Below, piece after piece: positions 1 through 64,000 of a DNA stretch of 64,000 bases. A program made the position numbers and the translations under genes. The notes under the pieces were generated by a model. The model was not told the DNA's origin and did not search any database. It was given only the letters and a program-made list of their open reading frames with translations. The stretch spans positions 1,920,001 through 1,984,000 of the forward strand of contig CAXXJV010000001.1 in NCBI GenBank assembly GCA_963663475.2, read 5' to 3'. The stretch comes from Candidatus Cloacimonadales bacterium. GTDB lineage: Bacteria; Cloacimonadota; Cloacimonadia; Cloacimonadales; JAFGVF01. Numbering within the stretch: the first letter of the stretch is position 1; each line of letters starts with the position of its first letter.

Positions 1-910
1 TAGCACGAGTACGTAATGGTTCTACAGGTAAAAGTATGAATGGCTTTTATTTATCAAATATAACATCTTTGAATGATAATGGTAAATATTATTCAATACT
101 TACAATATGTAGCCAATTATACAGCAATATCATCGAAGACGATAGGATAAATGATATAACTAACCATAGCAATAACAAAGGAATTTATTTCTGACAGAGG
201 GTATGAAAGTAGAAAAATAATCACTATATTATCTAATGATGAAAGCAATTAGATACTTAGAAGTACAGGAAGAGGAAGTTTAATCGTGGATGAAGTTGAA
301 AAACCTTTTACAGATGTTACAAAAACAATAAAGAGAAAACCCAAGTTTAAAACTTACAAAAATAAGATTTACATGTGTGGAGTAAAAAGGGTTAAAATTA
401 GAACAAATCCTCATAAAACTAAAAAGCCAGATACAGTAGAGATTCATCTAGTAGTTGCCCGATATGGTAAGAAAGGAGGCTAATTCTATTTACTATGTAA
501 CTTCAATACTAAAGACTTAACAGACTATGAGATAATTGAAAAAGCATTGAGAGGATATGGATACAGATGGAAAATTGAAGAGTTTCATAGACATGTAAAA
601 CAAGAGTTTAACTGGGGAAATATCCAGTTAATGAGTTATGTAGGATTAAAAAATTTAAATACAATCCTGATGGTCGCAGTTGATATAATATACTCTGCTA
701 TAAAATATATAGATGAACTCTTATATTTATACTCAGAATTTGGAAATTTGAAAACAACAGACATATAAACATGTATATTATAAGCTTAGTAGAGTCATAA
801 AACATATATTTAGTAATACAAAACTGAACAAGATTATACCCTGCAAAGGTGAATGTCATGACAAGTTGCAACTTAGAGTCAAGTTCTCATAAAAAAATGA
901 GGTATGCCAA
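1..910 (+). pseudogene. Degenerate IS4-superfamily (DDE) transposase remnant with its right end
   Basis: Fragments 286-483 and 547-768 (YRWKIEEFHRHVKQ matches the IS4 Y-2-R-3-E-6-K motif) are broken by stops. The element ends at AAAAAAATGAGGTATGCCAA, which recurs inverted at ~28300. Confidence 0.75.
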
Positions 911-1033
911 AAATAAATATATTGACAAGAAAAATTGTGCTATGCATTTTTGAAATGTAGTATTTATTAATATAATTTCGTAACCACACAATACTCAATT
1001 ATGAGTATATTAGTTTTATTAATAAAAAACAAT

Positions 1034-1138
1034 AGGAGAGAAAATGAAAAAGGGAATAATGTATCTTCAGGTGTATATTTTTATAAACTAATATTTAATG
1101 ATAGTATTTATACAAAAAAATTACTAATGCTTAAATAA
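1034..1138 (+). pseudogene. Collapsed T9SS-CTD gene: RBS and ATG joined out of frame to the last ~30 codons of a sorting domain
   Basis: AGGAG at 1034 and ATG at 1044; the overlapping frame reads NEKGNNVSSGVYFYKLIFNDSIYTKKLLMLK*. Confidence 0.7.
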
Positions 1139-1145
1139 ACAAGTA

Positions 1146-1175
1146 TGGGTGTGTCATAATATTATGACACACCCA
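1146..1175. repeat. Perfect 30-bp palindrome TGGGTGTGTCATAAT-ATTATGACACACCCA
   Basis: Read directly; lies just upstream of the RBS of the 1195 gene. Confidence 0.9.
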
Positions 1176-1194
1176 CCAGAAGAAGGAGAAAACT

Positions 1195-2295
1195 ATGAAA
1201 AAAAATATTGTACTAATTATATTTTCCCTCTCAATGAATTTTCTTTTAGCGAAGTCAATAGCAAATTTTCCAATAGTTGAACTAACTGATGTTGAAAAAG
1301 AAGCCTATCGAGAAATGGTAAGAAGTAACCCAGATGAAAATTCTTTTTTCCCTCTACAAACAGGAAATTATTGGAATATTTTTAATACGTTAGACTTCTA
1401 TCCTGAAGTATCATACACTAGAACTGAGTATAGAGTTACTGATGAGATGGAATTCAATGGGCACAGAGTGTTTAAATTAGAAGCAGGGTGGACCGTATTA
1501 GAAAATCAAGATGATCAAACGGGTGAAGATAATTTCTATCATATTGGGTGGTTTACAGAAATTGATGATATATTGTATTATTGTGATGTTGATAGTTTGT
1601 TTTCTGTTGTCAGCGACAATGGATTTGTAGTTGGAGAAGATTTTACAGTTGAATTAGGTGATGGAGAGGGTATTCTACCTGGCAATCAATTACATATAAT
1701 CTATAGTGACTTCTGGGAATTAGAATGGTGCCTTGAGCAAGATCCTGATATGACATACGAAGAAGTTGCTTATTATCTGTGGGCTGGAGAAGTTCTTAAT
1801 AGTGGATTTATTGATATTTTTGGACAAATAACTGAATACAAGACTATATATTATACTGCTGAAGGTTCTGTAGATTTGAATCATGTTATTGTCTGGGCAA
1901 GAGGAATTGGTATGATCCAAAATTATAACTATGAAGGTGCTTCTGCCTTATTGGATGGATGTGTAATAAATGGTATAAGCTATGGTATTGTGTCTAATGA
2001 AAATGCAGAAGTTACTGTTCCAGAAATTACTGCGAATAACTATCCAAATCCTTTTAATCCAGAGACTACTATCGAATTTTATAATCCAAGAGCAGGAAAA
2101 GTAGCCATTAATATTTATAATGTTAAAGGACAATTAGTTAAATCACTTCTAAATCAGAAGATGGAACAGGGCTTAAACAGTGTAGTATGGGATGGTAGTG
2201 ATACTAATAATAATCCAATAGCTAGTGGAATCTATTTCTATAAATTAGAAACTGATACAAAAACTATAACCAAGAAAATGATATTAATGAAATAG
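1195..2295 (+). CDS. Secreted protein with C-terminal T9SS type A / FlgD-Ig sorting domain
   Basis: N-terminal signal peptide; FFPLQTGNYW; C-terminal NYPNPFNPETTI...ASGIYFYKL...KMILMK; AAGGAG RBS. Confidence 0.9.
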   Translation: MKKNIVLIIFSLSMNFLLAKSIANFPIVELTDVEKEAYREMVRSNPDENSFFPLQTGNYWNIFNTLDFYPEVSYTRTEYRVTDEMEFNGHRVFKLEAGWTVLENQDDQTGEDNFYHIGWFTEIDDILYYCDVDSLFSVVSDNGFVVGEDFTVELGDGEGILPGNQLHIIYSDFWELEWCLEQDPDMTYEEVAYYLWAGEVLNSGFIDIFGQITEYKTIYYTAEGSVDLNHVIVWARGIGMIQNYNYEGASALLDGCVINGISYGIVSNENAEVTVPEITANNYPNPFNPETTIEFYNPRAGKVAINIYNVKGQLVKSLLNQKMEQGLNSVVWDGSDTNNNPIASGIYFYKLETDTKTITKKMILMK

Positions 2296-2317
2296 TATCA
2301 TAAATAAAAAAATATAA

Positions 2318-2341
2318 GAGCTCTACTTAAAAGTAGAGCTC
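2318..2341 (+). terminator. Hairpin GAGCTCTACT-TAAA-AGTAGAGCTC, probable intrinsic terminator
   Basis: 10-bp perfect stem about 20 nt after the stop codon; weak U tract. Confidence 0.55.
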
Positions 2342-2719
2342 AACTTTAATACAACGGATTTAAAGTACTATTAAAACTCATCCTGTTTTCATATCACGTT
2401 ATTTCTTTTGCTACAAAGATATCTTTATATAGATCATTTTTGATGTTGATAAAATATAGTTCTAAATAAAGACATTGGCAATCAAAAAAACAATATTATT
2501 TAGTTCTGCGAATGAAAGGATAGGTAATTATGTTAATGATAAGGATTATACGTGAGATAAATATCTTGAAAAACTAACAAATAAGGAAAGTTTGAAAGTA
2601 ATTTTTCTAATATAATAATACAACTAGTAATCCTAGATTTTTTCAATATGTTATCTCTTCTGATACAAATAATAAGAACAAGTTTGTAAAATTAGTTGTT
2701 AATGAATTTCAAAAGGAAT

Positions 2720-3601
2720 CTATACTATCTCTGTAGTAGTCCTACACCTCCAATGAAACGGAGGGAAAGGTGAATAATTTCCAGAGACTCCAATTGGATT
2801 ACCAGTTGAGTCTCTTTTTATTTGCTTATCTGAAACCCAGGGAGCTATCTCCTTAGTCATTTCTCTAACTGATTCTAGTGAGTGTTTGTTTGCATTTATA
2901 TTTATATTTAACAGCTCATTCATAGTATCGATTGCTGTATCAACTGGATATACTTTGTCCTGGGCTGAAAGAGCTCTACATATCTCTGAAGTCCTATCAT
3001 CTAATATCACTACAAGCCTATAACCTGTAGCTCCTGCTTTATGATATCCTTCTAATCTACCAAATTCTCGTATTCTAAGGGCTGTATGCTCAGCTAGACC
3101 TTTCCAGTAGTGTTGATTCTTCTCTCCAAGGGATTTAAACTCTTCCTTTAGCTTATTAGCCAACATCTCTTTGGTAAATCCAGATGCTACTGATTCTTTA
3201 AGTGTATCTTTAAACTTAGTCTCGATATCTGTGCCATACTTATTTCCAATCCAGAAGAGATTTTGCTTGGTGATCAGAGACTCTAATTTGTTTTCTCTGA
3301 TTCCATAGATTCCTATTTTAGTATTGTGTGGTATCTGCTTCTGCGAATCTTTAAGACCTAGCAGGAGATTTCTTTTAATGAAAGCCTTCGTATCGGTGCG
3401 TAGAAGCGATGAAAAGTCTTCGCCGAGGTTTGATGCTATTATGGTTAGAATATCGTCTATATGGCTCTTATTTAGTCTCTCATGCTTTGGAATATCAGTT
3501 AGCATCTGAAGAGCTTGTTTGGCTGAATCTTTGATTTCCTTGATCCAGGAGTTGTTTAATACTTGGTAGTACTGATAGATTAGCTTGTCAAAATATGTCA
3601 A
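2720..3601 (-). CDS. Phage head morphogenesis protein (Mu gpF / SPP1 gp7 family)
   Basis: LDDRTSEICRAL and C-terminal PPFHWRCRT motifs. Confidence 0.85.
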   Translation of the reverse strand: MTYFDKLIYQYYQVLNNSWIKEIKDSAKQALQMLTDIPKHERLNKSHIDDILTIIASNLGEDFSSLLRTDTKAFIKRNLLLGLKDSQKQIPHNTKIGIYGIRENKLESLITKQNLFWIGNKYGTDIETKFKDTLKESVASGFTKEMLANKLKEEFKSLGEKNQHYWKGLAEHTALRIREFGRLEGYHKAGATGYRLVVILDDRTSEICRALSAQDKVYPVDTAIDTMNELLNININANKHSLESVREMTKEIAPWVSDKQIKRDSTGNPIGVSGNYSPFPPFHWRCRTTTEIV

Positions 3602-3614
3602 AAGGAAAAACTCC

Positions 3615-5141
3615 TTACTCTGACTCTGGATTTTCCTGATCGTATTCTGGGAATCTCTCTAAACAGCCAGCTAAGGCATCAGGACCATCTACATAACCAT
3701 CTGGATAGGTTAAATACTGGTTTATAAGAGTTGGAGTATCCTGACCATCAGGGAATTGTACTTTACCTGTTTCAATGGTTGTATCAGTTCTCTCAATTCT
3801 AAGATTCTTATTCTTGTCATTGTTGATTCTTCTGATTCTGTGTGATATAGGATGGCGATTGTTATCTCTACACCATAAATCAAAGTCAGCTAATATTCTA
3901 TGTTGTCCAAAGTTAGTCTCTATTGCAGATCTAAATCGGACTCCATACTTCCTGGATAGCTCAGAGTAGGCATCATAGTAGTAACTAAAGAACTTGCTGT
4001 TCTCAGTCTGCCTAATCCAGACATGGATAACATAAAATTTATTGCCATCATAACCTATGGAGATAATAGCCTTGTAGCATCCTTTTTCTCCCCAGGCTGG
4101 ATCAGCATACATCCAGACTCTTTTAAATCTTTTGGGAAGAGTAGTATATTTGATGAACCAGTGGAACTTAAACATATTTCCTTCAATTACTGGTCTGCCT
4201 AAAAACTCTCTTTGATATCCTGTTAAACCAAACTTCTTCTTTAGTTTAGGCAGTTCTTCAGTCGGATATTGCTTTTCCCAGACACTATTTCCATCTTGAT
4301 TTTCAAGTGGGAACCTTAAAAGCCTTTTTTCTAAAGCATAAAGATGTTGAACTGTATCTGGATTAAACTCATTGGTTTCTAACTTTAACTCATCTATGAT
4401 GTCTTGTTGAAATTGACAGATAGCATAATTAGGATGCACTAGATTACCAAGCCAGATAATCTTACCATCACTAGCAGGATCTAAAGCTCCTCCAATCTCT
4501 TGGATAATCTTATCCATCTTCTTTTTACCAATAGATTGATTACCAATGTTTTCTTCTTTATCAATATCATCACAGATAACAAGTCCTGGTCGAGTTGATG
4601 TTCTGGGGTTGATAGAGCCTCTAAAAGATTGTTTAATACCTCTAGCTCTGATTCTGCATTTATTCTGAAGATAAAAATCAGATTCATCTCTATCAACAGG
4701 CATAATTCCATCAAAATCAAGTTGCAGTCTTTTATTCTGAGTTAACTCATTGTAAGTAAAGGCTGTTCTCTCTTCTGCTAAATCTGCATCAGCTGCAGTG
4801 TGAATAATATATCTCTCACCCTTAATGATTTTCCAGATAGGGTAGACAACTCCCATAAGAACGGTCTTGCCGAGTCCTCTAAAGCCTGTAATAGATGTTA
4901 CTCCATTATACTTCTCAGTAATCTCAAACATTTCCTTGTGAGCATCAGCAAATTCAAGCTTGAAGATATGAGGAAAATAACTTACACAAAAATAAGAGAA
5001 GGCTGACCAGCCATCACTGGTAGCCTTCTTTATTCTTTGCTTCTGTTTATTAGGTGTATCATTTTGGAAGGGCTTTACACTGGAGGTTTTAGAAGCAATG
5101 TCCGAAAAGTTCTTATAGTCTTTTTGAGTTATTCTAACCAC
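3615..5141 (-). CDS. Phage terminase large subunit
   Basis: Walker A variant FRGLGKT, Walker B LVICDDID, nuclease YADPA and DGPDALA motifs. Confidence 0.9.
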   Translation of the reverse strand: MVRITQKDYKNFSDIASKTSSVKPFQNDTPNKQKQRIKKATSDGWSAFSYFCVSYFPHIFKLEFADAHKEMFEITEKYNGVTSITGFRGLGKTVLMGVVYPIWKIIKGERYIIHTAADADLAEERTAFTYNELTQNKRLQLDFDGIMPVDRDESDFYLQNKCRIRARGIKQSFRGSINPRTSTRPGLVICDDIDKEENIGNQSIGKKKMDKIIQEIGGALDPASDGKIIWLGNLVHPNYAICQFQQDIIDELKLETNEFNPDTVQHLYALEKRLLRFPLENQDGNSVWEKQYPTEELPKLKKKFGLTGYQREFLGRPVIEGNMFKFHWFIKYTTLPKRFKRVWMYADPAWGEKGCYKAIISIGYDGNKFYVIHVWIRQTENSKFFSYYYDAYSELSRKYGVRFRSAIETNFGQHRILADFDLWCRDNNRHPISHRIRRINNDKNKNLRIERTDTTIETGKVQFPDGQDTPTLINQYLTYPDGYVDGPDALAGCLERFPEYDQENPESE

Positions 5142-5595
5142 TGCTTGCCCTTTTTCTAAAGTATTCTACTATACCAGTTTCTCCTAAAATCTCTTTTTGG
5201 ATTGCTCTGGCTATTTCGTCATTATTTGAGCTTAAGAAGAAGTCTATTAACCAATCTAAGAACTTCTTCATATGTTCAATGAAGTCCTTGGTTGGCTCGA
5301 AGTCTATCTTATACTGTCTAAGTAATGATACCAAAGATTGAAGAGCAGTGTCTTGTGGAGCTCTTGCATACTCTCTAAGAGCTTTAATTAAAGCCTTCTT
5401 AAGTGCTATCTTAATTTCATCTTCAAGAGTTGCAATTTGATCATACTCAGTTTCCCAGTTGTCTTTCTTGATCCAGTTTCTAACTGTCTTTTCGGCAACA
5501 TCATAAATCTTAGCAAGAGCCACTGCATTAGTTTCTCCTTTAAGATATAGTTTCTTAGCTGATTGTCGTTTGATTTTATATTCTCTTGAATTCAT
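5134..5595 (-). CDS. Putative terminase small subunit (N-terminal HTH)
   Basis: AKKLYLKG...LAKIYDVAEKTVRNWIKKDNW HTH; overlaps the terL start. Confidence 0.65.
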   Translation of the reverse strand: MNSREYKIKRQSAKKLYLKGETNAVALAKIYDVAEKTVRNWIKKDNWETEYDQIATLEDEIKIALKKALIKALREYARAPQDTALQSLVSLLRQYKIDFEPTKDFIEHMKKFLDWLIDFFLSSNNDEIARAIQKEILGETGIVEYFRKRASSG

Positions 5596-5959
5596 AAGAT
5601 TGTAAGACCTTAATTAAAGTTCCTTTTTCATTTTTGGTTAGATATTTGATTCCTGATTTATTAAATTTCTGGGCTATAAAATCATACAACTGCTTTCTAG
5701 ACCAGTTTGAAGATTTATAAAGAGCCCATATTTTCTTTCCTTGAGGATCTAGATTCTCATAAGTATAGTTCTTTTTGCCTCTGAGAATTAGATTAAGATT
5801 AATGAGAGAAGGCAGATTGAGCTTTCTTAAGGAGGTTCCGAATCCTAAAGTTTGCATTTGGGAATGTAGTTCATCAATAGTTATTCGGAGATCATTTTTT
5901 GCGAAAATAACTATGATTTTTCTCAAACGTTTTGCTAACTCAATCTGCCTGTCTGTCAT
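5576..5959 (-). CDS. Mu GemA/gp16-like (DUF1018-like) regulatory protein
   Basis: SLRKL...QGKKIWALY...LYDFI...LTKNEKGTLIKVL resembles GemA; typical position. Confidence 0.55.
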   Translation of the reverse strand: MTDRQIELAKRLRKIIVIFAKNDLRITIDELHSQMQTLGFGTSLRKLNLPSLINLNLILRGKKNYTYENLDPQGKKIWALYKSSNWSRKQLYDFIAQKFNKSGIKYLTKNEKGTLIKVLQSYEFKRI

Positions 5960-5961
5960 AT

Positions 5962-6195
5962 CTATTCATTAAGAGGATCTACTTTGTGATCTTCTAGGTA
6001 TTTATTAATCTCTTTACCATGAACCCTTAACTGCCCATTAGTCTTTAATCTAAAGGCGGGTAGTGGATCATCTATATCACGTATAAGTCTATAGACTGTA
6101 CTAATATCAACATTTAATATTTCTGCTACATTAACAGGTGTGTAGCATCTGCTTTCATTAAAAACTTGTACCATATTTATATCTCCTAAATCCAT
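5962..6195 (-). CDS. Excisionase-like HTH DNA-binding protein
   Basis: YTPVNVAEILNVDISTVYRLI...LPAFRL, MerR-like HTH_17 pattern. Confidence 0.8.
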   Translation of the reverse strand: MDLGDINMVQVFNESRCYTPVNVAEILNVDISTVYRLIRDIDDPLPAFRLKTNGQLRVHGKEINKYLEDHKVDPLNE

Positions 6196-6304
6196 ATAAA
6201 CAAGCTAGTGGATATCGTCAAACCTCGATGCCTACATTTACCACAGAAAATTAGCAAAGAGAAAAGCTCCCAATTTTAGGAGTTATCAAAAGCTTAGACT
6301 TTCT

Positions 6305-7405
6305 CTACAAAGCACTAAAGTTAAGTGAGATAAGTCTAAATGGCTTATCTTTATCAGGTCTCTCATAAAAAGCAATATATTGCTTGGTTGAGGTAACTTG
6401 AATTGCCTCATCAATTAAATCCATAGCTTGTTGCCATTGTTTATCTTTGATGTTATAGCGTCTAAGTCCTAAGATTCTACTCTTAGCAATTTCCCCTTTT
6501 TTATCAACCTGGAATGCCTCTTTAATCACTGCTTGAAGATTTATATTTGAATCTTCACTCCACCGCTTTAAACACCCATCAATCTTCTGTTTGGCAATTT
6601 GAAGTTTCTCACTAAATTCGATTCGCTCTCTTTGCCTGACTTCAATCTTATACTTCCCATCAAATGATAATAACTCAGCATTGCCTTTCCATTCTTCTCC
6701 GTATTTTTGAGCAGTTTGGTTTAAATACTTATCAATATCATCTACCATTTTAATTTTCTCTGATTCAATTCTATCATGAAGTCTTGAAGCTTTTCCCATA
6801 AGACGATTAACAATAGTATCTCGTTTCACTATTTCAGGATCGAGTATTTTAGCTGGGTATTCTCTTCCACTGGCATCAACAAGAATTTTCTCTTTTCTTC
6901 CCATTATTACTCCTTCTTTAAACTCAGATTCTTTACTCTTGAGTTTGCGTAAGATATTACTGTCGAACTTACTACCTATTAGAAGTAAATCGACATCTTT
7001 TATGACTTTGTATTTTCCATTAACTAAATCTACCATACCGATTGAGCATAGAGCTACTAAGTATCTAGTAACTTTTCTTCGATCACCATCAAGGATTTCT
7101 GATAACTGCCTTACACTAGTATAGTTACCAGTCTTGACTTTCCGTAGCATAGATTTTAGAAATTTGATTTCGAAATTATAATTGTTGGTAGGGTTCTCCT
7201 CAACATAGTTAATATTCTTAATGTAAATTGAGAACTTACCCTTCTTGGATATTGGTTTTATTAATTCTTGGTTGCTCATTTTATTTAGCACTTTGATGGA
7301 CTGCTGTAAGGTCAAACCAGTTTCACTGGCAACAAGGTCGCCAGTGAAGGGTTTTCCATAATACTCTATAAAGTTTCTTACCTTTTTAAAATTGGATATT
7401 TCCAT
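6305..7405 (-). CDS. Tandem winged-HTH region in frame with a DUF3164-family Mu early protein (probable internal start at 6904)
   Basis: C-terminal 199 aa GNAELLSFDGKYKIEV...AFQVDKKG...WQQAMDLI...YIAFYER...ISLNFSAL; AAGGAG before ATG 6904. Confidence 0.8.
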   Translation of the reverse strand: MEISNFKKVRNFIEYYGKPFTGDLVASETGLTLQQSIKVLNKMSNQELIKPISKKGKFSIYIKNINYVEENPTNNYNFEIKFLKSMLRKVKTGNYTSVRQLSEILDGDRRKVTRYLVALCSIGMVDLVNGKYKVIKDVDLLLIGSKFDSNILRKLKSKESEFKEGVIMGRKEKILVDASGREYPAKILDPEIVKRDTIVNRLMGKASRLHDRIESEKIKMVDDIDKYLNQTAQKYGEEWKGNAELLSFDGKYKIEVRQRERIEFSEKLQIAKQKIDGCLKRWSEDSNINLQAVIKEAFQVDKKGEIAKSRILGLRRYNIKDKQWQQAMDLIDEAIQVTSTKQYIAFYERPDKDKPFRLISLNFSAL

Positions 7406-7415
7406 AAATTACCTA

Positions 7416-8129
7416 CTATATTGTGCCTAGATGCTCAGGTTTTATATGTGTTAGATCTTGTGACTCAGCAAGGTTTTCTAAGGAGTATAAAGACTTAATA
7501 AATTTCCTAATGTTACCCTTGGTCTTCCTGGCTATGAATTGAATAACAGTGTCATCAACTTTTACCTCACATACCTCTTTACATAGGAGGATTAAATCAT
7601 CTATTTCTAAAGGTTTAAATTGGCAGAAGAAGTTGCATCTATCAAAATAATGAGCATCAGCAGATAAGAGACTCTCTTTAGCATCTGACATTCCTACAAG
7701 AACTACTATTGATAGTGTTTGATCAACAATATCACGAATACTGCCTAAAATCTTTTTATTCTTAAAGGCATAATCTATCTCATCTATTACTATGACGGTA
7801 TTCTCAAAGTTACTAAGGATATCTACACAACGTTGGAAAATATCATTAGCTGTTCCTCTAACACCAATTTTTGGCATACCGAAGTGATAATAAATACGCT
7901 CTAATAATCTACCAGCAAAGCTCTTAGCTGTCATAGTAGCTTCGAGTCTAAAGTAGATATAATCATTTTGGATAGCTGATTGACGGGCAAATCTACTTTT
8001 ACCAAGTCCTGGAGGTCCATAGATAAGTCCTAAACCAACCATTTCAGTTTTAGGTCTTTTAATCAAATAATCAAATAAATCGTAGGCTCTAATTACATTC
8101 TTTGTTTTTACTAAGGTATATTCTCGCAT
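7416..8129 (-). CDS. MuB-like AAA+ transposition ATPase
   Basis: GPPGLGKS, IVIDEID, VVLVGM; directly downstream of the transposase. Confidence 0.9.
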   Translation of the reverse strand: MREYTLVKTKNVIRAYDLFDYLIKRPKTEMVGLGLIYGPPGLGKSRFARQSAIQNDYIYFRLEATMTAKSFAGRLLERIYYHFGMPKIGVRGTANDIFQRCVDILSNFENTVIVIDEIDYAFKNKKILGSIRDIVDQTLSIVVLVGMSDAKESLLSADAHYFDRCNFFCQFKPLEIDDLILLCKEVCEVKVDDTVIQFIARKTKGNIRKFIKSLYSLENLAESQDLTHIKPEHLGTI

Positions 8130-8137
8130 ATTATCTC

Positions 8138-10147
8138 CTATTCTATACCTATCTGTTTAAGCATTTTATCAAGATTCTCTAAACCTCTTTCTTCAATTGA
8201 TTTTGGAGGTTGAACTTGTTTTGATTTTGAAATTAAACGAGCTGTGCTTTCAGCCATTTTATCAAATTCTACATTTGGATTTTTTATTACATCATGTTTT
8301 AATAGCTTTGATTTATTAAAAGCTCCCTTGCTTATTTGTAGAATTGGTAACTCAAATTCCGAGATAGCTTCCTGAACTTGTTTTTGAATAATAGCTGATT
8401 TATCTTTAACATCCTTTTCAAGCTGTCTTTGGTAAGCTAGTTGTTTAAGCCATTTCTTTTTAACTAAAGGCTCATCTTCAACTAGTTTAACAAATGGATG
8501 GACACTTTTCCTTGGTAAAGCTTGGCAGATTAATTTACCTTTCTTATCATAAACTAGAACTGACCTCATATCCATCAAATCATATTTTAAAGATACTGTT
8601 TGCCCTACGTACTTGACTAAATAATCATGGTAGTAAACAATACTAAACAATTGAACTCCATTAGCTCGAACTTTTCTCTCATCAACTTTTAACATTAAGA
8701 AATTGAGTTCCGAAGCGTCTATTCTTCTTTCTTCTGGGACTACACTTGCTCTAAAAACCTCAAGAGGAGTTTTACCAGCAAGACCACCATGAGGTGTTTT
8801 CCCATACATCTCTTGAAAGTAATATGACATCATATCTTTAGTTTCTTGAATAGTAACGGGCTCTCTCTTCTTAAGCTTTTTAATCCACTTCTCATTACGC
8901 ATATGGAAGGCAGGCTTATCAGAGATGTCAGAACCTCTAAAGGTATCCATAAAACGTTCAAAGTCTTCCTGGAATGTCTTGAAGAACCTTTCCACAACTT
9001 TTGCTCTTGCATTATAAGCTTTAGCAAATTCAGCTTTGATATTAAGTCTTGGAAATACTCCACAGAATTCATCTTCTAAATTATGTTCATTCCATTTTTG
9101 ATGAAACAGCTTTGATTTAAAGGCTCTTCCGTTATCAAGATAAACGAATTTAGGTCTGCCGTTCCAGTGAAGTATACCATTTCTCAATGCCATAAGGATG
9201 TGTTCTGAATCTTCAGTATTAGCTATTGATGCTCCAACTGGATATCTACTAGCCCAATCGAAGAATAGGATTAACATCATACGTTTAGGTCTTCCTGTAT
9301 CAGGATCAATGATATCAAAAGCAAGTTTATGACCATCAGCCACCCATACATCACCAACACTAAGGTTATTAGCTCTGCTTAGACTTAAGATGTTATTGTC
9401 TTTTAAAAATTTCTCACCCATTCTGAGTAGATTCCATTGTTGTATGTTATTATCTCTCCACTCTTCACACCAGCGTCTTAGTGCTCTGCTACTAGTAGGT
9501 GATTTAATTGCTCCTAGTCTATCAAACTGTTTTAGCTTTCTGATGGCAGTTCCAATCTTAATCCTATTGGCATCTAATAAGATTCCTAATAAGAAGTTTT
9601 GCTCCTGAATAGTAGCTCTTTTTTGAGTAGATGCTTTTGAGAGACGAGTCAGAACCTTGAAGTCTCTATCATTATCTTCATAATCCTTAAGCCACATACG
9701 AACTGCTCTTTCAGTTCTTGAACCCTCCAATTTATATAACCTTGGTAGAAGCATACCTGAGTTGTAGGCTTCTAAAACTAAACGAATAGCACGTATCTTG
9801 ACTTTTGATCTCTTGTACTCTTCGAGAATCTTATCACATAACTCAGCTTTCAACTGTGCTCGTATAAGTTCTTTCTCTGGTACTGTTATCGGTGGGACTA
9901 AATCTTGGATAGACTCATCATATTCCACGATTTCAGCTTTGATAGCCTTAGAGATATTCTCTTTAGGCTTGTCTTCAGTTGAAGGTAATATAGATTTTGG
10001 AACTAAATAATATCTTTTAGTTCCACCTCTGTCTAAAGGCTTATCAATGAAAGACCATTCTTCTGATTTAGCTTTTCTATAAGCACTAGCTCTTCCAAGA
10101 GAGAGTATTTTCTGAATTTCAATAATTGTAAGTTCAGTATATTCCAT
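8138..10147 (-). CDS. MuA-like DDE transposase
   Basis: N-terminal Mu DNA-binding domain; WVADGH, YLDNGRAF, KVVERFF catalytic motifs; Mu C-terminal domain (VSLKYDLMDMRSVLVYD). Start placed at the ATG after GAGGTG. Confidence 0.92.
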   Translation of the reverse strand: MEYTELTIIEIQKILSLGRASAYRKAKSEEWSFIDKPLDRGGTKRYYLVPKSILPSTEDKPKENISKAIKAEIVEYDESIQDLVPPITVPEKELIRAQLKAELCDKILEEYKRSKVKIRAIRLVLEAYNSGMLLPRLYKLEGSRTERAVRMWLKDYEDNDRDFKVLTRLSKASTQKRATIQEQNFLLGILLDANRIKIGTAIRKLKQFDRLGAIKSPTSSRALRRWCEEWRDNNIQQWNLLRMGEKFLKDNNILSLSRANNLSVGDVWVADGHKLAFDIIDPDTGRPKRMMLILFFDWASRYPVGASIANTEDSEHILMALRNGILHWNGRPKFVYLDNGRAFKSKLFHQKWNEHNLEDEFCGVFPRLNIKAEFAKAYNARAKVVERFFKTFQEDFERFMDTFRGSDISDKPAFHMRNEKWIKKLKKREPVTIQETKDMMSYYFQEMYGKTPHGGLAGKTPLEVFRASVVPEERRIDASELNFLMLKVDERKVRANGVQLFSIVYYHDYLVKYVGQTVSLKYDLMDMRSVLVYDKKGKLICQALPRKSVHPFVKLVEDEPLVKKKWLKQLAYQRQLEKDVKDKSAIIQKQVQEAISEFELPILQISKGAFNKSKLLKHDVIKNPNVEFDKMAESTARLISKSKQVQPPKSIEERGLENLDKMLKQIGIE

Positions 10148-10218
10148 ACTCACCTCTTTTCGCAACTCTTGTAGTTTTTATTAGTGTGCTTGCGATAGAT
10201 TTTGCTAACTTCACGAAG

Positions 10219-10392
10219 TTATGGTTGGAGGATTTCTAAAAATTCATCTGCTTTTCTTAAGAATCTTCCTTCATTAATAAAATAATCTAACGTTCTTCTG
10301 GAGACGGATAATTGTTCAGCTATTGCTTTAATAGTGAGACTTTTAAGTGTCATAGCTGCTCTTATTTCAGCAGGATGATACGGTGATCTCAT
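10219..10392 (-). CDS. Ner/Cro-like HTH regulator (57 aa, not in the ORF track)
   Basis: AGGAGG RBS; MRSPYHPAEIRAAMTLKSLTIKAIAEQLSVSRRTL resembles Ner; divergent from the repressor. The stop may be premature. Confidence 0.75.
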   Translation of the reverse strand: MRSPYHPAEIRAAMTLKSLTIKAIAEQLSVSRRTLDYFINEGRFLRKADEFLEILQP

Positions 10393-10412
10393 CCGAACCT
10401 CCTAAATTTTTA

Positions 10413-10525
10413 TTGACATTGTTCGCAATGTTGCAAATAATGACTACTGAATCTATAAAGCTAAAAAATGCGAAACAAGTCAAGGAAAATATTCCATCAA
10501 TCGCATAAATGTGCAACAATGCGAA
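10413..10525. promoter_or_regulatory. Lysis/lysogeny switch region with an inverted 14-bp candidate operator pair
   Basis: TTCGCAATGTTGCA (10422-10435) and TGCAACAATGCGAA (10512-10525) are 13/14 reverse complements, between divergent ner and repressor. Confidence 0.55.
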
Positions 10526-10555
10526 ATAGAACTCAACCTCAAAATAGGAGATCAA

Positions 10556-11284
10556 ATGGATATAAAAGATAGGCTTTTAATGTTTGTAAATGCTCTTGAT
10601 ATAAAGCGTTCCGAATTTGCAAAAAACATTGAAGTTACATCAGGCAATTTATCAGATTGGTTGAACAGAAAAAAAAATAGTAAGCCCTCCGCATCTGCAA
10701 TGGCTCGTATCAACGAACAATATGATTTGAATTTAAATTGGTTATTAACTGGCAAGGGTGGAATGTTTGTTTTAGAATCTGATGGCAATCTGTATGGAGA
10801 TGGAGATAAAAAGTATGTAGAAGAGATGACTGGAAATAATTCAGTATATCAACACAAACTAAATCCCTTTGATTCCAGGAACATTACTCTTCCTATATAT
10901 GGAGAGATTTCAGCTGGTACTCCAATTAATGGTTATGATGATTCACCATCAAAGTATATCGAGATTCCTAAAGCTTATTTGTCAGATCAAGAAGAGAAAT
11001 ATATCGCACTTAAGGTTAATGGAAATAGTATGTATCCAAAAATAATGCATGGTGATGTAGTTGTGATAAAAGAAAATATAGATGTTATAAGTTTAGATAG
11101 TAAAGTCTGTGCCTGTCAAACTCCTGAAGGTGTTACACTCAAGAAACTACAATTCGATAAAGAGAAGAAGAGGGTTATACTTAAACCTCTTAACCCAGAT
11201 TTTGATGTAATAATAATTGAAGACTTTGAGCTTGAGACCTTCAGGATTTTAGGCGAAATGGTTTTCTTGTTTAGAGTAGTATAA
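10556..11284 (+). CDS. Phage CI-like repressor (XRE HTH + S24 peptidase)
   Basis: HTH, LNWLLTGKG, AG cleavage site (EISAG), VNGNSMYP, TLKKL. Start set at the ATG after AGGAG. Confidence 0.92.
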   Translation: MDIKDRLLMFVNALDIKRSEFAKNIEVTSGNLSDWLNRKKNSKPSASAMARINEQYDLNLNWLLTGKGGMFVLESDGNLYGDGDKKYVEEMTGNNSVYQHKLNPFDSRNITLPIYGEISAGTPINGYDDSPSKYIEIPKAYLSDQEEKYIALKVNGNSMYPKIMHGDVVVIKENIDVISLDSKVCACQTPEGVTLKKLQFDKEKKRVILKPLNPDFDVIIIEDFELETFRILGEMVFLFRVV

Positions 11285-11285
11285 T

Positions 11286-13016
11286 CTACTGACTATAATG
11301 TGATTCCAGATGATCTAAAACTTCTTTTTGGTTGTTTAATAATATTGGTTTATTCCATAAGCTATTATTTGTCAAAACTCTTAATGAATTACTGAATAAA
11401 TCAATATTTTTATGAAAGTACTTTTTCTTTTTATCTACATAATCAGAACGACCCAAAGAAGAGTTCTTTCTTCTGCTGATAAGAACCAGATTTCCTATTT
11501 TATTTGTAAGCTCTAATCTTTCGTCATCGGTAAAGTCTTTACACCATTGACTGTTTTGATGAGGGTTTTGAGGTAAGATGTGCTCAACACTCACTGTTTT
11601 TGGAATACTTAATTTAGTAGTATGGCTATGGAACAAGTACTCTAGCTTGTAGAGAATATATCTAGCATATCTTCTTTGATAAACATCACCATTTATTATT
11701 AATATTAAATTTTGTAAATCAATCTTAAATTCTTTTGAAGCAATTACTTCCTCATAATTATCAGTTTTTTCGATATCTTTCAAGAGATTATTCATATTCT
11801 CAATTCTCTGAGTTGGAGTAAATTGTAAAATCCAATCTGCAGAAAACTTATTATCTAGTTTCTCAAGAAAATTTAATAAACCCTTTTCACCAAATTTATT
11901 ATAATATACTAGAAGTGAAGGAATCCAAAATTCAGCAGGTAGTGTGACCTTCATAATTGTTAAGAGGTTATCAATTTTAAAATCAATATTTAAATTAAAG
12001 TGGCTATTGTCAAATAACTCACAATATATATCTTTATATTTTTTGATTAACCGAAAAGTATCTTCTCCTTCATTTAATAATGATGGACGATCAAAATACT
12101 CCTTTTTTTCAATATCAAAAGATTTCGGGTTGTAGATGTTTTTCTCAAACTCATCCAGTAAGTTCAAACGAGCTTTTTCTTTAACTAGTATTGTTCTGAT
12201 GTGAGATAGGAATACATCAAAGTCCTCTCCAAAGTAGTCTTCAGAATCTTCCCATTCCTTTGCGTATTTTTCTTCTAAAGTTTTGTTATTCTCTAATGCT
12301 CTTAAATTCTGGGCTTTTAAAATATCGCTATTCCTAAGTTTAACACCTCTATCATTCATAATAGTGAATAATCTAAATGCGTCTTCAAGCTCTTCTGAAG
12401 ACACATAAATCATTAATACCTTCGATCTAAAAAACTGATAAAATTCATCAATGTTAATGTCCTCGGTCTCAAAAAAATCTCTTATGACTAATATTGCATT
12501 AGCCATATTTTTAATAGATGTAATTTTTGAATCAGAAGCAATTTTTTTTAACTTATCAGTTTTTTTTGTACCTTCAAAATCACGAACATGGTCTTCAACG
12601 AATCTCGAAACATCATCTCTAATATCAAATACTATTCTTAATCGTTCTGGAATGTTGTCCCAAGGGTCTTCGCTTTGATATATACTCGACTGACATTTTT
12701 CTATAAGTTTTTTGTTTTCTGTTATGTCTCTTATTACTGCAGTAAGTAATAATAAAGTGGTAAGCCTTTGTTGACCATCTAAGAGATCGTATTCAAAGTA
12801 TTCCTGAGGACCATCTATTTTCCTTTTTTGAAGGACTATAGACCCTAAAAAATACTCTGATTTATTATTTTGCTTTTGTGCGTGTGAAATATCATCGAGC
12901 AAATCATGGACATGGTCTTTTTCCCATACGTATGGTCTTTGATATTTTGGTATTCTAAACCATTTCTCAAATACATCTTTAATATAAATTTTATCACTAT
13001 CGATTGTGTGTGCCAT
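11286..13016 (-). CDS. GmrSD-type (DUF262 + DUF1524) type IV restriction endonuclease
   Basis: IPKYQRPYVW, LLDGQQRLTT, FTIMNDRG, VEHILPQ, IGNLVLISRRKNS. Confidence 0.9.
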   Translation of the reverse strand: MAHTIDSDKIYIKDVFEKWFRIPKYQRPYVWEKDHVHDLLDDISHAQKQNNKSEYFLGSIVLQKRKIDGPQEYFEYDLLDGQQRLTTLLLLTAVIRDITENKKLIEKCQSSIYQSEDPWDNIPERLRIVFDIRDDVSRFVEDHVRDFEGTKKTDKLKKIASDSKITSIKNMANAILVIRDFFETEDINIDEFYQFFRSKVLMIYVSSEELEDAFRLFTIMNDRGVKLRNSDILKAQNLRALENNKTLEEKYAKEWEDSEDYFGEDFDVFLSHIRTILVKEKARLNLLDEFEKNIYNPKSFDIEKKEYFDRPSLLNEGEDTFRLIKKYKDIYCELFDNSHFNLNIDFKIDNLLTIMKVTLPAEFWIPSLLVYYNKFGEKGLLNFLEKLDNKFSADWILQFTPTQRIENMNNLLKDIEKTDNYEEVIASKEFKIDLQNLILIINGDVYQRRYARYILYKLEYLFHSHTTKLSIPKTVSVEHILPQNPHQNSQWCKDFTDDERLELTNKIGNLVLISRRKNSSLGRSDYVDKKKKYFHKNIDLFSNSLRVLTNNSLWNKPILLNNQKEVLDHLESHYSQ

Positions 13017-13094
13017 TATAACCTCCTTTAATATTTGATGTATTTAACAACTAGTTAAATTTTTGTCAAGATATAAAAGTTATATAAGGAAATG

Positions 13095-13411
13095 ATCGAG
13101 ATCTCGTTCGTTGTCTCAAATCAAGAATTTAAAACCGATATCTCACGTGAGACAGCGAGATATCGGTTGTTTTTTGAATCCTAAACCCACAACTAGCTAC
13201 TAACATAAAGACATACAATAGATTAGTAGCATAGCAAATTCCCCAAACAACCTGTAAAGCTAGCAGAGAAGTTGTAAAAAATACCTGCAAATGTAGTTAA
13301 AATGGAAATTTTGAGACATCGATTGAGACGGCGTGTAAGTGGCGAATAAATAACACTTTATACAAGTTAACTAGCGATGTCTCACATGGAAAACTTGGGT
13401 GTCACTTTTTA
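13095..13411. repeat. ~310-bp transposable-phage end (end B), copy 1
   Basis: Homologous to 18103-18404 and 28523-28841; all stop at ...GTCACTTTTTA; multiple TGAGAC/GTCTCA motifs and an ACCGATATCTC...GAGATATCGGT palindrome. Confidence 0.85.
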
Positions 13412-14240
13412 TTGGAAATTCATCTCCTGAGAGGATAAGATTCTGGTCATAGATTCCTAAGTCTTCCTTCTCATCAACAGTTGAGTAGATAGGCTGTATA
13501 AAGGCTATATCCTTATCTGTTTCATCATTCAAATCACCAACTGGTTCAATATTAAGAGGATAGCTAGTATCAATATTATTCTCCACAATAATCATTTCAA
13601 ATGTTCCTCCTAACATCACTCCCAAACCCCTGGTAGATGATTCTCGCTGGAGGATAAATCCCATATCATCACATCCGTCGCCATTTACGTCACCCAGACA
13701 TGAAGTAAACCATTCTCTGTCACTATAATATCCTGGACCTACCAGATAACCGTATTCATAATCATAATCAGTGAATTCAATTTCTGCATCAGGTCCACCG
13801 TAGTAGAAACGATAATAGGAATAGTCAGGGGCAGGAGAATCAAAAAGTAGATATGCACATATAGCAAGATCATCATAACCATCACCATTTCCATCTAGCT
13901 CAAGTAGATAGTCAGGGTGTGCATTTAAAACACCATTTTTTTGTTCTAATACTTGAATTAGGAGTTCCATATCCAAGTCATATTTATATTCCATTACATA
14001 TCAATATCTTTGTATAGTACTATCTTGAATAGAGTATATATCATGTAGTTTATTAATATTATATGTTTGCGATAAATTGTTGAACCATTGTTTAGTTGTG
14101 TTTATCGAATCACTATAGACATTATTTACCAATATTTCATCATCATTACTAAACACGATAGCTCTTTCTCTTACATCTTCAAAAGCATTTATACTTAATA
14201 TTAACAATACACAAATAATTATTAGAAATTGTTTTTTCAT
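13412..14240 (-). pseudogene. Mosaic pseudogene: secreted-protein N-terminus with premature TGA, then an FG-GAP fragment, then an unrelated fragment cut by the phage end
   Basis: ORFs 14001-14240 and 13371-13994 are in one frame separated by a single TGA; 13523-13890 is a patchy copy of 16337-16705. Confidence 0.75.
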
Positions 14241-14250
14241 CTTCTTAACC

Positions 14251-15231
14251 TCACTTAACTACTATTTTTCTTGTTAGATTTTTATATGATTTGCCATCTG
14301 TTATTTTACTTTTTACTAGATAAACACCTGCTGAAACAGTTTTTGGCAATTTAATTTCTACGTTTGATGATTTACTTCCTGAAAGTTGCTTAGAGAATAA
14401 TCTTTGTCCTCTAAGATTAAAGACTTCTATATTTTCAATATATTGCCCCTCATTTGCTTTAACTGATATATCGGATACTGTTGGGTTCGGATAACAAGTG
14501 AATTCCAAGTTTGTTGTTTCACAATCGTGATTATCATTTTCAACTGGATTTATGAATTTAAAGATCAATCTTGGACCTAAATTATTCCCTAGTTCAAAAG
14601 ATGTTTGATAACTCATAGTATCTTCACAACCATCAAAATCTCCTATTGTATCAAAATAGAACATCAATTTAAAGCTATCCTCTTCATACAAGTATCTAGA
14701 CTTTTGGTAAGATGTAGTAATATCTACCTCTTTCCAACCTGGTTCAATATTTGCATCTGCATGAGATAAATAACCTACTTCTCTCATTTCCTCTGGAAAG
14801 AAAGAAGCATGCAGATCTGAAAAGCCATAATCTACAACAGCTATTTTTAATGGTAACTCTTGTCCATAAAATGTTGGATATTCATTAATCATATTATTAC
14901 CGATTGCTGTCCCTTGGTACATCTTTAATGTTACTGATTCTAGGATAAGATCTTCTGGAAGCTCTATAAAAGGGTACTCCTGATACCACCTATATGTAGA
15001 AGATTCATCACTAAAACTTGAGGTACAATCGCCAATACTTCGTTCTGGATTTTGATAGTTATGTAATAATATATACTCGTCATCGATATACTCACCCTGA
15101 AAATAGGTAACTTTATAGATTATCCTATCATAATCTGGATGAAGTAATTGCTCAACTTCAGTTATATTATTCCCAAATAATAGAATGTAAAACAAACTAC
15201 TAAACAAAATTAAAATATTCCTTTTGTACAT
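14251..15231 (-). CDS. Secreted protein with T9SS type A sorting domain
   Basis: Signal peptide; CYPNP...VFNLRGQ...SAGVYLVK...KIVVK. Confidence 0.85.
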   Translation of the reverse strand: MYKRNILILFSSLFYILLFGNNITEVEQLLHPDYDRIIYKVTYFQGEYIDDEYILLHNYQNPERSIGDCTSSFSDESSTYRWYQEYPFIELPEDLILESVTLKMYQGTAIGNNMINEYPTFYGQELPLKIAVVDYGFSDLHASFFPEEMREVGYLSHADANIEPGWKEVDITTSYQKSRYLYEEDSFKLMFYFDTIGDFDGCEDTMSYQTSFELGNNLGPRLIFKFINPVENDNHDCETTNLEFTCYPNPTVSDISVKANEGQYIENIEVFNLRGQRLFSKQLSGSKSSNVEIKLPKTVSAGVYLVKSKITDGKSYKNLTRKIVVK

Positions 15232-15336
15232 TTTTTTATTACTCCTTTTTTGGTATTTTATTTAGCTCCTAGTTTTGTTGTAACTAATTAAATCCTTAAT
15301 ATACAAGGATTACTATAACTGAGATGTTTTTTCATT

Positions 15337-17022
15337 TTAAAACTCCTTGTTCTTCTCCCTGTGATTCGGGAGATGGTTAAAATATTTAACAATAAATTTC
15401 GAAGTTGCCAAACGCTTGTTATTAATTTTGATAGTAGCGATATATAAGCCTGATGCTAATGATTCTAACTTAATAGCATCACTAGAGTTTTTGATATTTG
15501 AAGGGTTAAGTTTTCTCTCATGAACTTTCTGTCCTTTGAGATTATAGACGGAAACCATCGCGTTTTCTATATTCTTGGGTAAATGACCCTCAAGCTTTAG
15601 ATTTATCTTAATATTTTTACTGGAAACTGGGTTCGGATAGATGATTAAATTAGTGCTTGCTTGAGGAAATACATCGTTATCCTCATTACTTACGCTAGTA
15701 TCAGTCAGATTAGAATTACCGGCATAAATTGTTACATAACCCGGTGTAGCATAACCTCCCCAATCATCTGGAGCTGAAATAGCAATATCATCATAGCCAT
15801 CATTATTATAGTCTCCAACATTTACATTTAATCCAAAATATCCTGCAAACTCGGGATATATTGGACATGTTAGTTGTAAATCATAGATGCCGTTAGGATT
15901 TTCTCCACCCAACCATATAGCTGCTGTCCCATCCCATAAACCATAGGACGAATTACCTCCAACAAAATCACTATATCCATCTCCATTAAAATCACCGTGT
16001 TTTATCCATCGCCCAAAACCACCAGAACCCCTGATGAAAGTTAAATACGGAGGGTTACACTGAATTGGATATAGTGTCGAGTTTTCAAAACTATTTCTCC
16101 AAAGTGCTAACCCAAAATTATCAGAATAGTAATTTTCGGTAATTGGATAAAGAAAGTCAGGAAATCCATCTCCATTCATATCACCAACTGTTATCGCTCC
16201 ATTAAAATTATAAGTTTGTTCATAATAGCAGATAATTTCATACTCTGTTAGTGATAATGTAGAGTCTCCATAATATATTTTGGTGAAATCTTCATTAGAA
16301 TAATTTCGATAGCCTACAGCAAAATCAGCATAATTATCATCATTCAAATCACCAACTGGTTCAATATTAAGAGGATAGCTAGTATCAATATTATTCTCCA
16401 CAATAATCATTTCAAATGTTCCACCCAACATAATTCCTAAAGCTCTGGACATTGAATCTCGCGAAAGTATAAATCCCATATCATCACATCCGTCGCCATT
16501 TACGTCACCCAGACAGGAAGTAAACCACTCTCTGTCACTATAATATCCTGGACCTACCAGATAACCGTATTCATAATCATAATCAGTGAAATCTAGTTCT
16601 GCACCAGGTCCACCGTAGTAGAAGCGATAAAAATGAAAATCAGGATTGTTGAGACCAAACAAAATTACTCCCTCTATTGCTAAATCTTCATAACCATCTC
16701 CATTGACATCTCCACAAGAAAATACCCCTAAACTTACATTATAATCAGTCAAAGTTGTTATTTGGTTCGGCTCATTATTATACCCAAAATTTTCTCCTCC
16801 CCAAAAAAGATGAATTTCTCCTTGGTTTCCCTCTTCCATTGCCAAAACAAACAAATCATCAACTCCATTAGCATTAAAATCTAGGGTTGCCATCCCTTTA
16901 CCATATTCACTATTTCCCCAGGGTCCTTCAAAAGTATTCATTATCTCCATATAATTTTGGGCAAAGAGAGAAAGAGTGAAGAGAAGCATTACTGTAATAA
17001 GGCAATATTTTAACAATTTCAT
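15337..17022 (-). CDS. FG-GAP/VCBS repeat protein with T9SS type A sorting domain
   Basis: Repeated GDxNGDGyxD motifs; IYPNP...YNLKGQ...ASGLY. Confidence 0.9.
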   Translation of the reverse strand: MKLLKYCLITVMLLFTLSLFAQNYMEIMNTFEGPWGNSEYGKGMATLDFNANGVDDLFVLAMEEGNQGEIHLFWGGENFGYNNEPNQITTLTDYNVSLGVFSCGDVNGDGYEDLAIEGVILFGLNNPDFHFYRFYYGGPGAELDFTDYDYEYGYLVGPGYYSDREWFTSCLGDVNGDGCDDMGFILSRDSMSRALGIMLGGTFEMIIVENNIDTSYPLNIEPVGDLNDDNYADFAVGYRNYSNEDFTKIYYGDSTLSLTEYEIICYYEQTYNFNGAITVGDMNGDGFPDFLYPITENYYSDNFGLALWRNSFENSTLYPIQCNPPYLTFIRGSGGFGRWIKHGDFNGDGYSDFVGGNSSYGLWDGTAAIWLGGENPNGIYDLQLTCPIYPEFAGYFGLNVNVGDYNNDGYDDIAISAPDDWGGYATPGYVTIYAGNSNLTDTSVSNEDNDVFPQASTNLIIYPNPVSSKNIKINLKLEGHLPKNIENAMVSVYNLKGQKVHERKLNPSNIKNSSDAIKLESLASGLYIATIKINNKRLATSKFIVKYFNHLPNHREKNKEF

Positions 17023-17399
17023 AGTTCCTCCTATGAAGTTAACAAATTAGCATATCATTGTATAATCCAAAAATATGGTTTATGAGTTTAGATGTCAATA
17101 TTTATTTCAAACTTTTTATAAAATTGTATTTATCCCATTGTAAAGATGTTTTATTCTAAAAGTGTTTAGAAAGTGTATCGTTATTGAGGATTATTAGATG
17201 TGAATATGCCCTCACAAGACAGGATTAAAAAAGCAACTAGTTAGGGTTAAGTTTCATATAAAGTTTATTAGTAGTTAAGTGCAGACCATGCTGTCCACTA
17301 TCCGAAAGAAGAGGCATAAATCCCCTTTTAATATAGTCTAAACCTTAGAAGGATTGTTTTTTTTGATATTACGCCTTGAACTATTTTAGAGAAAGCCTA

Positions 17400-18102
17400 A
17401 ATAAATAATTTGGTAGTCTTTGAGTCTTCTACAACATCATCTTTTAATGAACCACCTTAAACTATCATAAAGTAATCGACCAGCAGTCCATTCTTGAAGT
17501 TGTTGAAATCAAAGGTCTTAATCTGTTCTAAAATCTCTATATTAATAGCCACAGGTAAGCATGAGACACCCCAAGCAGTTGACTTATGAGTTGGATTTTT
17601 AAAGTGAATCACATCATTACTTGAGAAGAATCTCTTTTCTCCATTTTTATAATGAAGGAAATCAGGTTTGAAGAATCCAAACTCATCATAGTTTTCTATT
17701 AATTGAACCTCTGTTGGTAGTAGTCTTTCCAAGCCAACCCACTCTCCTGATGCACTTCTCATTTTGATGATAAAGCCATTACCACATGCTAGATAGTATT
17801 TAAGCAGTTCTCCAAGAGTTGAAAGGATATCATCATTTCCAGGATACTGAGCTGATGCTAACCAATTTTTAAGAGAGGTATTTTTTACTTCAAGTTGCAT
17901 AAAACATGTGTTTACTTTAGAAGCAATACAACCTGAATGGTACTCATCTTTATCGATAAGTTTAAGTAGTTTGAAAATAGAGTAGGGAGCTGGTATAATT
18001 CTTTCTTTCTCATAAGATTTGGATAATTTTCTTCTACCTTGCCACTTATAAGAATCTAAGTTAACAGGCTCAGGCGAGTAGTTCTTTTTAAATAGTTTTA
18101 AT
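17400..18102 (-). pseudogene. Phage portal protein fragment (PF04860/PBSX-like), start lost
   Basis: Frame is open from ~18102 without a start; YYLACGNGFI, VIHFKNP...WGVS, NNFKNG; in-frame TAA at 17457; abuts end-B copy 2. Confidence 0.75.
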
Positions 18103-18404
18103 ATCGAGATCTCGATCGCTGTCTCAAATCAACATATGCAAACCGATATCTCAGCTGAGACGGTGAGATATCGGTAGTTTTTTGAAGCATAAACCCACAA
18201 CTAGCTACTAAGATAAAGACTTACAGGAGATTAGTAGCTTAGCAAACTCTCCAAACATCCTTTAAAACTAGCAGAGAAATTGTAAAAAATACCTGCATAA
18301 GCTGTTAAATAGGAAATTTTGAGACATCGTTGAGACAGCGTGTAAATAACTAATAAATAGCACCGATATACATCTCACAGGGAAAACTTGGGTGTCACTT
18401 TTTA
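18103..18404. repeat. ~300-bp transposable-phage end (end B), copy 2
   Basis: Direct repeat of 13095-13411. Confidence 0.85.
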
Positions 18405-18791
18405 GACATCATAATTCTCTTAATTTTACAATTTAGTATCCTCAACATTTCTTAAACTTCTTAAATATAAAAAGATAATACTAAAAACATAGCCACACTG
18501 CAAGTGAGGACAAATTTGCTATAGAATTACTTATCATTTGCACTATATTAAAGAAAATTTTTATTAATTTCAACACCATAATTCTTCAAATAATTGATAG
18601 ATTCCAAAGAAACTTTTTCCTGAGTTTCCCAATATCACCTCGCATCCCTACTGTAATATTTTTTTTAAATTTAAAAAAATTAATTCTGCACGATTTAGAA
18701 AGCCACTATTTATAACACTATCCATAATTCTGTAAGACAATTTATTAGGGTACTATTTTTCCTCATATATGAATAAATTTATTAAAGAAAT

Positions 18792-18818
18792 TTAATTTCC
18801 TATTAATCTTCATTTAAT
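18792..18818 (+). promoter_or_regulatory. Candidate OmpR-family binding site
   Basis: TTAAT at 18792, 18803 and 18814 (11-bp period) upstream of an operon ending in an OmpR-type two-component system; the AT-rich background weakens it. Confidence 0.3.
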
Positions 18819-18884
18819 ATAGGGTGGGTATATTCCATTTGTGAAGTTTAGTTTTCGTGTAAAAAAACAAAAAGGTGGAATAAT

Positions 18885-19829
18885 ATGAATACTAATATCA
18901 AGAAAGCAAAGCAAGCTATAATTAGAGGAATCTGTTTTGATAAACTTATAACTGTTTTACTCATCATTCTATTTTTATCTAGTAACTTATCTGCTCAGAA
19001 TCTGTTAAAATCTATTCTCAACACGAAATCAGACAAGTCGGAGAGCGAAGAAGGAACTAAGATAGGATTCAATCCTGAGAATTTTATTAATCCAATACTA
19101 AGCACAAATCCCTATCACCCGCTAAAACCAGGACTACAATGGGTTCGTGGTGGAACTACTGAGGTAGGTTCCAGAGTAGTTCCTCATGAGATCATTACTA
19201 CAATGACAGATGTAATCAGAATAATCCAGGGGGTACCAACTGTTGCAATGCTGGATGAATCTACAGATTCAGGAGAGATGTCTCAAGTTAGTATTGATTA
19301 TCTAGCCTTGGATAAAGATGGCAATGTGTGGATTTTAGGCGGATATTCTGAAGAATATGAAGGGGGTTTATACACAAACCTGGATGATGCCTGGCTTGGA
19401 GAAGGTAAAGGATCTGAGGTTGGTATTCTGATGCCTTCTGAGGTTACCATGGAAACACCTCGTTGGTTTGTAGGAAAATCTCCTGGTGAAGCACCTACTG
19501 TAGCCGAACCAGTTGAGATAGGCATGACCCAATGTGTTGAATTCGACTGTTTTGATGATGTTTGGGTAATTCGAGAAGGTGAAGTAGGAGCTATCGATAA
19601 CGAGTTCAAATATTACGCTCCAGGTGTGGGTGTTATTTATAATGTACCCCAAGACGAAAGCTTGCATAAAGATTTCTTTGAATTATTGAACTTCGTTGAA
19701 CTTAGTCCAGAAGGATTGGCAAAGGCTAGTCAAACTGTTTTGAAACTAGAAGAACATGCTCGTAAGAAAACAGCACGAAGAGTTTTCGGTCCAGAGCCTG
19801 TTTCTAAGAGGGCTGAGAAAAATGAATAA
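18885..19829 (+). CDS. Secreted hypothetical protein
   Basis: Signal peptide; acidic domain with DKDGNVWILG and KYYAPGVG motifs. Confidence 0.75.
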   Translation: MNTNIKKAKQAIIRGICFDKLITVLLIILFLSSNLSAQNLLKSILNTKSDKSESEEGTKIGFNPENFINPILSTNPYHPLKPGLQWVRGGTTEVGSRVVPHEIITTMTDVIRIIQGVPTVAMLDESTDSGEMSQVSIDYLALDKDGNVWILGGYSEEYEGGLYTNLDDAWLGEGKGSEVGILMPSEVTMETPRWFVGKSPGEAPTVAEPVEIGMTQCVEFDCFDDVWVIREGEVGAIDNEFKYYAPGVGVIYNVPQDESLHKDFFELLNFVELSPEGLAKASQTVLKLEEHARKKTARRVFGPEPVSKRAEKNE

Positions 19830-20493
19830 CACTGTTGTAAGTCTGACAAGTGTCTCCCATTCGTATAAAACAGATAATGGAGTTATTCCAGTGCTTGAAA
19901 ATGTGAATCTTACCATTCGACACGGAGAAAAAGTAAGCTTGGTTGGGCCTTCTGGATGTGGAAAATCAACTCTTCTGTCTCTAATTGCTGGCCTTATTAA
20001 ACCTTTTGAAGGAGATATCTGTATCGCTGGTGATTTAATGAGTAAACTTAAGGATAAAGACCGTGCCCAAATTCGAGCTAAAAAAATAGGGATTGCTCTC
20101 CAATCCGACAATCTTATACCCTTTCTTACTTCACTCGAAAATATCGAATTAGTTTTATCATATGGTAGATATGGGAATAAGCATGAAATAAGGAAACAAG
20201 CGGAACACCTGCTTAACAAGTTCGGATTATCTCACCGTTCTCAGCACCTTCCAAGACAATTATCTGGTGGTGAAGCACAACGCGTTGCTTTAGCAGCATC
20301 CGTAGCAAACAGCCCCTTGTTATTGTTGGCAGATGAATTCGGGGCTCAACTGGATGCAGGGACAGCTAAGCAGGTTATAAGTGAAATTTTACAAGAAGAT
20401 TTTGCGGTATTGTTTGTAACTCACAATTTAGAACAAGCTCAATTAACTCCAAGCAGATATGAAATCAAAAATGGAAGGGTGGAATTGATATGA
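19822..20493 (+). CDS. ABC transporter ATP-binding protein (LolD/MacB-like)
   Basis: GPSGCGKS, LSGGE, LLLADE, VTH; start set at the ATG overlapping the upstream stop. Confidence 0.92.
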   Translation: MNNTVVSLTSVSHSYKTDNGVIPVLENVNLTIRHGEKVSLVGPSGCGKSTLLSLIAGLIKPFEGDICIAGDLMSKLKDKDRAQIRAKKIGIALQSDNLIPFLTSLENIELVLSYGRYGNKHEIRKQAEHLLNKFGLSHRSQHLPRQLSGGEAQRVALAASVANSPLLLLADEFGAQLDAGTAKQVISEILQEDFAVLFVTHNLEQAQLTPSRYEIKNGRVELI

Positions 20494-21188
20494 ATAGAAA
20501 GAAATCAATCTCAGCTAAGAATGTAGTTGTTGAATATAAAACATCAGAAGGTACTATTCGAGCTTTGGAATGCAAAGACTTGTATGTACAAAGCACTTCA
20601 AGCGTTGCAGTGATGGGATCGAGTGGCTGTGGAAAATCGACTCTTCTAGGTTTGTTGGCTGGTATAGCAGTACCTACACATGGTAGCATTAGAATTGGTG
20701 ATGTAGAGTTATCTTCTCTTAGCGAAAAACAAAGAACAAGTTTTAGGAGAGATAATCTCGGAATGGTTTATCAAGCAGATAATCTATTACCCTTTTTAAC
20801 AGTTGAAGAGAATATTAGATTAAGCCTTGGTATTTCAGAATCAAATACCAAAAACACAAGTAATCGTTTACATGATCTTCTTGATCAACTGGGCTTATCA
20901 GGACTTGAAAAACGACTTCCAGATCAGATGTCTGGTGGACAAAGGCAAAGAGTGGCAATTGCCAGGGCTGTATTTCATGAACCAAGAATTATACTTGCAG
21001 ATGAACCAACAGGGGCACTTGACGAACTAAATGCACAAAAGGTTATTAATATTCTCATCAGGTTACAGCATGAGATTGGGGCTACACTTGTTGTTGTAAC
21101 TCATGATCCCAAAATAGCTAAACTGCTGGATACAACTATATATATTAAATCACCTGAAAGAAAAATAAAAGAGGACCTCTATGTTTAA
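20490..21188 (+). CDS. ABC transporter ATP-binding protein (LolD/MacB-like)
   Basis: GSSGCGKS, MSGGQ, ILADEPTGALD, VTHD. Confidence 0.93.
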   Translation: MNRKKSISAKNVVVEYKTSEGTIRALECKDLYVQSTSSVAVMGSSGCGKSTLLGLLAGIAVPTHGSIRIGDVELSSLSEKQRTSFRRDNLGMVYQADNLLPFLTVEENIRLSLGISESNTKNTSNRLHDLLDQLGLSGLEKRLPDQMSGGQRQRVAIARAVFHEPRIILADEPTGALDELNAQKVINILIRLQHEIGATLVVVTHDPKIAKLLDTTIYIKSPERKIKEDLYV

Positions 21189-24100
21189 AAGATATGTACT
21201 ATTAGACCTGATAAGAAATCCGAGAAGAACTCTTTCTACATTAACAGGAGTTATGCTAGGTGTTGGCCTTCTTTGCGGTGTGCTGTTTTTTGTAGATGGT
21301 CTTTCAACATCAATGACACAAAGATCTGTAGCACCTTTAGCTATCGATATGCAAAGAATCATCAGTAAACGTATTGGCAGCTTTGTATCTCTCACTCAAA
21401 CTATCGCTTATGTGGACAGAGTTAATACACCAGATATAGTTGAAATAAAGCTCAAACTTAAAAATGAAGGTAATTTTACTGCAAATGACGTAACTGTTCG
21501 TTCTCGTCTGAAAAAGGAACTTATGTTTATTAAGGGATCAGCAGAAATAGATGGAAAACCCTTAGATAAATTTGAGGATAATCCTTTCGCTCATGGTTTG
21601 GGAAGAACTGGATATAATCTTGGTTCAGTAAAACCTGGAGAAGCTCATTTTCTTAGCTACAGAGCAAAAGTTGAAAATAATGCTGAAATTGAGAAAAATC
21701 TAATTACCACTTTCTCCACCCGAGAATCTTTAATGCCGGTAAAGGCAAATAAACCTCAACAAGTACCACTCTCAGAACTATCGGATATGATCAGTAAGAT
21801 TGAAGGAGTGAAACTTGCTGAGCAGCTTTCTTATGCAGATCTTGGATATAATAAGATTACCTTCAAAAATAACTCTTCACCTGGAATGACCAGGATATTT
21901 GGGCTGAATAACAGTTATGCAAAGCACGATGAAACAATTTCAATAACAAGTGGAGAACTTATCGATAATGGAGCAGTGCTAAGTATTGAAGCTTCAAGAA
22001 TTATCAAAGCATCAATTGGGGACTCAATTATAATAAGTCTTCCAGACAGCTCTTTTCATAAAATTATGGTTACTGGGATTGCTGATTTAAGTCGTTCTCG
22101 AGCTCTTTTTAACAGCCGTCGAGGTGCAGACCTTGAGGAATTCTTATATATTCCAAGCTCTTTGATCATAACTTCAAAATACTTCGAAGAAATTGTTTTT
22201 CCAGCTTATCAGTCTGCAGCAAGTGAAAACGAAGATCGTTTGAAAAATCCTCCTGTTCGTGAAATAGATATCTGGCTTGATCATGCTCTTTTAAATGGTT
22301 CTCCTGAAATTGCATTAACTGAAACCAAACAAATAAACAGTAGAATAAAAGAAGTAGCTGCTCATCAAGATTATGTTCTTGATAACATCTCCAATACTCT
22401 GGAAGTAGCAGTTGCAGATGCACGTACTGCAAAAAAACTTTTCTTCTTCTTAGGAATTCCAGGAGGATTTCTAGCAGCAATGCTTGCAGCTTATGCGGCT
22501 AATGTTCTAGCGTCAGCCCAGCGTCGCGAACAAGCAACTCTCAGAGTTAGAGGTGCTTCAGGATCACATTTATTTAAGATGCTGGCATTAAGAACTTTCC
22601 TTATCACAACTATTGGAACAATTTTTGGATTATTATTAGGTTTTGTTATTTCAAGTGCCATCCTGGGATATGACTCAATGCTGAATGCTGGTTTCTTAAG
22701 GCTTTCTGTTTCAGGATTGCTGGGAACAATGGGAGGCTTTCTAGCAACTGGAATTTCATTGTATTTGACGGGGCATGTTTCTATTGTCAGACAAATTAAT
22801 GAAGAACGAGCTAGGTTATCTGAACGAACTCCTTATTGGCGCAGGTTAAATCTGGATATATTCAGTTTTGCAATTCTTGTAATAGGAACAGCAATTGCTT
22901 TATTAACGAACTCCTTTGAAGGTTCTAGTGGATCTGTCTATTTTGGCAAAGGTGTAGATCTGAATCTTATTATGTTGGTTTTTCCTGTCATGTTGTGGTT
23001 CTCAGGAAGCTATCTTTTTGCTCGCTTTTTAGTAATTTTTCTATCTAATCTTAGAAGAAAACAAAGAATTGGTATCCTAAAACCATGGCCAGGAGTTTTT
23101 TGGCTTAGCATAAACCGCAGACCCTGGCCCATTGCATATGGTTCCATAATCATTTCTCTAATTGTTGCTCTTTCGGTTAGCTTATCTGGATTCACTGCTT
23201 CATACAACAGAGCAAAAAAGAATGATGCTCTTTATGCTGCAGGATCAGACATCCGAATTATTCCTGATCCAACATCAATGAGTAAAATGCAGATATCCGA
23301 CACACATAAACTGAAAGTTGATGGTATAAAAGAAGTGACTCCTGTTTACTACAGTGTTCAGAATGTCATTATCAGAAGCAACCGAACATCAGATCCTGCA
23401 AATATGCTGGCTGTAGATCCTGATTCTTTTGGTAAAGTTGCACCATTGTATGATCTTGATTTCAACGACATTACTGCTGAACAATCTCTTAGCATTTTAA
23501 AAAACGAACAAGAATCTGTTTTTCTGAGTGATGATATGGCCGATTTCCTGCAGGTTGAAGTTGGAGATACTTTACATGTTCTTCTTGAGAGAGGTTCAAA
23601 CAAGCAAACTGAGATAATGCAAATCATTAAAGGTACCTTTAAGCGACTTCCAGGTTGTCCTGATGGTGCACATGCATTCATGTCAATTCATGTATATTCG
23701 GAAAAAATTCCAGACAAAGCTCCTGATTTCTTTCTCGCATCAGTGCAAAACGATCAGGTTGAGAATTTTGCAAGTATTGAGAAAGATTTAGCAAATTCAG
23801 TTGGTAAGTTTTTCGAATATAGATTGGAAAGCAAGTATACTGTTCTTTCTAAAGATCAATCAAGTCTCGCAGCATTAAACATTGCCGGTCTGGTTAAATT
23901 AGACTCCATCTTTGCCTTTGTTATGGCAATAGTAACGATTGGTATATTTGTCTTTGGTCTACTTTTCCAAAGAAGAAGAGAATACATCACCTTGAAAGCA
24001 CAAGGGCTCAAACCGAACATCATCAGGTCATTAATAGCTGCAGAGGCTAGCAGCGTTGCTTTAGGCGGTAGCATTTCAGGTATTCTTGTAGGTATTACAA

Positions 24101-24282
24101 TGGGCTTTTACTTTGTAAAAGTTTTACAACCTTTATTCGTTCATGTTCCAGTATATGTAATATCTCTACAATCTATTTTTCTTCCAATTTCACTTGTTTT
24201 TATTGGAACTGTAATCTCTTCATATACTGGTTCAAGACAAATAAACTCACTCAATCCAATGGAACTATTACGAGATGAATAA
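21181..24282 (+). CDS. FtsX/MacB-like ABC permease (two FtsX domains)
   Basis: RNPRRT + TM; QRREQATLRVRG and RRREYITLKAQG; C-terminal NPMELLRDE. Confidence 0.9.
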   Translation: MFKRYVLLDLIRNPRRTLSTLTGVMLGVGLLCGVLFFVDGLSTSMTQRSVAPLAIDMQRIISKRIGSFVSLTQTIAYVDRVNTPDIVEIKLKLKNEGNFTANDVTVRSRLKKELMFIKGSAEIDGKPLDKFEDNPFAHGLGRTGYNLGSVKPGEAHFLSYRAKVENNAEIEKNLITTFSTRESLMPVKANKPQQVPLSELSDMISKIEGVKLAEQLSYADLGYNKITFKNNSSPGMTRIFGLNNSYAKHDETISITSGELIDNGAVLSIEASRIIKASIGDSIIISLPDSSFHKIMVTGIADLSRSRALFNSRRGADLEEFLYIPSSLIITSKYFEEIVFPAYQSAASENEDRLKNPPVREIDIWLDHALLNGSPEIALTETKQINSRIKEVAAHQDYVLDNISNTLEVAVADARTAKKLFFFLGIPGGFLAAMLAAYAANVLASAQRREQATLRVRGASGSHLFKMLALRTFLITTIGTIFGLLLGFVISSAILGYDSMLNAGFLRLSVSGLLGTMGGFLATGISLYLTGHVSIVRQINEERARLSERTPYWRRLNLDIFSFAILVIGTAIALLTNSFEGSSGSVYFGKGVDLNLIMLVFPVMLWFSGSYLFARFLVIFLSNLRRKQRIGILKPWPGVFWLSINRRPWPIAYGSIIISLIVALSVSLSGFTASYNRAKKNDALYAAGSDIRIIPDPTSMSKMQISDTHKLKVDGIKEVTPVYYSVQNVIIRSNRTSDPANMLAVDPDSFGKVAPLYDLDFNDITAEQSLSILKNEQESVFLSDDMADFLQVEVGDTLHVLLERGSNKQTEIMQIIKGTFKRLPGCPDGAHAFMSIHVYSEKIPDKAPDFFLASVQNDQVENFASIEKDLANSVGKFFEYRLESKYTVLSKDQSSLAALNIAGLVKLDSIFAFVMAIVTIGIFVFGLLFQRRREYITLKAQGLKPNIIRSLIAAEASSVALGGSISGILVGITMGFYFVKVLQPLFVHVPVYVISLQSIFLPISLVFIGTVISSYTGSRQINSLNPMELLRDE

Positions 24283-24321
24283 AAAAATATTTATGGAAAA
24301 CTAAATAAATTAGGAGGATAG

Positions 24322-25020
24322 ATGAAAAATCTAAAAAAAATATTGTTGATGGAAGTTGTTGAAAAACATATCATTATACTAGTGATTATCGTTTTAGCTT
24401 TCGGTTCGCTACAGGCTCAAATGAAACCAGAAATCCTTTTGAACATTGAAACTTCTGGGAATGAGATTCTAAGTGATGATTACGAATATGGCATTTCACC
24501 CCAGTTAATTTTTGAATGGGAATCAATTAATCTTTTAGCTGAGACAAAATGGTATTTACCTTTATATCCTGAATCTAATCTCGGAGAAGTAGAGCTTAAT
24601 GTGGAACGTGTTTTGCATTCCAAATTATGGTGGTTAGATTTTAAGCTGGGTAATACAAATTTGTGGATCTTTGAAGATAGTGAACTTGAAGGAGTCGCTT
24701 TTTTCAATCCAATAATGTATATATCCAATATAGAATTTGAATTAGGCTTTGAAACTCAGTATATGCCAGATTTAGCCGTCGAGTTTGCTCCTTCTATCGT
24801 TTATGAATTTGCCCTACCTCGTGGAATAGCAGAAATTGGAGTAGGTCAGACTATTGTTCTATATGATGAATTTGCAAGAGGGGAAACAGAATTTCCTATT
24901 ACATACGAATTTGATGCTGGAGAATATTCAACCCTAGGATTTGAATTTACTCCATTAATCACTGAAGATAACGAGTTTAATCTTAATATCATGCTCAAAG
25001 CTGAAATATCTTTTGATTAA
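24322..25020 (+). CDS. Exported hypothetical protein, possibly an outer-membrane beta-barrel
   Basis: Signal peptide, alternating hydrophobic strands, near-terminal Phe. Confidence 0.6.
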   Translation: MKNLKKILLMEVVEKHIIILVIIVLAFGSLQAQMKPEILLNIETSGNEILSDDYEYGISPQLIFEWESINLLAETKWYLPLYPESNLGEVELNVERVLHSKLWWLDFKLGNTNLWIFEDSELEGVAFFNPIMYISNIEFELGFETQYMPDLAVEFAPSIVYEFALPRGIAEIGVGQTIVLYDEFARGETEFPITYEFDAGEYSTLGFEFTPLITEDNEFNLNIMLKAEISFD

Positions 25021-25117
25021 AAGTTCGGACTAATAAAGCTTTAATGATAACATAAGATAGAACTATATGAAGTGGATCAAGAACTATAGAAAAAATTAAA
25101 AAAAGAATGGAGGAGAC

Positions 25118-25870
25118 ATGTGTTTACAAAAAGAGCTTGAAAAACAAGGCAACTGGCTTTTTACTTACAGAAGTTATTTGCCGATATTAATATTAGCTGT
25201 AGGTATTGTCCTATATTTTAGAAATTATATTCACCTTGAGATGTTTAGTAGTAAAATTGTGATATATAAGTCATTTTATGCATACTTATGCCTCTTCCTT
25301 AGTCTTTCAGGTGTTTTAGTTAGAGTATATACAGTAGGCTATACACCCAAGGGTACTTCTGGTAGAAACACAAAAAAACAAGTAGCACAAAGCTTGAATA
25401 TGACAGGGATATATTCAGTGGTTCGTCACCCTTTATATTTGGGTAATTTCTTAATCTACCTTGGTATTTGTTTATTAATTGGACATTTATGGTTTGTCAT
25501 TATATTTTGTTTGCTGTTTTGGATTTACTACGAAAGGATCATGTATGCCGAGGAGCAGTTTTTATTTCGTAAATTCGGAGAGGATTTTACGAATTGGTCT
25601 GCAGAAATTCCAGCTTTTATCCCAAGATTTAAATCATTTGTAAAACCAGCACAATCATTTAGCTGGAAAAAGGTCCTAAGAAAAGAAGCTGATGGTATTT
25701 TCGCCTTATCCTGTATTTTTTTCTTTTTCAATATTGGAAGAGAGATAATTGAGAATAACGGTCATTTTAACTTGATTCTTGGATTTATCTTTCTATTTAT
25801 TACTATAGGATACATTTTTGCCAAGTATTTAAAGAAAAAGACCCGTTTTCTTAATGAAGTGGAGAAATAG
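25118..25870 (+). CDS. lmtA: Lipid A phosphate O-methyltransferase-like protein (ICMT/PEMT family)
   Basis: QGNWLFTYRSYLP, GTSGRNT, GIYSVVRHPLYLGN and YYERIMYAEE resemble Leptospira LmtA. Confidence 0.75.
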   Translation: MCLQKELEKQGNWLFTYRSYLPILILAVGIVLYFRNYIHLEMFSSKIVIYKSFYAYLCLFLSLSGVLVRVYTVGYTPKGTSGRNTKKQVAQSLNMTGIYSVVRHPLYLGNFLIYLGICLLIGHLWFVIIFCLLFWIYYERIMYAEEQFLFRKFGEDFTNWSAEIPAFIPRFKSFVKPAQSFSWKKVLRKEADGIFALSCIFFFFNIGREIIENNGHFNLILGFIFLFITIGYIFAKYLKKKTRFLNEVEK

Positions 25871-25953
25871 CCCGTTATAATGATTGTAGAAGCTTAAATT
25901 CTACTTACCAAATTCGCTTGAAATATGTGTAATTTAGAGAGAGGAAGATTTAA

Positions 25954-26625
25954 ATGAGAATTTTATTGGTCGAGGATGATAAAAAAATTGCTGGTTTTAT
26001 TACCAAAGGTCTTCAGGAAGAAAACTATGCAGTAGATATTTTTCACAATGGAGAAGACGGTCTATATTGGGCTCTAGTAAATGAATATGACTTGATTATT
26101 TTAGATATAATGCTGCCTCAGATGAATGGTTTAGAAATCTGTCGGGAAATCAGACGCAATCAAAAAAACACACCAATTATTATTTTAACAGCAAAAGGGT
26201 CTATTGAAGATAAGGTTAAAGGCTTGAGGATTGGGGCAGATGATTACTTGAGTAAACCATTTTCATTTGATGAATTATTAGCTCGTATTCAAGCTTTGTT
26301 AAGAAGATCGCAGGAATATCAGTCTCAAATTTTAACAGCAGCAGATTTAGAACTTGATGTCGGCTCACGAAGAGTCTCCCGATCAGGGAAAGAGATAATC
26401 CTATCAGGTAGAGAGTATGGTCTCTTGGAATTTTTGATGAGGAATAAGAATAAAGTCGTAACTGAAACTCAGATAATTGAACATGTCTGGGATATGAATT
26501 CTGAGTTGTTTACGAATGTCGTAAATGTATATATCCACCATCTACGAAAAAAAATAGATGAGGAAAGCTCTCAGAAGTTAATCTATACGCTGCGCGGTCG
26601 AGGATATATTTTAAAGGATGAATAA
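25954..26625 (+). CDS. OmpR-family response regulator (CusR-like)
   Basis: MRILLVEDD, LDIMLP, GADDYLSKPF, TLRGRGY. Confidence 0.95.
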   Translation: MRILLVEDDKKIAGFITKGLQEENYAVDIFHNGEDGLYWALVNEYDLIILDIMLPQMNGLEICREIRRNQKNTPIIILTAKGSIEDKVKGLRIGADDYLSKPFSFDELLARIQALLRRSQEYQSQILTAADLELDVGSRRVSRSGKEIILSGREYGLLEFLMRNKNKVVTETQIIEHVWDMNSELFTNVVNVYIHHLRKKIDEESSQKLIYTLRGRGYILKDE

Positions 26626-26631
26626 ACCACT

Positions 26632-28095
26632 ATGATTAATCATTCAATTCGTAATCGTTTAACAATATATTTCGCTTCAATAGTTGCAATAATTCTTCTT
26701 CTGTTTGATCTTCTAATCATATTGAGTTTTAGGGACAATCTATTAGATAATATTGAATCTTCACTATTAAGCAGTTGTTCGGTTATTACAGGAGAGATTT
26801 TTAAGCAGGATATATCAGGGAAACTCATTGAAGAAGATAGTGAATATGAAGATGAAATATCTAAGATCTCCGAGCTTTTCCCTGTAGAAATAGCAGAATT
26901 AATAGAATCAATGGGGCATTTCGCACAGCTACTCGATGTTCAGAATCCTGCGAAACCTGTTATCATTGCCAGAGCACATTTGAATGAAAATATTAATATA
27001 CCATATAACCCAGAGTTGGTGCAGAAAATTATAGGAAGCAAATCATCCAAGGATAAATATTTGTTCAAAAAATCACAGGAATTAATGCTGGTCAACCTCT
27101 ACATTTTGGATCATCTGGGAAATAAATTTGTATTACAAATTGCAGAAACCACCGTTAATTTTAAAAATGATTTAAAGTGGATTTTTACAAGTTTATTGAT
27201 AGCTTCACCACTTTTTTTACTCATCCTTTCCATATTTGGGTATTTTATGATAAAAACTGCCTTCAAGCCTGTCACCAATATTGTGGAAGATGTAAATAAG
27301 ATTACAGCCAAAGATCTTAGTTTACGGATAAAATCAATGAGCGGAAAAGATGAGATTGGGAAATTAATTGATACTTTCAATAATCTTATTGAACGCTTAG
27401 AAAGATCATTCAATTTAACAAAACAGTTTTCTATTGATGTATCCCACGAGCTCAAAACACCCTTAACCGTTTTAAGAGGAGAGATAGAGGTGATCCTGCG
27501 TCACTCTAGGTCGAAGGAAGAATATGTAAGAACATTAAATAGCCTAGTAGAAGAGGTGATCAAATTGCAGGCAATCATTGATAATCTGCTTCTTCTGGCA
27601 AACCTGGATGCATCCCGCAGACTGCCAGAATTTGAAGATGTAGATCTGAATGAACTTATATTAGAAACATTTGAAGATCTGCATTGGCTTGCTACCCAGA
27701 AAAATCAGAATATTGAGATTAGAGAAATACCTTCTATCAGCATTCATGGAGATAAGACGCTTCTCATCAGGCTATTCAGCAATATTCTGGAAAATGCAAT
27801 TAAATATTCTCCCAGAAACGGAAAAATCAGGATTTTCTGTAATATATCAAAAGACTCCATGGAAATCAATGTGCAAGATAGCGGACCCGGAATAAGCAAA
27901 GAATATCATACCAAAATTTTTGAGAGGTTTTTCCGTATCAATGATTTATATGAGCCCACCAAATCCAAAAGCTCTGGCTTAGGGCTAGCTTTAGCAAAGA
28001 AGATAGCTGACCTGCATAATATTACCATCAAACTGAAAAATTCATCTCCTCAGGGCTGCATTTTTTCTTTATCAGCTCCTTTTAAATATGATTAA
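26632..28095 (+). CDS. HAMP-domain sensor histidine kinase (CusS-like)
   Basis: Two TMs, HAMP, SHELKTPL, NILENAIKYS, DSGPGI, GLGLA. Confidence 0.95.
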   Translation: MINHSIRNRLTIYFASIVAIILLLFDLLIILSFRDNLLDNIESSLLSSCSVITGEIFKQDISGKLIEEDSEYEDEISKISELFPVEIAELIESMGHFAQLLDVQNPAKPVIIARAHLNENINIPYNPELVQKIIGSKSSKDKYLFKKSQELMLVNLYILDHLGNKFVLQIAETTVNFKNDLKWIFTSLLIASPLFLLILSIFGYFMIKTAFKPVTNIVEDVNKITAKDLSLRIKSMSGKDEIGKLIDTFNNLIERLERSFNLTKQFSIDVSHELKTPLTVLRGEIEVILRHSRSKEEYVRTLNSLVEEVIKLQAIIDNLLLLANLDASRRLPEFEDVDLNELILETFEDLHWLATQKNQNIEIREIPSISIHGDKTLLIRLFSNILENAIKYSPRNGKIRIFCNISKDSMEINVQDSGPGISKEYHTKIFERFFRINDLYEPTKSKSSGLGLALAKKIADLHNITIKLKNSSPQGCIFSLSAPFKYD

Positions 28096-28299
28096 GAAAC
28101 TTTAATATAAATATATGATGAAATTTTCATTTTAACGCTTTTATAACAATAATATAGCTTTGCTATCAAATTATACTAAACATAATATTAATAATATATC
28201 TGTTATTGTTTATAGAATTTTAGAAATAAGTATTTTAATAGTAAGTGTTTGAGTAGAATAGGGACAGTATAACCATGTCTCTATTTGAAATGTAAAAAG

Positions 28300-28430
28300 T
28301 TGGCATACCCCATTTTTTTATGAAAAAATGATCCGTATTTGTAGCTTGTTATGATATTCCCTCTTGTGTGGTAAATTTTATTCATTTTAGTGTTATTAAA
28401 TATAGTTTTATAATTCTACTCAGTTTTAAC
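28300..28430 (-). mobile_element. Degenerate right end of the IS family seen at 1-910
   Basis: Reverse complement aligns to 781-910, including the terminal AAAAAAATG(G/A)GGTATGCCAA. Confidence 0.7.
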
Positions 28431-28522
28431 AGGATTTTTATTTATAGTCGTCTCTTTCTCAACTTACACTTCCTTAGCTTGGAAGAGAGAAAAAAAGATA
28501 GAGACATTTAGTATAGCAAATT

Positions 28523-28841
28523 ACCAAGGTCTCGCTCCCTGCTCAGATCAACAATCTAAAACCGATGTCTCACTTGAGACGGCGAGATCTCGGTGGCTTT
28601 TTTCGAATCCCAAACCAACAACTAGCTACTAAGATAAAGACTTACAGGAGATTAGTAGCTTAGCAAACTCTCCAAACATCCTTTAAAACTAGCAGAGAAA
28701 TTGTAAAAAAATACCTGCAAAAGCTGTTAAATAGGAAATTTTTAGACATCGGTTGAGACAGCGTGTAAATAACTAATAAATAGCACTTTATAAGAAGCTC
28801 CTATAGATATCTCACATGGAAAATTTGGCTGTCACTTTTTA
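28523..28841. repeat. ~315-bp transposable-phage end (end B), copy 3
   Basis: Direct repeat of 13095-13411 and 18103-18404; truncates a host gene at 28841. Confidence 0.85.
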
Positions 28842-28842
28842 A

Positions 28843-29841
28843 ATCCTCTTCGAACACTTAGTAGCAAATATTAACATAGACAGCGAAATTGGTTCTTTAA
28901 CCCTAGATGAAGTTTCTGGTAGTGCAGAGATTGATTCCGAAATTGGTTCTATTAAGGTAAAAAAGGGTGACTTCCAGAACTTTTTTTGCTCTACTGAGGT
29001 TGGGAATATAGAGATTTTAGGAATTAAAGCAGTAGCCTTAAAGTGTGAAACAGAAGTAGGTCAAATCAATATAAAAGAAGCAGAAGTATCCAATGCTACC
29101 ATTAGTAGTGAAACAGGTAACATCGAATATCAACTACTTCCTAACAAGCAAAATCAAACTAAAATATCAGCAGAAATCGGTAAAGTAAAAATTATCATTC
29201 CTCATGAAATTAACTTAGATTTAAAAGCAACTTCAGAAATGGGTTCGGTTAATTCTTCTCTTAAGAATGTTGTCTCTTCCCCAATCGATGATGGTGTAAT
29301 CTTAAAAAGTGAAACAATAAATAATGAAGCAGGAAGTGCAACTATCAAGGTTACCACTGAAATTGGATCCATAACTCTACTTAATGAAGATACTCTTCCT
29401 AATGAAGAGAAAAGACAGTTTAAAAATAACAAGTTGAATGAGGAGATTATTCGAGCCATGAATGAAATGAGCAAAGTAACAAAGGTGCTAGGTTCTCCAG
29501 CCTTAAGAAAGTCCATTGGTGGCGCTTTTGCTAACTTGGGAGAAGTTATTAAGTCTAGGGTTCAAACAGCCTTAAAAGAGGCCGATATTACGATTAAAGA
29601 GTCAATGAAAGATATGAAGGCTGATTTGCAACAGCAAAGACAAGATTATAAATCAGAAAATGTCCGTAACAGACAAGAAGCTCAACAAGGAAGAGATTTT
29701 TCTAGCAGAAATAGTATGTATAGACCTGAAGATAGGTTATCAGATAATGAGAAAAGTAGATTAAAAATTCTCGATCTTCTTGAGCAAGGAAAAATAAGTC
29801 ATGAACAGGCAGAGAAACTCCTTAAAGCAATAAATAAATAA
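28843..29841 (+). pseudogene. 5'-truncated DUF4097-like beta-strand repeat protein with C-terminal SHOCT-like helix
   Basis: Frame is open from 28843 (ILFEHLVANINIDSEIGSLTL...) with S/T-E-x-G repeats; ILDLLEQGKISHEQAEKLL; begins at the end-B junction. Confidence 0.8.
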
Positions 29842-29865
29842 ATAAGATCTCTAAGCTATTATAAT

Positions 29866-29942
29866 TGAACCCAAGTTTTGCAGTAGAACTTCAATGAAAA
29901 TATTGTTCTATACCTGAAGTTTTTCTGCATTTCTTGGGTTCA
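29866..29942. repeat. MITE-like inverted repeat; contains the empty group II intron target (29938/29939)
   Basis: TGAACCCAAG..TGCAG..AACTTCA / TGAAGTT..CTGCA..CTTGGGTTCA. Confidence 0.7.
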
Positions 29943-30109
29943 TTATCTTATCATTCCTTCCTCTTCCCCTCCTCCTTAATACTCATCTTAATTAAAAATC
30001 GAATAATATTTAGGATGTGTGAGAAGGAGCATGGGAAGACAAAACAAAGAGGATAAAACATAATCCCGAATGGTGCAGTAGAGCTTTACAGAAGAGTGCA
30101 GATTCTTTT

Positions 30110-30970
30110 AGTGTTATCGAGAGCCAAGCTATCTATGCATACCAAAATAGACTAATCTTCTCTTATATCACTAATGATACATTCAAAGTGTTTGATATTG
30201 ATCCTCAAGATTTATCCCAAACTGCAACTTATTCCTTTCCTTCTCAGCGTGGTGTTGCTCTACAAGATTTTATTATCGGAAATAAGTTCTATAACATTCA
30301 GAACTATAATGATAATTTAACTTTAGCTTGCTATGATTTAGATAATGATTTTGCTCAAGTATGGCAGGAAACTATTGCTGAGAATGTTATGAGTGACTTC
30401 GTTATTGAAAAGTTAAATAATAGATTTGTTGTTGCTTATACTCAAGGTACTGAAGGAAGCGAAAGAGTTTCTCTCAGAACTATTAGTTTTTTGGGTAATA
30501 GTGATCAGTATGAAGAGGGCTGTGCTTTACCTTTAAACTTAGAGAGTCAGTACGGTCCTACTATAAGTGTGCTTGATGATAACACAATCTTCGTTAACAG
30601 AATTGAGAATAATTCAGCTGATAATCCTGGTGTTTATTGTGATTTAATAGACCTTAGTTACTTTGTTCCAAATAGTTCTGAAGATGTGTCTCCTTTTACT
30701 TTCACAGCAACAAATTATCCAAATCCTTTTAATCCTGAGACTACTATTTCTTATAATCTTACTAAAGCTGGAGTTACTAAAGTTGAGGTCTTTAATTTGA
30801 AAGGTCAGTTAGTAAAGACTTTAGTTAATGAGGTACAGTCTGCTGGGAATCAAAAGGTTATTTGGAGAGGTAATAATGAGCAAGATAAACAGGTAAGCTC
30901 AGGAATTTATCTGTATAAAATTAAAAGTACAGGTGGTGTTATAAGTGGGAAGATGGTGTTGATGAAATAG
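30110..30970 (+). pseudogene. Start-less 3' fragment of a paralogue of the 941-aa T9SS-CTD protein
   Basis: Aligns to the last ~285 aa of 31508-34321; no signal peptide or RBS; preceded by a MITE-like end at 30065. Confidence 0.85.
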
Positions 30971-31038
30971 GGTCTTGCTTTGCAAGAATTAAAAATGAAA
31001 AATAGAAGAGTAAAACTTTCAGGCGAATTTACACGAAT

Positions 31039-31372
31039 GTAGGGGAGATAGATTTTTTGCCCTTCTATAAAACAAGATAAATACATCTTTCGTCGGACGG
31101 TGGACATTCTGTCTGCCATTCTCTTAAACTCCCCGCTTTAGTACTGAAGGTAGGTTTAAAGAGGGGTGTGGCTTGGTATTTCCAAGACAGGGTGTTTTGT
31201 GAGTCAAGCAGGGATTAATAAAATAATCAGGCTGATTACAGCCTGATGGAAGCAGAGACACTCCACACATAGTTTCGCTCATCTGGAATATGTAAACTAT
31301 GGACTGGTAACACCCTTGCCACCACTCCATAAACCATAAAGCTATGCTATTGGAAAAGGTAGCATACTGATT
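31039..31372. repeat. GC-richer intergenic cluster of short palindromes, including a degenerate REP (31039-31062)
   Basis: GTAGGGGAGATAGATTTTTTGCCC, ATCAGGCTG-ATTA-CAGCCTGAT, CTTGG..CCAAG and TATGCTA..TAGCATA hairpins. Confidence 0.6.
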
Positions 31373-31507
31373 GAATAGTCTTAATTCATTTCAATTAAAA
31401 AATAATACATAATAATTGACAAAAAACGTACTAGAAGTAAAAAACGTACTAGAAGTAAAAAATGTAAATGTAAATAAATATTACAGTTTAACTTATTGGG
31501 AGGAACA

Positions 31508-34321
31508 ATGAGAAAATATCTGCTACTAATAGTTGTAACTTTGCTATGCTCTTTATCAAGCTTATTAGCACAAGTAGTTTGGGATAACTCGTCCTGTGTA
31601 TATAGTGTCGACAATAGGAAAAGTGAATTAATATCAAAACAGGATATTGCAACTGGGTCCTTAGTATTTTATAGACTTAATAATCAACTTGTATTTGAAA
31701 AACTGGATAACTTAGGAAATCCAATCACAGATCAAGTAATAGATTTGAATATACAAGTTAATGAAGAATCGATTTTAACAGTTAGAAAAAGTTATGATAA
31801 CAACTTTTTTATTTATTGGAGAGAAGAAAACTTGCTCAAGATTAAGAAAATCAGTGAAGAAGGCAGTGACCTATGGAATTCGTGTTTAAATATACCAATT
31901 CTAGATTATTCAAATAGGATTATTGATGGAATGCAAATTGTTGATGATGAAGAATCTGTCTATTTATTGGTAAATTACCAGAGTGATGTTTATGAGGAAG
32001 TCTTAGTAAGTTATCAGATTGATGTTATAAATAATAATCCTCAAGAGATTAATCAAAACATTATTTATGAAGCCGAGGGGCTTTCTTCTTTTACTGGAGC
32101 ATTAACAAGTGATGGTATAACTTACATGTGGTTACAAGCTGATGAAGATAAAATTTTCATCAAAATAAGTGAAACCATTCACGAGATAAACGGGCAAGTA
32201 GCTTATTCAACTCAACCTGGATGGAAAGTTAAAGAATGTAAAATTCTTGAGTTAAATGGAGATAAAACTCTTTACTGTTTAGTTGGTAAGTATTATGAGT
32301 CTTATAATGAAGGATTTTCAGACATTTATATCTATAATGAAGTGACAGAAAGTACTAGTGAAGTATTCACTAATCAAATTCTTATAGATGTTCAAAGAAT
32401 CTCTGATAATGAGTTTTTATCTGTGACTATGAGTGATAGTCTTTATTTTACAAGATATGATGCAGTAGGCGATATTATTTCTTCAGTTAGCCAGGAACAC
32501 TATTGTCATGGCTGGAGTCAAGATTGGATTTCTTATCAGCCTTATATCAAAAGTGTTGATTGTAGGCTTGAAAATGGGGAATATAAAATTGCTATTGGTT
32601 TTATCGGTGTGAGCAGTGACATTGTTACTCCTTCTACAGATTATAATTCCAAATTAGGTATTTATAGCTACAATTTAGCAAATGATCAGACATCAGCTGT
32701 TTTGGGTGACCTAGGGAATTTTACAGAAAATAGAATTTCACTTTATGTAAGTATGGGAGATACAAGAGCATCTCTATTGAATAAATGTTATCAAGATAAT
32801 GATTCATCCTACAATCAATATTTTCTGGATTATAATCAAAATTCCCAAGTAAGTCATAATACTTATCAAATTGCATTAACTAGTATTTCATATTTAAGAG
32901 AAATGAACTCTTTTATTTGGAATGGTAACAGTCGTGTAATAATGAAAGTAAATAATTCATTATTGGAAAATGAGATTAATGACATTGGAGAAATAATCAT
33001 GGAAAATTATCAAGAGACAAATTCTCCTATGTATATACTTGAAAATTTTTCAGAGAATAATTATGTACTTCTTTATGCCTATAACTATGATTATTTTGAT
33101 GACTTTGGAGTAACTGAAGTTACATACGATGTAAGAGCTAAGTTTTATAAAGACAACGGTAGCATTAGTATTGAAGATATGCCTTGTGAATCGAATTTGC
33201 AATCATATTTGGATATTGAAGACGGTGATGGTTTATGGATGACTCCTTTTTATTCTTCTAGTTTCCAAATTCGTAGAATAGAAAATGGAGTACTTCAAGA
33301 CCCAATAGATTCCTGGTTTGAGTATGGTAATATACTTATGGTGAAAAATAATTATCTAATCAAGAATGGCGATCATCAGTTTCTTATTACTAAAATTAAC
33401 GATTTCGGTTCTATAACTGAAGGCTGGACTCTTGATGGCTATAGCTTTACAGAAGAGTATGATATCAATATTAGAAATAAAGAGATTTTCAAATATCAAA
33501 ACAGACTAATATTCTCTTATTTAACAGGAGCAAATTATAAAATACTTGATGTTAATCCAGAGGATTTGGCCCAAACAACTAGCTATGTTTTTCCATGTAC
33601 TTATATTAATGAGAAGAATGATTTTATTATCGGGAATAAATTCTATAATATACATAATTATGATTCGCAGTTAACAATATCATGCTATGATATAGATAAC
33701 AATTTTGCAGAAGTATGGCAAGAATCAGTTGCAGAAAATGTTAGGGATTATGATATTAAAGTCGTAAATAATAGATTTGTTGTTGCTTATACTCAAGGTA
33801 CTGAAGGAAGCGAAAGAGTTTATCTCAGAACTATTAGTTTTTTGGGTAATAGTGATCAGTATGAAGAGGGCTATGCTTTACCTTTAAACTTAGATAGTCA
33901 GTACGATCCTACTATAAGTGTGCTTGATGATAACACTATCTTCGTTAACAGAATTGAGAATAATTCAGCTGATAATCCTGGTGTTTATTGTGATTTAATA
34001 GACCTTAGTTACTTTGTTCCAAATAGTTCTGAAGATGTGTCTCCTTTTACTTTCACAGCAACAAATTATCCAAATCCTTTTAATCCTGAGACTACTATTT
34101 CTTATAATCTTACTAAAGCTGGAGTTACTAAAGTTGAGGTCTTTAATTTGAAAGGTCAGTTAGTAAAGACTTTAGTTAATGAGGTACAGTCTGCTGGGAA
34201 TCAAAAGGTTATTTGGAGAGGTAATAATGAGCAAGATAAACAGGTAAGCTCAGGAATTTATCTGTATAAAATTAAAAGTACAGGTGGTGTTATAAGTGGG
34301 AAGATGGTGTTGATGAAATAG
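31508..34321 (+). CDS. Large secreted/surface protein with T9SS type A / FlgD-Ig sorting domain, copy 1
   Basis: Signal peptide MRKYLLL...AQ; C-terminal NYPNPFNPETT...KMVLMK; GGAGG RBS. Confidence 0.9.
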   Translation: MRKYLLLIVVTLLCSLSSLLAQVVWDNSSCVYSVDNRKSELISKQDIATGSLVFYRLNNQLVFEKLDNLGNPITDQVIDLNIQVNEESILTVRKSYDNNFFIYWREENLLKIKKISEEGSDLWNSCLNIPILDYSNRIIDGMQIVDDEESVYLLVNYQSDVYEEVLVSYQIDVINNNPQEINQNIIYEAEGLSSFTGALTSDGITYMWLQADEDKIFIKISETIHEINGQVAYSTQPGWKVKECKILELNGDKTLYCLVGKYYESYNEGFSDIYIYNEVTESTSEVFTNQILIDVQRISDNEFLSVTMSDSLYFTRYDAVGDIISSVSQEHYCHGWSQDWISYQPYIKSVDCRLENGEYKIAIGFIGVSSDIVTPSTDYNSKLGIYSYNLANDQTSAVLGDLGNFTENRISLYVSMGDTRASLLNKCYQDNDSSYNQYFLDYNQNSQVSHNTYQIALTSISYLREMNSFIWNGNSRVIMKVNNSLLENEINDIGEIIMENYQETNSPMYILENFSENNYVLLYAYNYDYFDDFGVTEVTYDVRAKFYKDNGSISIEDMPCESNLQSYLDIEDGDGLWMTPFYSSSFQIRRIENGVLQDPIDSWFEYGNILMVKNNYLIKNGDHQFLITKINDFGSITEGWTLDGYSFTEEYDINIRNKEIFKYQNRLIFSYLTGANYKILDVNPEDLAQTTSYVFPCTYINEKNDFIIGNKFYNIHNYDSQLTISCYDIDNNFAEVWQESVAENVRDYDIKVVNNRFVVAYTQGTEGSERVYLRTISFLGNSDQYEEGYALPLNLDSQYDPTISVLDDNTIFVNRIENNSADNPGVYCDLIDLSYFVPNSSEDVSPFTFTATNYPNPFNPETTISYNLTKAGVTKVEVFNLKGQLVKTLVNEVQSAGNQKVIWRGNNEQDKQVSSGIYLYKIKSTGGVISGKMVLMK

Positions 34322-34483
34322 GGTCTTGCTTTGCAAGAATTAAAAATGAAAAATAAAAGTGGAATAATAAATTCCCTGGATTTGATAGATTCTCTTTTTT
34401 TATTTAAAAATAAATCTATTTTGCAGATAAGAGACAAGAGGTTATATGGATTATTTAAAATATATTTTTCTTTTAAACAAAGA

Positions 34484-35215
34484 GGGTGTATGGCAATACA
34501 CCCCTACAATACCCGGTTTTAGATACGTAATATATCTGTAATAATAAAATGTATTATATATGAGAAATCACAAATACAATCCAGAAATCCATAATCGTCG
34601 TTCTATCAGACTGAAGAAATATGATTATTCCCAGCCTGGACTCTATTTTATTACCCTTTGCACCAAAAACAGAGAATTTCTCTTTGGTGAAATCAATAAT
34701 GAAAAAATGTTGCTGAATGATGCAGGGATTATTGTTATGCAAGAATGGGAGAAAACGCAACAAATAAGAAAAAATATTAAATTAGGTGAATATGTGATAA
34801 TGCCTAATCATTTTCATGCAATCATACAAATAGAATATCAAATCATGACATCTTCTTCTGAAAATAACAAGAAATTCCAATCACCAACCCAAACCATCGG
34901 TGCAATTATGCGAGGATTTAAAGGTTCAACAACATTAAAAATAAATAAAAACCTACCAGCCCGTAATCATGGTAGGGGCGTATTGCCATACGCCAGAAAT
35001 AATAATAATTCAGTCTGGCAAAGAAATTATTGGGAACACATCATCAGAACAGAAATCGAATATACCAAAATCACCGAATATATTATTAACAATCCTCTGT
35101 GTTGGGATAATGATATATTAAATGGGGGAGATGGGAATGTTGTCTTAGAATCTGAAACAGGTTATAATCAGGAAATCTGGATGATTTAGTTGTAGGAGCG
35201 AAACATCTTTCGCCC
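34484..35215 (+). mobile_element. RAYT locus 1 with GTAG-type REPs at 34484-34507 (inverted), 34972-34995 (inside the CDS) and 35192-35215
   Basis: GTAGGGGTGTATTGCCATACACCC (reverse complement), GTAGGGGCGTATTGCCATACGCC and GTAGGAGCGAAACATCTTTCGCCC. Confidence 0.88.
34560..35189 (+). CDS. REP-associated tyrosine transposase (RAYT, Y1 HUH)
   Basis: RRSIRLKKYDYS, YFITLCT, IMPNHFH, WQRNYWEHIIR, YIINNP. Confidence 0.93.
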   Translation: MRNHKYNPEIHNRRSIRLKKYDYSQPGLYFITLCTKNREFLFGEINNEKMLLNDAGIIVMQEWEKTQQIRKNIKLGEYVIMPNHFHAIIQIEYQIMTSSSENNKKFQSPTQTIGAIMRGFKGSTTLKINKNLPARNHGRGVLPYARNNNNSVWQRNYWEHIIRTEIEYTKITEYIINNPLCWDNDILNGGDGNVVLESETGYNQEIWMI

Positions 35216-35474
35216 AGAAAGATTATTTTATTATAATTATCAAATATGTTATTGACATATATTAATTAATAAATATTAATTGTAATTTATAATATTTAGT
35301 AATATTATGTAAAATATTATTATAATTATTGCTTTAATAATTAAATATCCAGAGGTAGTTTTTATGAAATTACGATTTCACAATGAGAGGAAGAAAATTA
35401 TACTTGATCCTTCTAGATCAGCGATAAGTTACTGTAAAATTGTATTTAAAATTTAAACAAGGAGAAAATATTAC

Positions 35475-35657
35475 GTAAAATTCTTAGCATCATTGAATAA
35501 CGACGAATATGCCGCACTGAGTAAAAAATTATGGGGAATTCAACAACATAAGTGTTTCATTTGTGAAGAAGATATTGATTTAGAACTTAATAAAACAGAT
35601 ATAGATCACATAGAACCATTAGCAAAAAAAGGACTAGCTACAGAGAAACTTGCTTAA
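35475..35657 (+). pseudogene. N-terminal fragment of an HNH endonuclease
   Basis: KFLASL...QQHKCFICEEDIDL...DIDHIEPLAKKG then stop; AAGGAG RBS upstream but the start codon is lost. Confidence 0.7.
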
Positions 35658-36169
35658 TCAGTGAAGATGTATCTATTTCTGTATTGGTTATGTTAGTTAG
35701 TGATATTCCAGATCTTATAGTAGCAAAGGATTTATTCTCCATACTACTTAGTCCGACATCATTTATCTTACAAACTCCTATTTATATGTTTAAAATCCTC
35801 CACCTCGATGTTATAACTATTCTCACTTTGATGAATAGAAAGTAATGATATTCCATGGTTATAAAGTTGTAAAAACATCATACAGATATTTAGGATAATT
35901 TTACTATAAGTTAAAAAGAAATCAAAGCTGATGTTGTTCTTTTCAGATTCTATATTTTAAACTAGTGTGAAATTTTCAGAATAGTAAATATTAACCTCAA
36001 ATTAGATATAATTGATTATAAAAAAAGTGACAGTAGGAATGTATATTAGCTAAAATAAACTAAATTAAAACTTTTATGTAATATTATAGTAATATCACAT
36101 AATAAATCTTGACAAAAAAATAAATAAGTAATATATAGTATATTGTAACTAAATTAAAAGGAGAAAATT

Positions 36170-37051
36170 ATGTTTTTTAAACGTATAATCCCAATTTTAG
36201 GGATATTACTAGTAATCGCAGGTTGTAACCAAGATATAGTAGGGGGGCATTCTACTAAAAACAGAGAAGTAAGAGCTTTTGATGAAAGTAATGTAGGTTA
36301 TGCCTACAATATTCACGAAGAAAATGTCAAGTCTATTTGTACTTGTCCTGAAGTAACAGCAATGATCAAGTCAAAAAAGAGCAATGGTGAAACTGAATTA
36401 AATGAAAAAGATTTTAATGTAATAATTGATGCAGCTAAGCAAATGCCATACTATGATTCAACTTTACAAATGGGAATCTTATCAATGATGGATTTCACAA
36501 AAAGCACACTATTCAATGAAAATAATGGACAATATTCCATGAAATCATTTGAACAAATTAATGATGACTTGAATACCTTGATTGTATCAAATGATAATAT
36601 CAATAAAATGTGGCAAATAGAATTAAAGGCTAGAGCTAACTTTTACGTTAACACTGAGAAGTATAGTCCAGAAAAAGCCATTGTTATGTTTTATAAAGAA
36701 ATTAGTGTAATAAAGTATTTAAATTTCAATAATAACTATGAAGTATCTGCTGCTGAAAACTATTTTGGTGTGGCAAAAAACTCTTTAGATATATGGGAAA
36801 AATACCAGACTTGCTGGGGGACGTTTAATCCAACAATCCCTTTGTTAGCTTGGAGCACAGGAAGAGCTGATGCTGTAGGAGCTTTAACAGGGACATATGT
36901 AGGTGGTTTGATTGGAGGAGCGGTTGGAACAATAGTTTTACCTGGTGGAGGTACTGTAGCAGGCGGTGGGGTTGGAATTGGAGCAGGTGGAACTTTAGGA
37001 TGCGTGTTATTCTCTAGTGTATATAAAATTGCCCAGTTAGCTAAATATTAA
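36170..37051 (+). CDS. Lipoprotein with C-terminal glycine-zipper segment (putative pro-toxin A)
   Basis: Lipobox IAG-C; C-terminal GALTGTYVGGLIGGAVG...GGGVGIGAGGTLG. Confidence 0.75.
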   Translation: MFFKRIIPILGILLVIAGCNQDIVGGHSTKNREVRAFDESNVGYAYNIHEENVKSICTCPEVTAMIKSKKSNGETELNEKDFNVIIDAAKQMPYYDSTLQMGILSMMDFTKSTLFNENNGQYSMKSFEQINDDLNTLIVSNDNINKMWQIELKARANFYVNTEKYSPEKAIVMFYKEISVIKYLNFNNNYEVSAAENYFGVAKNSLDIWEKYQTCWGTFNPTIPLLAWSTGRADAVGALTGTYVGGLIGGAVGTIVLPGGGTVAGGGVGIGAGGTLGCVLFSSVYKIAQLAKY

Positions 37052-37064
37052 TAGAGGAATAATA

Positions 37065-37907
37065 ATGAAATTTCAAATTATAATAATCCAAATATTTATT
37101 GTCAGTTTAATATTAAGTGGATGTTCTAAAAGTCAAGATGATACTAATACCAAAATAGTAAATCCTAAAGGAGGGTACAGTTGCTCTCAAGATAATATAT
37201 TTAAATATGACAATATACATACTGAATTTGTTGAAGATGCTTGTCTAGATGACGAAGTAGTAAAAGTTATGGCTGATGCTGATAGAGAGGGTATTTTGTT
37301 GGAAAATTACTTATCTGTTGAAGAAATAATTAAACAGAAATATTACAAGATGTTTGATCTAGATGAGATTTACCTGACTGATGAACTATTTAACAACTCA
37401 GTATCAATAAACTTAAATATTTCGAATGGATACGTTCATAAATTTAATGTGCTACAGATTAGAGACTGTATAGCTAGTAGAAGAACTAATATAAAAGAAC
37501 TAGATGAACTAATTGATAAGTTTGTCCTATATACTGACGAATTTATAAAGGAATATCCTATAAATAGCGATTTAGCCACTAATAACTTCTATAATAAAAT
37601 TCTCTTACTACAGAAAAAGGAATATGAAACTCAAGAAGGATGCTTCTTTGCTGAAGTTCTTGTTGGTACTGTTAAAAGTTCGTATAGATTTAGATCCTCC
37701 TATAGTGACTATTGGGGATATTGTACTCCTTCGCTTGCCGCTGGAGACTGGGGTTTTTGGGGAGACGTAGCTGGAATTGTTCTTGGGGCCGGTATTGGAG
37801 GTGCTTCAGGTGGAATTGTTGGAGCATTAGTCGGAATTTCTAAGCTTGGTCCTTTACTCTCAACAGTTAGTGCAGGCATTGGAGCTATTGTAACAGAAGA
37901 ATTTTAA
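37065..37907 (+). CDS. Lipoprotein with C-terminal glycine-zipper segment (putative pro-toxin B)
   Basis: Lipobox LSG-C; C-terminal GIVLGAGIGGASGGIVGALVG. Confidence 0.75.
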   Translation: MKFQIIIIQIFIVSLILSGCSKSQDDTNTKIVNPKGGYSCSQDNIFKYDNIHTEFVEDACLDDEVVKVMADADREGILLENYLSVEEIIKQKYYKMFDLDEIYLTDELFNNSVSINLNISNGYVHKFNVLQIRDCIASRRTNIKELDELIDKFVLYTDEFIKEYPINSDLATNNFYNKILLLQKKEYETQEGCFFAEVLVGTVKSSYRFRSSYSDYWGYCTPSLAAGDWGFWGDVAGIVLGAGIGGASGGIVGALVGISKLGPLLSTVSAGIGAIVTEEF

Positions 37908-37908
37908 T

Positions 37909-38274
37909 ATGAAAAACTTCTTTAAGTACCTAATTCACTTTATTTTTCAAATACTTGTTGTCTTATTAATATGGCATAAGCAATATAGTGATATTGGAGA
38001 TATGTTGAATGCTCTTTTTTATTTTCCATTATATGCATACCCTTTATCATTAACGATTGGTAGATGGTCTGACTTTAAAATAATGAATAAAAGATATTAT
38101 GACAAATATCTACTTAGGGATATATCATTGAATTTTATCCTTGGAGGTCTATATTTACCAATACACTTTTTAATAAGTAATGAATTTTTTATTATATATT
38201 TCATTTTAGTATTGGTTTTTAAAAATATTTTGGATATAAGAAATGTAAGAACATTAATCAGAGTAGATGAATAA
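37909..38274 (+). CDS. Small multi-pass membrane protein (putative immunity protein)
   Basis: 121 aa with ~4 hydrophobic segments, 1 bp after the preceding stop. Confidence 0.6.
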   Translation: MKNFFKYLIHFIFQILVVLLIWHKQYSDIGDMLNALFYFPLYAYPLSLTIGRWSDFKIMNKRYYDKYLLRDISLNFILGGLYLPIHFLISNEFFIIYFILVLVFKNILDIRNVRTLIRVDE

Positions 38275-38369
38275 CTAGATTGTTAGGTAATGGGATAATC
38301 ATTACCTAACTTTTTTTTGATATTCTATTATGATAAAAGTATTTATCAAATTATTTTTTCAAGTATTTT

Positions 38370-38609
38370 GGTCGTATTGCCATACGCCCAAAATAATAAT
38401 AATTCAGTCTGGCAAAGAAATTATTGGGAACATATCATCAGAACAGAAATAGAATATACCAAAATCTCCCAATATATAATTAACAATCCTCTGTGTTGGG
38501 ATAATGATAAATTAAATGGGGGAGATGGGAATGTGGTTTTAGAAGATGAAATAGAGTATAAATTAGAAATATGGATGGTATGATTGTAGGGGCGAAACAT
38601 CTTTCGCCC
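38370..38609 (+). pseudogene. Displaced 3' third of a RAYT gene with its downstream REP (38586-38609)
   Basis: Homology to RAYT starts inside the internal REP (CGTATTGCCATACGCCC); the C-terminus matches the 60774 copy. Confidence 0.88.
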
Positions 38610-38636
38610 AGAAAGGAAATATTGCAGTCATTTGGG

Positions 38637-40541
38637 GTGCGTCACGAGGTGGTGTGCCGTCAACTGGTGAAAATCCAGTCTGGTTAATTTTCTGTTCAAC
38701 CAGAAGTGAAAAAGACAGGCTTGTTCAGTAATGGCAAGTCTGAAGCTCTTTGAATCGGTAAGTAAGCCGTAGCGAAAGCGAACAGGTAGCTTCGTTAGAT
38801 AATTGTAATCGGTCAATCTTTCCCAATGGATGAAACCTGCTATTTGATAGGAAGTAACAGAAATATGCACTATCAAAGATTACTGGAGTTATAACTGATG
38901 GCGTGCTTATAAATGATTGCACACTAAACGTGAGAGAGCCTATTTAATAAGAGATGACAACTCTAAATGGATTTCTATAAGACGGAGTCGAAGTGAAATT
39001 CAGTTATTTAGGCAGTCGGAGATGCCCATAGTAGTGATGATATTTGAGACAACATAACTCAAAAGTAGCGAAGGGGCATTACTTCAAAGAAATTTACAAG
39101 ATAAGGAGAAAGTTGTGATTGATGAAAATCTAACAAACAAACGAAAAGCTGATTTATCAGCAGAGGAAAGAGTTCGAATTTTTCAACGTAAATTATATTC
39201 TAAAGCCAAACAAGAAAAGGATTTTCGTTTTTATGTACTGTATGATAAGTTAACAGTGGGATATTTTCTAAGTGAAGCTTGGAGAAGGGTAAAGTTAAAT
39301 AATGGGATTGCTGGATATGATAAAAAGAGTTTTTCTTATATTGAAGAATGTGGAATAACAGACTTTCTTTTTGAGATTCAACAAGAACTAAAAGACGAAA
39401 CTTATAAACCATCTCCAATACTACGAGTATATATTCCTAAAGCAAATGGTAAAATGAGGCCATTAGGTATTCCGACCATAAAAGATAGAGTAGTTCAAAT
39501 GTGTTGCAAGCTAATAATTGAACCAATCTTTGAAGCAGATTTTGAGGATTGTTCACATGGTTTCAGACCAAAGCGTTCAGCCCATGGAGCTATTAAAGAA
39601 ATAAAGTCTAACCTTAAAGCTGGAAAAACAGAAGTATATGATGCAGATTTGTCTGGTTACTTCGATAATATTCCACATGATAAACTAATGTATCTTGTGG
39701 AAAGAAGAATAACAGATAAAAGGATATTAAAGCTAATTAGAATGTGGCTAAAAACACCATATTTTGAGAAGAACAAATTGCACAAGAGTAAAAAGGGAAC
39801 ACCTCAAGGAGGCGTTATTTCCCCTTTACTGGCAAATATATACTTAAATCTTGTTGATAAAGCTATCAATAGGGAAGATGGATTTTTTCGCTAAAAGAGG
39901 CATAAAAATAGTACGTTATGCTGATGACTTTATCTTAATGGGAAAGCAAATACCCCAAGAGTGCTTATCGTATTTGCACAGAATGCTGGAAAGAATGGAG
40001 TTAACTGTTAATCTAGAAAAAACGAAACACCTGAATGCAACAAAACTATCTTTTGACTTTTTAGGTTTTACTTTTAGGTTTGATAAATCATTTTACAACT
40101 CGTATGGTTATTACTGGAATGTGATTCCAAGTAAAAAGAGTGTCAAAAAGTTTAAGGCAAATATTAAGAATTGTCTTATGAATAATGGACATTCATCAAA
40201 CTATACGATAGTAAAGAAGCTCAATCCAATATTAAGAGGTTGGACTAACTATTTTACAATACCTAAAGTAAGCTACCCTGCAAAGGCTAAAGATAGTGTT
40301 AATTCTTATCTCTTTTTTAGTCTAAAGAGGTATTATAAGCGCAAGAGTCAAAGGAGCTGTAAGCTTTATCGTCAAAATGCTCATGATAAGTTAATTAAAC
40401 ATTATGGTTTATATAACTTAGCATACAGGTCCTCTTGACAAACTTGTGAATGCTTAGAATGAACTTTGTCGGTAAGCCGTGTGCGGGAAAACCGCATGCA
40501 CGGTTTGAAGAGGGGGGCAGGGAATCCTGCCTCTACTCTAC
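38637..40541 (+). mobile_element. Group II intron (En-less IEP, AGC-triad domain V)
   Basis: 5' GTGCG; DV AGCCGTGTGCGGGAAAACCGCATGCACGGTT; DVI ending CTCTACTCTAC; putative EBS1 CCCAA at 38822-38826 complementary to exon TTGGG. Confidence 0.92.
39115..40438 (+). pseudogene. ltrA: Intron-encoded reverse transcriptase/maturase, frameshifted in a T6 run near 39885
   Basis: RPLGIPTIKDR, GTPQGGVISPLLANIYL, RYADDF, FDFLGF, maturase LRGWTNYF; removing one T restores GFFAKRG. Confidence 0.9.
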
Positions 40542-40710
40542 TTCATTATCTTATCATTCCTTCCTCTTCCCCTCCTCCTTAATACTCATCTTAATTAAAA
40601 ATCGAATAATATTTAGGATGAGTGAGAAGGAGCATGGGAAGACAAAACAAAGAGGATAAAACATAATCCCGAATGGTGCAGTAGAGCTTTACAGAAGAGT
40701 GCAGATTCTT

Positions 40711-41568
40711 AGTGTTATCGAGAGCCAAGCTATCTATGCATACCAAAATAGACTAATCTTCTCTTATATCACTAATGATACATTCAAAGTGTTTGATATT
40801 GATCCTCAAGATTTATCCCAAACTGCAACTTATTCCTTTCCTTCTCAGCGTGGTGTTGCTCAACAAGATTTTATTATCGGGAATAAATTCTATAATATAC
40901 ATAATTATGATTCGCAGATAACAATATCATGCTATGATATAGATAACAATTTTGCAGAAGTATGGCAAGAATCAGTTGCAGAAAATGTTAGGGATTATGA
41001 TATTAAAGTCGTAAATAATAGATTTGTTGTTGCTTATACTCAAGGTACTGAAGGAAGCGAAAGAGTTTATCTCAGAACTATTAGTTTTTTGGGTAATAGT
41101 GATCAGTATGAAGAGGGCTATGCTTTACCTTTAAACTTAGATAGTCAGTACGATCCTACTATAAGTGTGCTTGATGATAACACTATCTTCGTTAACAGAA
41201 TTGAGAATAATTCAGCTGATAATCCTGGTGTTTATTGTGATTTAATAGACCTTAGTTACTTTGTTCCAAATAACACTGAAAATGTGTCACCTCTTACTTT
41301 CACAGCAACAAATTATCCAAATCCTTTTAACCCTGAGACTACTATTTCTTATAATCTTACTAAAGCTGGAGTTACTAAAGTTGAGGTCTTTAATTTGAAA
41401 GGTCAGTTAGTAAAGACTTTAGTTAATGAAGTACAAGCTCAAGGTAATCAAAAGGTAATTTGGAAAGGCAATAATAATCAAGATAAACAGGTAAGCTCAG
41501 GAATTTATCTGTATAAAATTAAAAGTACAGGTGGTGTTATAAGTGGGAAGATGGTGTTGATGAAATAG
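40711..41568 (+). pseudogene. Start-less 3' fragment of the T9SS-CTD protein paralogue, copy 2
   Basis: Same as 30110-30970, but from DFIIG onward it matches the adjacent full gene. Confidence 0.85.
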
Positions 41569-41887
41569 GGTCTTGCTTTGCAAGAATTAAAAATGAAAAA
41601 TAGAAGAGTAAAACTTTCAGGCGAATTTACACGAATGTAGGGGAGATAGATTTTTTGCCCTTCTATAAAACAAGATAAATACATCTTTCGTCGGACGGTG
41701 GACATTCTGTCTGCCATTCTCTTAAACTCCCCGCTTTAGTACTGAAGGTAGGTTTAAAGAGGGGTGTGGCTTGGTATTTCCAAGACAGGGTGTTTTGTGA
41801 GTCAAGCAGGGATTAATTGTCAATAGCAGTTTAAATTGGTACAGTTTTGGCAGTTTAAAATGGTACACTATTGTAAATCATATTTCC

Positions 41888-42616
41888 TTATAGTTTTCCT
41901 TTCATTCTATAACTATTTCCATCTATTAGAACTGTTTCTGCATGATGAACTAATCTATCTACTATAGCAGTAGTTATTACATTATCTCCAAAGGATTCTC
42001 CCCACTCTTGGAATAGCCTATTAGAGGTAATGATAATAGACCTATATTCATATAACTCATTTATTAGCTTAAAAAATAAACTCGCATTTACTGCCTTAAT
42101 AGGAAGATAGCCTATCTCATCAATAATAATAAGATCATTTTTTACTAACTTTGAAATCCATTTTTTGAAGTTATTTTCTACATTAGCAATAATCATTTCA
42201 TCAATTAGGTCATTCATATTGTAAAAAATAACTTTATATCCTTTTAAGATAGCTTCATATCCTAAAGCTATAGATATATGAGTTTTACCTACACCAGGAG
42301 GACCCATTAATATTTTGTTTTCTCTGTTATCTATCCAAGTAAAGTCCTTCCACTCAGTAATCATTCTTTTAGTTATTGAATGCTGATATTTAAAATCAAA
42401 ATCATCAAAACTTTTCAAAAGAGGAAATTTTGACCTTCTAATCTGTAAATTTATCATCGTTTGATTTCTACTATTGCATTCATTATCAATTACATATGAA
42501 AGAAAATTCATATAAGATAACTGATTATCTTGTGCATATTTAAGATATGATTCTAAATTATTAATAGTATGCCTGCATCTTAGTCTAAATAGATTTTTCT
42601 TTAATGTTTCGATCAT
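41888..42616 (-). CDS. istB: IS21 helper ATPase IstB
   Basis: GPPGVGKTH, IIDEIGY, ITSNR, DRLVHH, GNSYR. Confidence 0.95.
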   Translation of the reverse strand: MIETLKKNLFRLRCRHTINNLESYLKYAQDNQLSYMNFLSYVIDNECNSRNQTMINLQIRRSKFPLLKSFDDFDFKYQHSITKRMITEWKDFTWIDNRENKILMGPPGVGKTHISIALGYEAILKGYKVIFYNMNDLIDEMIIANVENNFKKWISKLVKNDLIIIDEIGYLPIKAVNASLFFKLINELYEYRSIIITSNRLFQEWGESFGDNVITTAIVDRLVHHAETVLIDGNSYRMKGKL

Positions 42617-44097
42617 TTTTTTACCACCTTATTATAAATTGATAAATCTCTCTGTATAACTGATTTTTTTGTTTCTATTATCCCATTGACTTGATTTTGA
42701 TAGTTAGCAGATAACTTATTGCCTTTTATCTCTTCTTTGACTATAGACTCTATCTTTGTTGCTTTTATATCTTCTAATTCTAGTGCTTTAGAAATTATGT
42801 TTGACCAATTTAAGTATTTATTTTTATTATACATTTTTAAAAATGCTAATAGTTGCTCTCTGGGATTTCTGTGATTATGTGCTATGAGTAAATTTAATAA
42901 AAGGATTATCTTGTCATTATTGGGGAATAGTGAGCAAATATCTTCCTTTATATTATTAATTGTTTTCGAGTAGTCTATGTAATGACATTGAGATATGATA
43001 GGTTTTGTTCTTTCTCTGGAAATCCTATGAGATGCAACTTTTTTTCTACTATTCCTATCTATTATTTCTAAAGTGTCTTCATTTTCTTTAACTATAACTA
43101 TCTTTTGTTGATAGATATAAGGAACTGAATATTTGTTACCATTCCATGAGATAAGACCTGTTTTATCTACTTTTCGTGTCTCTGCAATATTCAGGTTATA
43201 TCTTCTTAATAGTTTTTCTTCTTCTTTAAACATTACTATAGGTCTTTCTCTAAGCGTACTGTGGATACGATTATTTACTTCTTCTAACCAGCTTTTTGAT
43301 TTCAACTTAACTTCAGATAAACTAGTAAATACTTCACCATCAAGAAAATCATACTTAACTTCTTGAACTTGTCTTTCTACCAACCCTTTACTTTCAGGAT
43401 CATAACCTTCACAAACATAAGGACTTATTGTTAGATTATTCATAAATTGAAAAAACTTATTATTATAAGTTACTTCTCGATAAATCTCCTTTATAACGAC
43501 TAGTTTTGTTTGATCATAAACCATTGTCTCTGGGATATATCCAAAATATTCAAAGCAATCTTTATGGGCTTGGATGAAGTCTTGAGTCTTATAAGGTCTT
43601 GTTTGAAAATGTACATATTTCATTCGTGAATAGCAATAGCTAAACACACAAAAGTATATTTTTAACTTGCTCTTATCAGATAAATAGATATTATACTCTC
43701 CGGGATCAACCTGCATCTGATTTCCTGGTTCATAATTGACAACTCGATAATAACGCTTAGTTGGTTGTATTAAATTATTTTTTATTTTTTTTGAAAAATT
43801 AAAAAAAGCTCTTTGTTTTACAGGTAATTTTCCATGCTGTTTGGATAATTTACGATATAATTTACTTAATCGCATATTAGGAAATTTTGTTAAATGTTTG
43901 CTAATTTCTTCCCTGTAAATTTCGAGCTTACTTGTTCGATTGACTTTCATTAAAGTTTTTTCTACGGTTTCAATGTCTTTTTGTAAGTAACCCATAACTG
44001 TTGTTTTAGAGATACTTAACTGTTCTGCTATTTCTCTTATACTCTTGCCATTTTCTCTTAATACTCTTATTGCGTGATACACTTGGACTCCTTTCAT
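42613..44097 (-). CDS. istA: IS21 transposase IstA
   Basis: N-terminal HTH, PGNQMQVD, YDQTK, ESKGLVE, YSVP. Confidence 0.95.
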   Translation of the reverse strand: MKGVQVYHAIRVLRENGKSIREIAEQLSISKTTVMGYLQKDIETVEKTLMKVNRTSKLEIYREEISKHLTKFPNMRLSKLYRKLSKQHGKLPVKQRAFFNFSKKIKNNLIQPTKRYYRVVNYEPGNQMQVDPGEYNIYLSDKSKLKIYFCVFSYCYSRMKYVHFQTRPYKTQDFIQAHKDCFEYFGYIPETMVYDQTKLVVIKEIYREVTYNNKFFQFMNNLTISPYVCEGYDPESKGLVERQVQEVKYDFLDGEVFTSLSEVKLKSKSWLEEVNNRIHSTLRERPIVMFKEEEKLLRRYNLNIAETRKVDKTGLISWNGNKYSVPYIYQQKIVIVKENEDTLEIIDRNSRKKVASHRISRERTKPIISQCHYIDYSKTINNIKEDICSLFPNNDKIILLLNLLIAHNHRNPREQLLAFLKMYNKNKYLNWSNIISKALELEDIKATKIESIVKEEIKGNKLSANYQNQVNGIIETKKSVIQRDLSIYNKVVKK

Positions 44098-44632
44098 ATT
44101 GTCTCCTAGATTTCTCTATTTTTTTATCTAGGAAACTGTACCAGATTAAACTGCCATTTGTGTACCAATTTAAAATGCCATCTACACCCTTCTATAAAAC
44201 AAGATAAATACATCTTTCGTCGGACGGTGGACATTCTGTCTGCCATTCTCTTAAACTCCCCGCTTTAGTACTGAAGGTAGGTTTAAAGAGGGGTGGCTTG
44301 GTATTTCCAAGACGGGGTGTTTTGTGAGTCAAGCAGGGATTAATAAAATAATCAGGCTGATTACAGCCTGATGGAAGCAGAGACACTCCACACATAGTTT
44401 CGCTCATCTGGAATATGTAAACTATGGACTGGTAACACCCTTGCCACCACTCCATAAACCATAAAGCTATGCTATTGGAAAAGGTAGCATACTGATTGAA
44501 TAGTCTTAATTCATTTCAATTAAAAAATAATACATAATAATTGACAAAAAACGTACTAGAAGTAAAAAAAGTACTAGAAGTAAAAAATGTAAATGTAAAT
44601 AAATATTACAGTTTAACTTATTGGGAGGAACA

Positions 44633-47446
44633 ATGAGAAAATATCTGCTACTAATAGTTGTAACTTTGCTATGCTCTTTATCAAGCTTATTAGCACAAGT
44701 AGTTTGGGATAACTCGTCCTGTGTATATAGTGTCGACAATAGGAAAAGTGAATTAATATCAAAACAGGATATTGCAACTGGGTCCTTAGTATTTTATAGA
44801 CTTAATAATCAACTTGTATTTGAAAAACTGGATAACTTAGGAAATCCAATCACAGATCAAGTAATAGATTTGAATATACAAGTTAATGAAGAATCGATTT
44901 TAACAGTTAGAAAAAGTTATGATAACAACTTTTTTATTTATTGGAGAGAAGAAAACTTGCTCAAGATTAAGAAAATCAGTGAAGAAGGCAGTGACCTATG
45001 GAATTCGTGTTTAAATATACCAATTCTAGATTATTCAAATAGGATTATTGATGGAATGCAAATTGTTGATGATGAAGAATCTGTCTATTTATTGGTAAAT
45101 TACCAGAGTGATGTTTATGAGGAAGTCTTAGTAAGTTATCAGATTGATGTTATAAATAATAATCCTCAAGAGATTAATCAAAACATTATTTATGAAGCAG
45201 AGGGGCTTTCTTCTTTTACTGGAGCATTAACAAGTGATGGTATAACTTACATGTGGTTACAAGCTGATGAAGATAAAATTTTCATCAAAATAAGTGAAAC
45301 CATTCACGAGATAAACGGGCAAGTAGCTTATTCAACTCAACCTGGATGGAAAGTTAAAGAATGTAAAATTCTTGAGTTAAATGGAGATAAAACTCTTTAC
45401 TGTTTAGTTGGTAAGTATTATGAGTCTTATAATGAAGGATTTTCAGACATTTATATCTATAATGAAGTGACAGAAAGTACTAGTGAAGTATTCACTAATC
45501 AAATTCTTATAGATGTTCAAAGAATCTCTGATAATGAGTTTTTATCTGTGACTATGAGTGATAGTCTTTATTTTACAAGATATGATGCAGTAGGCGATAT
45601 TATTTCTTCAGTTAGCCAGGAACACTATTGTCATGGCTGGAGTCAAGATTGGATTTCTTATCAGCCTTATATCAAAAGTGTTGATTGTAGGCTTGAAAAT
45701 GGGGAATATAAAATTGCTATTGGTTTTATCGGTGTGAGCAGTGACATTGTTACTCCTTCTACAGATTATAATTCCAAATTAGGTATTTATAGCTACAATT
45801 TAGCAAATGATCAGACATCAGCTGTTTTGGGTGACCTAGGGAATTTTACAGAAAATAGAATTTCACTTTATGTATGTATGGGAGATACAAGAGCATCTCT
45901 ATTGAATAAATGTTATCAAGATAATGATTCATCCTACAATCAATATTTTCTGGATTATAATCAAAATTCCCAAGTAAGTCATAATACTTATCAAATTGCA
46001 TTAACTAGTATTTCATATTTAAGAGAAATGAACTCTTTTATTTGGAATGGTAACAGTCGTGTAATAATGAAAGTAAATAATTCATTATTGGAAAATGAGA
46101 TTAATGACATTGGAGAAATAATCATGGAAAATTATCAAGAGACAAATTCTCCTATGTATATACTTGAAAATTTTTCAGAGAATAATTATGTACTTCTTTA
46201 TGCCTATAACTATGATTATTTTGATGACTTTGGAGTAACTGAAGTTACATACGATGTAAGAGCTAAGTTTTATAAAGACAACGGTAGCATTAGTATTGAA
46301 GATATGCCTTGTGAATCGAATTTGCAATCATATTTGGATATTGAAGACGGTGATGGTTTATGGATGACTCCTTTTTATTCTTCTAGTTTCCAAATTCGTA
46401 GAATAGAAAATGGAGTACTTCAAGACCCAATAGATTCCTGGTTTGAGTATGGTAATATACTTATGGTGAAAAATAATTATCTAATCAAGAATGGCGATCA
46501 TCAGTTTCTTATTACTAAAATTAACGATTTCGGTTCTATAACTGAAGGCTGGACTCTTGATGGCTATAGCTTTACAGAAGAGTATGATATCAATATTAGA
46601 AATAAAGAGATTTTCAAATATCAAAACAGACTAATATTCTCTTATTTAACAGGAGCAAATTATAAAATACTTGATGTTAATCCAGAGGATTTGGCCCAAA
46701 CAACTAGCTATGTTTTTCCATGTACTTATATTAATGAGAAAAATGATTTTATTATCGGGAATAAATTCTATAATATACATAATTATGATTCGCAGATAAC
46801 AATATCATGCTATGATATAGATAACAATTTTGCAGAAGTATGGCAAGAATCAGTTGCAGAAAATGTTAGGGATTATGATATTAAAGTCGTAAATAATAGA
46901 TTTGTTGTTGCTTATACTCAAGGTACTGAAGGAAGCGAAAGAGTTTATCTCAGAACTATTAGTTTTTTGGGTAATAGTGATCAGTATGAAGAGGGCTATG
47001 CTTTACCTTTAAACTTAGATAGTCAGTACGATCCTACTATAAGTGTGCTTGATGATAACACTATCTTCGTTAACAGAATTGAGAATAATTCAGCTGATAA
47101 TCCTGGTGTTTATTGTGATTTAATAGACCTTAGTTACTTTGTTCCAAATAACACTGAAAATGTGTCACCTCTTACTTTCACAGCAACAAATTATCCAAAT
47201 CCTTTTAACCCTGAGACTACTATTTCTTATAATCTTACTAAAGCTGGAGTTACTAAAGTTGAGGTCTTTAATTTGAAAGGTCAGTTAGTAAAGACTTTAG
47301 TTAATGAAGTACAAGCTCAAGGTAATCAAAAGGTAATTTGGAAAGGCAATAATAATCAAGATAAACAGGTAAGCTCAGGAATTTATCTGTATAAAATTAA
47401 AAGTACAGGTGGTGTTATAAGTGGGAAGATGGTGTTGATGAAATAG
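44633..47446 (+). CDS. Large secreted/surface protein with T9SS type A / FlgD-Ig sorting domain, copy 2
   Basis: Near-identical to 31508-34321; differences concentrated near the CTD. Confidence 0.9.
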   Translation: MRKYLLLIVVTLLCSLSSLLAQVVWDNSSCVYSVDNRKSELISKQDIATGSLVFYRLNNQLVFEKLDNLGNPITDQVIDLNIQVNEESILTVRKSYDNNFFIYWREENLLKIKKISEEGSDLWNSCLNIPILDYSNRIIDGMQIVDDEESVYLLVNYQSDVYEEVLVSYQIDVINNNPQEINQNIIYEAEGLSSFTGALTSDGITYMWLQADEDKIFIKISETIHEINGQVAYSTQPGWKVKECKILELNGDKTLYCLVGKYYESYNEGFSDIYIYNEVTESTSEVFTNQILIDVQRISDNEFLSVTMSDSLYFTRYDAVGDIISSVSQEHYCHGWSQDWISYQPYIKSVDCRLENGEYKIAIGFIGVSSDIVTPSTDYNSKLGIYSYNLANDQTSAVLGDLGNFTENRISLYVCMGDTRASLLNKCYQDNDSSYNQYFLDYNQNSQVSHNTYQIALTSISYLREMNSFIWNGNSRVIMKVNNSLLENEINDIGEIIMENYQETNSPMYILENFSENNYVLLYAYNYDYFDDFGVTEVTYDVRAKFYKDNGSISIEDMPCESNLQSYLDIEDGDGLWMTPFYSSSFQIRRIENGVLQDPIDSWFEYGNILMVKNNYLIKNGDHQFLITKINDFGSITEGWTLDGYSFTEEYDINIRNKEIFKYQNRLIFSYLTGANYKILDVNPEDLAQTTSYVFPCTYINEKNDFIIGNKFYNIHNYDSQITISCYDIDNNFAEVWQESVAENVRDYDIKVVNNRFVVAYTQGTEGSERVYLRTISFLGNSDQYEEGYALPLNLDSQYDPTISVLDDNTIFVNRIENNSADNPGVYCDLIDLSYFVPNNTENVSPLTFTATNYPNPFNPETTISYNLTKAGVTKVEVFNLKGQLVKTLVNEVQAQGNQKVIWKGNNNQDKQVSSGIYLYKIKSTGGVISGKMVLMK

Positions 47447-47608
47447 GGTCTTGCTTTGCAAGAATTAAAAATGAAAAATAAAAGTGGAATAATAAATTCC
47501 CTGGATTTGATAGATTCTCTTTTTTTATTTAAAAATAAATCTATTTTGCAGATAAGAGACAAGAGGTTATATGGATTATTTAAAATATATTTTTCTTTTA
47601 AACAAAGA

Positions 47609-48340
47609 GGGTGTATGGCAATACACCCCTACAATACCCGGTTTTAGATACGTAATATATCTGTAATAATAAAATGTATTATATATGAGAAATCACAAAT
47701 ACAATCCAGAAATCCATAATCGTCGTTCTATCAGACTGAAGAAATATGATTATTCCCAGCCTGGACTCTATTTTATTACCCTTTGCACCAAAAACAGAGA
47801 ATTTCTCTTTGGTGAAATCAATAATGAAAAAATGTTGCTGAATGATGCAGGGGTTATTGTTATGCAAGAATGGGAGAAAACGCAACAAATAAGAAAAAAT
47901 ATTAAATTAGGTGAATATGTGATAATGCCTAATCATTTTCATGCAATCATACAAATAGAATATCAAATCATGACATCTTCTTCTGAAAATAACAAGAAAT
48001 TCCAATCACCAACCCAAACCATCGGTGCAATTATGCGAGGATTTAAAGGTTCAACAACATTAAAAATAAATAAAAACCTACCAGCCCGTAATCATGGTAG
48101 GGGCGTATTGCCATACGCCCAAAATAATAATAATTCAGTCTGGCAAAGAAATTATTGGGAACACATCATCAGAACAGAAATCGAATATACCAAAATCTCA
48201 CAATATATAATTAACAATCCTCTGTGTTGGGATAATGATAAATTAAATGGGGGAGATGGGAATGCTGTTTTGGAAGATGAAATAGATTATAATTTAAAAT
48301 TATGGATGGTATGATTGTAGGGGCGAAACATCTTTCGCCC
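47609..48340 (+). mobile_element. RAYT locus 2 with REPs at 47609-47632, 48097-48120 and 48317-48340
   Basis: Same layout as locus 1, without the cassette. Confidence 0.88.
47685..48314 (+). CDS. REP-associated tyrosine transposase (RAYT), copy 2
   Basis: HUH and catalytic Tyr motifs as in copy 1. Confidence 0.93.
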   Translation: MRNHKYNPEIHNRRSIRLKKYDYSQPGLYFITLCTKNREFLFGEINNEKMLLNDAGVIVMQEWEKTQQIRKNIKLGEYVIMPNHFHAIIQIEYQIMTSSSENNKKFQSPTQTIGAIMRGFKGSTTLKINKNLPARNHGRGVLPYAQNNNNSVWQRNYWEHIIRTEIEYTKISQYIINNPLCWDNDKLNGGDGNAVLEDEIDYNLKLWMV

Positions 48341-48664
48341 AGAAAGGAAATATTGCAGTCATTTGGGTGCTCTACTCTCTCCAAAATCATAAAGTTTTAA
48401 TTATTTGATAAATAGAAGAATTAAACCTCTTAAATTTGTGACACAGGTTTTTCCATACCAATTAGTATGAAAAAAGTGAAGTCACAATTTCCATTACTGC
48501 AATAATAATCTACTTAAATATCAATATAATAAATACTTAGAAGATGTCTCAATTATTAATCAGTTTATTAATATTTTTAAGTAAGTAATCTACGTCTCCC
48601 TATCATTTGCTGTTTATGACTAATTTTACATTGAACCTAAAAACTGAAAAATTATGATGTACAT

Positions 48665-49141
48665 TATAAAGTGACAGGCGTTTTTTCCTTGTTGTGACAG
48701 CGTGATTTCCATCTTGCAACATATTGAATAGACTTTTATACCCTTTAAACTCCCACACATTAGACACTTAACCTATGACGTCAATGCAAACTGCAAGTGA
48801 CTGAAGTTTTTCCTCTTTGCTTTTAACATCAGCCATTAATGAAAAATAGCTGTCATTTGGGTGACACCATTATTTCCATTTTATAAAGTACTGACTATTA
48901 AACATATAGCCAATATTTACACTTTAAATTTATGACACAGGTTTTTTCATAAGTGTTGAGATGGAAAAAGTGAAGTCATAGCTTTTTGATAACTAAAATA
49001 TCTTTAATATTAAAATAACTTATGATTATTTATCATCTTTCTCGTTATCTCAAAACTTTTTAAGCAAAATCGATGTATCACTTGAGATAGTGAGATATCG
49101 GTTGTTTTAATAAGACATAAACCACAATTGAATACTAAAAT
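48665..49141. mobile_element. Non-autonomous mini element: end A (TATAAAGTGAC...) joined to the inner part of end B, cut by an IS
   Basis: Terminus is the inverted counterpart of GTCACTTTTTA; several RTGAC-N6/7-TTTTCC-like sites; 49041-49141 is homologous to the start of end B. Confidence 0.65.
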
Positions 49142-50794
49142 CTAATCTTTCCGACATGAATTAAGTTGTTGTTTAACAATAAAATAAGTAAAATTACTTT
49201 TTGACAAAAATACCTCGTATATGATTATAGTTTAGTTGTTTACGGAAATAAACGAAACTATAAAAAACGAGGTATATATGCTAAAAGAATACAAACAGGT
49301 AAAAGTGTCAAGCTTGAATTCAGGATTAATAATAGATTTATTTGAAATATTTAAATTTGGGAGTATTTTGAAGCAAGTTGGTATAGTAAAACAAAAGGGG
49401 CATACTATTATAGAACTGATGCTTCTTTTCATGTTCATGATTCTTGAGAATAAAAAGTCCTTATATTTTGGTCTAAAATTCAATAATATATCAAAATTCA
49501 AAACACCAATAAATGATATGCTAAACAACTCAAATTATAAATGGAGAAAATTATTATATAAAGTTGCTTTAAGGTTTATTAAGCTAAGTGATACTTCCTG
49601 TGAAAATGATAATTGTATAATTTTTGATGATACATCGAAAGTAAAAACAGGAAAAAAGACAGAATATATCAGTTGGTTTCATGATCACTGTTTATCAAAA
49701 TACTTCAAGGGGTTTCAAAACATAACTGAAGTGTGGAGTAATGGGGTCTCAGCTGTTGTATTAGATTTTGAATTAAAAATTGGAAAGAAAAAAGTCAAGA
49801 AGTCAAAAAGACCCAGATACCACAAAAGCACTCATACTGAGCAAAGAAATCGTTTTTCAAAAGAAAAAAAGACTCAAATTATCATTAAAATGATAAAACG
49901 CACTATTCAGAGAAAAATACCTTTTAAATATGTATTATGGGATTCATGGTTCAATAACAACACAAGTTATAACTTTGTATTTGAAAGACTTGTACCACTT
50001 GGAATAACACTAGTGTCTATGTTAAAAAATGGTTCCCAGAAATATAAGTTCAATGGTCAATATTATGATTTGAAAACTCTAAACAAAATAGCTGGTAAAT
50101 GGTTTTGTGATAGAAAGTCTGGAATAAAACATAAATCAATTATTGTTGAAGTATTGGATACTTCAAGTTCAAGAAAAATAAATGAAAGAAGAGTAATAGA
50201 CAAGATAAAAATATGTTTTTTTAAGTACCCTAATGTTAAAAGATGGAAGGCTATCTTAACAACTGATTTACGACTTTCAGAAATAGAAGTTCTAAAGATT
50301 TATATGAGAAGATGGTCAATAGAATGTGTATTTAAAGAAATGAAACAATATTTCGGATATAATCAGAGTCATTCTTCAAAATACTCAGCAATGATTGCTG
50401 ATTTGACTATTAGGTACGTATTTTATAACATGCTATGTTATAAAAAACAGCAAAAGCCATATCCTTCAATGGAACAACTATTAATTGAATTTTATGAAGA
50501 GCTTGAAGAGGCTTCATTAATAATATTTATCAATACGATTTTTACTCAAAAAGTAAAAGACTTCATCGATTATTCAATAGCTTATGGATACACAAATTTA
50601 ACTGAGTTAAGAAAGGATGTTGATATTATGATAAGAAAATTCTTTGAAAATGATGAAATTATAGATAAAATCACAGAAGTAGATATTCAGTATAATGGCA
50701 GAATTGCATAATCAACTGATAAAAAGACACATGAGTCTCTATGATGAACAAATTTGTAGTTTATTTGCAATAACTTAGGTGTCGGAAAGATTAG
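49142..50794 (+). mobile_element. IS4/IS701-related insertion sequence (1653 bp)
   Basis: Perfect 15-bp terminal inverted repeat CTAATCTTTCCGACA; no target duplication. Confidence 0.9.
49278..50711 (+). CDS. DDE transposase (IS4/IS701-related)
   Basis: IFDDT, WDSWF, YMRRWSIECVFKEMKQ; start set at the ATG after GAGGT. Confidence 0.9.
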   Translation: MLKEYKQVKVSSLNSGLIIDLFEIFKFGSILKQVGIVKQKGHTIIELMLLFMFMILENKKSLYFGLKFNNISKFKTPINDMLNNSNYKWRKLLYKVALRFIKLSDTSCENDNCIIFDDTSKVKTGKKTEYISWFHDHCLSKYFKGFQNITEVWSNGVSAVVLDFELKIGKKKVKKSKRPRYHKSTHTEQRNRFSKEKKTQIIIKMIKRTIQRKIPFKYVLWDSWFNNNTSYNFVFERLVPLGITLVSMLKNGSQKYKFNGQYYDLKTLNKIAGKWFCDRKSGIKHKSIIVEVLDTSSSRKINERRVIDKIKICFFKYPNVKRWKAILTTDLRLSEIEVLKIYMRRWSIECVFKEMKQYFGYNQSHSSKYSAMIADLTIRYVFYNMLCYKKQQKPYPSMEQLLIEFYEELEEASLIIFINTIFTQKVKDFIDYSIAYGYTNLTELRKDVDIMIRKFFENDEIIDKITEVDIQYNGRIA

Positions 50795-53700
50795 TAATTA
50801 TTTGTGATGAAGCTCATAGAACGACTGGAGTAACACTAGCTGATGATGATGAATCAGCTTTTGTTAAGGTACATAGCAACAATTTTTATCAGCAGTAAAA
50901 AAAGAATTTATATGACAGCAACTCCAAGACTATTCAATGATGATTCAAAAAGTCAAGCTGCAGAATATGATGCTGTTTTATGTTCAATGGATGATGAAAA
51001 TTTGTATGGAGAAGAAATATATAGGATAGGCTTCGGCGAAGCTGTAGAAAAGGACTTGCTTACTGATTATAAAGTTCTAATATTAACTTTAAGTGACAAA
51101 GATATTTCACCAACAATTCAAAATTCATTAACCAATGGTAAAAAAGAATTAACAACAGACGATGCCACGAAATTAATTGGTGTTATTAATGCTCTTTCTA
51201 AACAGATAATTGGAGATGAAGGATTGATAGACGAAAGTGACCCTTATCCTATGAAGAGAGCTTTGGCATTTTGCCAAAATATTAAAGTATCAAAATCTAT
51301 AACCGAAACATTCAATGAAACATCTGAAGTTTACCTGGAGACTTTAGATAAAGAAAAAAGACACAAAATGGTCACTATTTCATCTAAGCATATAGATGGT
51401 ACAATGTCTGCGCCAAAAAGAGACGAGTTGTTATCTTGGTTAAAAAGTGATGAAACGGATGAAAAAGAGTGCCGAGTCCTCACAAATGTAAGATGTTTGA
51501 GTGAGGGGTTGATGTCCCATCACTTGACGCTGTAATGTTTCTATCAGCTAGAAACTCTCCTGTTGAAGTCGTTCAATCTGTTGGTCGAGTTATGAGAAAA
51601 GCTAAAGGGAAGAAATATGGGTATATTATAATTCCAGTAGTTATTCCTTCTGATATTGAACCATCCAAAGCTCTTGATGATAATGAAAGATTCAAAGTAG
51701 TATGGACAGTATTAAACGCTTTGAGAGCTCACGATGACAGATTCAATGCTACGATCAATAAAATTGACATAAATAAAAAAAGACCACATCAAATTTTAGT
51801 TGGTGGGATGGTTCATGAAAATGAAACTGATTATACTACTAACAAAGAGCAATCAGATGAACGGAAGAAGGTCGATGATCAACTAAGAATACAGTTCGAA
51901 GCGTTACAGGGAATTGTATTCGCTAAAATGGTTAAGAAAGTTGGGGATCGGTTATATTGGGAACAGTGGGCAAAAGATGTTGCTGAGATTGCAGAAAAAC
52001 AGATTGAAAGAATTAAAAATCTCATAATAGACTGCCCTCAACACAAAAAAACATTTAATAAATTTTTACAAGGTTTACAGCAAAATATCAATCCAAGTAT
52101 TTCGAAAGAGCAGAGTATTGAAATGTTGGCACAGCATATTATTACCAGACCAATATTCGAAGCTTTATTCGAAAATTATTCCTTTGCTGAAAATAATGCA
52201 ATCTCAAAATCAATGCAAAAAATGTTGGATTTGTTGGAAGGTAATATTCTTGAGAAAGAGTCAGATAAGCTCCAAAAATTCTACACATCTGTAAGAAAAC
52301 GAGCTGAAGGGATTGATAATGCCGAAGGTAAACAGAGAATTATTATTGAGCTCTATGATAAATTTTTCAAAAATGCATTTCCAAAAATGGTTGAACAACT
52401 TGGTATCGTTTATACTCCTGTAGAAATTGTTGATTTATTATTCACTCTGTCAATGATGTATTGAAACAAAAATTTAGCAGAACAATTTCTGATGAGAATA
52501 TTCATGTTCTTGATCCGTTTACTGGAACAGGAACTTTTATTACACGCTTATTACAAAGTGGTTTAATTCAAAAGAAAGATTTGATTAGGAAATATACTAA
52601 TGAACTACATGCAAACGAGATAGTTTTATTAGCATATTATATTGCTGCAGTAAATATAGAAAATGCATTCCATGATTTGATAGGTGTTGATGCTGAATAT
52701 AAGCCTTTTGATGGAATAGTCTTAACAGACACCTTTCAAATGGGTGAATCAGATAAAAGTGAAGAACTTTTTTCTGAAATGTTTCCTCAAAATTCTGAAC
52801 GTGTAGAAGCTCAGAAAAAGGCACCAATAAGAATCATTGTTGGGAATCCACCTTATTCGATAGGACAAAGATCAGCAAACGATAATGCACAGAATCAAAG
52901 TTATGAAATCCTGGATAACAGAATTGCAAAGACTTATGCCGAATTATCTAATGCAGGACTAAACAAATCGTTGTATGATGCTTATATCAAAGCTTTTCGT
53001 TGGGCTACAGATAGAATTGAAGATAATGGTATTATTTGCTTTGTTTCAAATGGTGCTTGGATAGATGGTAACTCTCAAGATGGTTTTAGAAAAAGCTTAG
53101 CGCATGAGTTTTCTGATATTTATGTTTTTAACTTACGAGGAAACCAACGAACAAGTGGTGAGCTTTCACGAAAAGAAGGAGGAAAGATCTTTGGCTCTGG
53201 ATCAAGAACTCCTATATCAATAACTCTTCTTGTGAAAAATAAAAATGCTACACATGAAACAGCTAAAATATATTACAATGATATTGGTGATTATTTAAAA
53301 AGAGAAGATAAACTGAAAATTATTAGTGACTATGGGACTGTTTCAAATCCTAAAATTGAATGGAAAACTCTTAAACCTAATGAACATGGAGATTGGATAA
53401 ACCACCGTAATGACCAATTTGGAACTTTCGTATCACTTCAACCAGAAAATAAATTTGATTTAAAGTGTAAGTCAGTTTTCAACACTAATGCTGTAGGAGT
53501 AGCGACCAATAGAGATGTTTGGGTATATAATTTTTCTAGAAATAGATTAAAGCAAAATATGACGAGTATGATAGAATTCTATAATCAACAACAAATATCT
53601 TATCATAAAGCTAAGGAAATCAATAACGAGCTAAATATTGGAGCTTTTGTTGATGAAAATCTAAAAAAAATAAAATGGACACGGTCATTAAAAAAAAGTG

Positions 53701-54674
53701 CTTTAAATGCAATAGCATATTCTTATCGATCAGATAAAACTGTAAAAAGTTTATATCGTCCATTCTGTTCTCTTAATTTATACTACCACAAACCTTTCAT
53801 TGAAAGTCCTGGTTTAAGTTCAAGATTGTTTCCTTCTAAGGATACTCAGAATCTCATTATTGGTGTTACTGGTATGGGAGCAAATAAAGATTTCTCAGTG
53901 ATGGTATCCAATAAAACAACTGATATTCAGTTGATAATGAATGGACAATTCTTCCCCCTCTATTATTATGAAGAAAATAATCACCAACAGCTATCTGCAT
54001 TTGATACAAATGATGATGAATATATTCAAAGAGATGCAGTATCAAACTTTATTCACGAACAAGCACAACGTATCTATGGTAATCGAATTAGCAAAGAAGA
54101 TATTTTCTATTATGTTTATGGTATTTTACATAATCAAGAATATAGAAAAGCCTTTACTGATGATCTAAAAAAGATGCTACCGAGAATTCCTTTAGTTGAT
54201 GAAACAAAAATTTTCTGGAAGTTTAGCAAAGCAGGTAGAGCTTTAGCTGAGTTACATATTAACTATGAAACAATTCCTACTCATCCCAATGTAAAAGTAC
54301 TTATAAATGGAACTGATAAAACTGATAATTTTGCTGATTTACATGATGTAAATTATAAAGTCATGAAAATGAGGTTTCCTAAGAAGGATCAAAAAGACCA
54401 AATAATTTACAACAGCCAGATTAGAATTGAGAATATACCTTTAAAAGCTTATGAGTATATTGTTAATGGTAAGTCTGCAATTGAGTGGATACTGGAAAGG
54501 TATCAAGTAAAAGTAGATAAAAAAAGTGGAATCAAAAACGACCCTAATGATTGGTCAAAAGAAGTTGGAAACCCTAGATATATTTTAGATTTATTACTAA
54601 GTATTATCAATGTAAGTGTCCAGACAATGGAAATTGTTGATAATTTGCCTAAGTTAGAATTTGATAAGAAGTAA
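50795..54674 (+). pseudogene. Type ISP (LlaGI/LlaBIII-like) restriction-modification enzyme, 5'-truncated with three frameshifts
   Basis: IICDEAHRT immediately after the IS end; MTATP, QSVGRVMRK, LDPFTGTG, NPPY and the type ISP C-terminus; homopolymer slips near 50885, 51505 and 52435. Confidence 0.9.
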
Positions 54675-54956
54675 AGCTTGGATTGAATCGTAAAGGAACA
54701 TGAGCTTGTCTTTTATCATCAGGTATAACGACAAGCCTGTAGCCTTTAGTATATTATTCAGACTCTTGTAGAAATAACTATAGTAACAATTATTCTATCT
54801 GTATCTATTTTTAGTTTTAGTTTTTCTGTAAATTGTGTAACAATATTTTTCATATTTATTGGACTTCCTAATATTTTCAATATATTATTCCTTTAATTTG
54901 AAGCTTGAAACAGCCATTTTTCTAATAATTATAAAGTGGTGTTATTGCAAAAAAAA

Positions 54957-54978
54957 AAAAGTGCATTTAAGCACTTTT
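54957..54978 (-). terminator. Possible intrinsic terminator of the recombinase gene
   Basis: AAAAGTGC-ATTTAA-GCACTTTT followed by a long T run on the minus strand. Confidence 0.45.
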
Positions 54979-54991
54979 ATAAAATTTCAAT

Positions 54992-55591
54992 TCATAATAT
55001 CTTATCCAGATTAACATAAACATCATCAATTTGATCTTGGGTTATACCTATATAGCGAAGTGTTACAGCTTGGGAAGAGTGATTGAAAATTCTCATCAAT
55101 AATGAAAGATCAACTCCATTCTTATAAGCATGATAACCGAATGTTTTCCTTAAAGTGTGTGCGCCTATTTTACTCTTTATACCTGAACGATAACCATAAT
55201 CGTTTAGGAATTGCCATACATACTGTCTTGTCCAGGCTGATTTGGTAGCTGTGACGCTGTTTGAGTTCGACATGAATATAAAGTCTGCCTCTCGGGAATC
55301 CTTTAATTCTGCAAGCTGATTTACCGCCCTTTTGACATTGTCGGAAAGTCGGAACTGTTTATTCTTTCCTGTCTTTTTTTCTGTTACCATGATCGACTGT
55401 CTGAAAGTAGGGTTCTCACCTAACTCGGAATAGACGTCTTTCCATGTTAACTTAAGAATGTCGGAAATCCGTAAACCCGTCTTTATCCCTATTTCAAAAA
55501 GAACAAGTTCTTTTACTTTTCCGTCTTTCAACAGCAACTTCTTAATTCTTTGAAGTTTCTTTAAATCTCTTATTGGTTCAACATAATTCAT
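54992..55591 (-). CDS. Small tyrosine recombinase (catalytic domain only)
   Basis: MNYVEPIRD N-terminus; GLRISD, HTLRKT, FNHSS and TLRY motifs. Confidence 0.92.
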   Translation of the reverse strand: MNYVEPIRDLKKLQRIKKLLLKDGKVKELVLFEIGIKTGLRISDILKLTWKDVYSELGENPTFRQSIMVTEKKTGKNKQFRLSDNVKRAVNQLAELKDSREADFIFMSNSNSVTATKSAWTRQYVWQFLNDYGYRSGIKSKIGAHTLRKTFGYHAYKNGVDLSLLMRIFNHSSQAVTLRYIGITQDQIDDVYVNLDKIL

Positions 55592-56010
55592 ATATACCTC
55601 ATATAATTTTATTCAAGATTATAATATGAGTTTGAAGTTATATTTATTGCTGTTTAATTGTCATATTGAGCTTATATACTCGTTATGTAATGCAAAATAT
55701 TGAGCAAAAAATATTACACTGTTAAAAAATATGTGTAAGATGCATTATAACAATATTATAGCTGTATAAGTTTTACTTTACTTAATTACATTGAGTGAAG
55801 TAAAAACAATGATAAGGATCTAAAATCTTCATATTATTAATCATTACGATACTAAGTATAAAATTTTATAAGAATTATGAGTACAATAAAAATATTGACA
55901 ATAATTATCTTTACGATTTGTTTGGTAAGTAACATGAAATGAAATTTGAGAGCTTTTTTGTAATTTACGTTAGTATTTCATGTAAGATACAAAGGGGAGG
56001 GGGTAAGCTA

Positions 56011-58497
56011 ATGAATGTTGAAGAGAAAATATTTTTGTTAATGTCTCACTTAATATGTGTTGATCAGCAAATCCATAACTCGGAAGAAGAGATGCTTCAA
56101 GCATATGCTAAAGAAATGAATTTATCCGATAACATCATTAATGAAAAACAAAAAATTATTAGTTTAAGTGATGATTGCATTCAGATAAAAGAAATAATTT
56201 ATAGATTCCCTAAAGAATCTAGAGATGAATGCATAAAATTTTTGTTCATCATGTCTTCAGTTGATAATTATATGGACGAAAAAGAAATTGAAATGATCAC
56301 AATGATCAGTAAGTACTGGGATATTGATAATCTAAAAATAAATCAGATTAAAAAAGAAGCTAAAGAATTTTGTGATAAAGAATATAAGGAAAAAACTAAA
56401 AGCAGTATTGAACTATCCAGGGATGCACAATTTTTGATAAAGCTGGAGAAAATATTCTCACCAAAATTTGTTCAAACAGCTTCAGCTTTTTTAAGCTATA
56501 AGATGAAAGAAAAATTGAAAACTCTTAAAGATGAGATTCTCTTATCAGGTCCTGAATATGATGAAGCAGTCAAAAATTGTGAGATCGTAGCGAGTAGTGA
56601 TTTTGAATTTCTAATTAATTTAGTAGAACATATAGATATTGAACTGAAAGGTTTAGCAACAAAACTTCAAAGAAATGTTGCTAATCTAAAAAAAGAAACA
56701 ACAAAAGGTAAATCTGACAATGCAAAAACGCTTGTTGAACTGTTCGAAAAGCACCATAAACAAATAAATGAGGATGTACTTGATAAACTTGATAATTTAC
56801 TGATATCTAGTACAAAAAAGAAGAGAGTCCTTAAATATTTTACTATTTCATTTGTAGGTATGACAAAAGCTGGGAAAAGTACCCTACATTCTATTATTAC
56901 AAAATCTGATGGGAAAGAGATTGGTGTAGGTAAACAACGTACAACAAGGCTGAACAGGATATATGAGTGGAAAAACATAAGAATAATTGATACTCCCGGA
57001 ATTGGAGCTCCTGGTGGAAAATCTGATGAAGAGATTGCAAAAGGCATTGTTGATGAATCTGATTTAATTGTTTTTGTGCTAACAAACAACAATCAAAAAG
57101 AAACAGAGTTCAGATTCCTAAAAATTCTTAAAGAGAAAGCAAAAGCTCTAATAATTTTGCTTAATGTAAAAGAAAATCTCGATAATGAAGTTAGATTGAA
57201 AAGATTTATGAAAAATCCTGAAAAGGAATTTTCTGATGATCCGCGAAAACTTGGTGGACATATAAAACACATAAGACGTTATGCAAATGAATACTATGGA
57301 AATGATAATTTTGAGATTATTCCTGTTCAGCTTCTCGCAGCGAAAAAAGCTGTACAAAAAGAGATTGAAGACCATGAAAAATTATACCAGCATAGCAGAA
57401 TTCATAATTTTTTGAATTCTCTTCAATACGAAGTGATAAATAATGGGACTTTAAGACGTTCTCAAACTTTTCTAGGCTGCACAGTAAAAGACTTTCAAGA
57501 TATTGTGGGAGTTTTGAATGATCAAAAAACTAATTACAATCAAAGTATGAAATTTATTAATGAAAAATGGGTAGAAGCAAAAAAGAAGATTGATAATTCT
57601 AAGAAACTAATTATCGAGCAATTACTAATAAAAATTAATGAAGTTTATTTTGATGTTCAGAATTCCATTCCTTATTTTACAGATAAATATTGGAATCTAA
57701 AGAAAAGTGATATCGAATTTCAATGGAAAGTACATCTTAAAACAATCAAGATGGATGAACGAATAAAAGATTTAGTAAAGCAGGCTCAATCAGATTTTGT
57801 TGAAAGTATAAATGAACTTCTAGAAGAGATTGGTAAAGAAATTGAACTCCTATCAGCAATGTTTGAAAATGATTTCGAGATAGATAATGATAAATCGAGT
57901 ACTTTGTGGAAAAATATTTTTAGGTGGGGAGGCGTTCTTTCAGGTGTAGCAGGTTCAATTGCTTTGATTTTTTCTGGTCCTATTGGCTGGACTCTAATTG
58001 GCTTAGGTGTTGCTTTTCAGTTTGTTTCCGGTTTTTTCAAATCAAAAGCAAAACAAAAAGCTGAGAAAATTGATAAGATATCAACAGTATTAAATAAGCA
58101 AATAGAAGATACAAAAATTAATTCAATTAATATAATTGAAGATGAATTGCCAAAATTGTTTAATAGTATTCAAAATGATATCGAAAGATATTTTGAATTA
58201 ATGATTGCAAATCTTGATAAGACAATAGAGGTGTTAAATAAAGCATTGATAGCTGTTGAGGAATCTAAAGATGAACTAAATTATGCCTATGCTAAAAGGA
58301 TTATTGATTGGCTGAATAATGAAATAGGTGAGTTAACTGATGAAAATATTGCTAACACAATTGCATCGGTGAAGAGAAATATCGGAATAGATATGGAGAT
58401 TACACTAAACAAAGGAGTTGGTTCTAAAAAACAAAATGGTTTAGATAAAATTTTGCAGGAAAAACTTATGATCAATGAACAAAGGAGACTATCATGA
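56011..58497 (+). CDS. TerB-like domain fused to a dynamin-like GTPase
   Basis: CVDQQIHNSE and SVDNYMDEKE TerB-type acidic motifs; G1 GMTKAGKS, G3 DTPG, G4 NVKE; hydrophobic paddle near the C-terminus. Start after GGAGG. Confidence 0.8.
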   Translation: MNVEEKIFLLMSHLICVDQQIHNSEEEMLQAYAKEMNLSDNIINEKQKIISLSDDCIQIKEIIYRFPKESRDECIKFLFIMSSVDNYMDEKEIEMITMISKYWDIDNLKINQIKKEAKEFCDKEYKEKTKSSIELSRDAQFLIKLEKIFSPKFVQTASAFLSYKMKEKLKTLKDEILLSGPEYDEAVKNCEIVASSDFEFLINLVEHIDIELKGLATKLQRNVANLKKETTKGKSDNAKTLVELFEKHHKQINEDVLDKLDNLLISSTKKKRVLKYFTISFVGMTKAGKSTLHSIITKSDGKEIGVGKQRTTRLNRIYEWKNIRIIDTPGIGAPGGKSDEEIAKGIVDESDLIVFVLTNNNQKETEFRFLKILKEKAKALIILLNVKENLDNEVRLKRFMKNPEKEFSDDPRKLGGHIKHIRRYANEYYGNDNFEIIPVQLLAAKKAVQKEIEDHEKLYQHSRIHNFLNSLQYEVINNGTLRRSQTFLGCTVKDFQDIVGVLNDQKTNYNQSMKFINEKWVEAKKKIDNSKKLIIEQLLIKINEVYFDVQNSIPYFTDKYWNLKKSDIEFQWKVHLKTIKMDERIKDLVKQAQSDFVESINELLEEIGKEIELLSAMFENDFEIDNDKSSTLWKNIFRWGGVLSGVAGSIALIFSGPIGWTLIGLGVAFQFVSGFFKSKAKQKAEKIDKISTVLNKQIEDTKINSINIIEDELPKLFNSIQNDIERYFELMIANLDKTIEVLNKALIAVEESKDELNYAYAKRIIDWLNNEIGELTDENIANTIASVKRNIGIDMEITLNKGVGSKKQNGLDKILQEKLMINEQRRLS

Positions 58498-60200
58498 AAT
58501 CGATAGAAGTTGCTGAAATAAACAAAAAAATTGAAACTTTTGAAGAAAGATTCAAGAATATTATAGAAAATAATCAGGAGAAACTTGGATCTTTACAAAT
58601 AAATTACGAGACTGAAATGAAGCAGTATAGAGATCAGGATATTCTAAAAGTAGCATTTGTGGGGGAATATAGTTCAGGGAAATCTACTATAATATCAGCT
58701 TTAACTGGAGATCGTGACATAAAAATTGAAGCCGATATTGCAACAGATAAGACCGCTGAATATAAGTGGAATAATATAACCTTGGTGGATACTCCTGGAA
58801 TCGGTACAGAAAGAAAAGATCATGATGCAATTACTTATGGAATTATGAGCAAAATGGATTTGCTTGTTTATTGTATCACCTCAGAACTTTTTGATGATAT
58901 TACAACAGAAGATTTTATAAAATTGGCATTTAAGCAAAACTATGAACAAAAAATGATGCTGATTGTAAATAAGATGTCATTAGAGAGTGGTAAATTTGTT
59001 ACTAAAGCCAAAAACTATAGTGATAGTATAAAAGATTCATTAGAACCATTTTCGGTTGATAATTTAAACTTATGTTTTCTTGATGCTCGTGATTATATTG
59101 ATGCTGAAGAAGAAAACGACAAAGACCTTATGGAAATGAGTAATTTTTCTCATTTTATTGAAATGTTTAATGGATTTGTAAGAGATAAAAAAATCCTAGC
59201 TAAATTAGATACTCCCGTTAGAATTTTATTGAATTATATTAATGAAGCAATATTGTTAACTGCCAGAAATTCTTCTGAAGATGATGCGTATATAGAAATA
59301 CTTAACAGATTATCCAAGACTACTTTAAGAAATAGAAATAATATGAAATTGAAAGGAAAAGGTGTAATCAACAATCTGTACAATAAAATTGCAAGTGCAG
59401 GATCAAAAATATCAAATTTGATCACAGATGAAGATTTTGAAAACAAGCTCAATAATAATGGTGTTGTTATCGAAAAGTTTAATGAAATTGCCAATAAAGA
59501 ATTCTATGAAGTAATTCAAGAAATTATAGATAATGTAAATAACGAGATAGAAGATGTACTTGGTTGTACACTATCAGAAACCTTGATAAATAGAATCAAT
59601 GTTAATACAAACTTCGAAAACACTTCAGGAATTAAAAAAGAAAATTTTAATAATACCAGTAAATTACAAAATCTTGAAAACATAGCAAATTCCATTGGTG
59701 GGACAATTCTAAAAAATGCAACAAAAGAAGGTGTTAAAATAAAAGGTGTATTCTTTAGATCTTCTGAAGTAGCAGGTAGTAATCTACATAAAGTAGTTTA
59801 CAAAAGTGCGAAATTTTTTGGGAAAAAATTTAAACCCTGGGAAGCTGTAAAGTGGGCTAAAAATGTATCGAAAATAGCGAAAGTTGCTGGACCAGTTCTG
59901 CAAGTATTTTCAGTAGCATTAGAGATCAATGATGCTGTAAAAGAAAAAAAACAAGAACGACAAATTGATGATGCAAGACATGAAATTTATACCCAGCATA
60001 TTGAAGTCGCTGAAGAGTGCAGTAACGCTATGTATGAACAGTTGGATGAAGTAACTAAATTAGTCCTTCTTCCTATAGAAAATAAAATAACCAATGCAAG
60101 AAAAAGTATTGAATCTCAAATTTCAGAATCATCGCAAGAAGTAAAAGAACTGATTGCATTAAGAGACGAACTTGAGATTTTGGTAAATGACTTAAATTAA
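58494..60200 (+). CDS. Dynamin-like GTPase (LeoA/CrfC-like)
   Basis: GEYSSGKS, DTPG, NKM; KFKPWEAVKWAK segment typical of LeoA-like proteins; 4-bp overlap with the upstream gene. Confidence 0.82.
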   Translation: MKSIEVAEINKKIETFEERFKNIIENNQEKLGSLQINYETEMKQYRDQDILKVAFVGEYSSGKSTIISALTGDRDIKIEADIATDKTAEYKWNNITLVDTPGIGTERKDHDAITYGIMSKMDLLVYCITSELFDDITTEDFIKLAFKQNYEQKMMLIVNKMSLESGKFVTKAKNYSDSIKDSLEPFSVDNLNLCFLDARDYIDAEEENDKDLMEMSNFSHFIEMFNGFVRDKKILAKLDTPVRILLNYINEAILLTARNSSEDDAYIEILNRLSKTTLRNRNNMKLKGKGVINNLYNKIASAGSKISNLITDEDFENKLNNNGVVIEKFNEIANKEFYEVIQEIIDNVNNEIEDVLGCTLSETLINRINVNTNFENTSGIKKENFNNTSKLQNLENIANSIGGTILKNATKEGVKIKGVFFRSSEVAGSNLHKVVYKSAKFFGKKFKPWEAVKWAKNVSKIAKVAGPVLQVFSVALEINDAVKEKKQERQIDDARHEIYTQHIEVAEECSNAMYEQLDEVTKLVLLPIENKITNARKSIESQISESSQEVKELIALRDELEILVNDLN

Positions 60201-60203
60201 TAT

Positions 60204-60491
60204 ATGCTTTTGTCGTCCCGATATTTGTTAGTGATGATTGAATCAAAATATATAGTTAGAAGTCACCAAAATAAATCATCTCTTGAAGTATATGATTATA
60301 CCGATATTAATGTTGGCGCTTCAAATAAATTTATGTTCTATCGTGTTAGTGCTTATGAGGATGTAGATAATGAAATATTAAGTATGCTTGAAGGCTTGAT
60401 ACGTCAAAAACGAAAAGTGAGTCTAAAAGAGATTGATAATATGATTAAAAATCCTAAGAAAAGATATTATAGACAGCATAACTCTAATTAA
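60204..60491 (+). CDS. Hypothetical protein (start uncertain)
   Basis: 95-aa ORF between the GTPase stop and the terminator. Confidence 0.4.
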   Translation: MLLSSRYLLVMIESKYIVRSHQNKSSLEVYDYTDINVGASNKFMFYRVSAYEDVDNEILSMLEGLIRQKRKVSLKEIDNMIKNPKKRYYRQHNSN

Positions 60492-60511
60492 AACACATTA
60501 CACGAATAATA

Positions 60512-60539
60512 AAAGGGCAATCTTTCTGGGTTGCCCTTT
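60512..60539 (+). terminator. Probable intrinsic terminator
   Basis: AAAGGGCAA...TTGCCCTTT stem. Confidence 0.65.
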
Positions 60540-60555
60540 AGATTTTTACATAAAA

Positions 60556-60584
60556 GTTCGAAATTCATCCCACCACCTCCACCA
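60556..60584 (+). other. tmRNA/tRNA 3'-end-like fragment, candidate att site
   Basis: GTTCGAAATTCATCCCACCACCTCCACCA resembles a T-arm plus the CTCCACCA end of ssrA; no 5' half nearby. Confidence 0.5.
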
Positions 60585-60697
60585 ATAATCGGGACGATTC
60601 TTGGTGGCTTTTTTTATTTAAAAATAAATCTATTTTGCAGATAAGAGACAAGAGGTTATATGGATTATTTAAAATATATTTTTCTTTTAAACAAAGA

Positions 60698-61429
60698 GGG
60701 TGTATGGCAATACACCCCTACAATACCCGGTTTTAGATACGTAATATATCTGTAATAATAAAATGTATTATATATGAGAAATCACAAATACAATCCAGAA
60801 ATCCATAATCGTCGTTCTATCAGACTGAAGAAATATGATTATTCCCAGCCTGGACTCTATTTTATTACCCTTTGCACCAAAAACAGAGAATTTCTCTTTG
60901 GTGAAATCAATAATGAAAAAATGTTGCTGAATGATGCAGGGGTTATTGTTATGCAAGAATGGGAGAAAACGCAACAAATAAGAAAAAATATTAAATTAGG
61001 TGAATATGTGATAATGCCTAATCATTTTCATGCAATCATACAAATAGAATATCAAATCATGACATCTTCTTCTGAAAATAACAAGAAATTCCAATCACCA
61101 ACCCAAACCATCGGTGCAATTATGCGAGGATTTAAAGGTTCAACAACATTAAAAATAAATAAAAACCTACCAGCCCGTAATCATGGTAGGGGCGTATTGC
61201 CATACGCCCAAAATAATAATAATTCAGTCTGGCAAAGAAATTATTGGGAACACATCATCAGAACAGAAATCGAATATACCAAAATCTCCCAATATATAAT
61301 TAAAAATCCTCTTTGTTGGGATAATGATAAATTAAATGGGGGAGATGGGAATGTGGTTTTAGAAGATGAAATAGAGTATAAATTAGAAATATGGATGGTA
61401 TGATTGTAGGGGCGAAACATCTTTCGCCC
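60698..61429 (+). mobile_element. RAYT locus 3 with REPs at 60698-60721, 61186-61209 and 61406-61429
   Basis: Part of the direct repeat 60608-61753 / 47519-48664. Confidence 0.88.
60774..61403 (+). CDS. REP-associated tyrosine transposase (RAYT), copy 3
   Basis: Motifs as in copy 1. Confidence 0.93.
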   Translation: MRNHKYNPEIHNRRSIRLKKYDYSQPGLYFITLCTKNREFLFGEINNEKMLLNDAGVIVMQEWEKTQQIRKNIKLGEYVIMPNHFHAIIQIEYQIMTSSSENNKKFQSPTQTIGAIMRGFKGSTTLKINKNLPARNHGRGVLPYAQNNNNSVWQRNYWEHIIRTEIEYTKISQYIIKNPLCWDNDKLNGGDGNVVLEDEIEYKLEIWMV

Positions 61430-61761
61430 AGAAAGGAAATATTGCAGTCATTTGGGTGCTCTACTCTATCAAAAATCATAAAGTACTAATTATTAAACAA
61501 ATACAAGATTTCAATCTCTTAAATTTGTGACACAGGTTTTTCCATACCAATAAGTATGGAAAAAGTGAAGTCACAATTTCCATTACTACAATAATAATCG
61601 ACTTAAGTATTAATATAATAAATACTTAAACGATGTCTCAATTATTAATCAGTTTATTAATATTTTTAAGTAAGTAATTTAAGTTTCCCTATTATTTACT
61701 CTTTAAGACTAATTTTACATTGAACCTAAAAACTGAAAAATTATAATGTACATAATTAGAT

Positions 61762-61914
61762 GTAATTTTTTCGATGCCTAAGTTGTTGCAAATAAACTAC
61801 TAATTTGCATATCATAGAGACTCATGTGTCTTTTTATTAGTTGATTATGCAATTCTGCCATTACACTTAATATCAACCTTTGTGATTTTATCTAGAATTT
61901 CTTCATCATCAAAG
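61762..61914 (-). mobile_element. Degenerate right-end fragment of the IS at 49142-50794
   Basis: Reverse complement aligns to ~50642-50794. Confidence 0.8.
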
Positions 61915-61926
61915 AGTTTATTTACA

Positions 61927-62118
61927 CCCAAGTAGTGCAGTAGGATTTTAGAGAAGAGTGCAGATTATTCTAGCAAAATAAGTTACAGAATTTGAAGGCA
62001 TATAATATATATATTCATGAAAATTATGTAGCTTATTTTTGCAAAAGAATCTAGCACTCTTCACCTGTGATACGTAGCTTTAGCAAAGTATTATCACAGT
62101 TCTAATGCACTATTCAGG
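61927..62118. repeat. ~190-bp nested palindrome, MITE-like
   Basis: CCCAAGTAGTGCAGTAG / CTAATGCACTATTCAGG ends; inner GAAGAGTGC..GCAAAATAAGTTACA / TGTAGCTTATTTT..GCACTCTTC stems. Confidence 0.65.
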
Positions 62119-62123
62119 TTTAA

Positions 62124-64000
62124 TCAGTCAATATTGTATTTAGCTTTAAGTTCTTTCCACGTTAGAGATTTGTTTATTGAAGATTGATTACGCATTCTTG
62201 TAGAATATTGACCTTCATAATCTCTTATAGCGATAACACTATAAAACATTTGATCTGCAAACCAGGTAACGCCAGAATGACTATAAGTCAATTGATCTGT
62301 AATAGCTAAATGGAGGAATTCATCTGGACTTGCAGAAGGATCATCACTATAATTAATAACATAAAAATCAGGTGTAACAGGAATACCATGTTCTGTTTCT
62401 ATAACAGGATCCCAGCTTATGGTTGCATTCCCATTGCTCATTAAAAAATTAACATTTTGAGGATTAGGAATTTGGTCATACTCACCAGATCCCTGTAAAA
62501 ATACTTCTAACAAAGGTTGGTTAGAAGAGTTGTTATCTATAAGAAGACTACTTGCGTAGTTTATATTGCTCTCTGGAGAAAAAGTTACTAGTATGGTAGC
62601 TTGTTCATTGGGTTGGAGTGGGTTATCAATATTATAGCTAAAGTCGAAAACATCAGGGAATTCTGGAGAAATGTAAATATCATTAATAACCAAATCAATA
62701 GTTCCAATATTTTTTATTATTATACTTTGAGTTGAACTCAAGCCATAAAAAATCGATCCATAATCTTGAATTGTAGGAGACAATAATGAGATTTCAACAA
62801 TTTCAACAAACCAAGGGTCGAAAAGAACTTCTCCAGAAGAAGAGCTTTCGTTATCATCAAAAATGTGCTGATCTATGGCGTTAACGTTTTCGTATCCCCA
62901 AGTATTATAATAAGCATTGATATTATTTGAGGATGTATTATAAAATTGATATTCATTAGAGTCATTATTTATAATAGTATTGAGCCCAGGACTTGAAGAG
63001 CTAGATCCGAAATCTGGATTACCTCCATAAACAAAAACTCCATAAGAAAGGTTATTCTCGATTATACTATTATATACAGAGATGTCACTATTTGTATAAA
63101 TACCATAACTTGAGCTTAGTTCACTTACACTATTGTGGAAGTGTCCTCCTTGAGTATTGCGATGATAAAGGTTCCCATTACCGCTTCTACCACCATATCG
63201 AAGGATACAAAAATCAAATTCCCCTATAGAAGGACTATCATTATAGCTATAGCATTCTATTCCTTTCCAATCTCCTGCTTGAGGACTACCTGTAGAAATT
63301 CCATATACTTGACCTATGCTATCATCATTAACTGATGTAAAATAAACAGGACTAGCTTCTGTACCATTAACGTCAATTCTTCCCTGTACAGATATTTTTC
63401 CAGAGGCAGTTGCTTTTATGACATTGTTTTGAGGAATGATTAAAGTAGATGTAGCATCAACTGTTAATGTTCCGGTAAGAACTAGTGGAAAACCTATTTC
63501 ATTTAATCCAAGTGTAATATTTTCTTCAACATAACCATTAATACCAAAAGCATTTACCAGATTTCCTGATCCTGAATTACCTGAGTAATTGCTTACTTCA
63601 GTATTAAAAAGATAAGCTGCATATCCATTATTATCAGTAATGTTACAGTTATCTATATCAATAGAACCATTTCCATAAATGCCAGAATCTTCATTGTTAG
63701 TAAAGCTACTATTAAAAACAGTAAGATTGCTACTATAGCTTTCTAAACCATAGCTTGAACTAAACTCACTAGAACTATTATTAAAGTAACCAGAATCAGC
63801 ATCGTTATAATAAAGATTTCCATTACCAAAACGACCACCATATCTAAGTGAGCAAAAATCAAATTCCCCTATAGAAGGACTATCATTATAGCTATAGCAT
63901 TCTATTCCTTTCCAATCTCCTGCTTGAGGATTACCTGAAGATATTCCATATACTTGACCTATGCTATCATCATTAACTGATGTAAAATAAACAGGACTAG
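62124..64000 (-). CDS. 3' part of a large extracellular protein with right-handed beta-helix repeats and an Ig-like (ASH-type) domain; start lies beyond the window
   Basis: Frame reads open upstream of 62783 (GTEASPVYFTS, PQAGDWKGI, LRYGG); internal DNA repeat with 645-bp period. Confidence 0.85.
   Translation of the reverse strand, partial: SPVYFTSVNDDSIGQVYGISSGNPQAGDWKGIECYSYNDSPSIGEFDFCSLRYGGRFGNGNLYYNDADSGYFNNSSSEFSSSYGLESYSSNLTVFNSSFTNNEDSGIYGNGSIDIDNCNITDNNGYAAYLFNTEVSNYSGNSGSGNLVNAFGINGYVEENITLGLNEIGFPLVLTGTLTVDATSTLIIPQNNVIKATASGKISVQGRIDVNGTEASPVYFTSVNDDSIGQVYGISTGSPQAGDWKGIECYSYNDSPSIGEFDFCILRYGGRSGNGNLYHRNTQGGHFHNSVSELSSSYGIYTNSDISVYNSIIENNLSYGVFVYGGNPDFGSSSSSPGLNTIINNDSNEYQFYNTSSNNINAYYNTWGYENVNAIDQHIFDDNESSSSGEVLFDPWFVEIVEISLLSPTIQDYGSIFYGLSSTQSIIIKNIGTIDLVINDIYISPEFPDVFDFSYNIDNPLQPNEQATILVTFSPESNINYASSLLIDNNSSNQPLLEVFLQGSGEYDQIPNPQNVNFLMSNGNATISWDPVIETEHGIPVTPDFYVINYSDDPSASPDEFLHLAITDQLTYSHSGVTWFADQMFYSVIAIRDYEGQYSTRMRNQSSINKSLTWKELKAKYNID

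Follow-up and report, generated by a model that had tools for sequence, protein, structure and literature searches.

The window analysed here, a 64,000-nucleotide stretch of DNA from a Candidatus Cloacimonadales bacterium, contains a tandem duplication of a block of about 5.3 kb, with a group II intron as the join between the two units. The duplication is real. With moderate confidence, it is attributed to a homologous exchange within the intron, the two DNA molecules involved having each carried the intron at a different site. The analysis shows how the locus is built, which target rules apply and that both junctions are real. The main features are the following, where a slash within a site marks the junction, L/s is site 1 and e/R is site 2.

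29870..29938, forward strand: imperfect long hairpin on the L side of site 1, downstream of the gene at 29239-29841 (fold)
29934..29939, forward strand: empty target site 1, TTGGG/T, junction 29938/29939
29939..35221, forward strand: unit 1 core (self-BLAST, domain matches, unit alignment)
30188-30970 and 31496-34321, forward strand: unit 1 genes with type IX secretion sorting domains
34560-35189, forward strand: IS200-like/Y1 transposase gene of unit 1
35222..38369, forward strand: segment private to unit 1 and unique in the genome, with ORFs 36170-37051 and 37065-37907
38370..38636, forward strand: 5'-exon module e1, a transposase gene 3' fragment plus hairpin, ending ...CAGTCATTTGGG
38637..40541, forward strand: group II intron, 1905 nt, GTGCG...CTAC, sole copy in the genome (Rfam matches, domain I fold)
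40542..48367, forward strand: unit 2, interrupted by IS21
40699-41568 and 44621-47446, forward strand: unit 2 genes with type IX secretion sorting domains
41818..44186, reverse strand: IS21-family element private to unit 2, with istA at 42613-44097 and istB at 41888-42616
47685-48314, forward strand: transposase gene of unit 2
48363..48368, forward strand: empty target site 2, TTGGG/T, junction 48367/48368
60608..61753, forward strand: third copy of the transposase element, with e/R uninterrupted, the closest relative of the 5'-exon module

Self-BLAST of the window and direct reading show two colinear direct copies that abut the intron exactly. Positions 29939-31219 match 40542-41817, positions 31060-35221 match 44187-48346, and positions 38370-38640 match both 48101-48370 and 61190-61459. 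This confirms what an earlier note on the sequence had described, an intron placed exactly at a tandem-duplication junction while both parental target sites are empty. Judging from its domain matches, the block appears to encode two proteins, secreted or at the surface, that carry type IX secretion sorting domains, together with an IS200-like transposase. The two units show 119 differing columns in all; these cluster where sorting-domain segments are repeated and in the transposase 3' module. Their core is about 99.8% identical (about 0.2% difference), with only 5 differences across 30939-33938. Each unit also has a private feature, the 3.1-kb unique segment in unit 1 and the IS21 element in unit 2.

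Without these private insertions, the units measure 5304 bp (unit 1, after removal of 35222-38615) and 5299 bp (unit 2, after removal of IS21 and one 158-bp repeat). The expectation that the unit lengths would reconcile therefore holds, but the 'cassette' removed from unit 1 is not a simple insertion, because this unique segment has a copy of the transposase 3' module on each side, the two having diverged to 86% identity. Neither of its two ORFs (36170-37051 and 37065-37907) has a Pfam match. The module that serves as the 5' exon, e1 (267 bp), differs at 11/267 positions from unit 2 (48101-48367) and at 5 from the third copy (61190-61456). Consequently, e1 is not a plain recent copy of the end of unit 2. 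Because it is nearer to the third copy while the cores differ by 0.2%, the right end of unit 1 has a history beyond a single crossover.

The empty sites can be read directly. Site 1 is ...CTGCATTTCTTGGG/TTCATTATC, site 2 is ...CAGTCATTTGGG/TGCTC, and the occupied site is ...CAGTCATTTGGG/intron/TTCATTATC. The flanks of the intron thus belong to two different sites, each uninterrupted in the window genome, and the earlier derivation of the 5' exon from 48367/48368 and of the 3' exon from 29938/29939 is correct, as is the reading of both empty sites as TTGGG/T, matching EBS1 CCCAA. On the 3' side, homology begins exactly at 40542 = 29939. On the 5' side it ends at 38636 = 48367, where 4 bases are ambiguous since the intron starts with GTGC and R with TGC. 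The e/R sequence is also uninterrupted at 61456/61457 and once outside the window, and its continuity in three other copies shows that it is the ancestral arrangement. The same holds for L/s, which is contiguous, at 97.7% identity, in the relative genome G003. Given a TTGGGT frequency of 2.2e-4 per strand position in the window genome, an L side ending in TTGGG right before s is unlikely by chance (about 7e-4).

The long hairpin at 29870..29938 has site 1 at its 3' foot, and site 2 lies 5 nt past a composite stem (fold). By comparison with the repeat consensus, the 3' arm of this long hairpin (..CTGCATTTCTTGGG) is a degenerate copy of the tail of the repeat used for homing. No terminator was found at site 1 in a simple terminator scan. 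The start of R, TGCTCTACTCT, resembles the end of the intron, TGCCTCTACTCTAC, and R was considered as an 'intron scar'; this idea was dropped because the same motif sits in the repeat tail (..AAAGCTCTACTGCAC.., variants TCTACTCTAC). The repeat tail itself shows a likeness to the intron end.

The intron has the following internal features.

38822..38827, forward strand: EBS1, CCCAAU, in the terminal loop of domain I, with variants at 38826/38827 in a metagenome run
39115..40438, forward strand: intron-encoded protein in two frames (39115-39894, 39851-40438), with reverse transcriptase and maturase domains
39880-39894, forward strand: +1 shift site GGA TTT TTT CGC TAA
40472..40541, forward strand: domains V and VI with a bulged branch A (RF00029 alignment)

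These features mark it as a genuine and complete group II intron, one that has no endonuclease domain. It matches Rfam RF02003 with 62.3 bits (gathering score 49) and RF00029 with 56 bits over 40472-40541 (gathering score 40). The protein, encoded in domain IV, matches RVT_1 (E 3e-26) and GIIM (E 3e-12) in Pfam; only 25 residues lie beyond GIIM, hence the absence of an endonuclease domain. In the consensus fold of domain I, 18 of 93 predicted pairs are supported by compensatory changes, and the terminal loop that holds EBS1 is 8 nt long; from there, EBS1 pairs with UUGGG of either 5' exon. Together with the covariation of EBS1 and IBS1, this confirms the CCCAA proposed as EBS1 in the earlier note. 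An AUGCA loop downstream of EBS1 was rejected as EBS2, being unchanged in the intron of G005, whose 5' exon has no TGCAT. No covarying EBS2 was identified when the intron lineages were compared on the domain I consensus fold.

The target rules emerge from related introns. EBS1 is CCCAAU in the window, CCCAGA in six copies in G002 and two in G008, and AGGGGA in G005. It covaries with IBS1 across these three lineages, and five standard pairs at -1 to -5 are formed in 9/10 full-length copies. The 3' exons start with T in all 11 copies from relatives (eight full-length in G002 and G008, one in G005 and two truncated), as do s and R. The eight full-length copies of G002 and G008 are inserted after ...TGCA(Y)TAT(Y)TGGG and directly before TT(T/A)AA. 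This site is the tail of a repeat of about 70 nt that gives 160 BLAST hits in the window genome, and the tails of e and L both resemble it. The tail motif CAC(C/T)AT(T/C)(T/C)GGG occurs 158 times in the window genome, in 42 cases ending in CAC(C/T)ATTTGGG. No uniform hairpin was seen at the relatives' insertion sites. These copies define the target rule of the intron family: EBS1, about 5 nt long, pairs with the tail of a repeat that is abundant in the genome. In metagenome run X1, introns with a CCCAGA-type EBS1 occur at canonical sites; this run is uninformative on the window junctions and contains a near relative of the unit 1 unique segment at depth 5-7.

The abundance of such targets bears on the order of events. 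Illegitimate recombination at short repeat tails sharing TTGGGT might have produced, as in REP-mediated duplications, an intron-free e/s join to which the intron homed later. Both ends are at hairpin feet and within tails of one repeat family, and the hybrid e/s site has a matching IBS1 and T at +1. However, the two sites share exactly only 6 bases, and with so many equivalent targets (the 158 and 42 matches above) the presence of the sole intron copy exactly on the join would be a coincidence of about 1 in 100. This order of events is therefore considered very unlikely. Duplication is also not a regular property of the intron, because none of the six copies in G002 has a duplicated 3' flank like that of the window when the flanks are searched against their own genome. 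Apart from short repeats, four of these flanks match nothing else, and two of the four have no other match at all; one flank is unique over its first 160-170 nt or so before running into a dispersed repeat, and the sixth falls entirely within a multi-copy element.

A further concern, raised in the earlier note, is that the assembler may have chained two haplotypes or molecules through the intron. In isolate runs X21 and X22, a single short-read contig (38607/8-40571) covers both intron junctions with zero differences and reaches 29-30 nt beyond the intron on both the e and the s side, with no branches. A mixture of two haplotypes predicts an intron depth equal to their sum; the observed intron depth, 187.7 in X21 and 67.2 in X22, is that of DNA specific to unit 1 (169.4 and 64.8). 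In addition, the genome consists of 2 contigs with 0.8% contamination, and the units are distinguished by private insertions. The unbranched junction contigs and the matching depths make misassembly extremely unlikely. On the other side, the intron contig of run X24 aligned only from 38749, and to short-read graphs a tandem array looks the same as a chromosome accompanied by a circle. The long-range tandem order comes from the assembly alone.

Recombination between two intron-bearing molecules is favoured because the homology breakpoints are both intron ends to the base, because both sites are credible targets, and because it is a few-step route to a layout with the intron only at the join, no other such route having been found. 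In this mechanism, the first DNA molecule would have carried the intron at L/s (29938/29939) and the second at e/R (48367/48368). A crossover within the 1.9-kb intron would join 'L-s...e-intron' to 'intron-s...e-R', together with a second exchange in flanking DNA if one partner was an imported fragment. The outcome would be an intron at the join only, with both outer sites empty. We infer the two occupied parental alleles and the crossover itself from this arrangement. Such a layout, in which the join is occupied and neither parental site is, implies that non-identical chromosomes exchanged DNA. The probable partners are two closely related strains, or else an intron-free chromosome and a circle of unit plus intron that had been excised and entered it; two sister chromosomes are less likely. 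The units have several private structural features, yet their cores differ by only about 0.2%.

Both assumed parental insertions are hypothetical, since the genome has only one intron copy. The earlier note had called for alleles with the intron at either single site, and none emerged. No occupied parental allele (L-intron-s or e-intron-R) occurs in 41 related genomes, a small set, and the isolate contigs show none as a branch. Metagenome contigs, again a small set, were scanned twice, with 0 hits for the intron 3' end and 0 hits for a tail of e or L type attached to the intron 5' end. One species-representative genome record contains the 24-mer of the intron 3' end, but it is a relic and not an allele: a perfect hairpin of 36 nt with a 3' half identical to the last 26 nt of the intron followed by TTAAAG. 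A carrier plasmid was not found either, as 0/100 matching plasmid records cover at least 80% of the intron, the best covering 22% at 68% identity. The two-chromosome recombination put forward in the earlier note thus draws support from the breakpoints and the credible targets but lacks an observed occupied parent, and its alternative of a 'trans-splicing/circle route' found no support.

A single lineage could also be imagined, in which one chromosome carried the intron at both sites, an unequal exchange between sisters produced L-I-s..e-I-s..e-I-R or a two-copy form, and the outer copy or copies were later lost precisely. Such a course is judged unlikely. It needs just ordinary recombination between direct repeats, and the reverse transcriptase, which is under purifying selection, could in principle allow precise loss mediated by cDNA. 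A 7-nt patch directly upstream of site 1 differs sharply between the window genome and G003 and might trace past events. However, one or two precise intron deletions leaving perfect empty sites would be required, site 1 is colinear with the intron-free site of G003 at the junction itself, and no intermediate is present among the 41 related genomes or the isolate contigs.

It is also conceivable, though quite improbable, that the join formed in one step during mobility. Incomplete reverse splicing or cDNA synthesis at L/s, at a replication fork, may have been resolved onto the e end of another duplex, or TTGGG microhomology may have mediated an exchange between the L-intron junction and e/R. 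Group II introns without an endonuclease domain use replication intermediates, the intron protein has no such domain, and both 5' sides end in the IBS1 sequence. The IS21 element of unit 2 offers a parallel. The IS21 family carries istA (DDE transposase) and istB (ATPase) and generates target duplications of 4-8 bp. The element in unit 2, whose proteins show an IstB_IS21 match (E 1e-74) and rve/Mu-transposase domains, is flanked by 160-bp direct repeats (41658-41817, 44187-44344) and has no 5-bp target duplication; six of seven other copies have one, and the seventh lies inside a local repeat. It therefore has a like topology, at the join of a duplication, but this may be coincidence, and nothing in the sequence separates such a join from ordinary recombination. 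To our knowledge, there is no documented case. There is only a slight chance that the intron's own machinery made the duplication in one step at a replication fork, where intron RNA would have joined s on one sister duplex and the intron 5' end or its cDNA would have joined the DNA end of e (IBS1 TTGGG) on the other. If true, introns without an endonuclease domain would directly make tandem gene duplications, and IS21, at the join of the 160-bp duplication, would be the counterpart among transposons at this locus.

Separate from the duplication, the intron's reverse transcriptase gene is apparently read through a conserved, programmed +1 frameshift, as judged from its sequence. The site resembles programmed +1 ribosomal frameshifting of the Ty1 or prfB type in its slippery P-site codon (UUU to UUC), the rare CGC (1.1 per 1000) after it and the stop that follows, but differs in its host gene, here a group II intron reverse transcriptase. 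A full-text literature search found no paper, by title or abstract, on a +1 frameshift in such a gene. If confirmed, this frameshift in an actively spreading intron would bring recoding into the biology of group II introns as a further layer of control; of the results from the window, it may be the more original one.

The intron itself is comparable to class C and RmInt1-type class D introns, with which it shares a short reverse transcriptase and maturase protein without an endonuclease domain, a small domain I (about 295 nt), a short IBS1 (about 5 nt), T as the +1 base, and an insertion point at the 3' foot of a stem-loop or repeat or just past it. Bacterial class C introns have no EBS2/IBS2 and target a stem-loop followed by a short IBS1, and their domain V has CGC. 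The window intron differs from them in that its domain V carries AGC and its family targets the tail of a specific genomic repeat of about 70 nt rather than generic terminators.

In enteric bacteria, tandem duplications that form at dispersed repeats have IS, rrn or REP sequences at their join points. The window is similar in having portable homology at the join of direct copies. However, the classic case keeps the repeat at the outer ends, whereas here the outer sites are empty, which implies either two different parental molecules or precise loss. On the preferred reading, recombination between intron copies on two molecules, the window offers a clean natural case in which a bacterial group II intron served as portable homology for the duplication of host genes. 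A block duplicated with an intron as the join is neat but not without precedent among gene duplications by mobile DNA. A search for intron-mediated tandem duplication and for Cloacimonas introns found no directly relevant paper by title or abstract. The closest parallel lies in lactococcal relaxase genes interrupted by introns, described in PMC7947834, where the two exons come from different lineages. The authors explain this by homologous recombination between intron copies and cite Leclercq et al. 2011 for Wolbachia. These introns resemble the present one in having flanks of different origin through crossover in near-identical copies. Here, in contrast, the two sites lie 5.3 kb apart in one locus and in direct order, so that the product is a tandem gene duplication with an intron join and not a chimeric gene, and both parental sites are empty in the same molecule.

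The genome under study (3.30 Mb, 33% G+C, two contigs) contains the window at G000:C1:1920001-1984000. The sequencing runs that hold this sequence comprise isolates of one coded organism and aquatic, wastewater, landfill, bioreactor, and manure metagenomes. At the locus, two direct copies of a surface-protein gene block (units 1 and 2) meet at a group II intron. The segment order was derived by self-comparison of the window together with direct reading of the sequence; s denotes the start of a unit and e the 5'-exon module at its end:

to 29938: L, the left flank
29939-35221: core of unit 1
35222-38369: unique segment, the sole copy genome-wide
38370-38636: e1, the 267-bp 3' module of an IS200-like transposase gene
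38637-40541: group II intron, a single genomic copy
40542-48367: unit 2, split by an IS21 element at 41818-44186
from 48368: R, the right flank

Each unit encodes proteins of 260 or 289 aa and 941 aa with type IX secretion sorting domains, as well as a 209-aa Y1 transposase. Genes bearing such domains suggest an affiliation with the Fibrobacterota-Chlorobiota-Bacteroidota (FCB) group. As the earlier note had claimed, the unit lengths reconcile once private insertions are removed (5304 and 5299 bp). The 119 aligned columns at which the units differ are unevenly distributed: just 5 lie within 30939-33938, and the remainder are concentrated in the sorting-domain segments and the final ~250 bp of the transposase gene. 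To the right of unit 2, ORFs for the coupler, methylase, and C-terminal specificity domains of a Type ISP restriction-modification system lie side by side at 51535-54674; they seem to be broken into several frames and adjoin a DDE transposase (49236-50711) and a phage-type integrase (54992-55591).

The 5' flank of the intron terminates in ...CAGTCATTTGGG, while its 3' flank matches the sequence following L exactly, with homology starting at the very first base past the intron. The empty site L|s at 29938/29939 is the ancestral state: in G003, a genome of the same genus, L runs directly into the initial 170 bp of s (97.7% identity). The e module passes unbroken into R at 48367/48368, at 61456/61457, and in a fourth copy beyond the window, and R-type homology extends for ~300 bp at each uninterrupted e|R copy. 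On this continuity, e|R is the normal state, and no other element ends where the unit does. The two empty sites share the sequence TTGGG|T, a match unlikely to be due to chance because TTGGGT occurs at only 2.2e-4 per strand position in the genome. The claim that the intron flanks come from two different sites, each of them empty elsewhere, is borne out and extended.

The assembled layout was checked against Logan contigs of two isolate runs from one sample, X21 and X22, which are possibly the assembly's own data, in which case they check the assembler and not the biology; the contigs are built from short words, and the order of the units is beyond their reach. Each run yields one contig, from 38607/8 to 40571 with zero differences, spanning the entire intron with 29-30 nt of flank on either side (e and s) and stopping where the multi-copy flanks start. 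A second junction type at either end would have split such a contig at the intron boundary. The depth of the intron is close to that of a segment private to unit 1 (187.7 and 169.4 in X21; 67.2 and 64.8 in X22). A mixture of two intron-bearing haplotypes would predict an intron depth equal to their sum; consequently, the read-depth check suggested earlier argues against such a mixture. In X24, a run from another sample, the intron contig aligns from 38749 only.

Unit 1 has been reshaped at its right end into module, unique segment, and module, because the 3' modules of the transposase gene evolve or are exchanged as if separate from the rest, and seem to move or diversify independently. The three transposase copies are near-identical over their first 600 bp (0-1 differences), while their 3' modules are 86-98% alike. 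Five versions of the ~267-bp module, within the same 86-98% range, start at a hairpin (GGGGCGTATTGCCATACGCCC), and two of the five stand alone without the 5' part of the gene:

34976-35221: 3' module version
38370-38636: 3' module version (e1)
48101-48367: 3' module version
61190-61456: 3' module version
C1:1905593-1905859: 3' module version elsewhere in the genome

Over 267 positions, e1 differs from the module of unit 2 at 11 and from that of the third copy at 5, compared with ~0.2% between unit cores. The four copies of the sorting-domain segment at the locus (30266-31008, 33620-34359, 40867-41606, and 46745-47484) show mosaic identities, the last two being 99.9% identical despite belonging to different genes. 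Such a mosaic indicates gene conversion, with sequence evidently being exchanged among the four.

The intron matches Rfam models for domain I (62.3 bits, gathering score 49) and for domains V/VI (56 bits, gathering score 40). Relatives in the same genus and family include six full copies at 98% identity (genome G002), two at 92% (G008), and one at 72% (G005), as well as two truncated relatives retaining just the 3' part. When domain I is folded as a consensus of four lineages (93 pairs, 18 with compensatory changes), CCCAAU (38822-38827) lies in a terminal loop of 8 nt. EBS1, the domain I partner of the 5'-exon motif IBS1, reads CCCAGA in G002 and G008, where 5' exons end in TCTGGG, TTTGGG, ATTGGG, or TCCGGG, and AGGGGA in G005, where the exon ends in ACCCCT. 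With standard pairs at -1 to -5 in 9 of 10 full-length copies, these variants confirm the EBS1 assignment of the earlier note. EBS3 could not be located by covariation because the 3' exon starts with T in all copies examined, and comparison of the intron with its relatives gave no convincing EBS2. An endonuclease domain would not fit into the encoded protein, whose domains are reverse transcriptase and maturase.

Introns of this family naturally home to the 3' end of a ~70-nt repeat with 160 BLAST hits in the window genome (e.g., 30061-30111, minus strand), which terminates ...GCTCTAYTGCACCATTYGGG. All eight full-length copies in G002 and G008 lie at the end of this repeat, whose consensus in the window genome is ...GCTAAAAGAATCTGCACTCTTCTCTAAAGCTCTAYTGCACCATTYGGG|TTAAA. 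The tails of e (TATTGCAGTCATTTGGG) and L (CTGCATTTCTTGGG) are degenerate copies of the repeat tail, the latter forming the 3' arm of a long hairpin (29870-29938), so that both L|s and e|R are credible targets. An origin in which the duplication came first and the intron later inserted into the join is disfavoured: about a hundred equivalent repeat tails were on offer (158 motif matches), yet the sole intron copy lies on the join.

Several further features were observed around these sites. A 7-nt patch right upstream of empty site 1 (29925-29935, compared with locus L023, ~9394-9404) differs at nearly every base, CATTTCTTGGG here and CCTTACATGGG in G003, within sequence ~98% identical; position -5 of this site pairs with EBS1 only in the window version. 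The repeat tail motif (GCTCTACT..AC), with which R opens at 48368, is oddly like the final bases of the intron (GCCTCTACTCTAC). Short relics of the intron 3' end, followed by TTAAAG or TTTAA, occur at L025 1985-2030 and at C1 ~1604051 and 887299 (minus strand), and some are perfect hairpins (GTAGAGTAGAGGCAGGGAATCCTGCCTCTACTCTAC). These relics, and the truncated copies in G002 and G004 with the 3' part alone, may be abortive, 5'-truncated insertions with snap-back.

If one intron copy occupied L|s and another e|R, a crossover within the intron would explain why both homology breakpoints match the intron ends exactly. Had both copies been on the same chromosome, or on sister chromosomes, at least one outer intron would remain in the product. 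An intron at the join alone requires one of three things: two molecules, each carrying the intron at one different site; an excised circle of unit plus intron integrating into an intron-free chromosome; or subsequent exact loss of the outer introns. Exchange between closely related strains is the favoured inference because it needs no string of events inside an unstable array. The private features would then be polymorphisms that already existed on a 99.8%-identical backbone: the unique segment of 3.1 kb and its diverged module, the copy of IS21, and the variants of the sorting domain. A direct intron-catalysed join is a less probable route, with nothing that specifically supports it. The recombination interpretation advanced earlier is therefore the best available but unproven: the breakpoints fit and both sites are credible, but no occupied parental allele (intron at L|s or e|R) was found in related genomes, isolate contigs, or metagenome-contig scans. 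None of the six G002 copies is accompanied by a comparable duplication.

The reverse transcriptase gene (39115-40438) is broken by a +1 frameshift at GGA TTT TTT CGC TAA (39880-39894), and the identical break occurs in 9 of 9 full-length copies from three species; the comparison covers the window and loci L011-L016, L018, L019, and L021. The G005 intron has one continuous frame of 461 codons. Between the window copy and one G008 copy, pN/pS is 0.06 upstream of the break and, downstream, 0.11 in the +1 frame as opposed to 0.85-2.2 in the others. These low ratios, each in its own frame, show that both halves are under purifying selection and that their translation dates back to a time before the lineages diverged. 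A UUU-to-UUC slip would give ...EDGFF|AKRGIKIVRYADD, which aligns without gaps to the G005 protein; among sense codons in long ORFs of the window genome, only four are rarer than CGC, and the isolate contigs show no indel at the site. Programmed +1 frameshifting is likely, and a full-text literature search listed no report of it in a group II intron protein. This frameshift merits separate follow-up.

The IS21 copy in unit 2 (region 41658-44344) has the same topology as the intron on a smaller scale, namely an element at a tandem-duplication join with empty parental sites. It lacks the 5-bp target duplication present at 6 of the 7 other IS21 copies in the genome and is flanked by direct repeats of 160 bp, differing at 3 positions, whose counterpart in unit 1 is present once. 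For lactococcal relaxase genes, one account (PMC7947834) proposes recombination between intron copies; as in the window, the two flanks of those introns are of different origin. The locus adds a further example to a known type of event, in which the homology of a mobile element drives duplication.

Follow-up and report, generated by a model that had tools for sequence, protein, structure and literature searches.

Probable homologous integration of a cargo cassette into a RAYT gene of a Candidatus Cloacimonadales bacterium

How did a RAYT gene come to be followed by cargo genes and then by a second copy of its own 3′ end? At locus 1 (L1) of the 64,000-nucleotide stretch analysed here (the window, to which all plain coordinates refer), a full RAYT, a REP, cargo and a second 3′ end beginning inside the internal REP, at 38373, follow one another on the + strand, with an offset of 3394 bp between the two ends. 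A sequence-only reading had described this layout, whose sequence features are all present, and had proposed that a circle integrated at the internal REP as part of a dedicated, integron-like REP/RAYT gene-capture system. Taken as a whole, the arrangement is indeed what would be seen if a circle made of a RAYT 3′ fragment, a REP and cargo had integrated by a single crossover, so that the gene stays complete but its 3′ end is changed.

Three full RAYT ORFs of 209 aa each are encoded on the + strand of the window. L1 (34560-35189) combines a resident-type 5′ part with a variant-type 3′ part; L2 (47685-48314) and L3 (60774-61403) are both cargo-free, the latter at a tmRNA-adjacent site where, in genome G004, the gene lies directly behind the tmRNA 3′ end. 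The 3′ end of L2 is a third allele, close to that of G004 and matching neither L1 nor the displaced fragment (F1). The sequence-only reading had overlooked this allele, as well as two further features. One is a fifth copy, the fragment F2, which lies a little beyond the window at C1:1905548 and whose start falls ~50 nt upstream of the hairpin; the other is that L1 and L2 belong to a segmental duplication in tandem, 31060-35221 being repeated at 44187-48346 (98.7%).

L1 matches the Pfam family Y1_Tnp (E 1.5e-6), and the RAYT copies reach 72.7-74.4 bits (L1 74.4; E ~1e-20) with NCBIfam NF047646, whose curated cut-off is 80. TnpA-REP subclass 2.4, equivalent to Bertels group 4, has an in-frame internal REP as its published hallmark, according to Quentin et al. 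2018 (PMC6006769). Its HuH motif NH[IFV]H (Table 1 of that paper) reads NHFH in all three full copies, and the WQ motif and catalytic YIxNNP read WQRNY and YIINNP in L1 and L2, with YIIKNP in L3. In the stretch that separates the HuH motif of L1 from its Y motif, the REP at 34972-34995 (+) is translated in frame as GRGVLPYA. Judged by its motifs and internal REP, the RAYT here is an ordinary TnpA-REP of subclass 2.4, with which it shares NHFH, WQ, YIxNNP, a length of ~200 aa and GTAG-footed REPs both flanking the gene and in frame inside it. It differs in that the three copies are nearly identical (94-97% aa, against a published intragenomic mean of 40%), that the internal REP lies at about nt 410, whereas it lies at about 250-290 in most of 80 related loci, and that cargo stands between gene and fragment, an arrangement not described for the subclass in the available part of PMC6006769.

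The GTAG-footed REP pattern has 17 matches in the genome, nine of them apart from RAYT copies. Upstream of L1 stands an inverted REP (34484-34507), whose GTAG, read on the minus strand, is followed by a stem of 8 bp; L2 and L3 have the same. The hairpin recurs in frame in all three ORFs (34972-34995, and from 48097 and 61186), as had been claimed; the pattern search lists two of these, and in L1 the last stem base is changed, its stem being shorter owing to two changes private to it at 34995-34996. These may be an assembly error, since contigs of runs X17 and X20 carry the L2/L3 letters there. L1 ends in ESETGYNQEIWMI and is followed by a REP of the variant allele (35192-35215, +), identified by pattern and stem reading; previously taken as new, this C-terminus resembles the tails that end RAYT copies of sister species. 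An AT-rich module with a conserved TTGACA then follows (35222-35290, +), which in sister species stands after a REP or before a RAYT or other genes; modules of tip, REP and TTGACA precede different genes in this genome (G000), G002 and G006. The module may act as a promoter; a promoter scan gave 10 sites against 3.9 in shuffles, none of them built on the module's TTGACA.

In a repeat-rich region, where contig C2 repeats ~35 kb of C1 at 94-99.9%, the layout could have arisen as an assembly artefact, with strain variants of one locus stitched in tandem. We regard this as extremely improbable and as largely refuted already. A short-read contig of 3292 bp from run X17 covers 35111-38402 and spans both cargo junctions with 0 differences; its depth is 64.8, that of the single-copy intron being 67.2. 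X17 may be the genome's own source sample and would then test the assembly rather than a second population. A further contig covers the intron from 38607 to 40571, the depths of the RAYT body (3.3x single copy) and the REP stretch (4.1x) agree with 3 and 4 copies, and the junction recurs in L067, from a second metagenome. The search for the free 3394-bp circle that the sequence-only reading had called for, as excess depth or back-joint in four runs, gave none in the X17 contigs, where the cargo stands at single-copy depth; contigs drop rare forms. The cargo depth in X20 (87-113 against 71 for the intron) was left out as evidence, being uneven throughout and accompanied by a junction absent from G000. 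Runs X3-X16 share ~0.35 of words.

The cargo begins with a broken ORF (35364-35657, +) whose translation holds a Cys-x2-Cys ... DHI.P motif, which we take to be HNH-like, and which has no Pfam match. It is followed by a three-gene cassette (36075-38319, +), which also occurs without RAYT or REP. In L066, from another species with no RAYT or REP beside it, the cassette is 98.5% identical over 2265 bp, and a neighbouring housekeeping gene is 76% identical to that of G000; the flanking genes there are presumably a riboflavin-synthesis-like gene and a flavin-reductase-like gene, to go by their translations. The X2 contig departs from the window sequence at 38319. The first ORF of the cassette, lipoprotein-like (36170-37051, +; 293 aa, glycine-rich hydrophobic C-terminus), has no Pfam or NCBIfam family and one homologue cluster at 98%; its look-alikes in the Atlas are unnamed, Bacteroidota-leaning clusters with a score of 0.95 and low recognition value. 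The second, also lipoprotein-like (37065-37907, +; 280 aa, no Pfam or NCBIfam family above cut-off), is a distant paralogue of the first (24% identity, E 1.6e-5). The third is a hydrophobic ORF (37909-38274, +; 121 aa, no Pfam or NCBIfam family), a piece of which matches G003 away from any RAYT. Among 232 genomes of the phylum, cargo protein was found in G000 only, besides two weak matches at 25%.

Behind the cassette lies F1 (38373-38583, +), corresponding to aa 141-209 of the RAYT and lacking the GTAG foot. Its alignments with other copies (246 bp at 89%, 267 bp at 96-98% identity) are too good for a chance resemblance. The start of F1 falls inside the left arm of the internal hairpin, and the bases to its left (38364-38372, +) form an inverted stub that could pair with the right flank of the hairpin, giving 5 pairs, one mismatch and 8 pairs at F1 and 9 pairs in L067. 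The junction carries a 6-7 nt inverted copy of the hairpin flank, for which the 6-mer background is 0.0015 genome-wide and 0.0095 in T-rich DNA; given this stub, the start within the hairpin does not look random. In L067, the sequence upstream of the same junction between cargo and half REP is 99% identical and continues into another RAYT haplotype (104/122 to F1); since the 5′ end of L067 looks chimeric, that haplotype may be an assembly join. Downstream of F1, a REP (38586-38609) and the start of the flank common to L2, L3 and F2 occupy 38586-38636 (+). The claim that the displaced end is followed by the same flank as L2 and L3 holds for just 27 bp past the REP, the sequence giving way at 38637 to a group II intron; relatives also have this flank as a free-standing repeat.

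To locate the exchange, the alleles of the copies were compared. L1 and L3 are identical at 676 of 679 positions up to 35072 and at 126 of 149 afterwards. F1 differs from the L2=L3 consensus in two columns only, both of them before the stretch of 15 bp (35058-35072, +, equal to 38452-38466) that is identical in L1 and F1, and both shared with F2, which also has the variant alleles of L1 at columns 94, 97, 105 and 137. After the internal REP, L1 holds resident alleles at three markers and F1 non-resident alleles at two of these, which places the exchange 63-77 nt downstream of the REP and not at the REP itself, where the sequence-only reading had put it. The SNPs, including these two F1 markers, appear to fit a single crossover at 35058-35072. 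The remaining marker, in column 86, has the resident letter in both products, which would require a short tract of gene conversion or a donor that differed slightly from F2.

We consider a homology-driven, Campbell-type integration into the resident RAYT, with a RAYT relic as landing pad in a rearrangement-prone island, to be the best explanation, at a probability of roughly 0.55. A RAYT relic starting at the internal hairpin would have joined the mobile three-gene cassette earlier and elsewhere, perhaps through breakage or template switching at the hairpin. DNA between two directly repeated RAYT ends could then have looped out as a circle of RAYT 3′ part, REP and cargo, and this circle would have entered the resident RAYT by one homologous crossover within ~240 bp of shared coding sequence, at the position indicated by the SNPs and presumably through general recombination of the host (RecA). 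This would yield, in order, a complete gene carrying the incoming 3′ allele, a REP, the cargo, and the resident 3′ end, now displaced together with its flank. As landing pad, the RAYT gene would contribute homology, and its own catalysis would not be needed.

Host recombination could also have built the locus without any circle, if a preformed array of RAYT end, REP, cargo and RAYT fragment entered as linear DNA by two crossovers, or if the array was ancestral and later altered by gene conversion; the cargo-free copies would then be other alleles or deletions between direct repeats. The tandem copies differ in blocks of ~200 bp, as if they came from different strains (19 differences in 34026-34231 and 25 in 34995-35197, but just 5 in the 2.8 kb of 31190-34025), L067 has the cargo already joined to a RAYT fragment, and the 3′ end of L2, unlike those of L1 and F1, means that a later exchange happened. 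However, out of ~240 bp of homology, the same 15 bp would have to be hit by both of two independent crossovers, and a simple deletion between L1 and F1 does not give L2. We hold this history to be unlikely, while still taking it seriously.

The setting of L1 bears on the preferred integration by homology. Four 3′ ends of the neighbouring 941-aa gene, examined as a non-RAYT control, are block mosaics too, so that the patchwork extends to DNA other than RAYT. The group II intron (38637-40541, +; Rfam RF02003 and RF00029, RVT_1 and GIIM) has the RAYT flank as 5′ exon and the 29939 site as 3′ exon, and forms the joint of the tandem duplication; nearby, the joints of duplications are an intron whose exons do not match and an IS21 with a 160-bp repeat. 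The RAYT copies lie at and near a tmRNA island of roughly 76 kb, whose att-like end is a displaced copy of the tmRNA 3′ end at 60569-60584 (+; C1:1980569, the tmRNA itself being at C1:1904454-1904803).

Could the RAYT itself have done the work, nicking single-stranded DNA near its REPs, releasing REP-bearing circles with neighbouring genes and joining these back into the RAYT gene, with the result that cargo accumulates at subclass 2.4 loci? Its catalytic motifs are intact in all three full copies, and the fold-back ties the junction to the hairpin. The exchange interval ends in C|T in the resident and C|A in the variant, both usable by TnpA-REP. This end lies 77 nt from the REP on its 3′ side, and cleavage at a distance has been reported; CT or CA occurs in 76% of the gene's 16-nt windows. 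The L1/L2 copy, at its left edge, likewise has C then T. Characterised TnpA-REP enzymes cleave at C|T or C|A next to a hairpin with a GTAG foot, leaving the inverse strand uncut (PMC8266576). The F1 junction, by contrast, is inside the stem, GTAG is lost there, and on the top, GTAG-bearing strand it reads neither C|T nor C|A; the enzymes tested in the cited literature include none of subclass 2.4. The exchange, too, lies away from the REP. Hairpins promote template switching in the absence of any transposase.

Relatives were searched for the same architecture. Modules of tip, REP and TTGACA before different genes, a RAYT-less allele with one REP at the tmRNA site of G006, which recurs as a joint in run X1, and a cluster in G233 of RAYT 5′ pieces and REPs between small genes would suit a role for the enzyme, as would a solo fragment in G091 that starts at its internal REP, with no full gene on its 16.7-kb contig. 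Among seven RAYT fragment starts in genomes of the genus, a single one lies in the hairpin, which by simple arithmetic (a 24-bp target in 630 bp) would happen by chance about one time in four; the other six lie outside (columns ~-50, 39, 140, 164, 166 and 191), and two of these six abut IS-end sequence. Contig ends at 35164 (X2) and 34934 (X20) may be two further non-hairpin starts; as single contigs they were excluded from the count. A downstream copy of the gene's own 3′ coding end was found at none of the 80 related loci (51 with at least 4 kb downstream), under a filter that required 45 bp and so missed short tips. L082, the sole one of the 80 with a same-strand 3′ coding piece, was rejected, since that piece is situated upstream and is a gene interrupted by a scaffold gap. 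Nor did any of ten solo or paired matches in other genomes of the phylum, several of them cut by contig ends, combine full gene, cargo and own 3′ fragment, and in ten further genomes searched for fragments the five regions inspected, from four of them, lacked the layout. A candidate in G020 proved to be a plain 591-bp tandem duplication. A unit of tip, REP, spacer, inverted REP and RAYT in G002 was considered as a permuted circle and set aside, the orthologous tip in G003 being longer and bounded by IS-end sequence. An exact-pattern scan of metagenome contigs for the genus RAYT tail gave 0 matches, and viral contigs held no RAYT relative.

The RAYT 3′ half in the genus is a matter of several alleles and many relics. 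With varied fragment breaks, a cassette that is mobile without RAYT, the junction in a second metagenome and the layout at 0 of 80 loci, a dedicated capture system is not supported. Two circumstances named beforehand as counting against it largely hold, as fragments break at varied positions and homologous recombination alone suffices. We consider an exchange catalysed by the RAYT improbable, and rate just as low the wider proposal that subclass 2.4 RAYTs release and rejoin circles via their own REPs, with the 3′ half as a reusable, self-restoring entry site and a REP-linked promoter module driving the cargo.

Several known systems resemble the locus in part. Islands in tmRNA genes restore their target and displace its 3′ end, as does the island around the present locus. 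Insertion into a gene is likewise common to the 3394-bp unit and to gene-targeted integrative elements such as tRNA/tmRNA islands and integron-like elements in rulB, but these (PMC4542609) use their own tyrosine recombinases at one fixed site, whereas in the 3394-bp unit a recombinase is lacking and ordinary homology extends over ~240 bp. Integrons are alike in outline only, with an enzyme gene, an AT-rich promoter-like stretch and small cargo genes; they have IntI, attI, attC, Pc and arrays of single-gene cassettes, and of these IntI, attC and such arrays are not found here. The likeness drawn earlier does not extend further, as TIGR02249 (IntI) has four matches in the genome, 0 above cut-off, and a simple pattern search for consensus attC core-site pairs in 35190-38400 gave 0 on both strands. 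Reuse of one fixed site by different cassettes was not seen either, with one of seven starts in the hairpin and the exchange outside it.

ISCR elements belong to the Y2 rolling-circle transposase family. Complex class 1 integrons with ISCR1 share with the present locus the neighbourhood of an HUH transposase, a circle of cargo and resident piece rescued by homologous recombination, and a partial direct repeat left around the cargo (model of Toleman et al., summarised in PMC7707992). There, the ISCR transposase makes the circle with oriIS and terIS; here, no fixed origin-like end was found, and it is the transposase gene that provides the homology for landing. The right-hand homology ends vary among copies (equivalents of 61578, 61756 and 61761), and an ISCR/IS91 rolling-circle transposase with a fixed oriIS is absent at the locus, where the protein is Y1_Tnp.

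On the preferred reading, the locus is a natural case in which a transposase relic supplied the homology for delivering cargo, and is of modest specialist interest. Why hosts keep RAYTs is left open in PMC5581495, and our literature search, which covered few subscription journals, found no report of RAYT-mediated cargo capture. If the enzyme did catalyse the exchange, this would provide a long-sought RAYT function and a new route of gene capture, and the mapped 15-bp interval together with the fold-back junction makes such catalysis directly testable. Subclass 2.4 REPtrons in this lineage appear more changeable than the RAYTs of Proteobacteria, which are single-copy and inherited vertically.

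The window contains three full RAYT (TnpA-REP) genes, L1 (34560-35189), L2 (47685-48314) and L3 (60774-61403), each coding for a Y1 transposase of 209 aa and each carrying a GTAG-footed hairpin in frame, the internal REP. Together with this REP, the motifs NHFH, WQ and YIxNNP agree with subclass 2.4, for which sections of Quentin et al. (PMC6006769) give the in-frame REP insertion as a unique feature. Since this hallmark is published, and a hairpin was flagged on either strand in 65 of 80 related loci by a loose finder without a null, the internal REP of L1-L3 is not a novelty. The closest RAYT relatives are two loci from Candidatus Cloacimonadales (L068, L069).

Downstream of L1, cargo of ~3.4 kb is followed by a RAYT 3' fragment, F1, which starts at 38373, offset by 3394 bp from the matching L1 base, and terminates in a REP followed by the same flank as in L2 and L3. 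A single contig of sequencing run X17, possibly the genome's own sample, covers 35111-38402 with zero differences and at single-copy depth. This confirms the layout described by the sequence-only reading, with three REP-bearing RAYTs, cargo and a displaced 3' end, and makes an assembly artefact highly improbable. A fifth copy, the fragment F2, lies outside the window at C1:1905548 and starts ~50 nt upstream of the hairpin.

The position of the exchange was read from the alleles, with columns counted from the corresponding base of each copy (34979 in L1, 38373 in F1). Against the L2=L3 consensus, taken as resident, L1 differs at columns 16-17, which are private and perhaps an error, and then from 94 onwards, while F1 differs at columns 60 and 78 only. 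F2 combines the F1 letters at 60 and 78 with the L1 letters at 94, 97, 105 and 137; all therefore belong to one variant haplotype, so that L1 is resident then variant and F1 variant then resident. Both switch within a common interval of 15 bp at 35058-35072, which lies 63-77 nt downstream of the hairpin; two markers map the F1 side, and column 86 has the resident letter in both. Integration at the internal REP, as originally proposed, predicts L1 to be all variant and F1 all resident, and is contradicted by this switch. The pattern is what would be expected from one crossover between the resident gene and a circle. We consider it most likely (probability about 0.55) that a putative circle of RAYT 3' part, REP and cargo met the resident RAYT gene and was integrated by a single homologous crossover, its position seen in the alleles and its enzyme presumed. 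Next in rank comes a pre-built block that arrived as linear DNA or was copied in by conversion, a possible but clearly less probable route.

RAYT-catalysed capture of the cargo is unlikely, given that the exchange lies past the REP and not at it. The exchange interval ends on a C-T or C-A step, the dinucleotides cut by the characterised TnpA-REP according to parts of PMC8266576; CT or CA occurs in 468 of 614 16-nt windows of the gene. The C-terminus of L1, previously taken as new, has similar tails on RAYT copies in the related genomes G002 and G003, and the L2 tail closely resembles the one in G004. Both tails are natural alleles, not products of the insertion.

One point that speaks for RAYT catalysis is the start of F1, which looks REP-related. 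The junction falls inside the left arm of the hairpin, without GTAG and at neither C-T nor C-A on the top strand, and the bases on its left are complementary to the right flank of the hairpin (5 pairs and 8 pairs around one mismatch; 9 such pairs at the metagenomic locus L067). Six to seven of the junction pairs are new; the background frequency of the 6-mer is 0.0015 and rises to 0.0095 in T-rich DNA. This points to fold-back or template switching at the hairpin and not to a plain cut. Such events can occur at any hairpin and require no transposase. The E. coli TnpA-REP enzyme, moreover, leaves the inverse strand uncut, as reported in PMC8266576. The pairing supports the view of the sequence-only reading that the fragment start is REP-related.

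The sequence-only reading had proposed a RAYT-based capture system with integron-like architecture. RAYT 3' fragments in the genus gave seven starts (F1; F2 with its G003 orthologue, as one; G002 3051329, 2819314 and 3053854; G003 3095225; G006 1845861), of which one lies inside the hairpin and two adjoin IS-end sequence. Outside the genus, a solo fragment in G091 starts at its own internal REP, on a contig without a full gene. From 574 related loci in the species collection, the best 80 were examined, and none of them repeats its own 3' coding end downstream (45-bp filter; 51 of the 80 had at least 4 kb of downstream sequence). Integron features were likewise missing: no IntI match in the genome passed the cut-off, and the cargo showed no attC pattern. 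At the tmRNA-adjacent site, G006 (C1:2259816-2259941) and run X1 carry a RAYT-less allele in which the upstream region is joined to a single REP (X1 joint 34455-38583); this allele and the G091 fragment show that REP-linked deletions do occur. The shared RAYT flank is a free repeat, found without RAYT in five places in G003, G004 and G006; in the window this dispersed repeat, which contains an imperfect palindrome of 58 nt, lies at 61433-61600, 48344-48490 and 48838-49000. A short repeat matching window 30065-30108 is inserted in a G003 RAYT fragment (G003:C1:3075720-3075811) and behaves like a MITE.

The cargo is a mosaic of segments with different relatives. Its first 50-190 bp match DNA of G002, G003 and G006 after a REP or before RAYT or other genes, in G002 a gene for a GmrSD-domain protein. 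A conserved AT-rich TTGACA module (35222-35290) precedes unrelated genes with or without REP, with further copies at G002:3051407, G002:2819367, G003:3096127, G006:1845943 and G006:1274927. A broken ORF follows, without a Pfam match, which we take to be HNH-like from its motif; the short piece after it also occurs in G005 and G008. The three-gene cassette (36170-38274) encodes two paralogous lipoprotein-like proteins, whose hydrophobic tails are rich in glycine, and a small membrane-like protein; family searches found no family for them. The cassette looks like an antagonism or surface module, and DNA almost identical to it is present in landfill and aquatic runs.

The metagenome scan returned two cassette loci. 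The L066 copy, 98.5% identical and ending near 38319, is flanked by housekeeping-type genes and comes from another species (neighbouring gene 76% identical to that of G000, the genome studied here); as its locus has neither RAYT nor REP, the cassette moves without RAYT. L067 has the exact F1 junction, so the cargo/half-hairpin joint is common to another population. The RAYT haplotype that follows, with a stop codon and 104/122 identical to F1, may be a false join, the other end of L067 looking chimeric; the junction letters cannot stem from one. This mobility, the single hairpin start and the absence of the layout from the 80 loci argue against a capture system. A more promising site than the window in which to seek REP-driven cargo arrays is a dense subclass 2.4 cluster in G233 (C1:1275700-1287900; L225:4760-16820). 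It holds two complete RAYTs, units of 125 bp in tandem that each combine a RAYT 5' tip with a REP doublet, further tip/REP modules between small genes (presumably RelE-like and PIN-like, from sequence features) and an IS110-like gene.

Neighbouring DNA free of RAYT recombines in the same manner. L1 and L2 belong to a tandem duplication joined at a group II intron (38637-40541, 27 bp after the REP hairpin) with exons of two different sites; each of these sites (29938, 38636) has a stem-loop followed by a terminal TTGGG. The intron's RT ORF is broken near 39894, and G004 has a partial copy of the intron (97%). An IS21 is located within a 160-bp repeat near the locus; an IS21-like element of ~2.37 kb has many copies in the genome. 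Four mosaic 3'-end copies of a 941-aa gene (30139-31008, 33493-34359, 40740-41606, 46618-47484) sort in blocks, first A=C, next A alone and finally A=B; the protein has a secretion C-terminal domain, and two of the four copies are orphan fragments.

Most of the window (G000:C1:1920001-1984000) lies inside an island of ~76 kb, bounded on one side by the tmRNA gene (C1:1904454-1904803) and on the other by another copy of the tmRNA 3' end at window 60569, with a phage-integrase-family gene at 54992-55591. The island also holds a Mu-like prophage remnant (2720-11284), whose ORFs we take, from sequence features, to be a transposase, AAA partner, terminase-like and repressor-like. The genome (3.3 Mb, GC 33%, two contigs) repeats ~35 kb of C1 in C2 (C2:1-11050 and 305896-331003 versus C1:1-21552 and 1366173-1391213; identity 94-99.9%), present twice within C1. 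A palindromic repeat of ~100 bp at C1:1902135-1902263, outside the window, has well over 100 copies genome-wide and is unrelated to the GTAG REPs; a further repeat family occupies window 13087-13411, 18103-18404 and 28515-28841.

The insertion resembles the rescue step described for ISCR1 complex integrons in PMC7707992, yet is neither an ISCR nor an integron. In the literature searched, including passages of PMC3733652 and PMC5581495 and the abstract of PMC4542609, no account of RAYT capturing cargo was found; such capture, if true, would be a new claim. The evidence speaks for familiar components and an established process, with the G000 RAYT as a further representative of subclass 2.4 that carries a one-off insertion.
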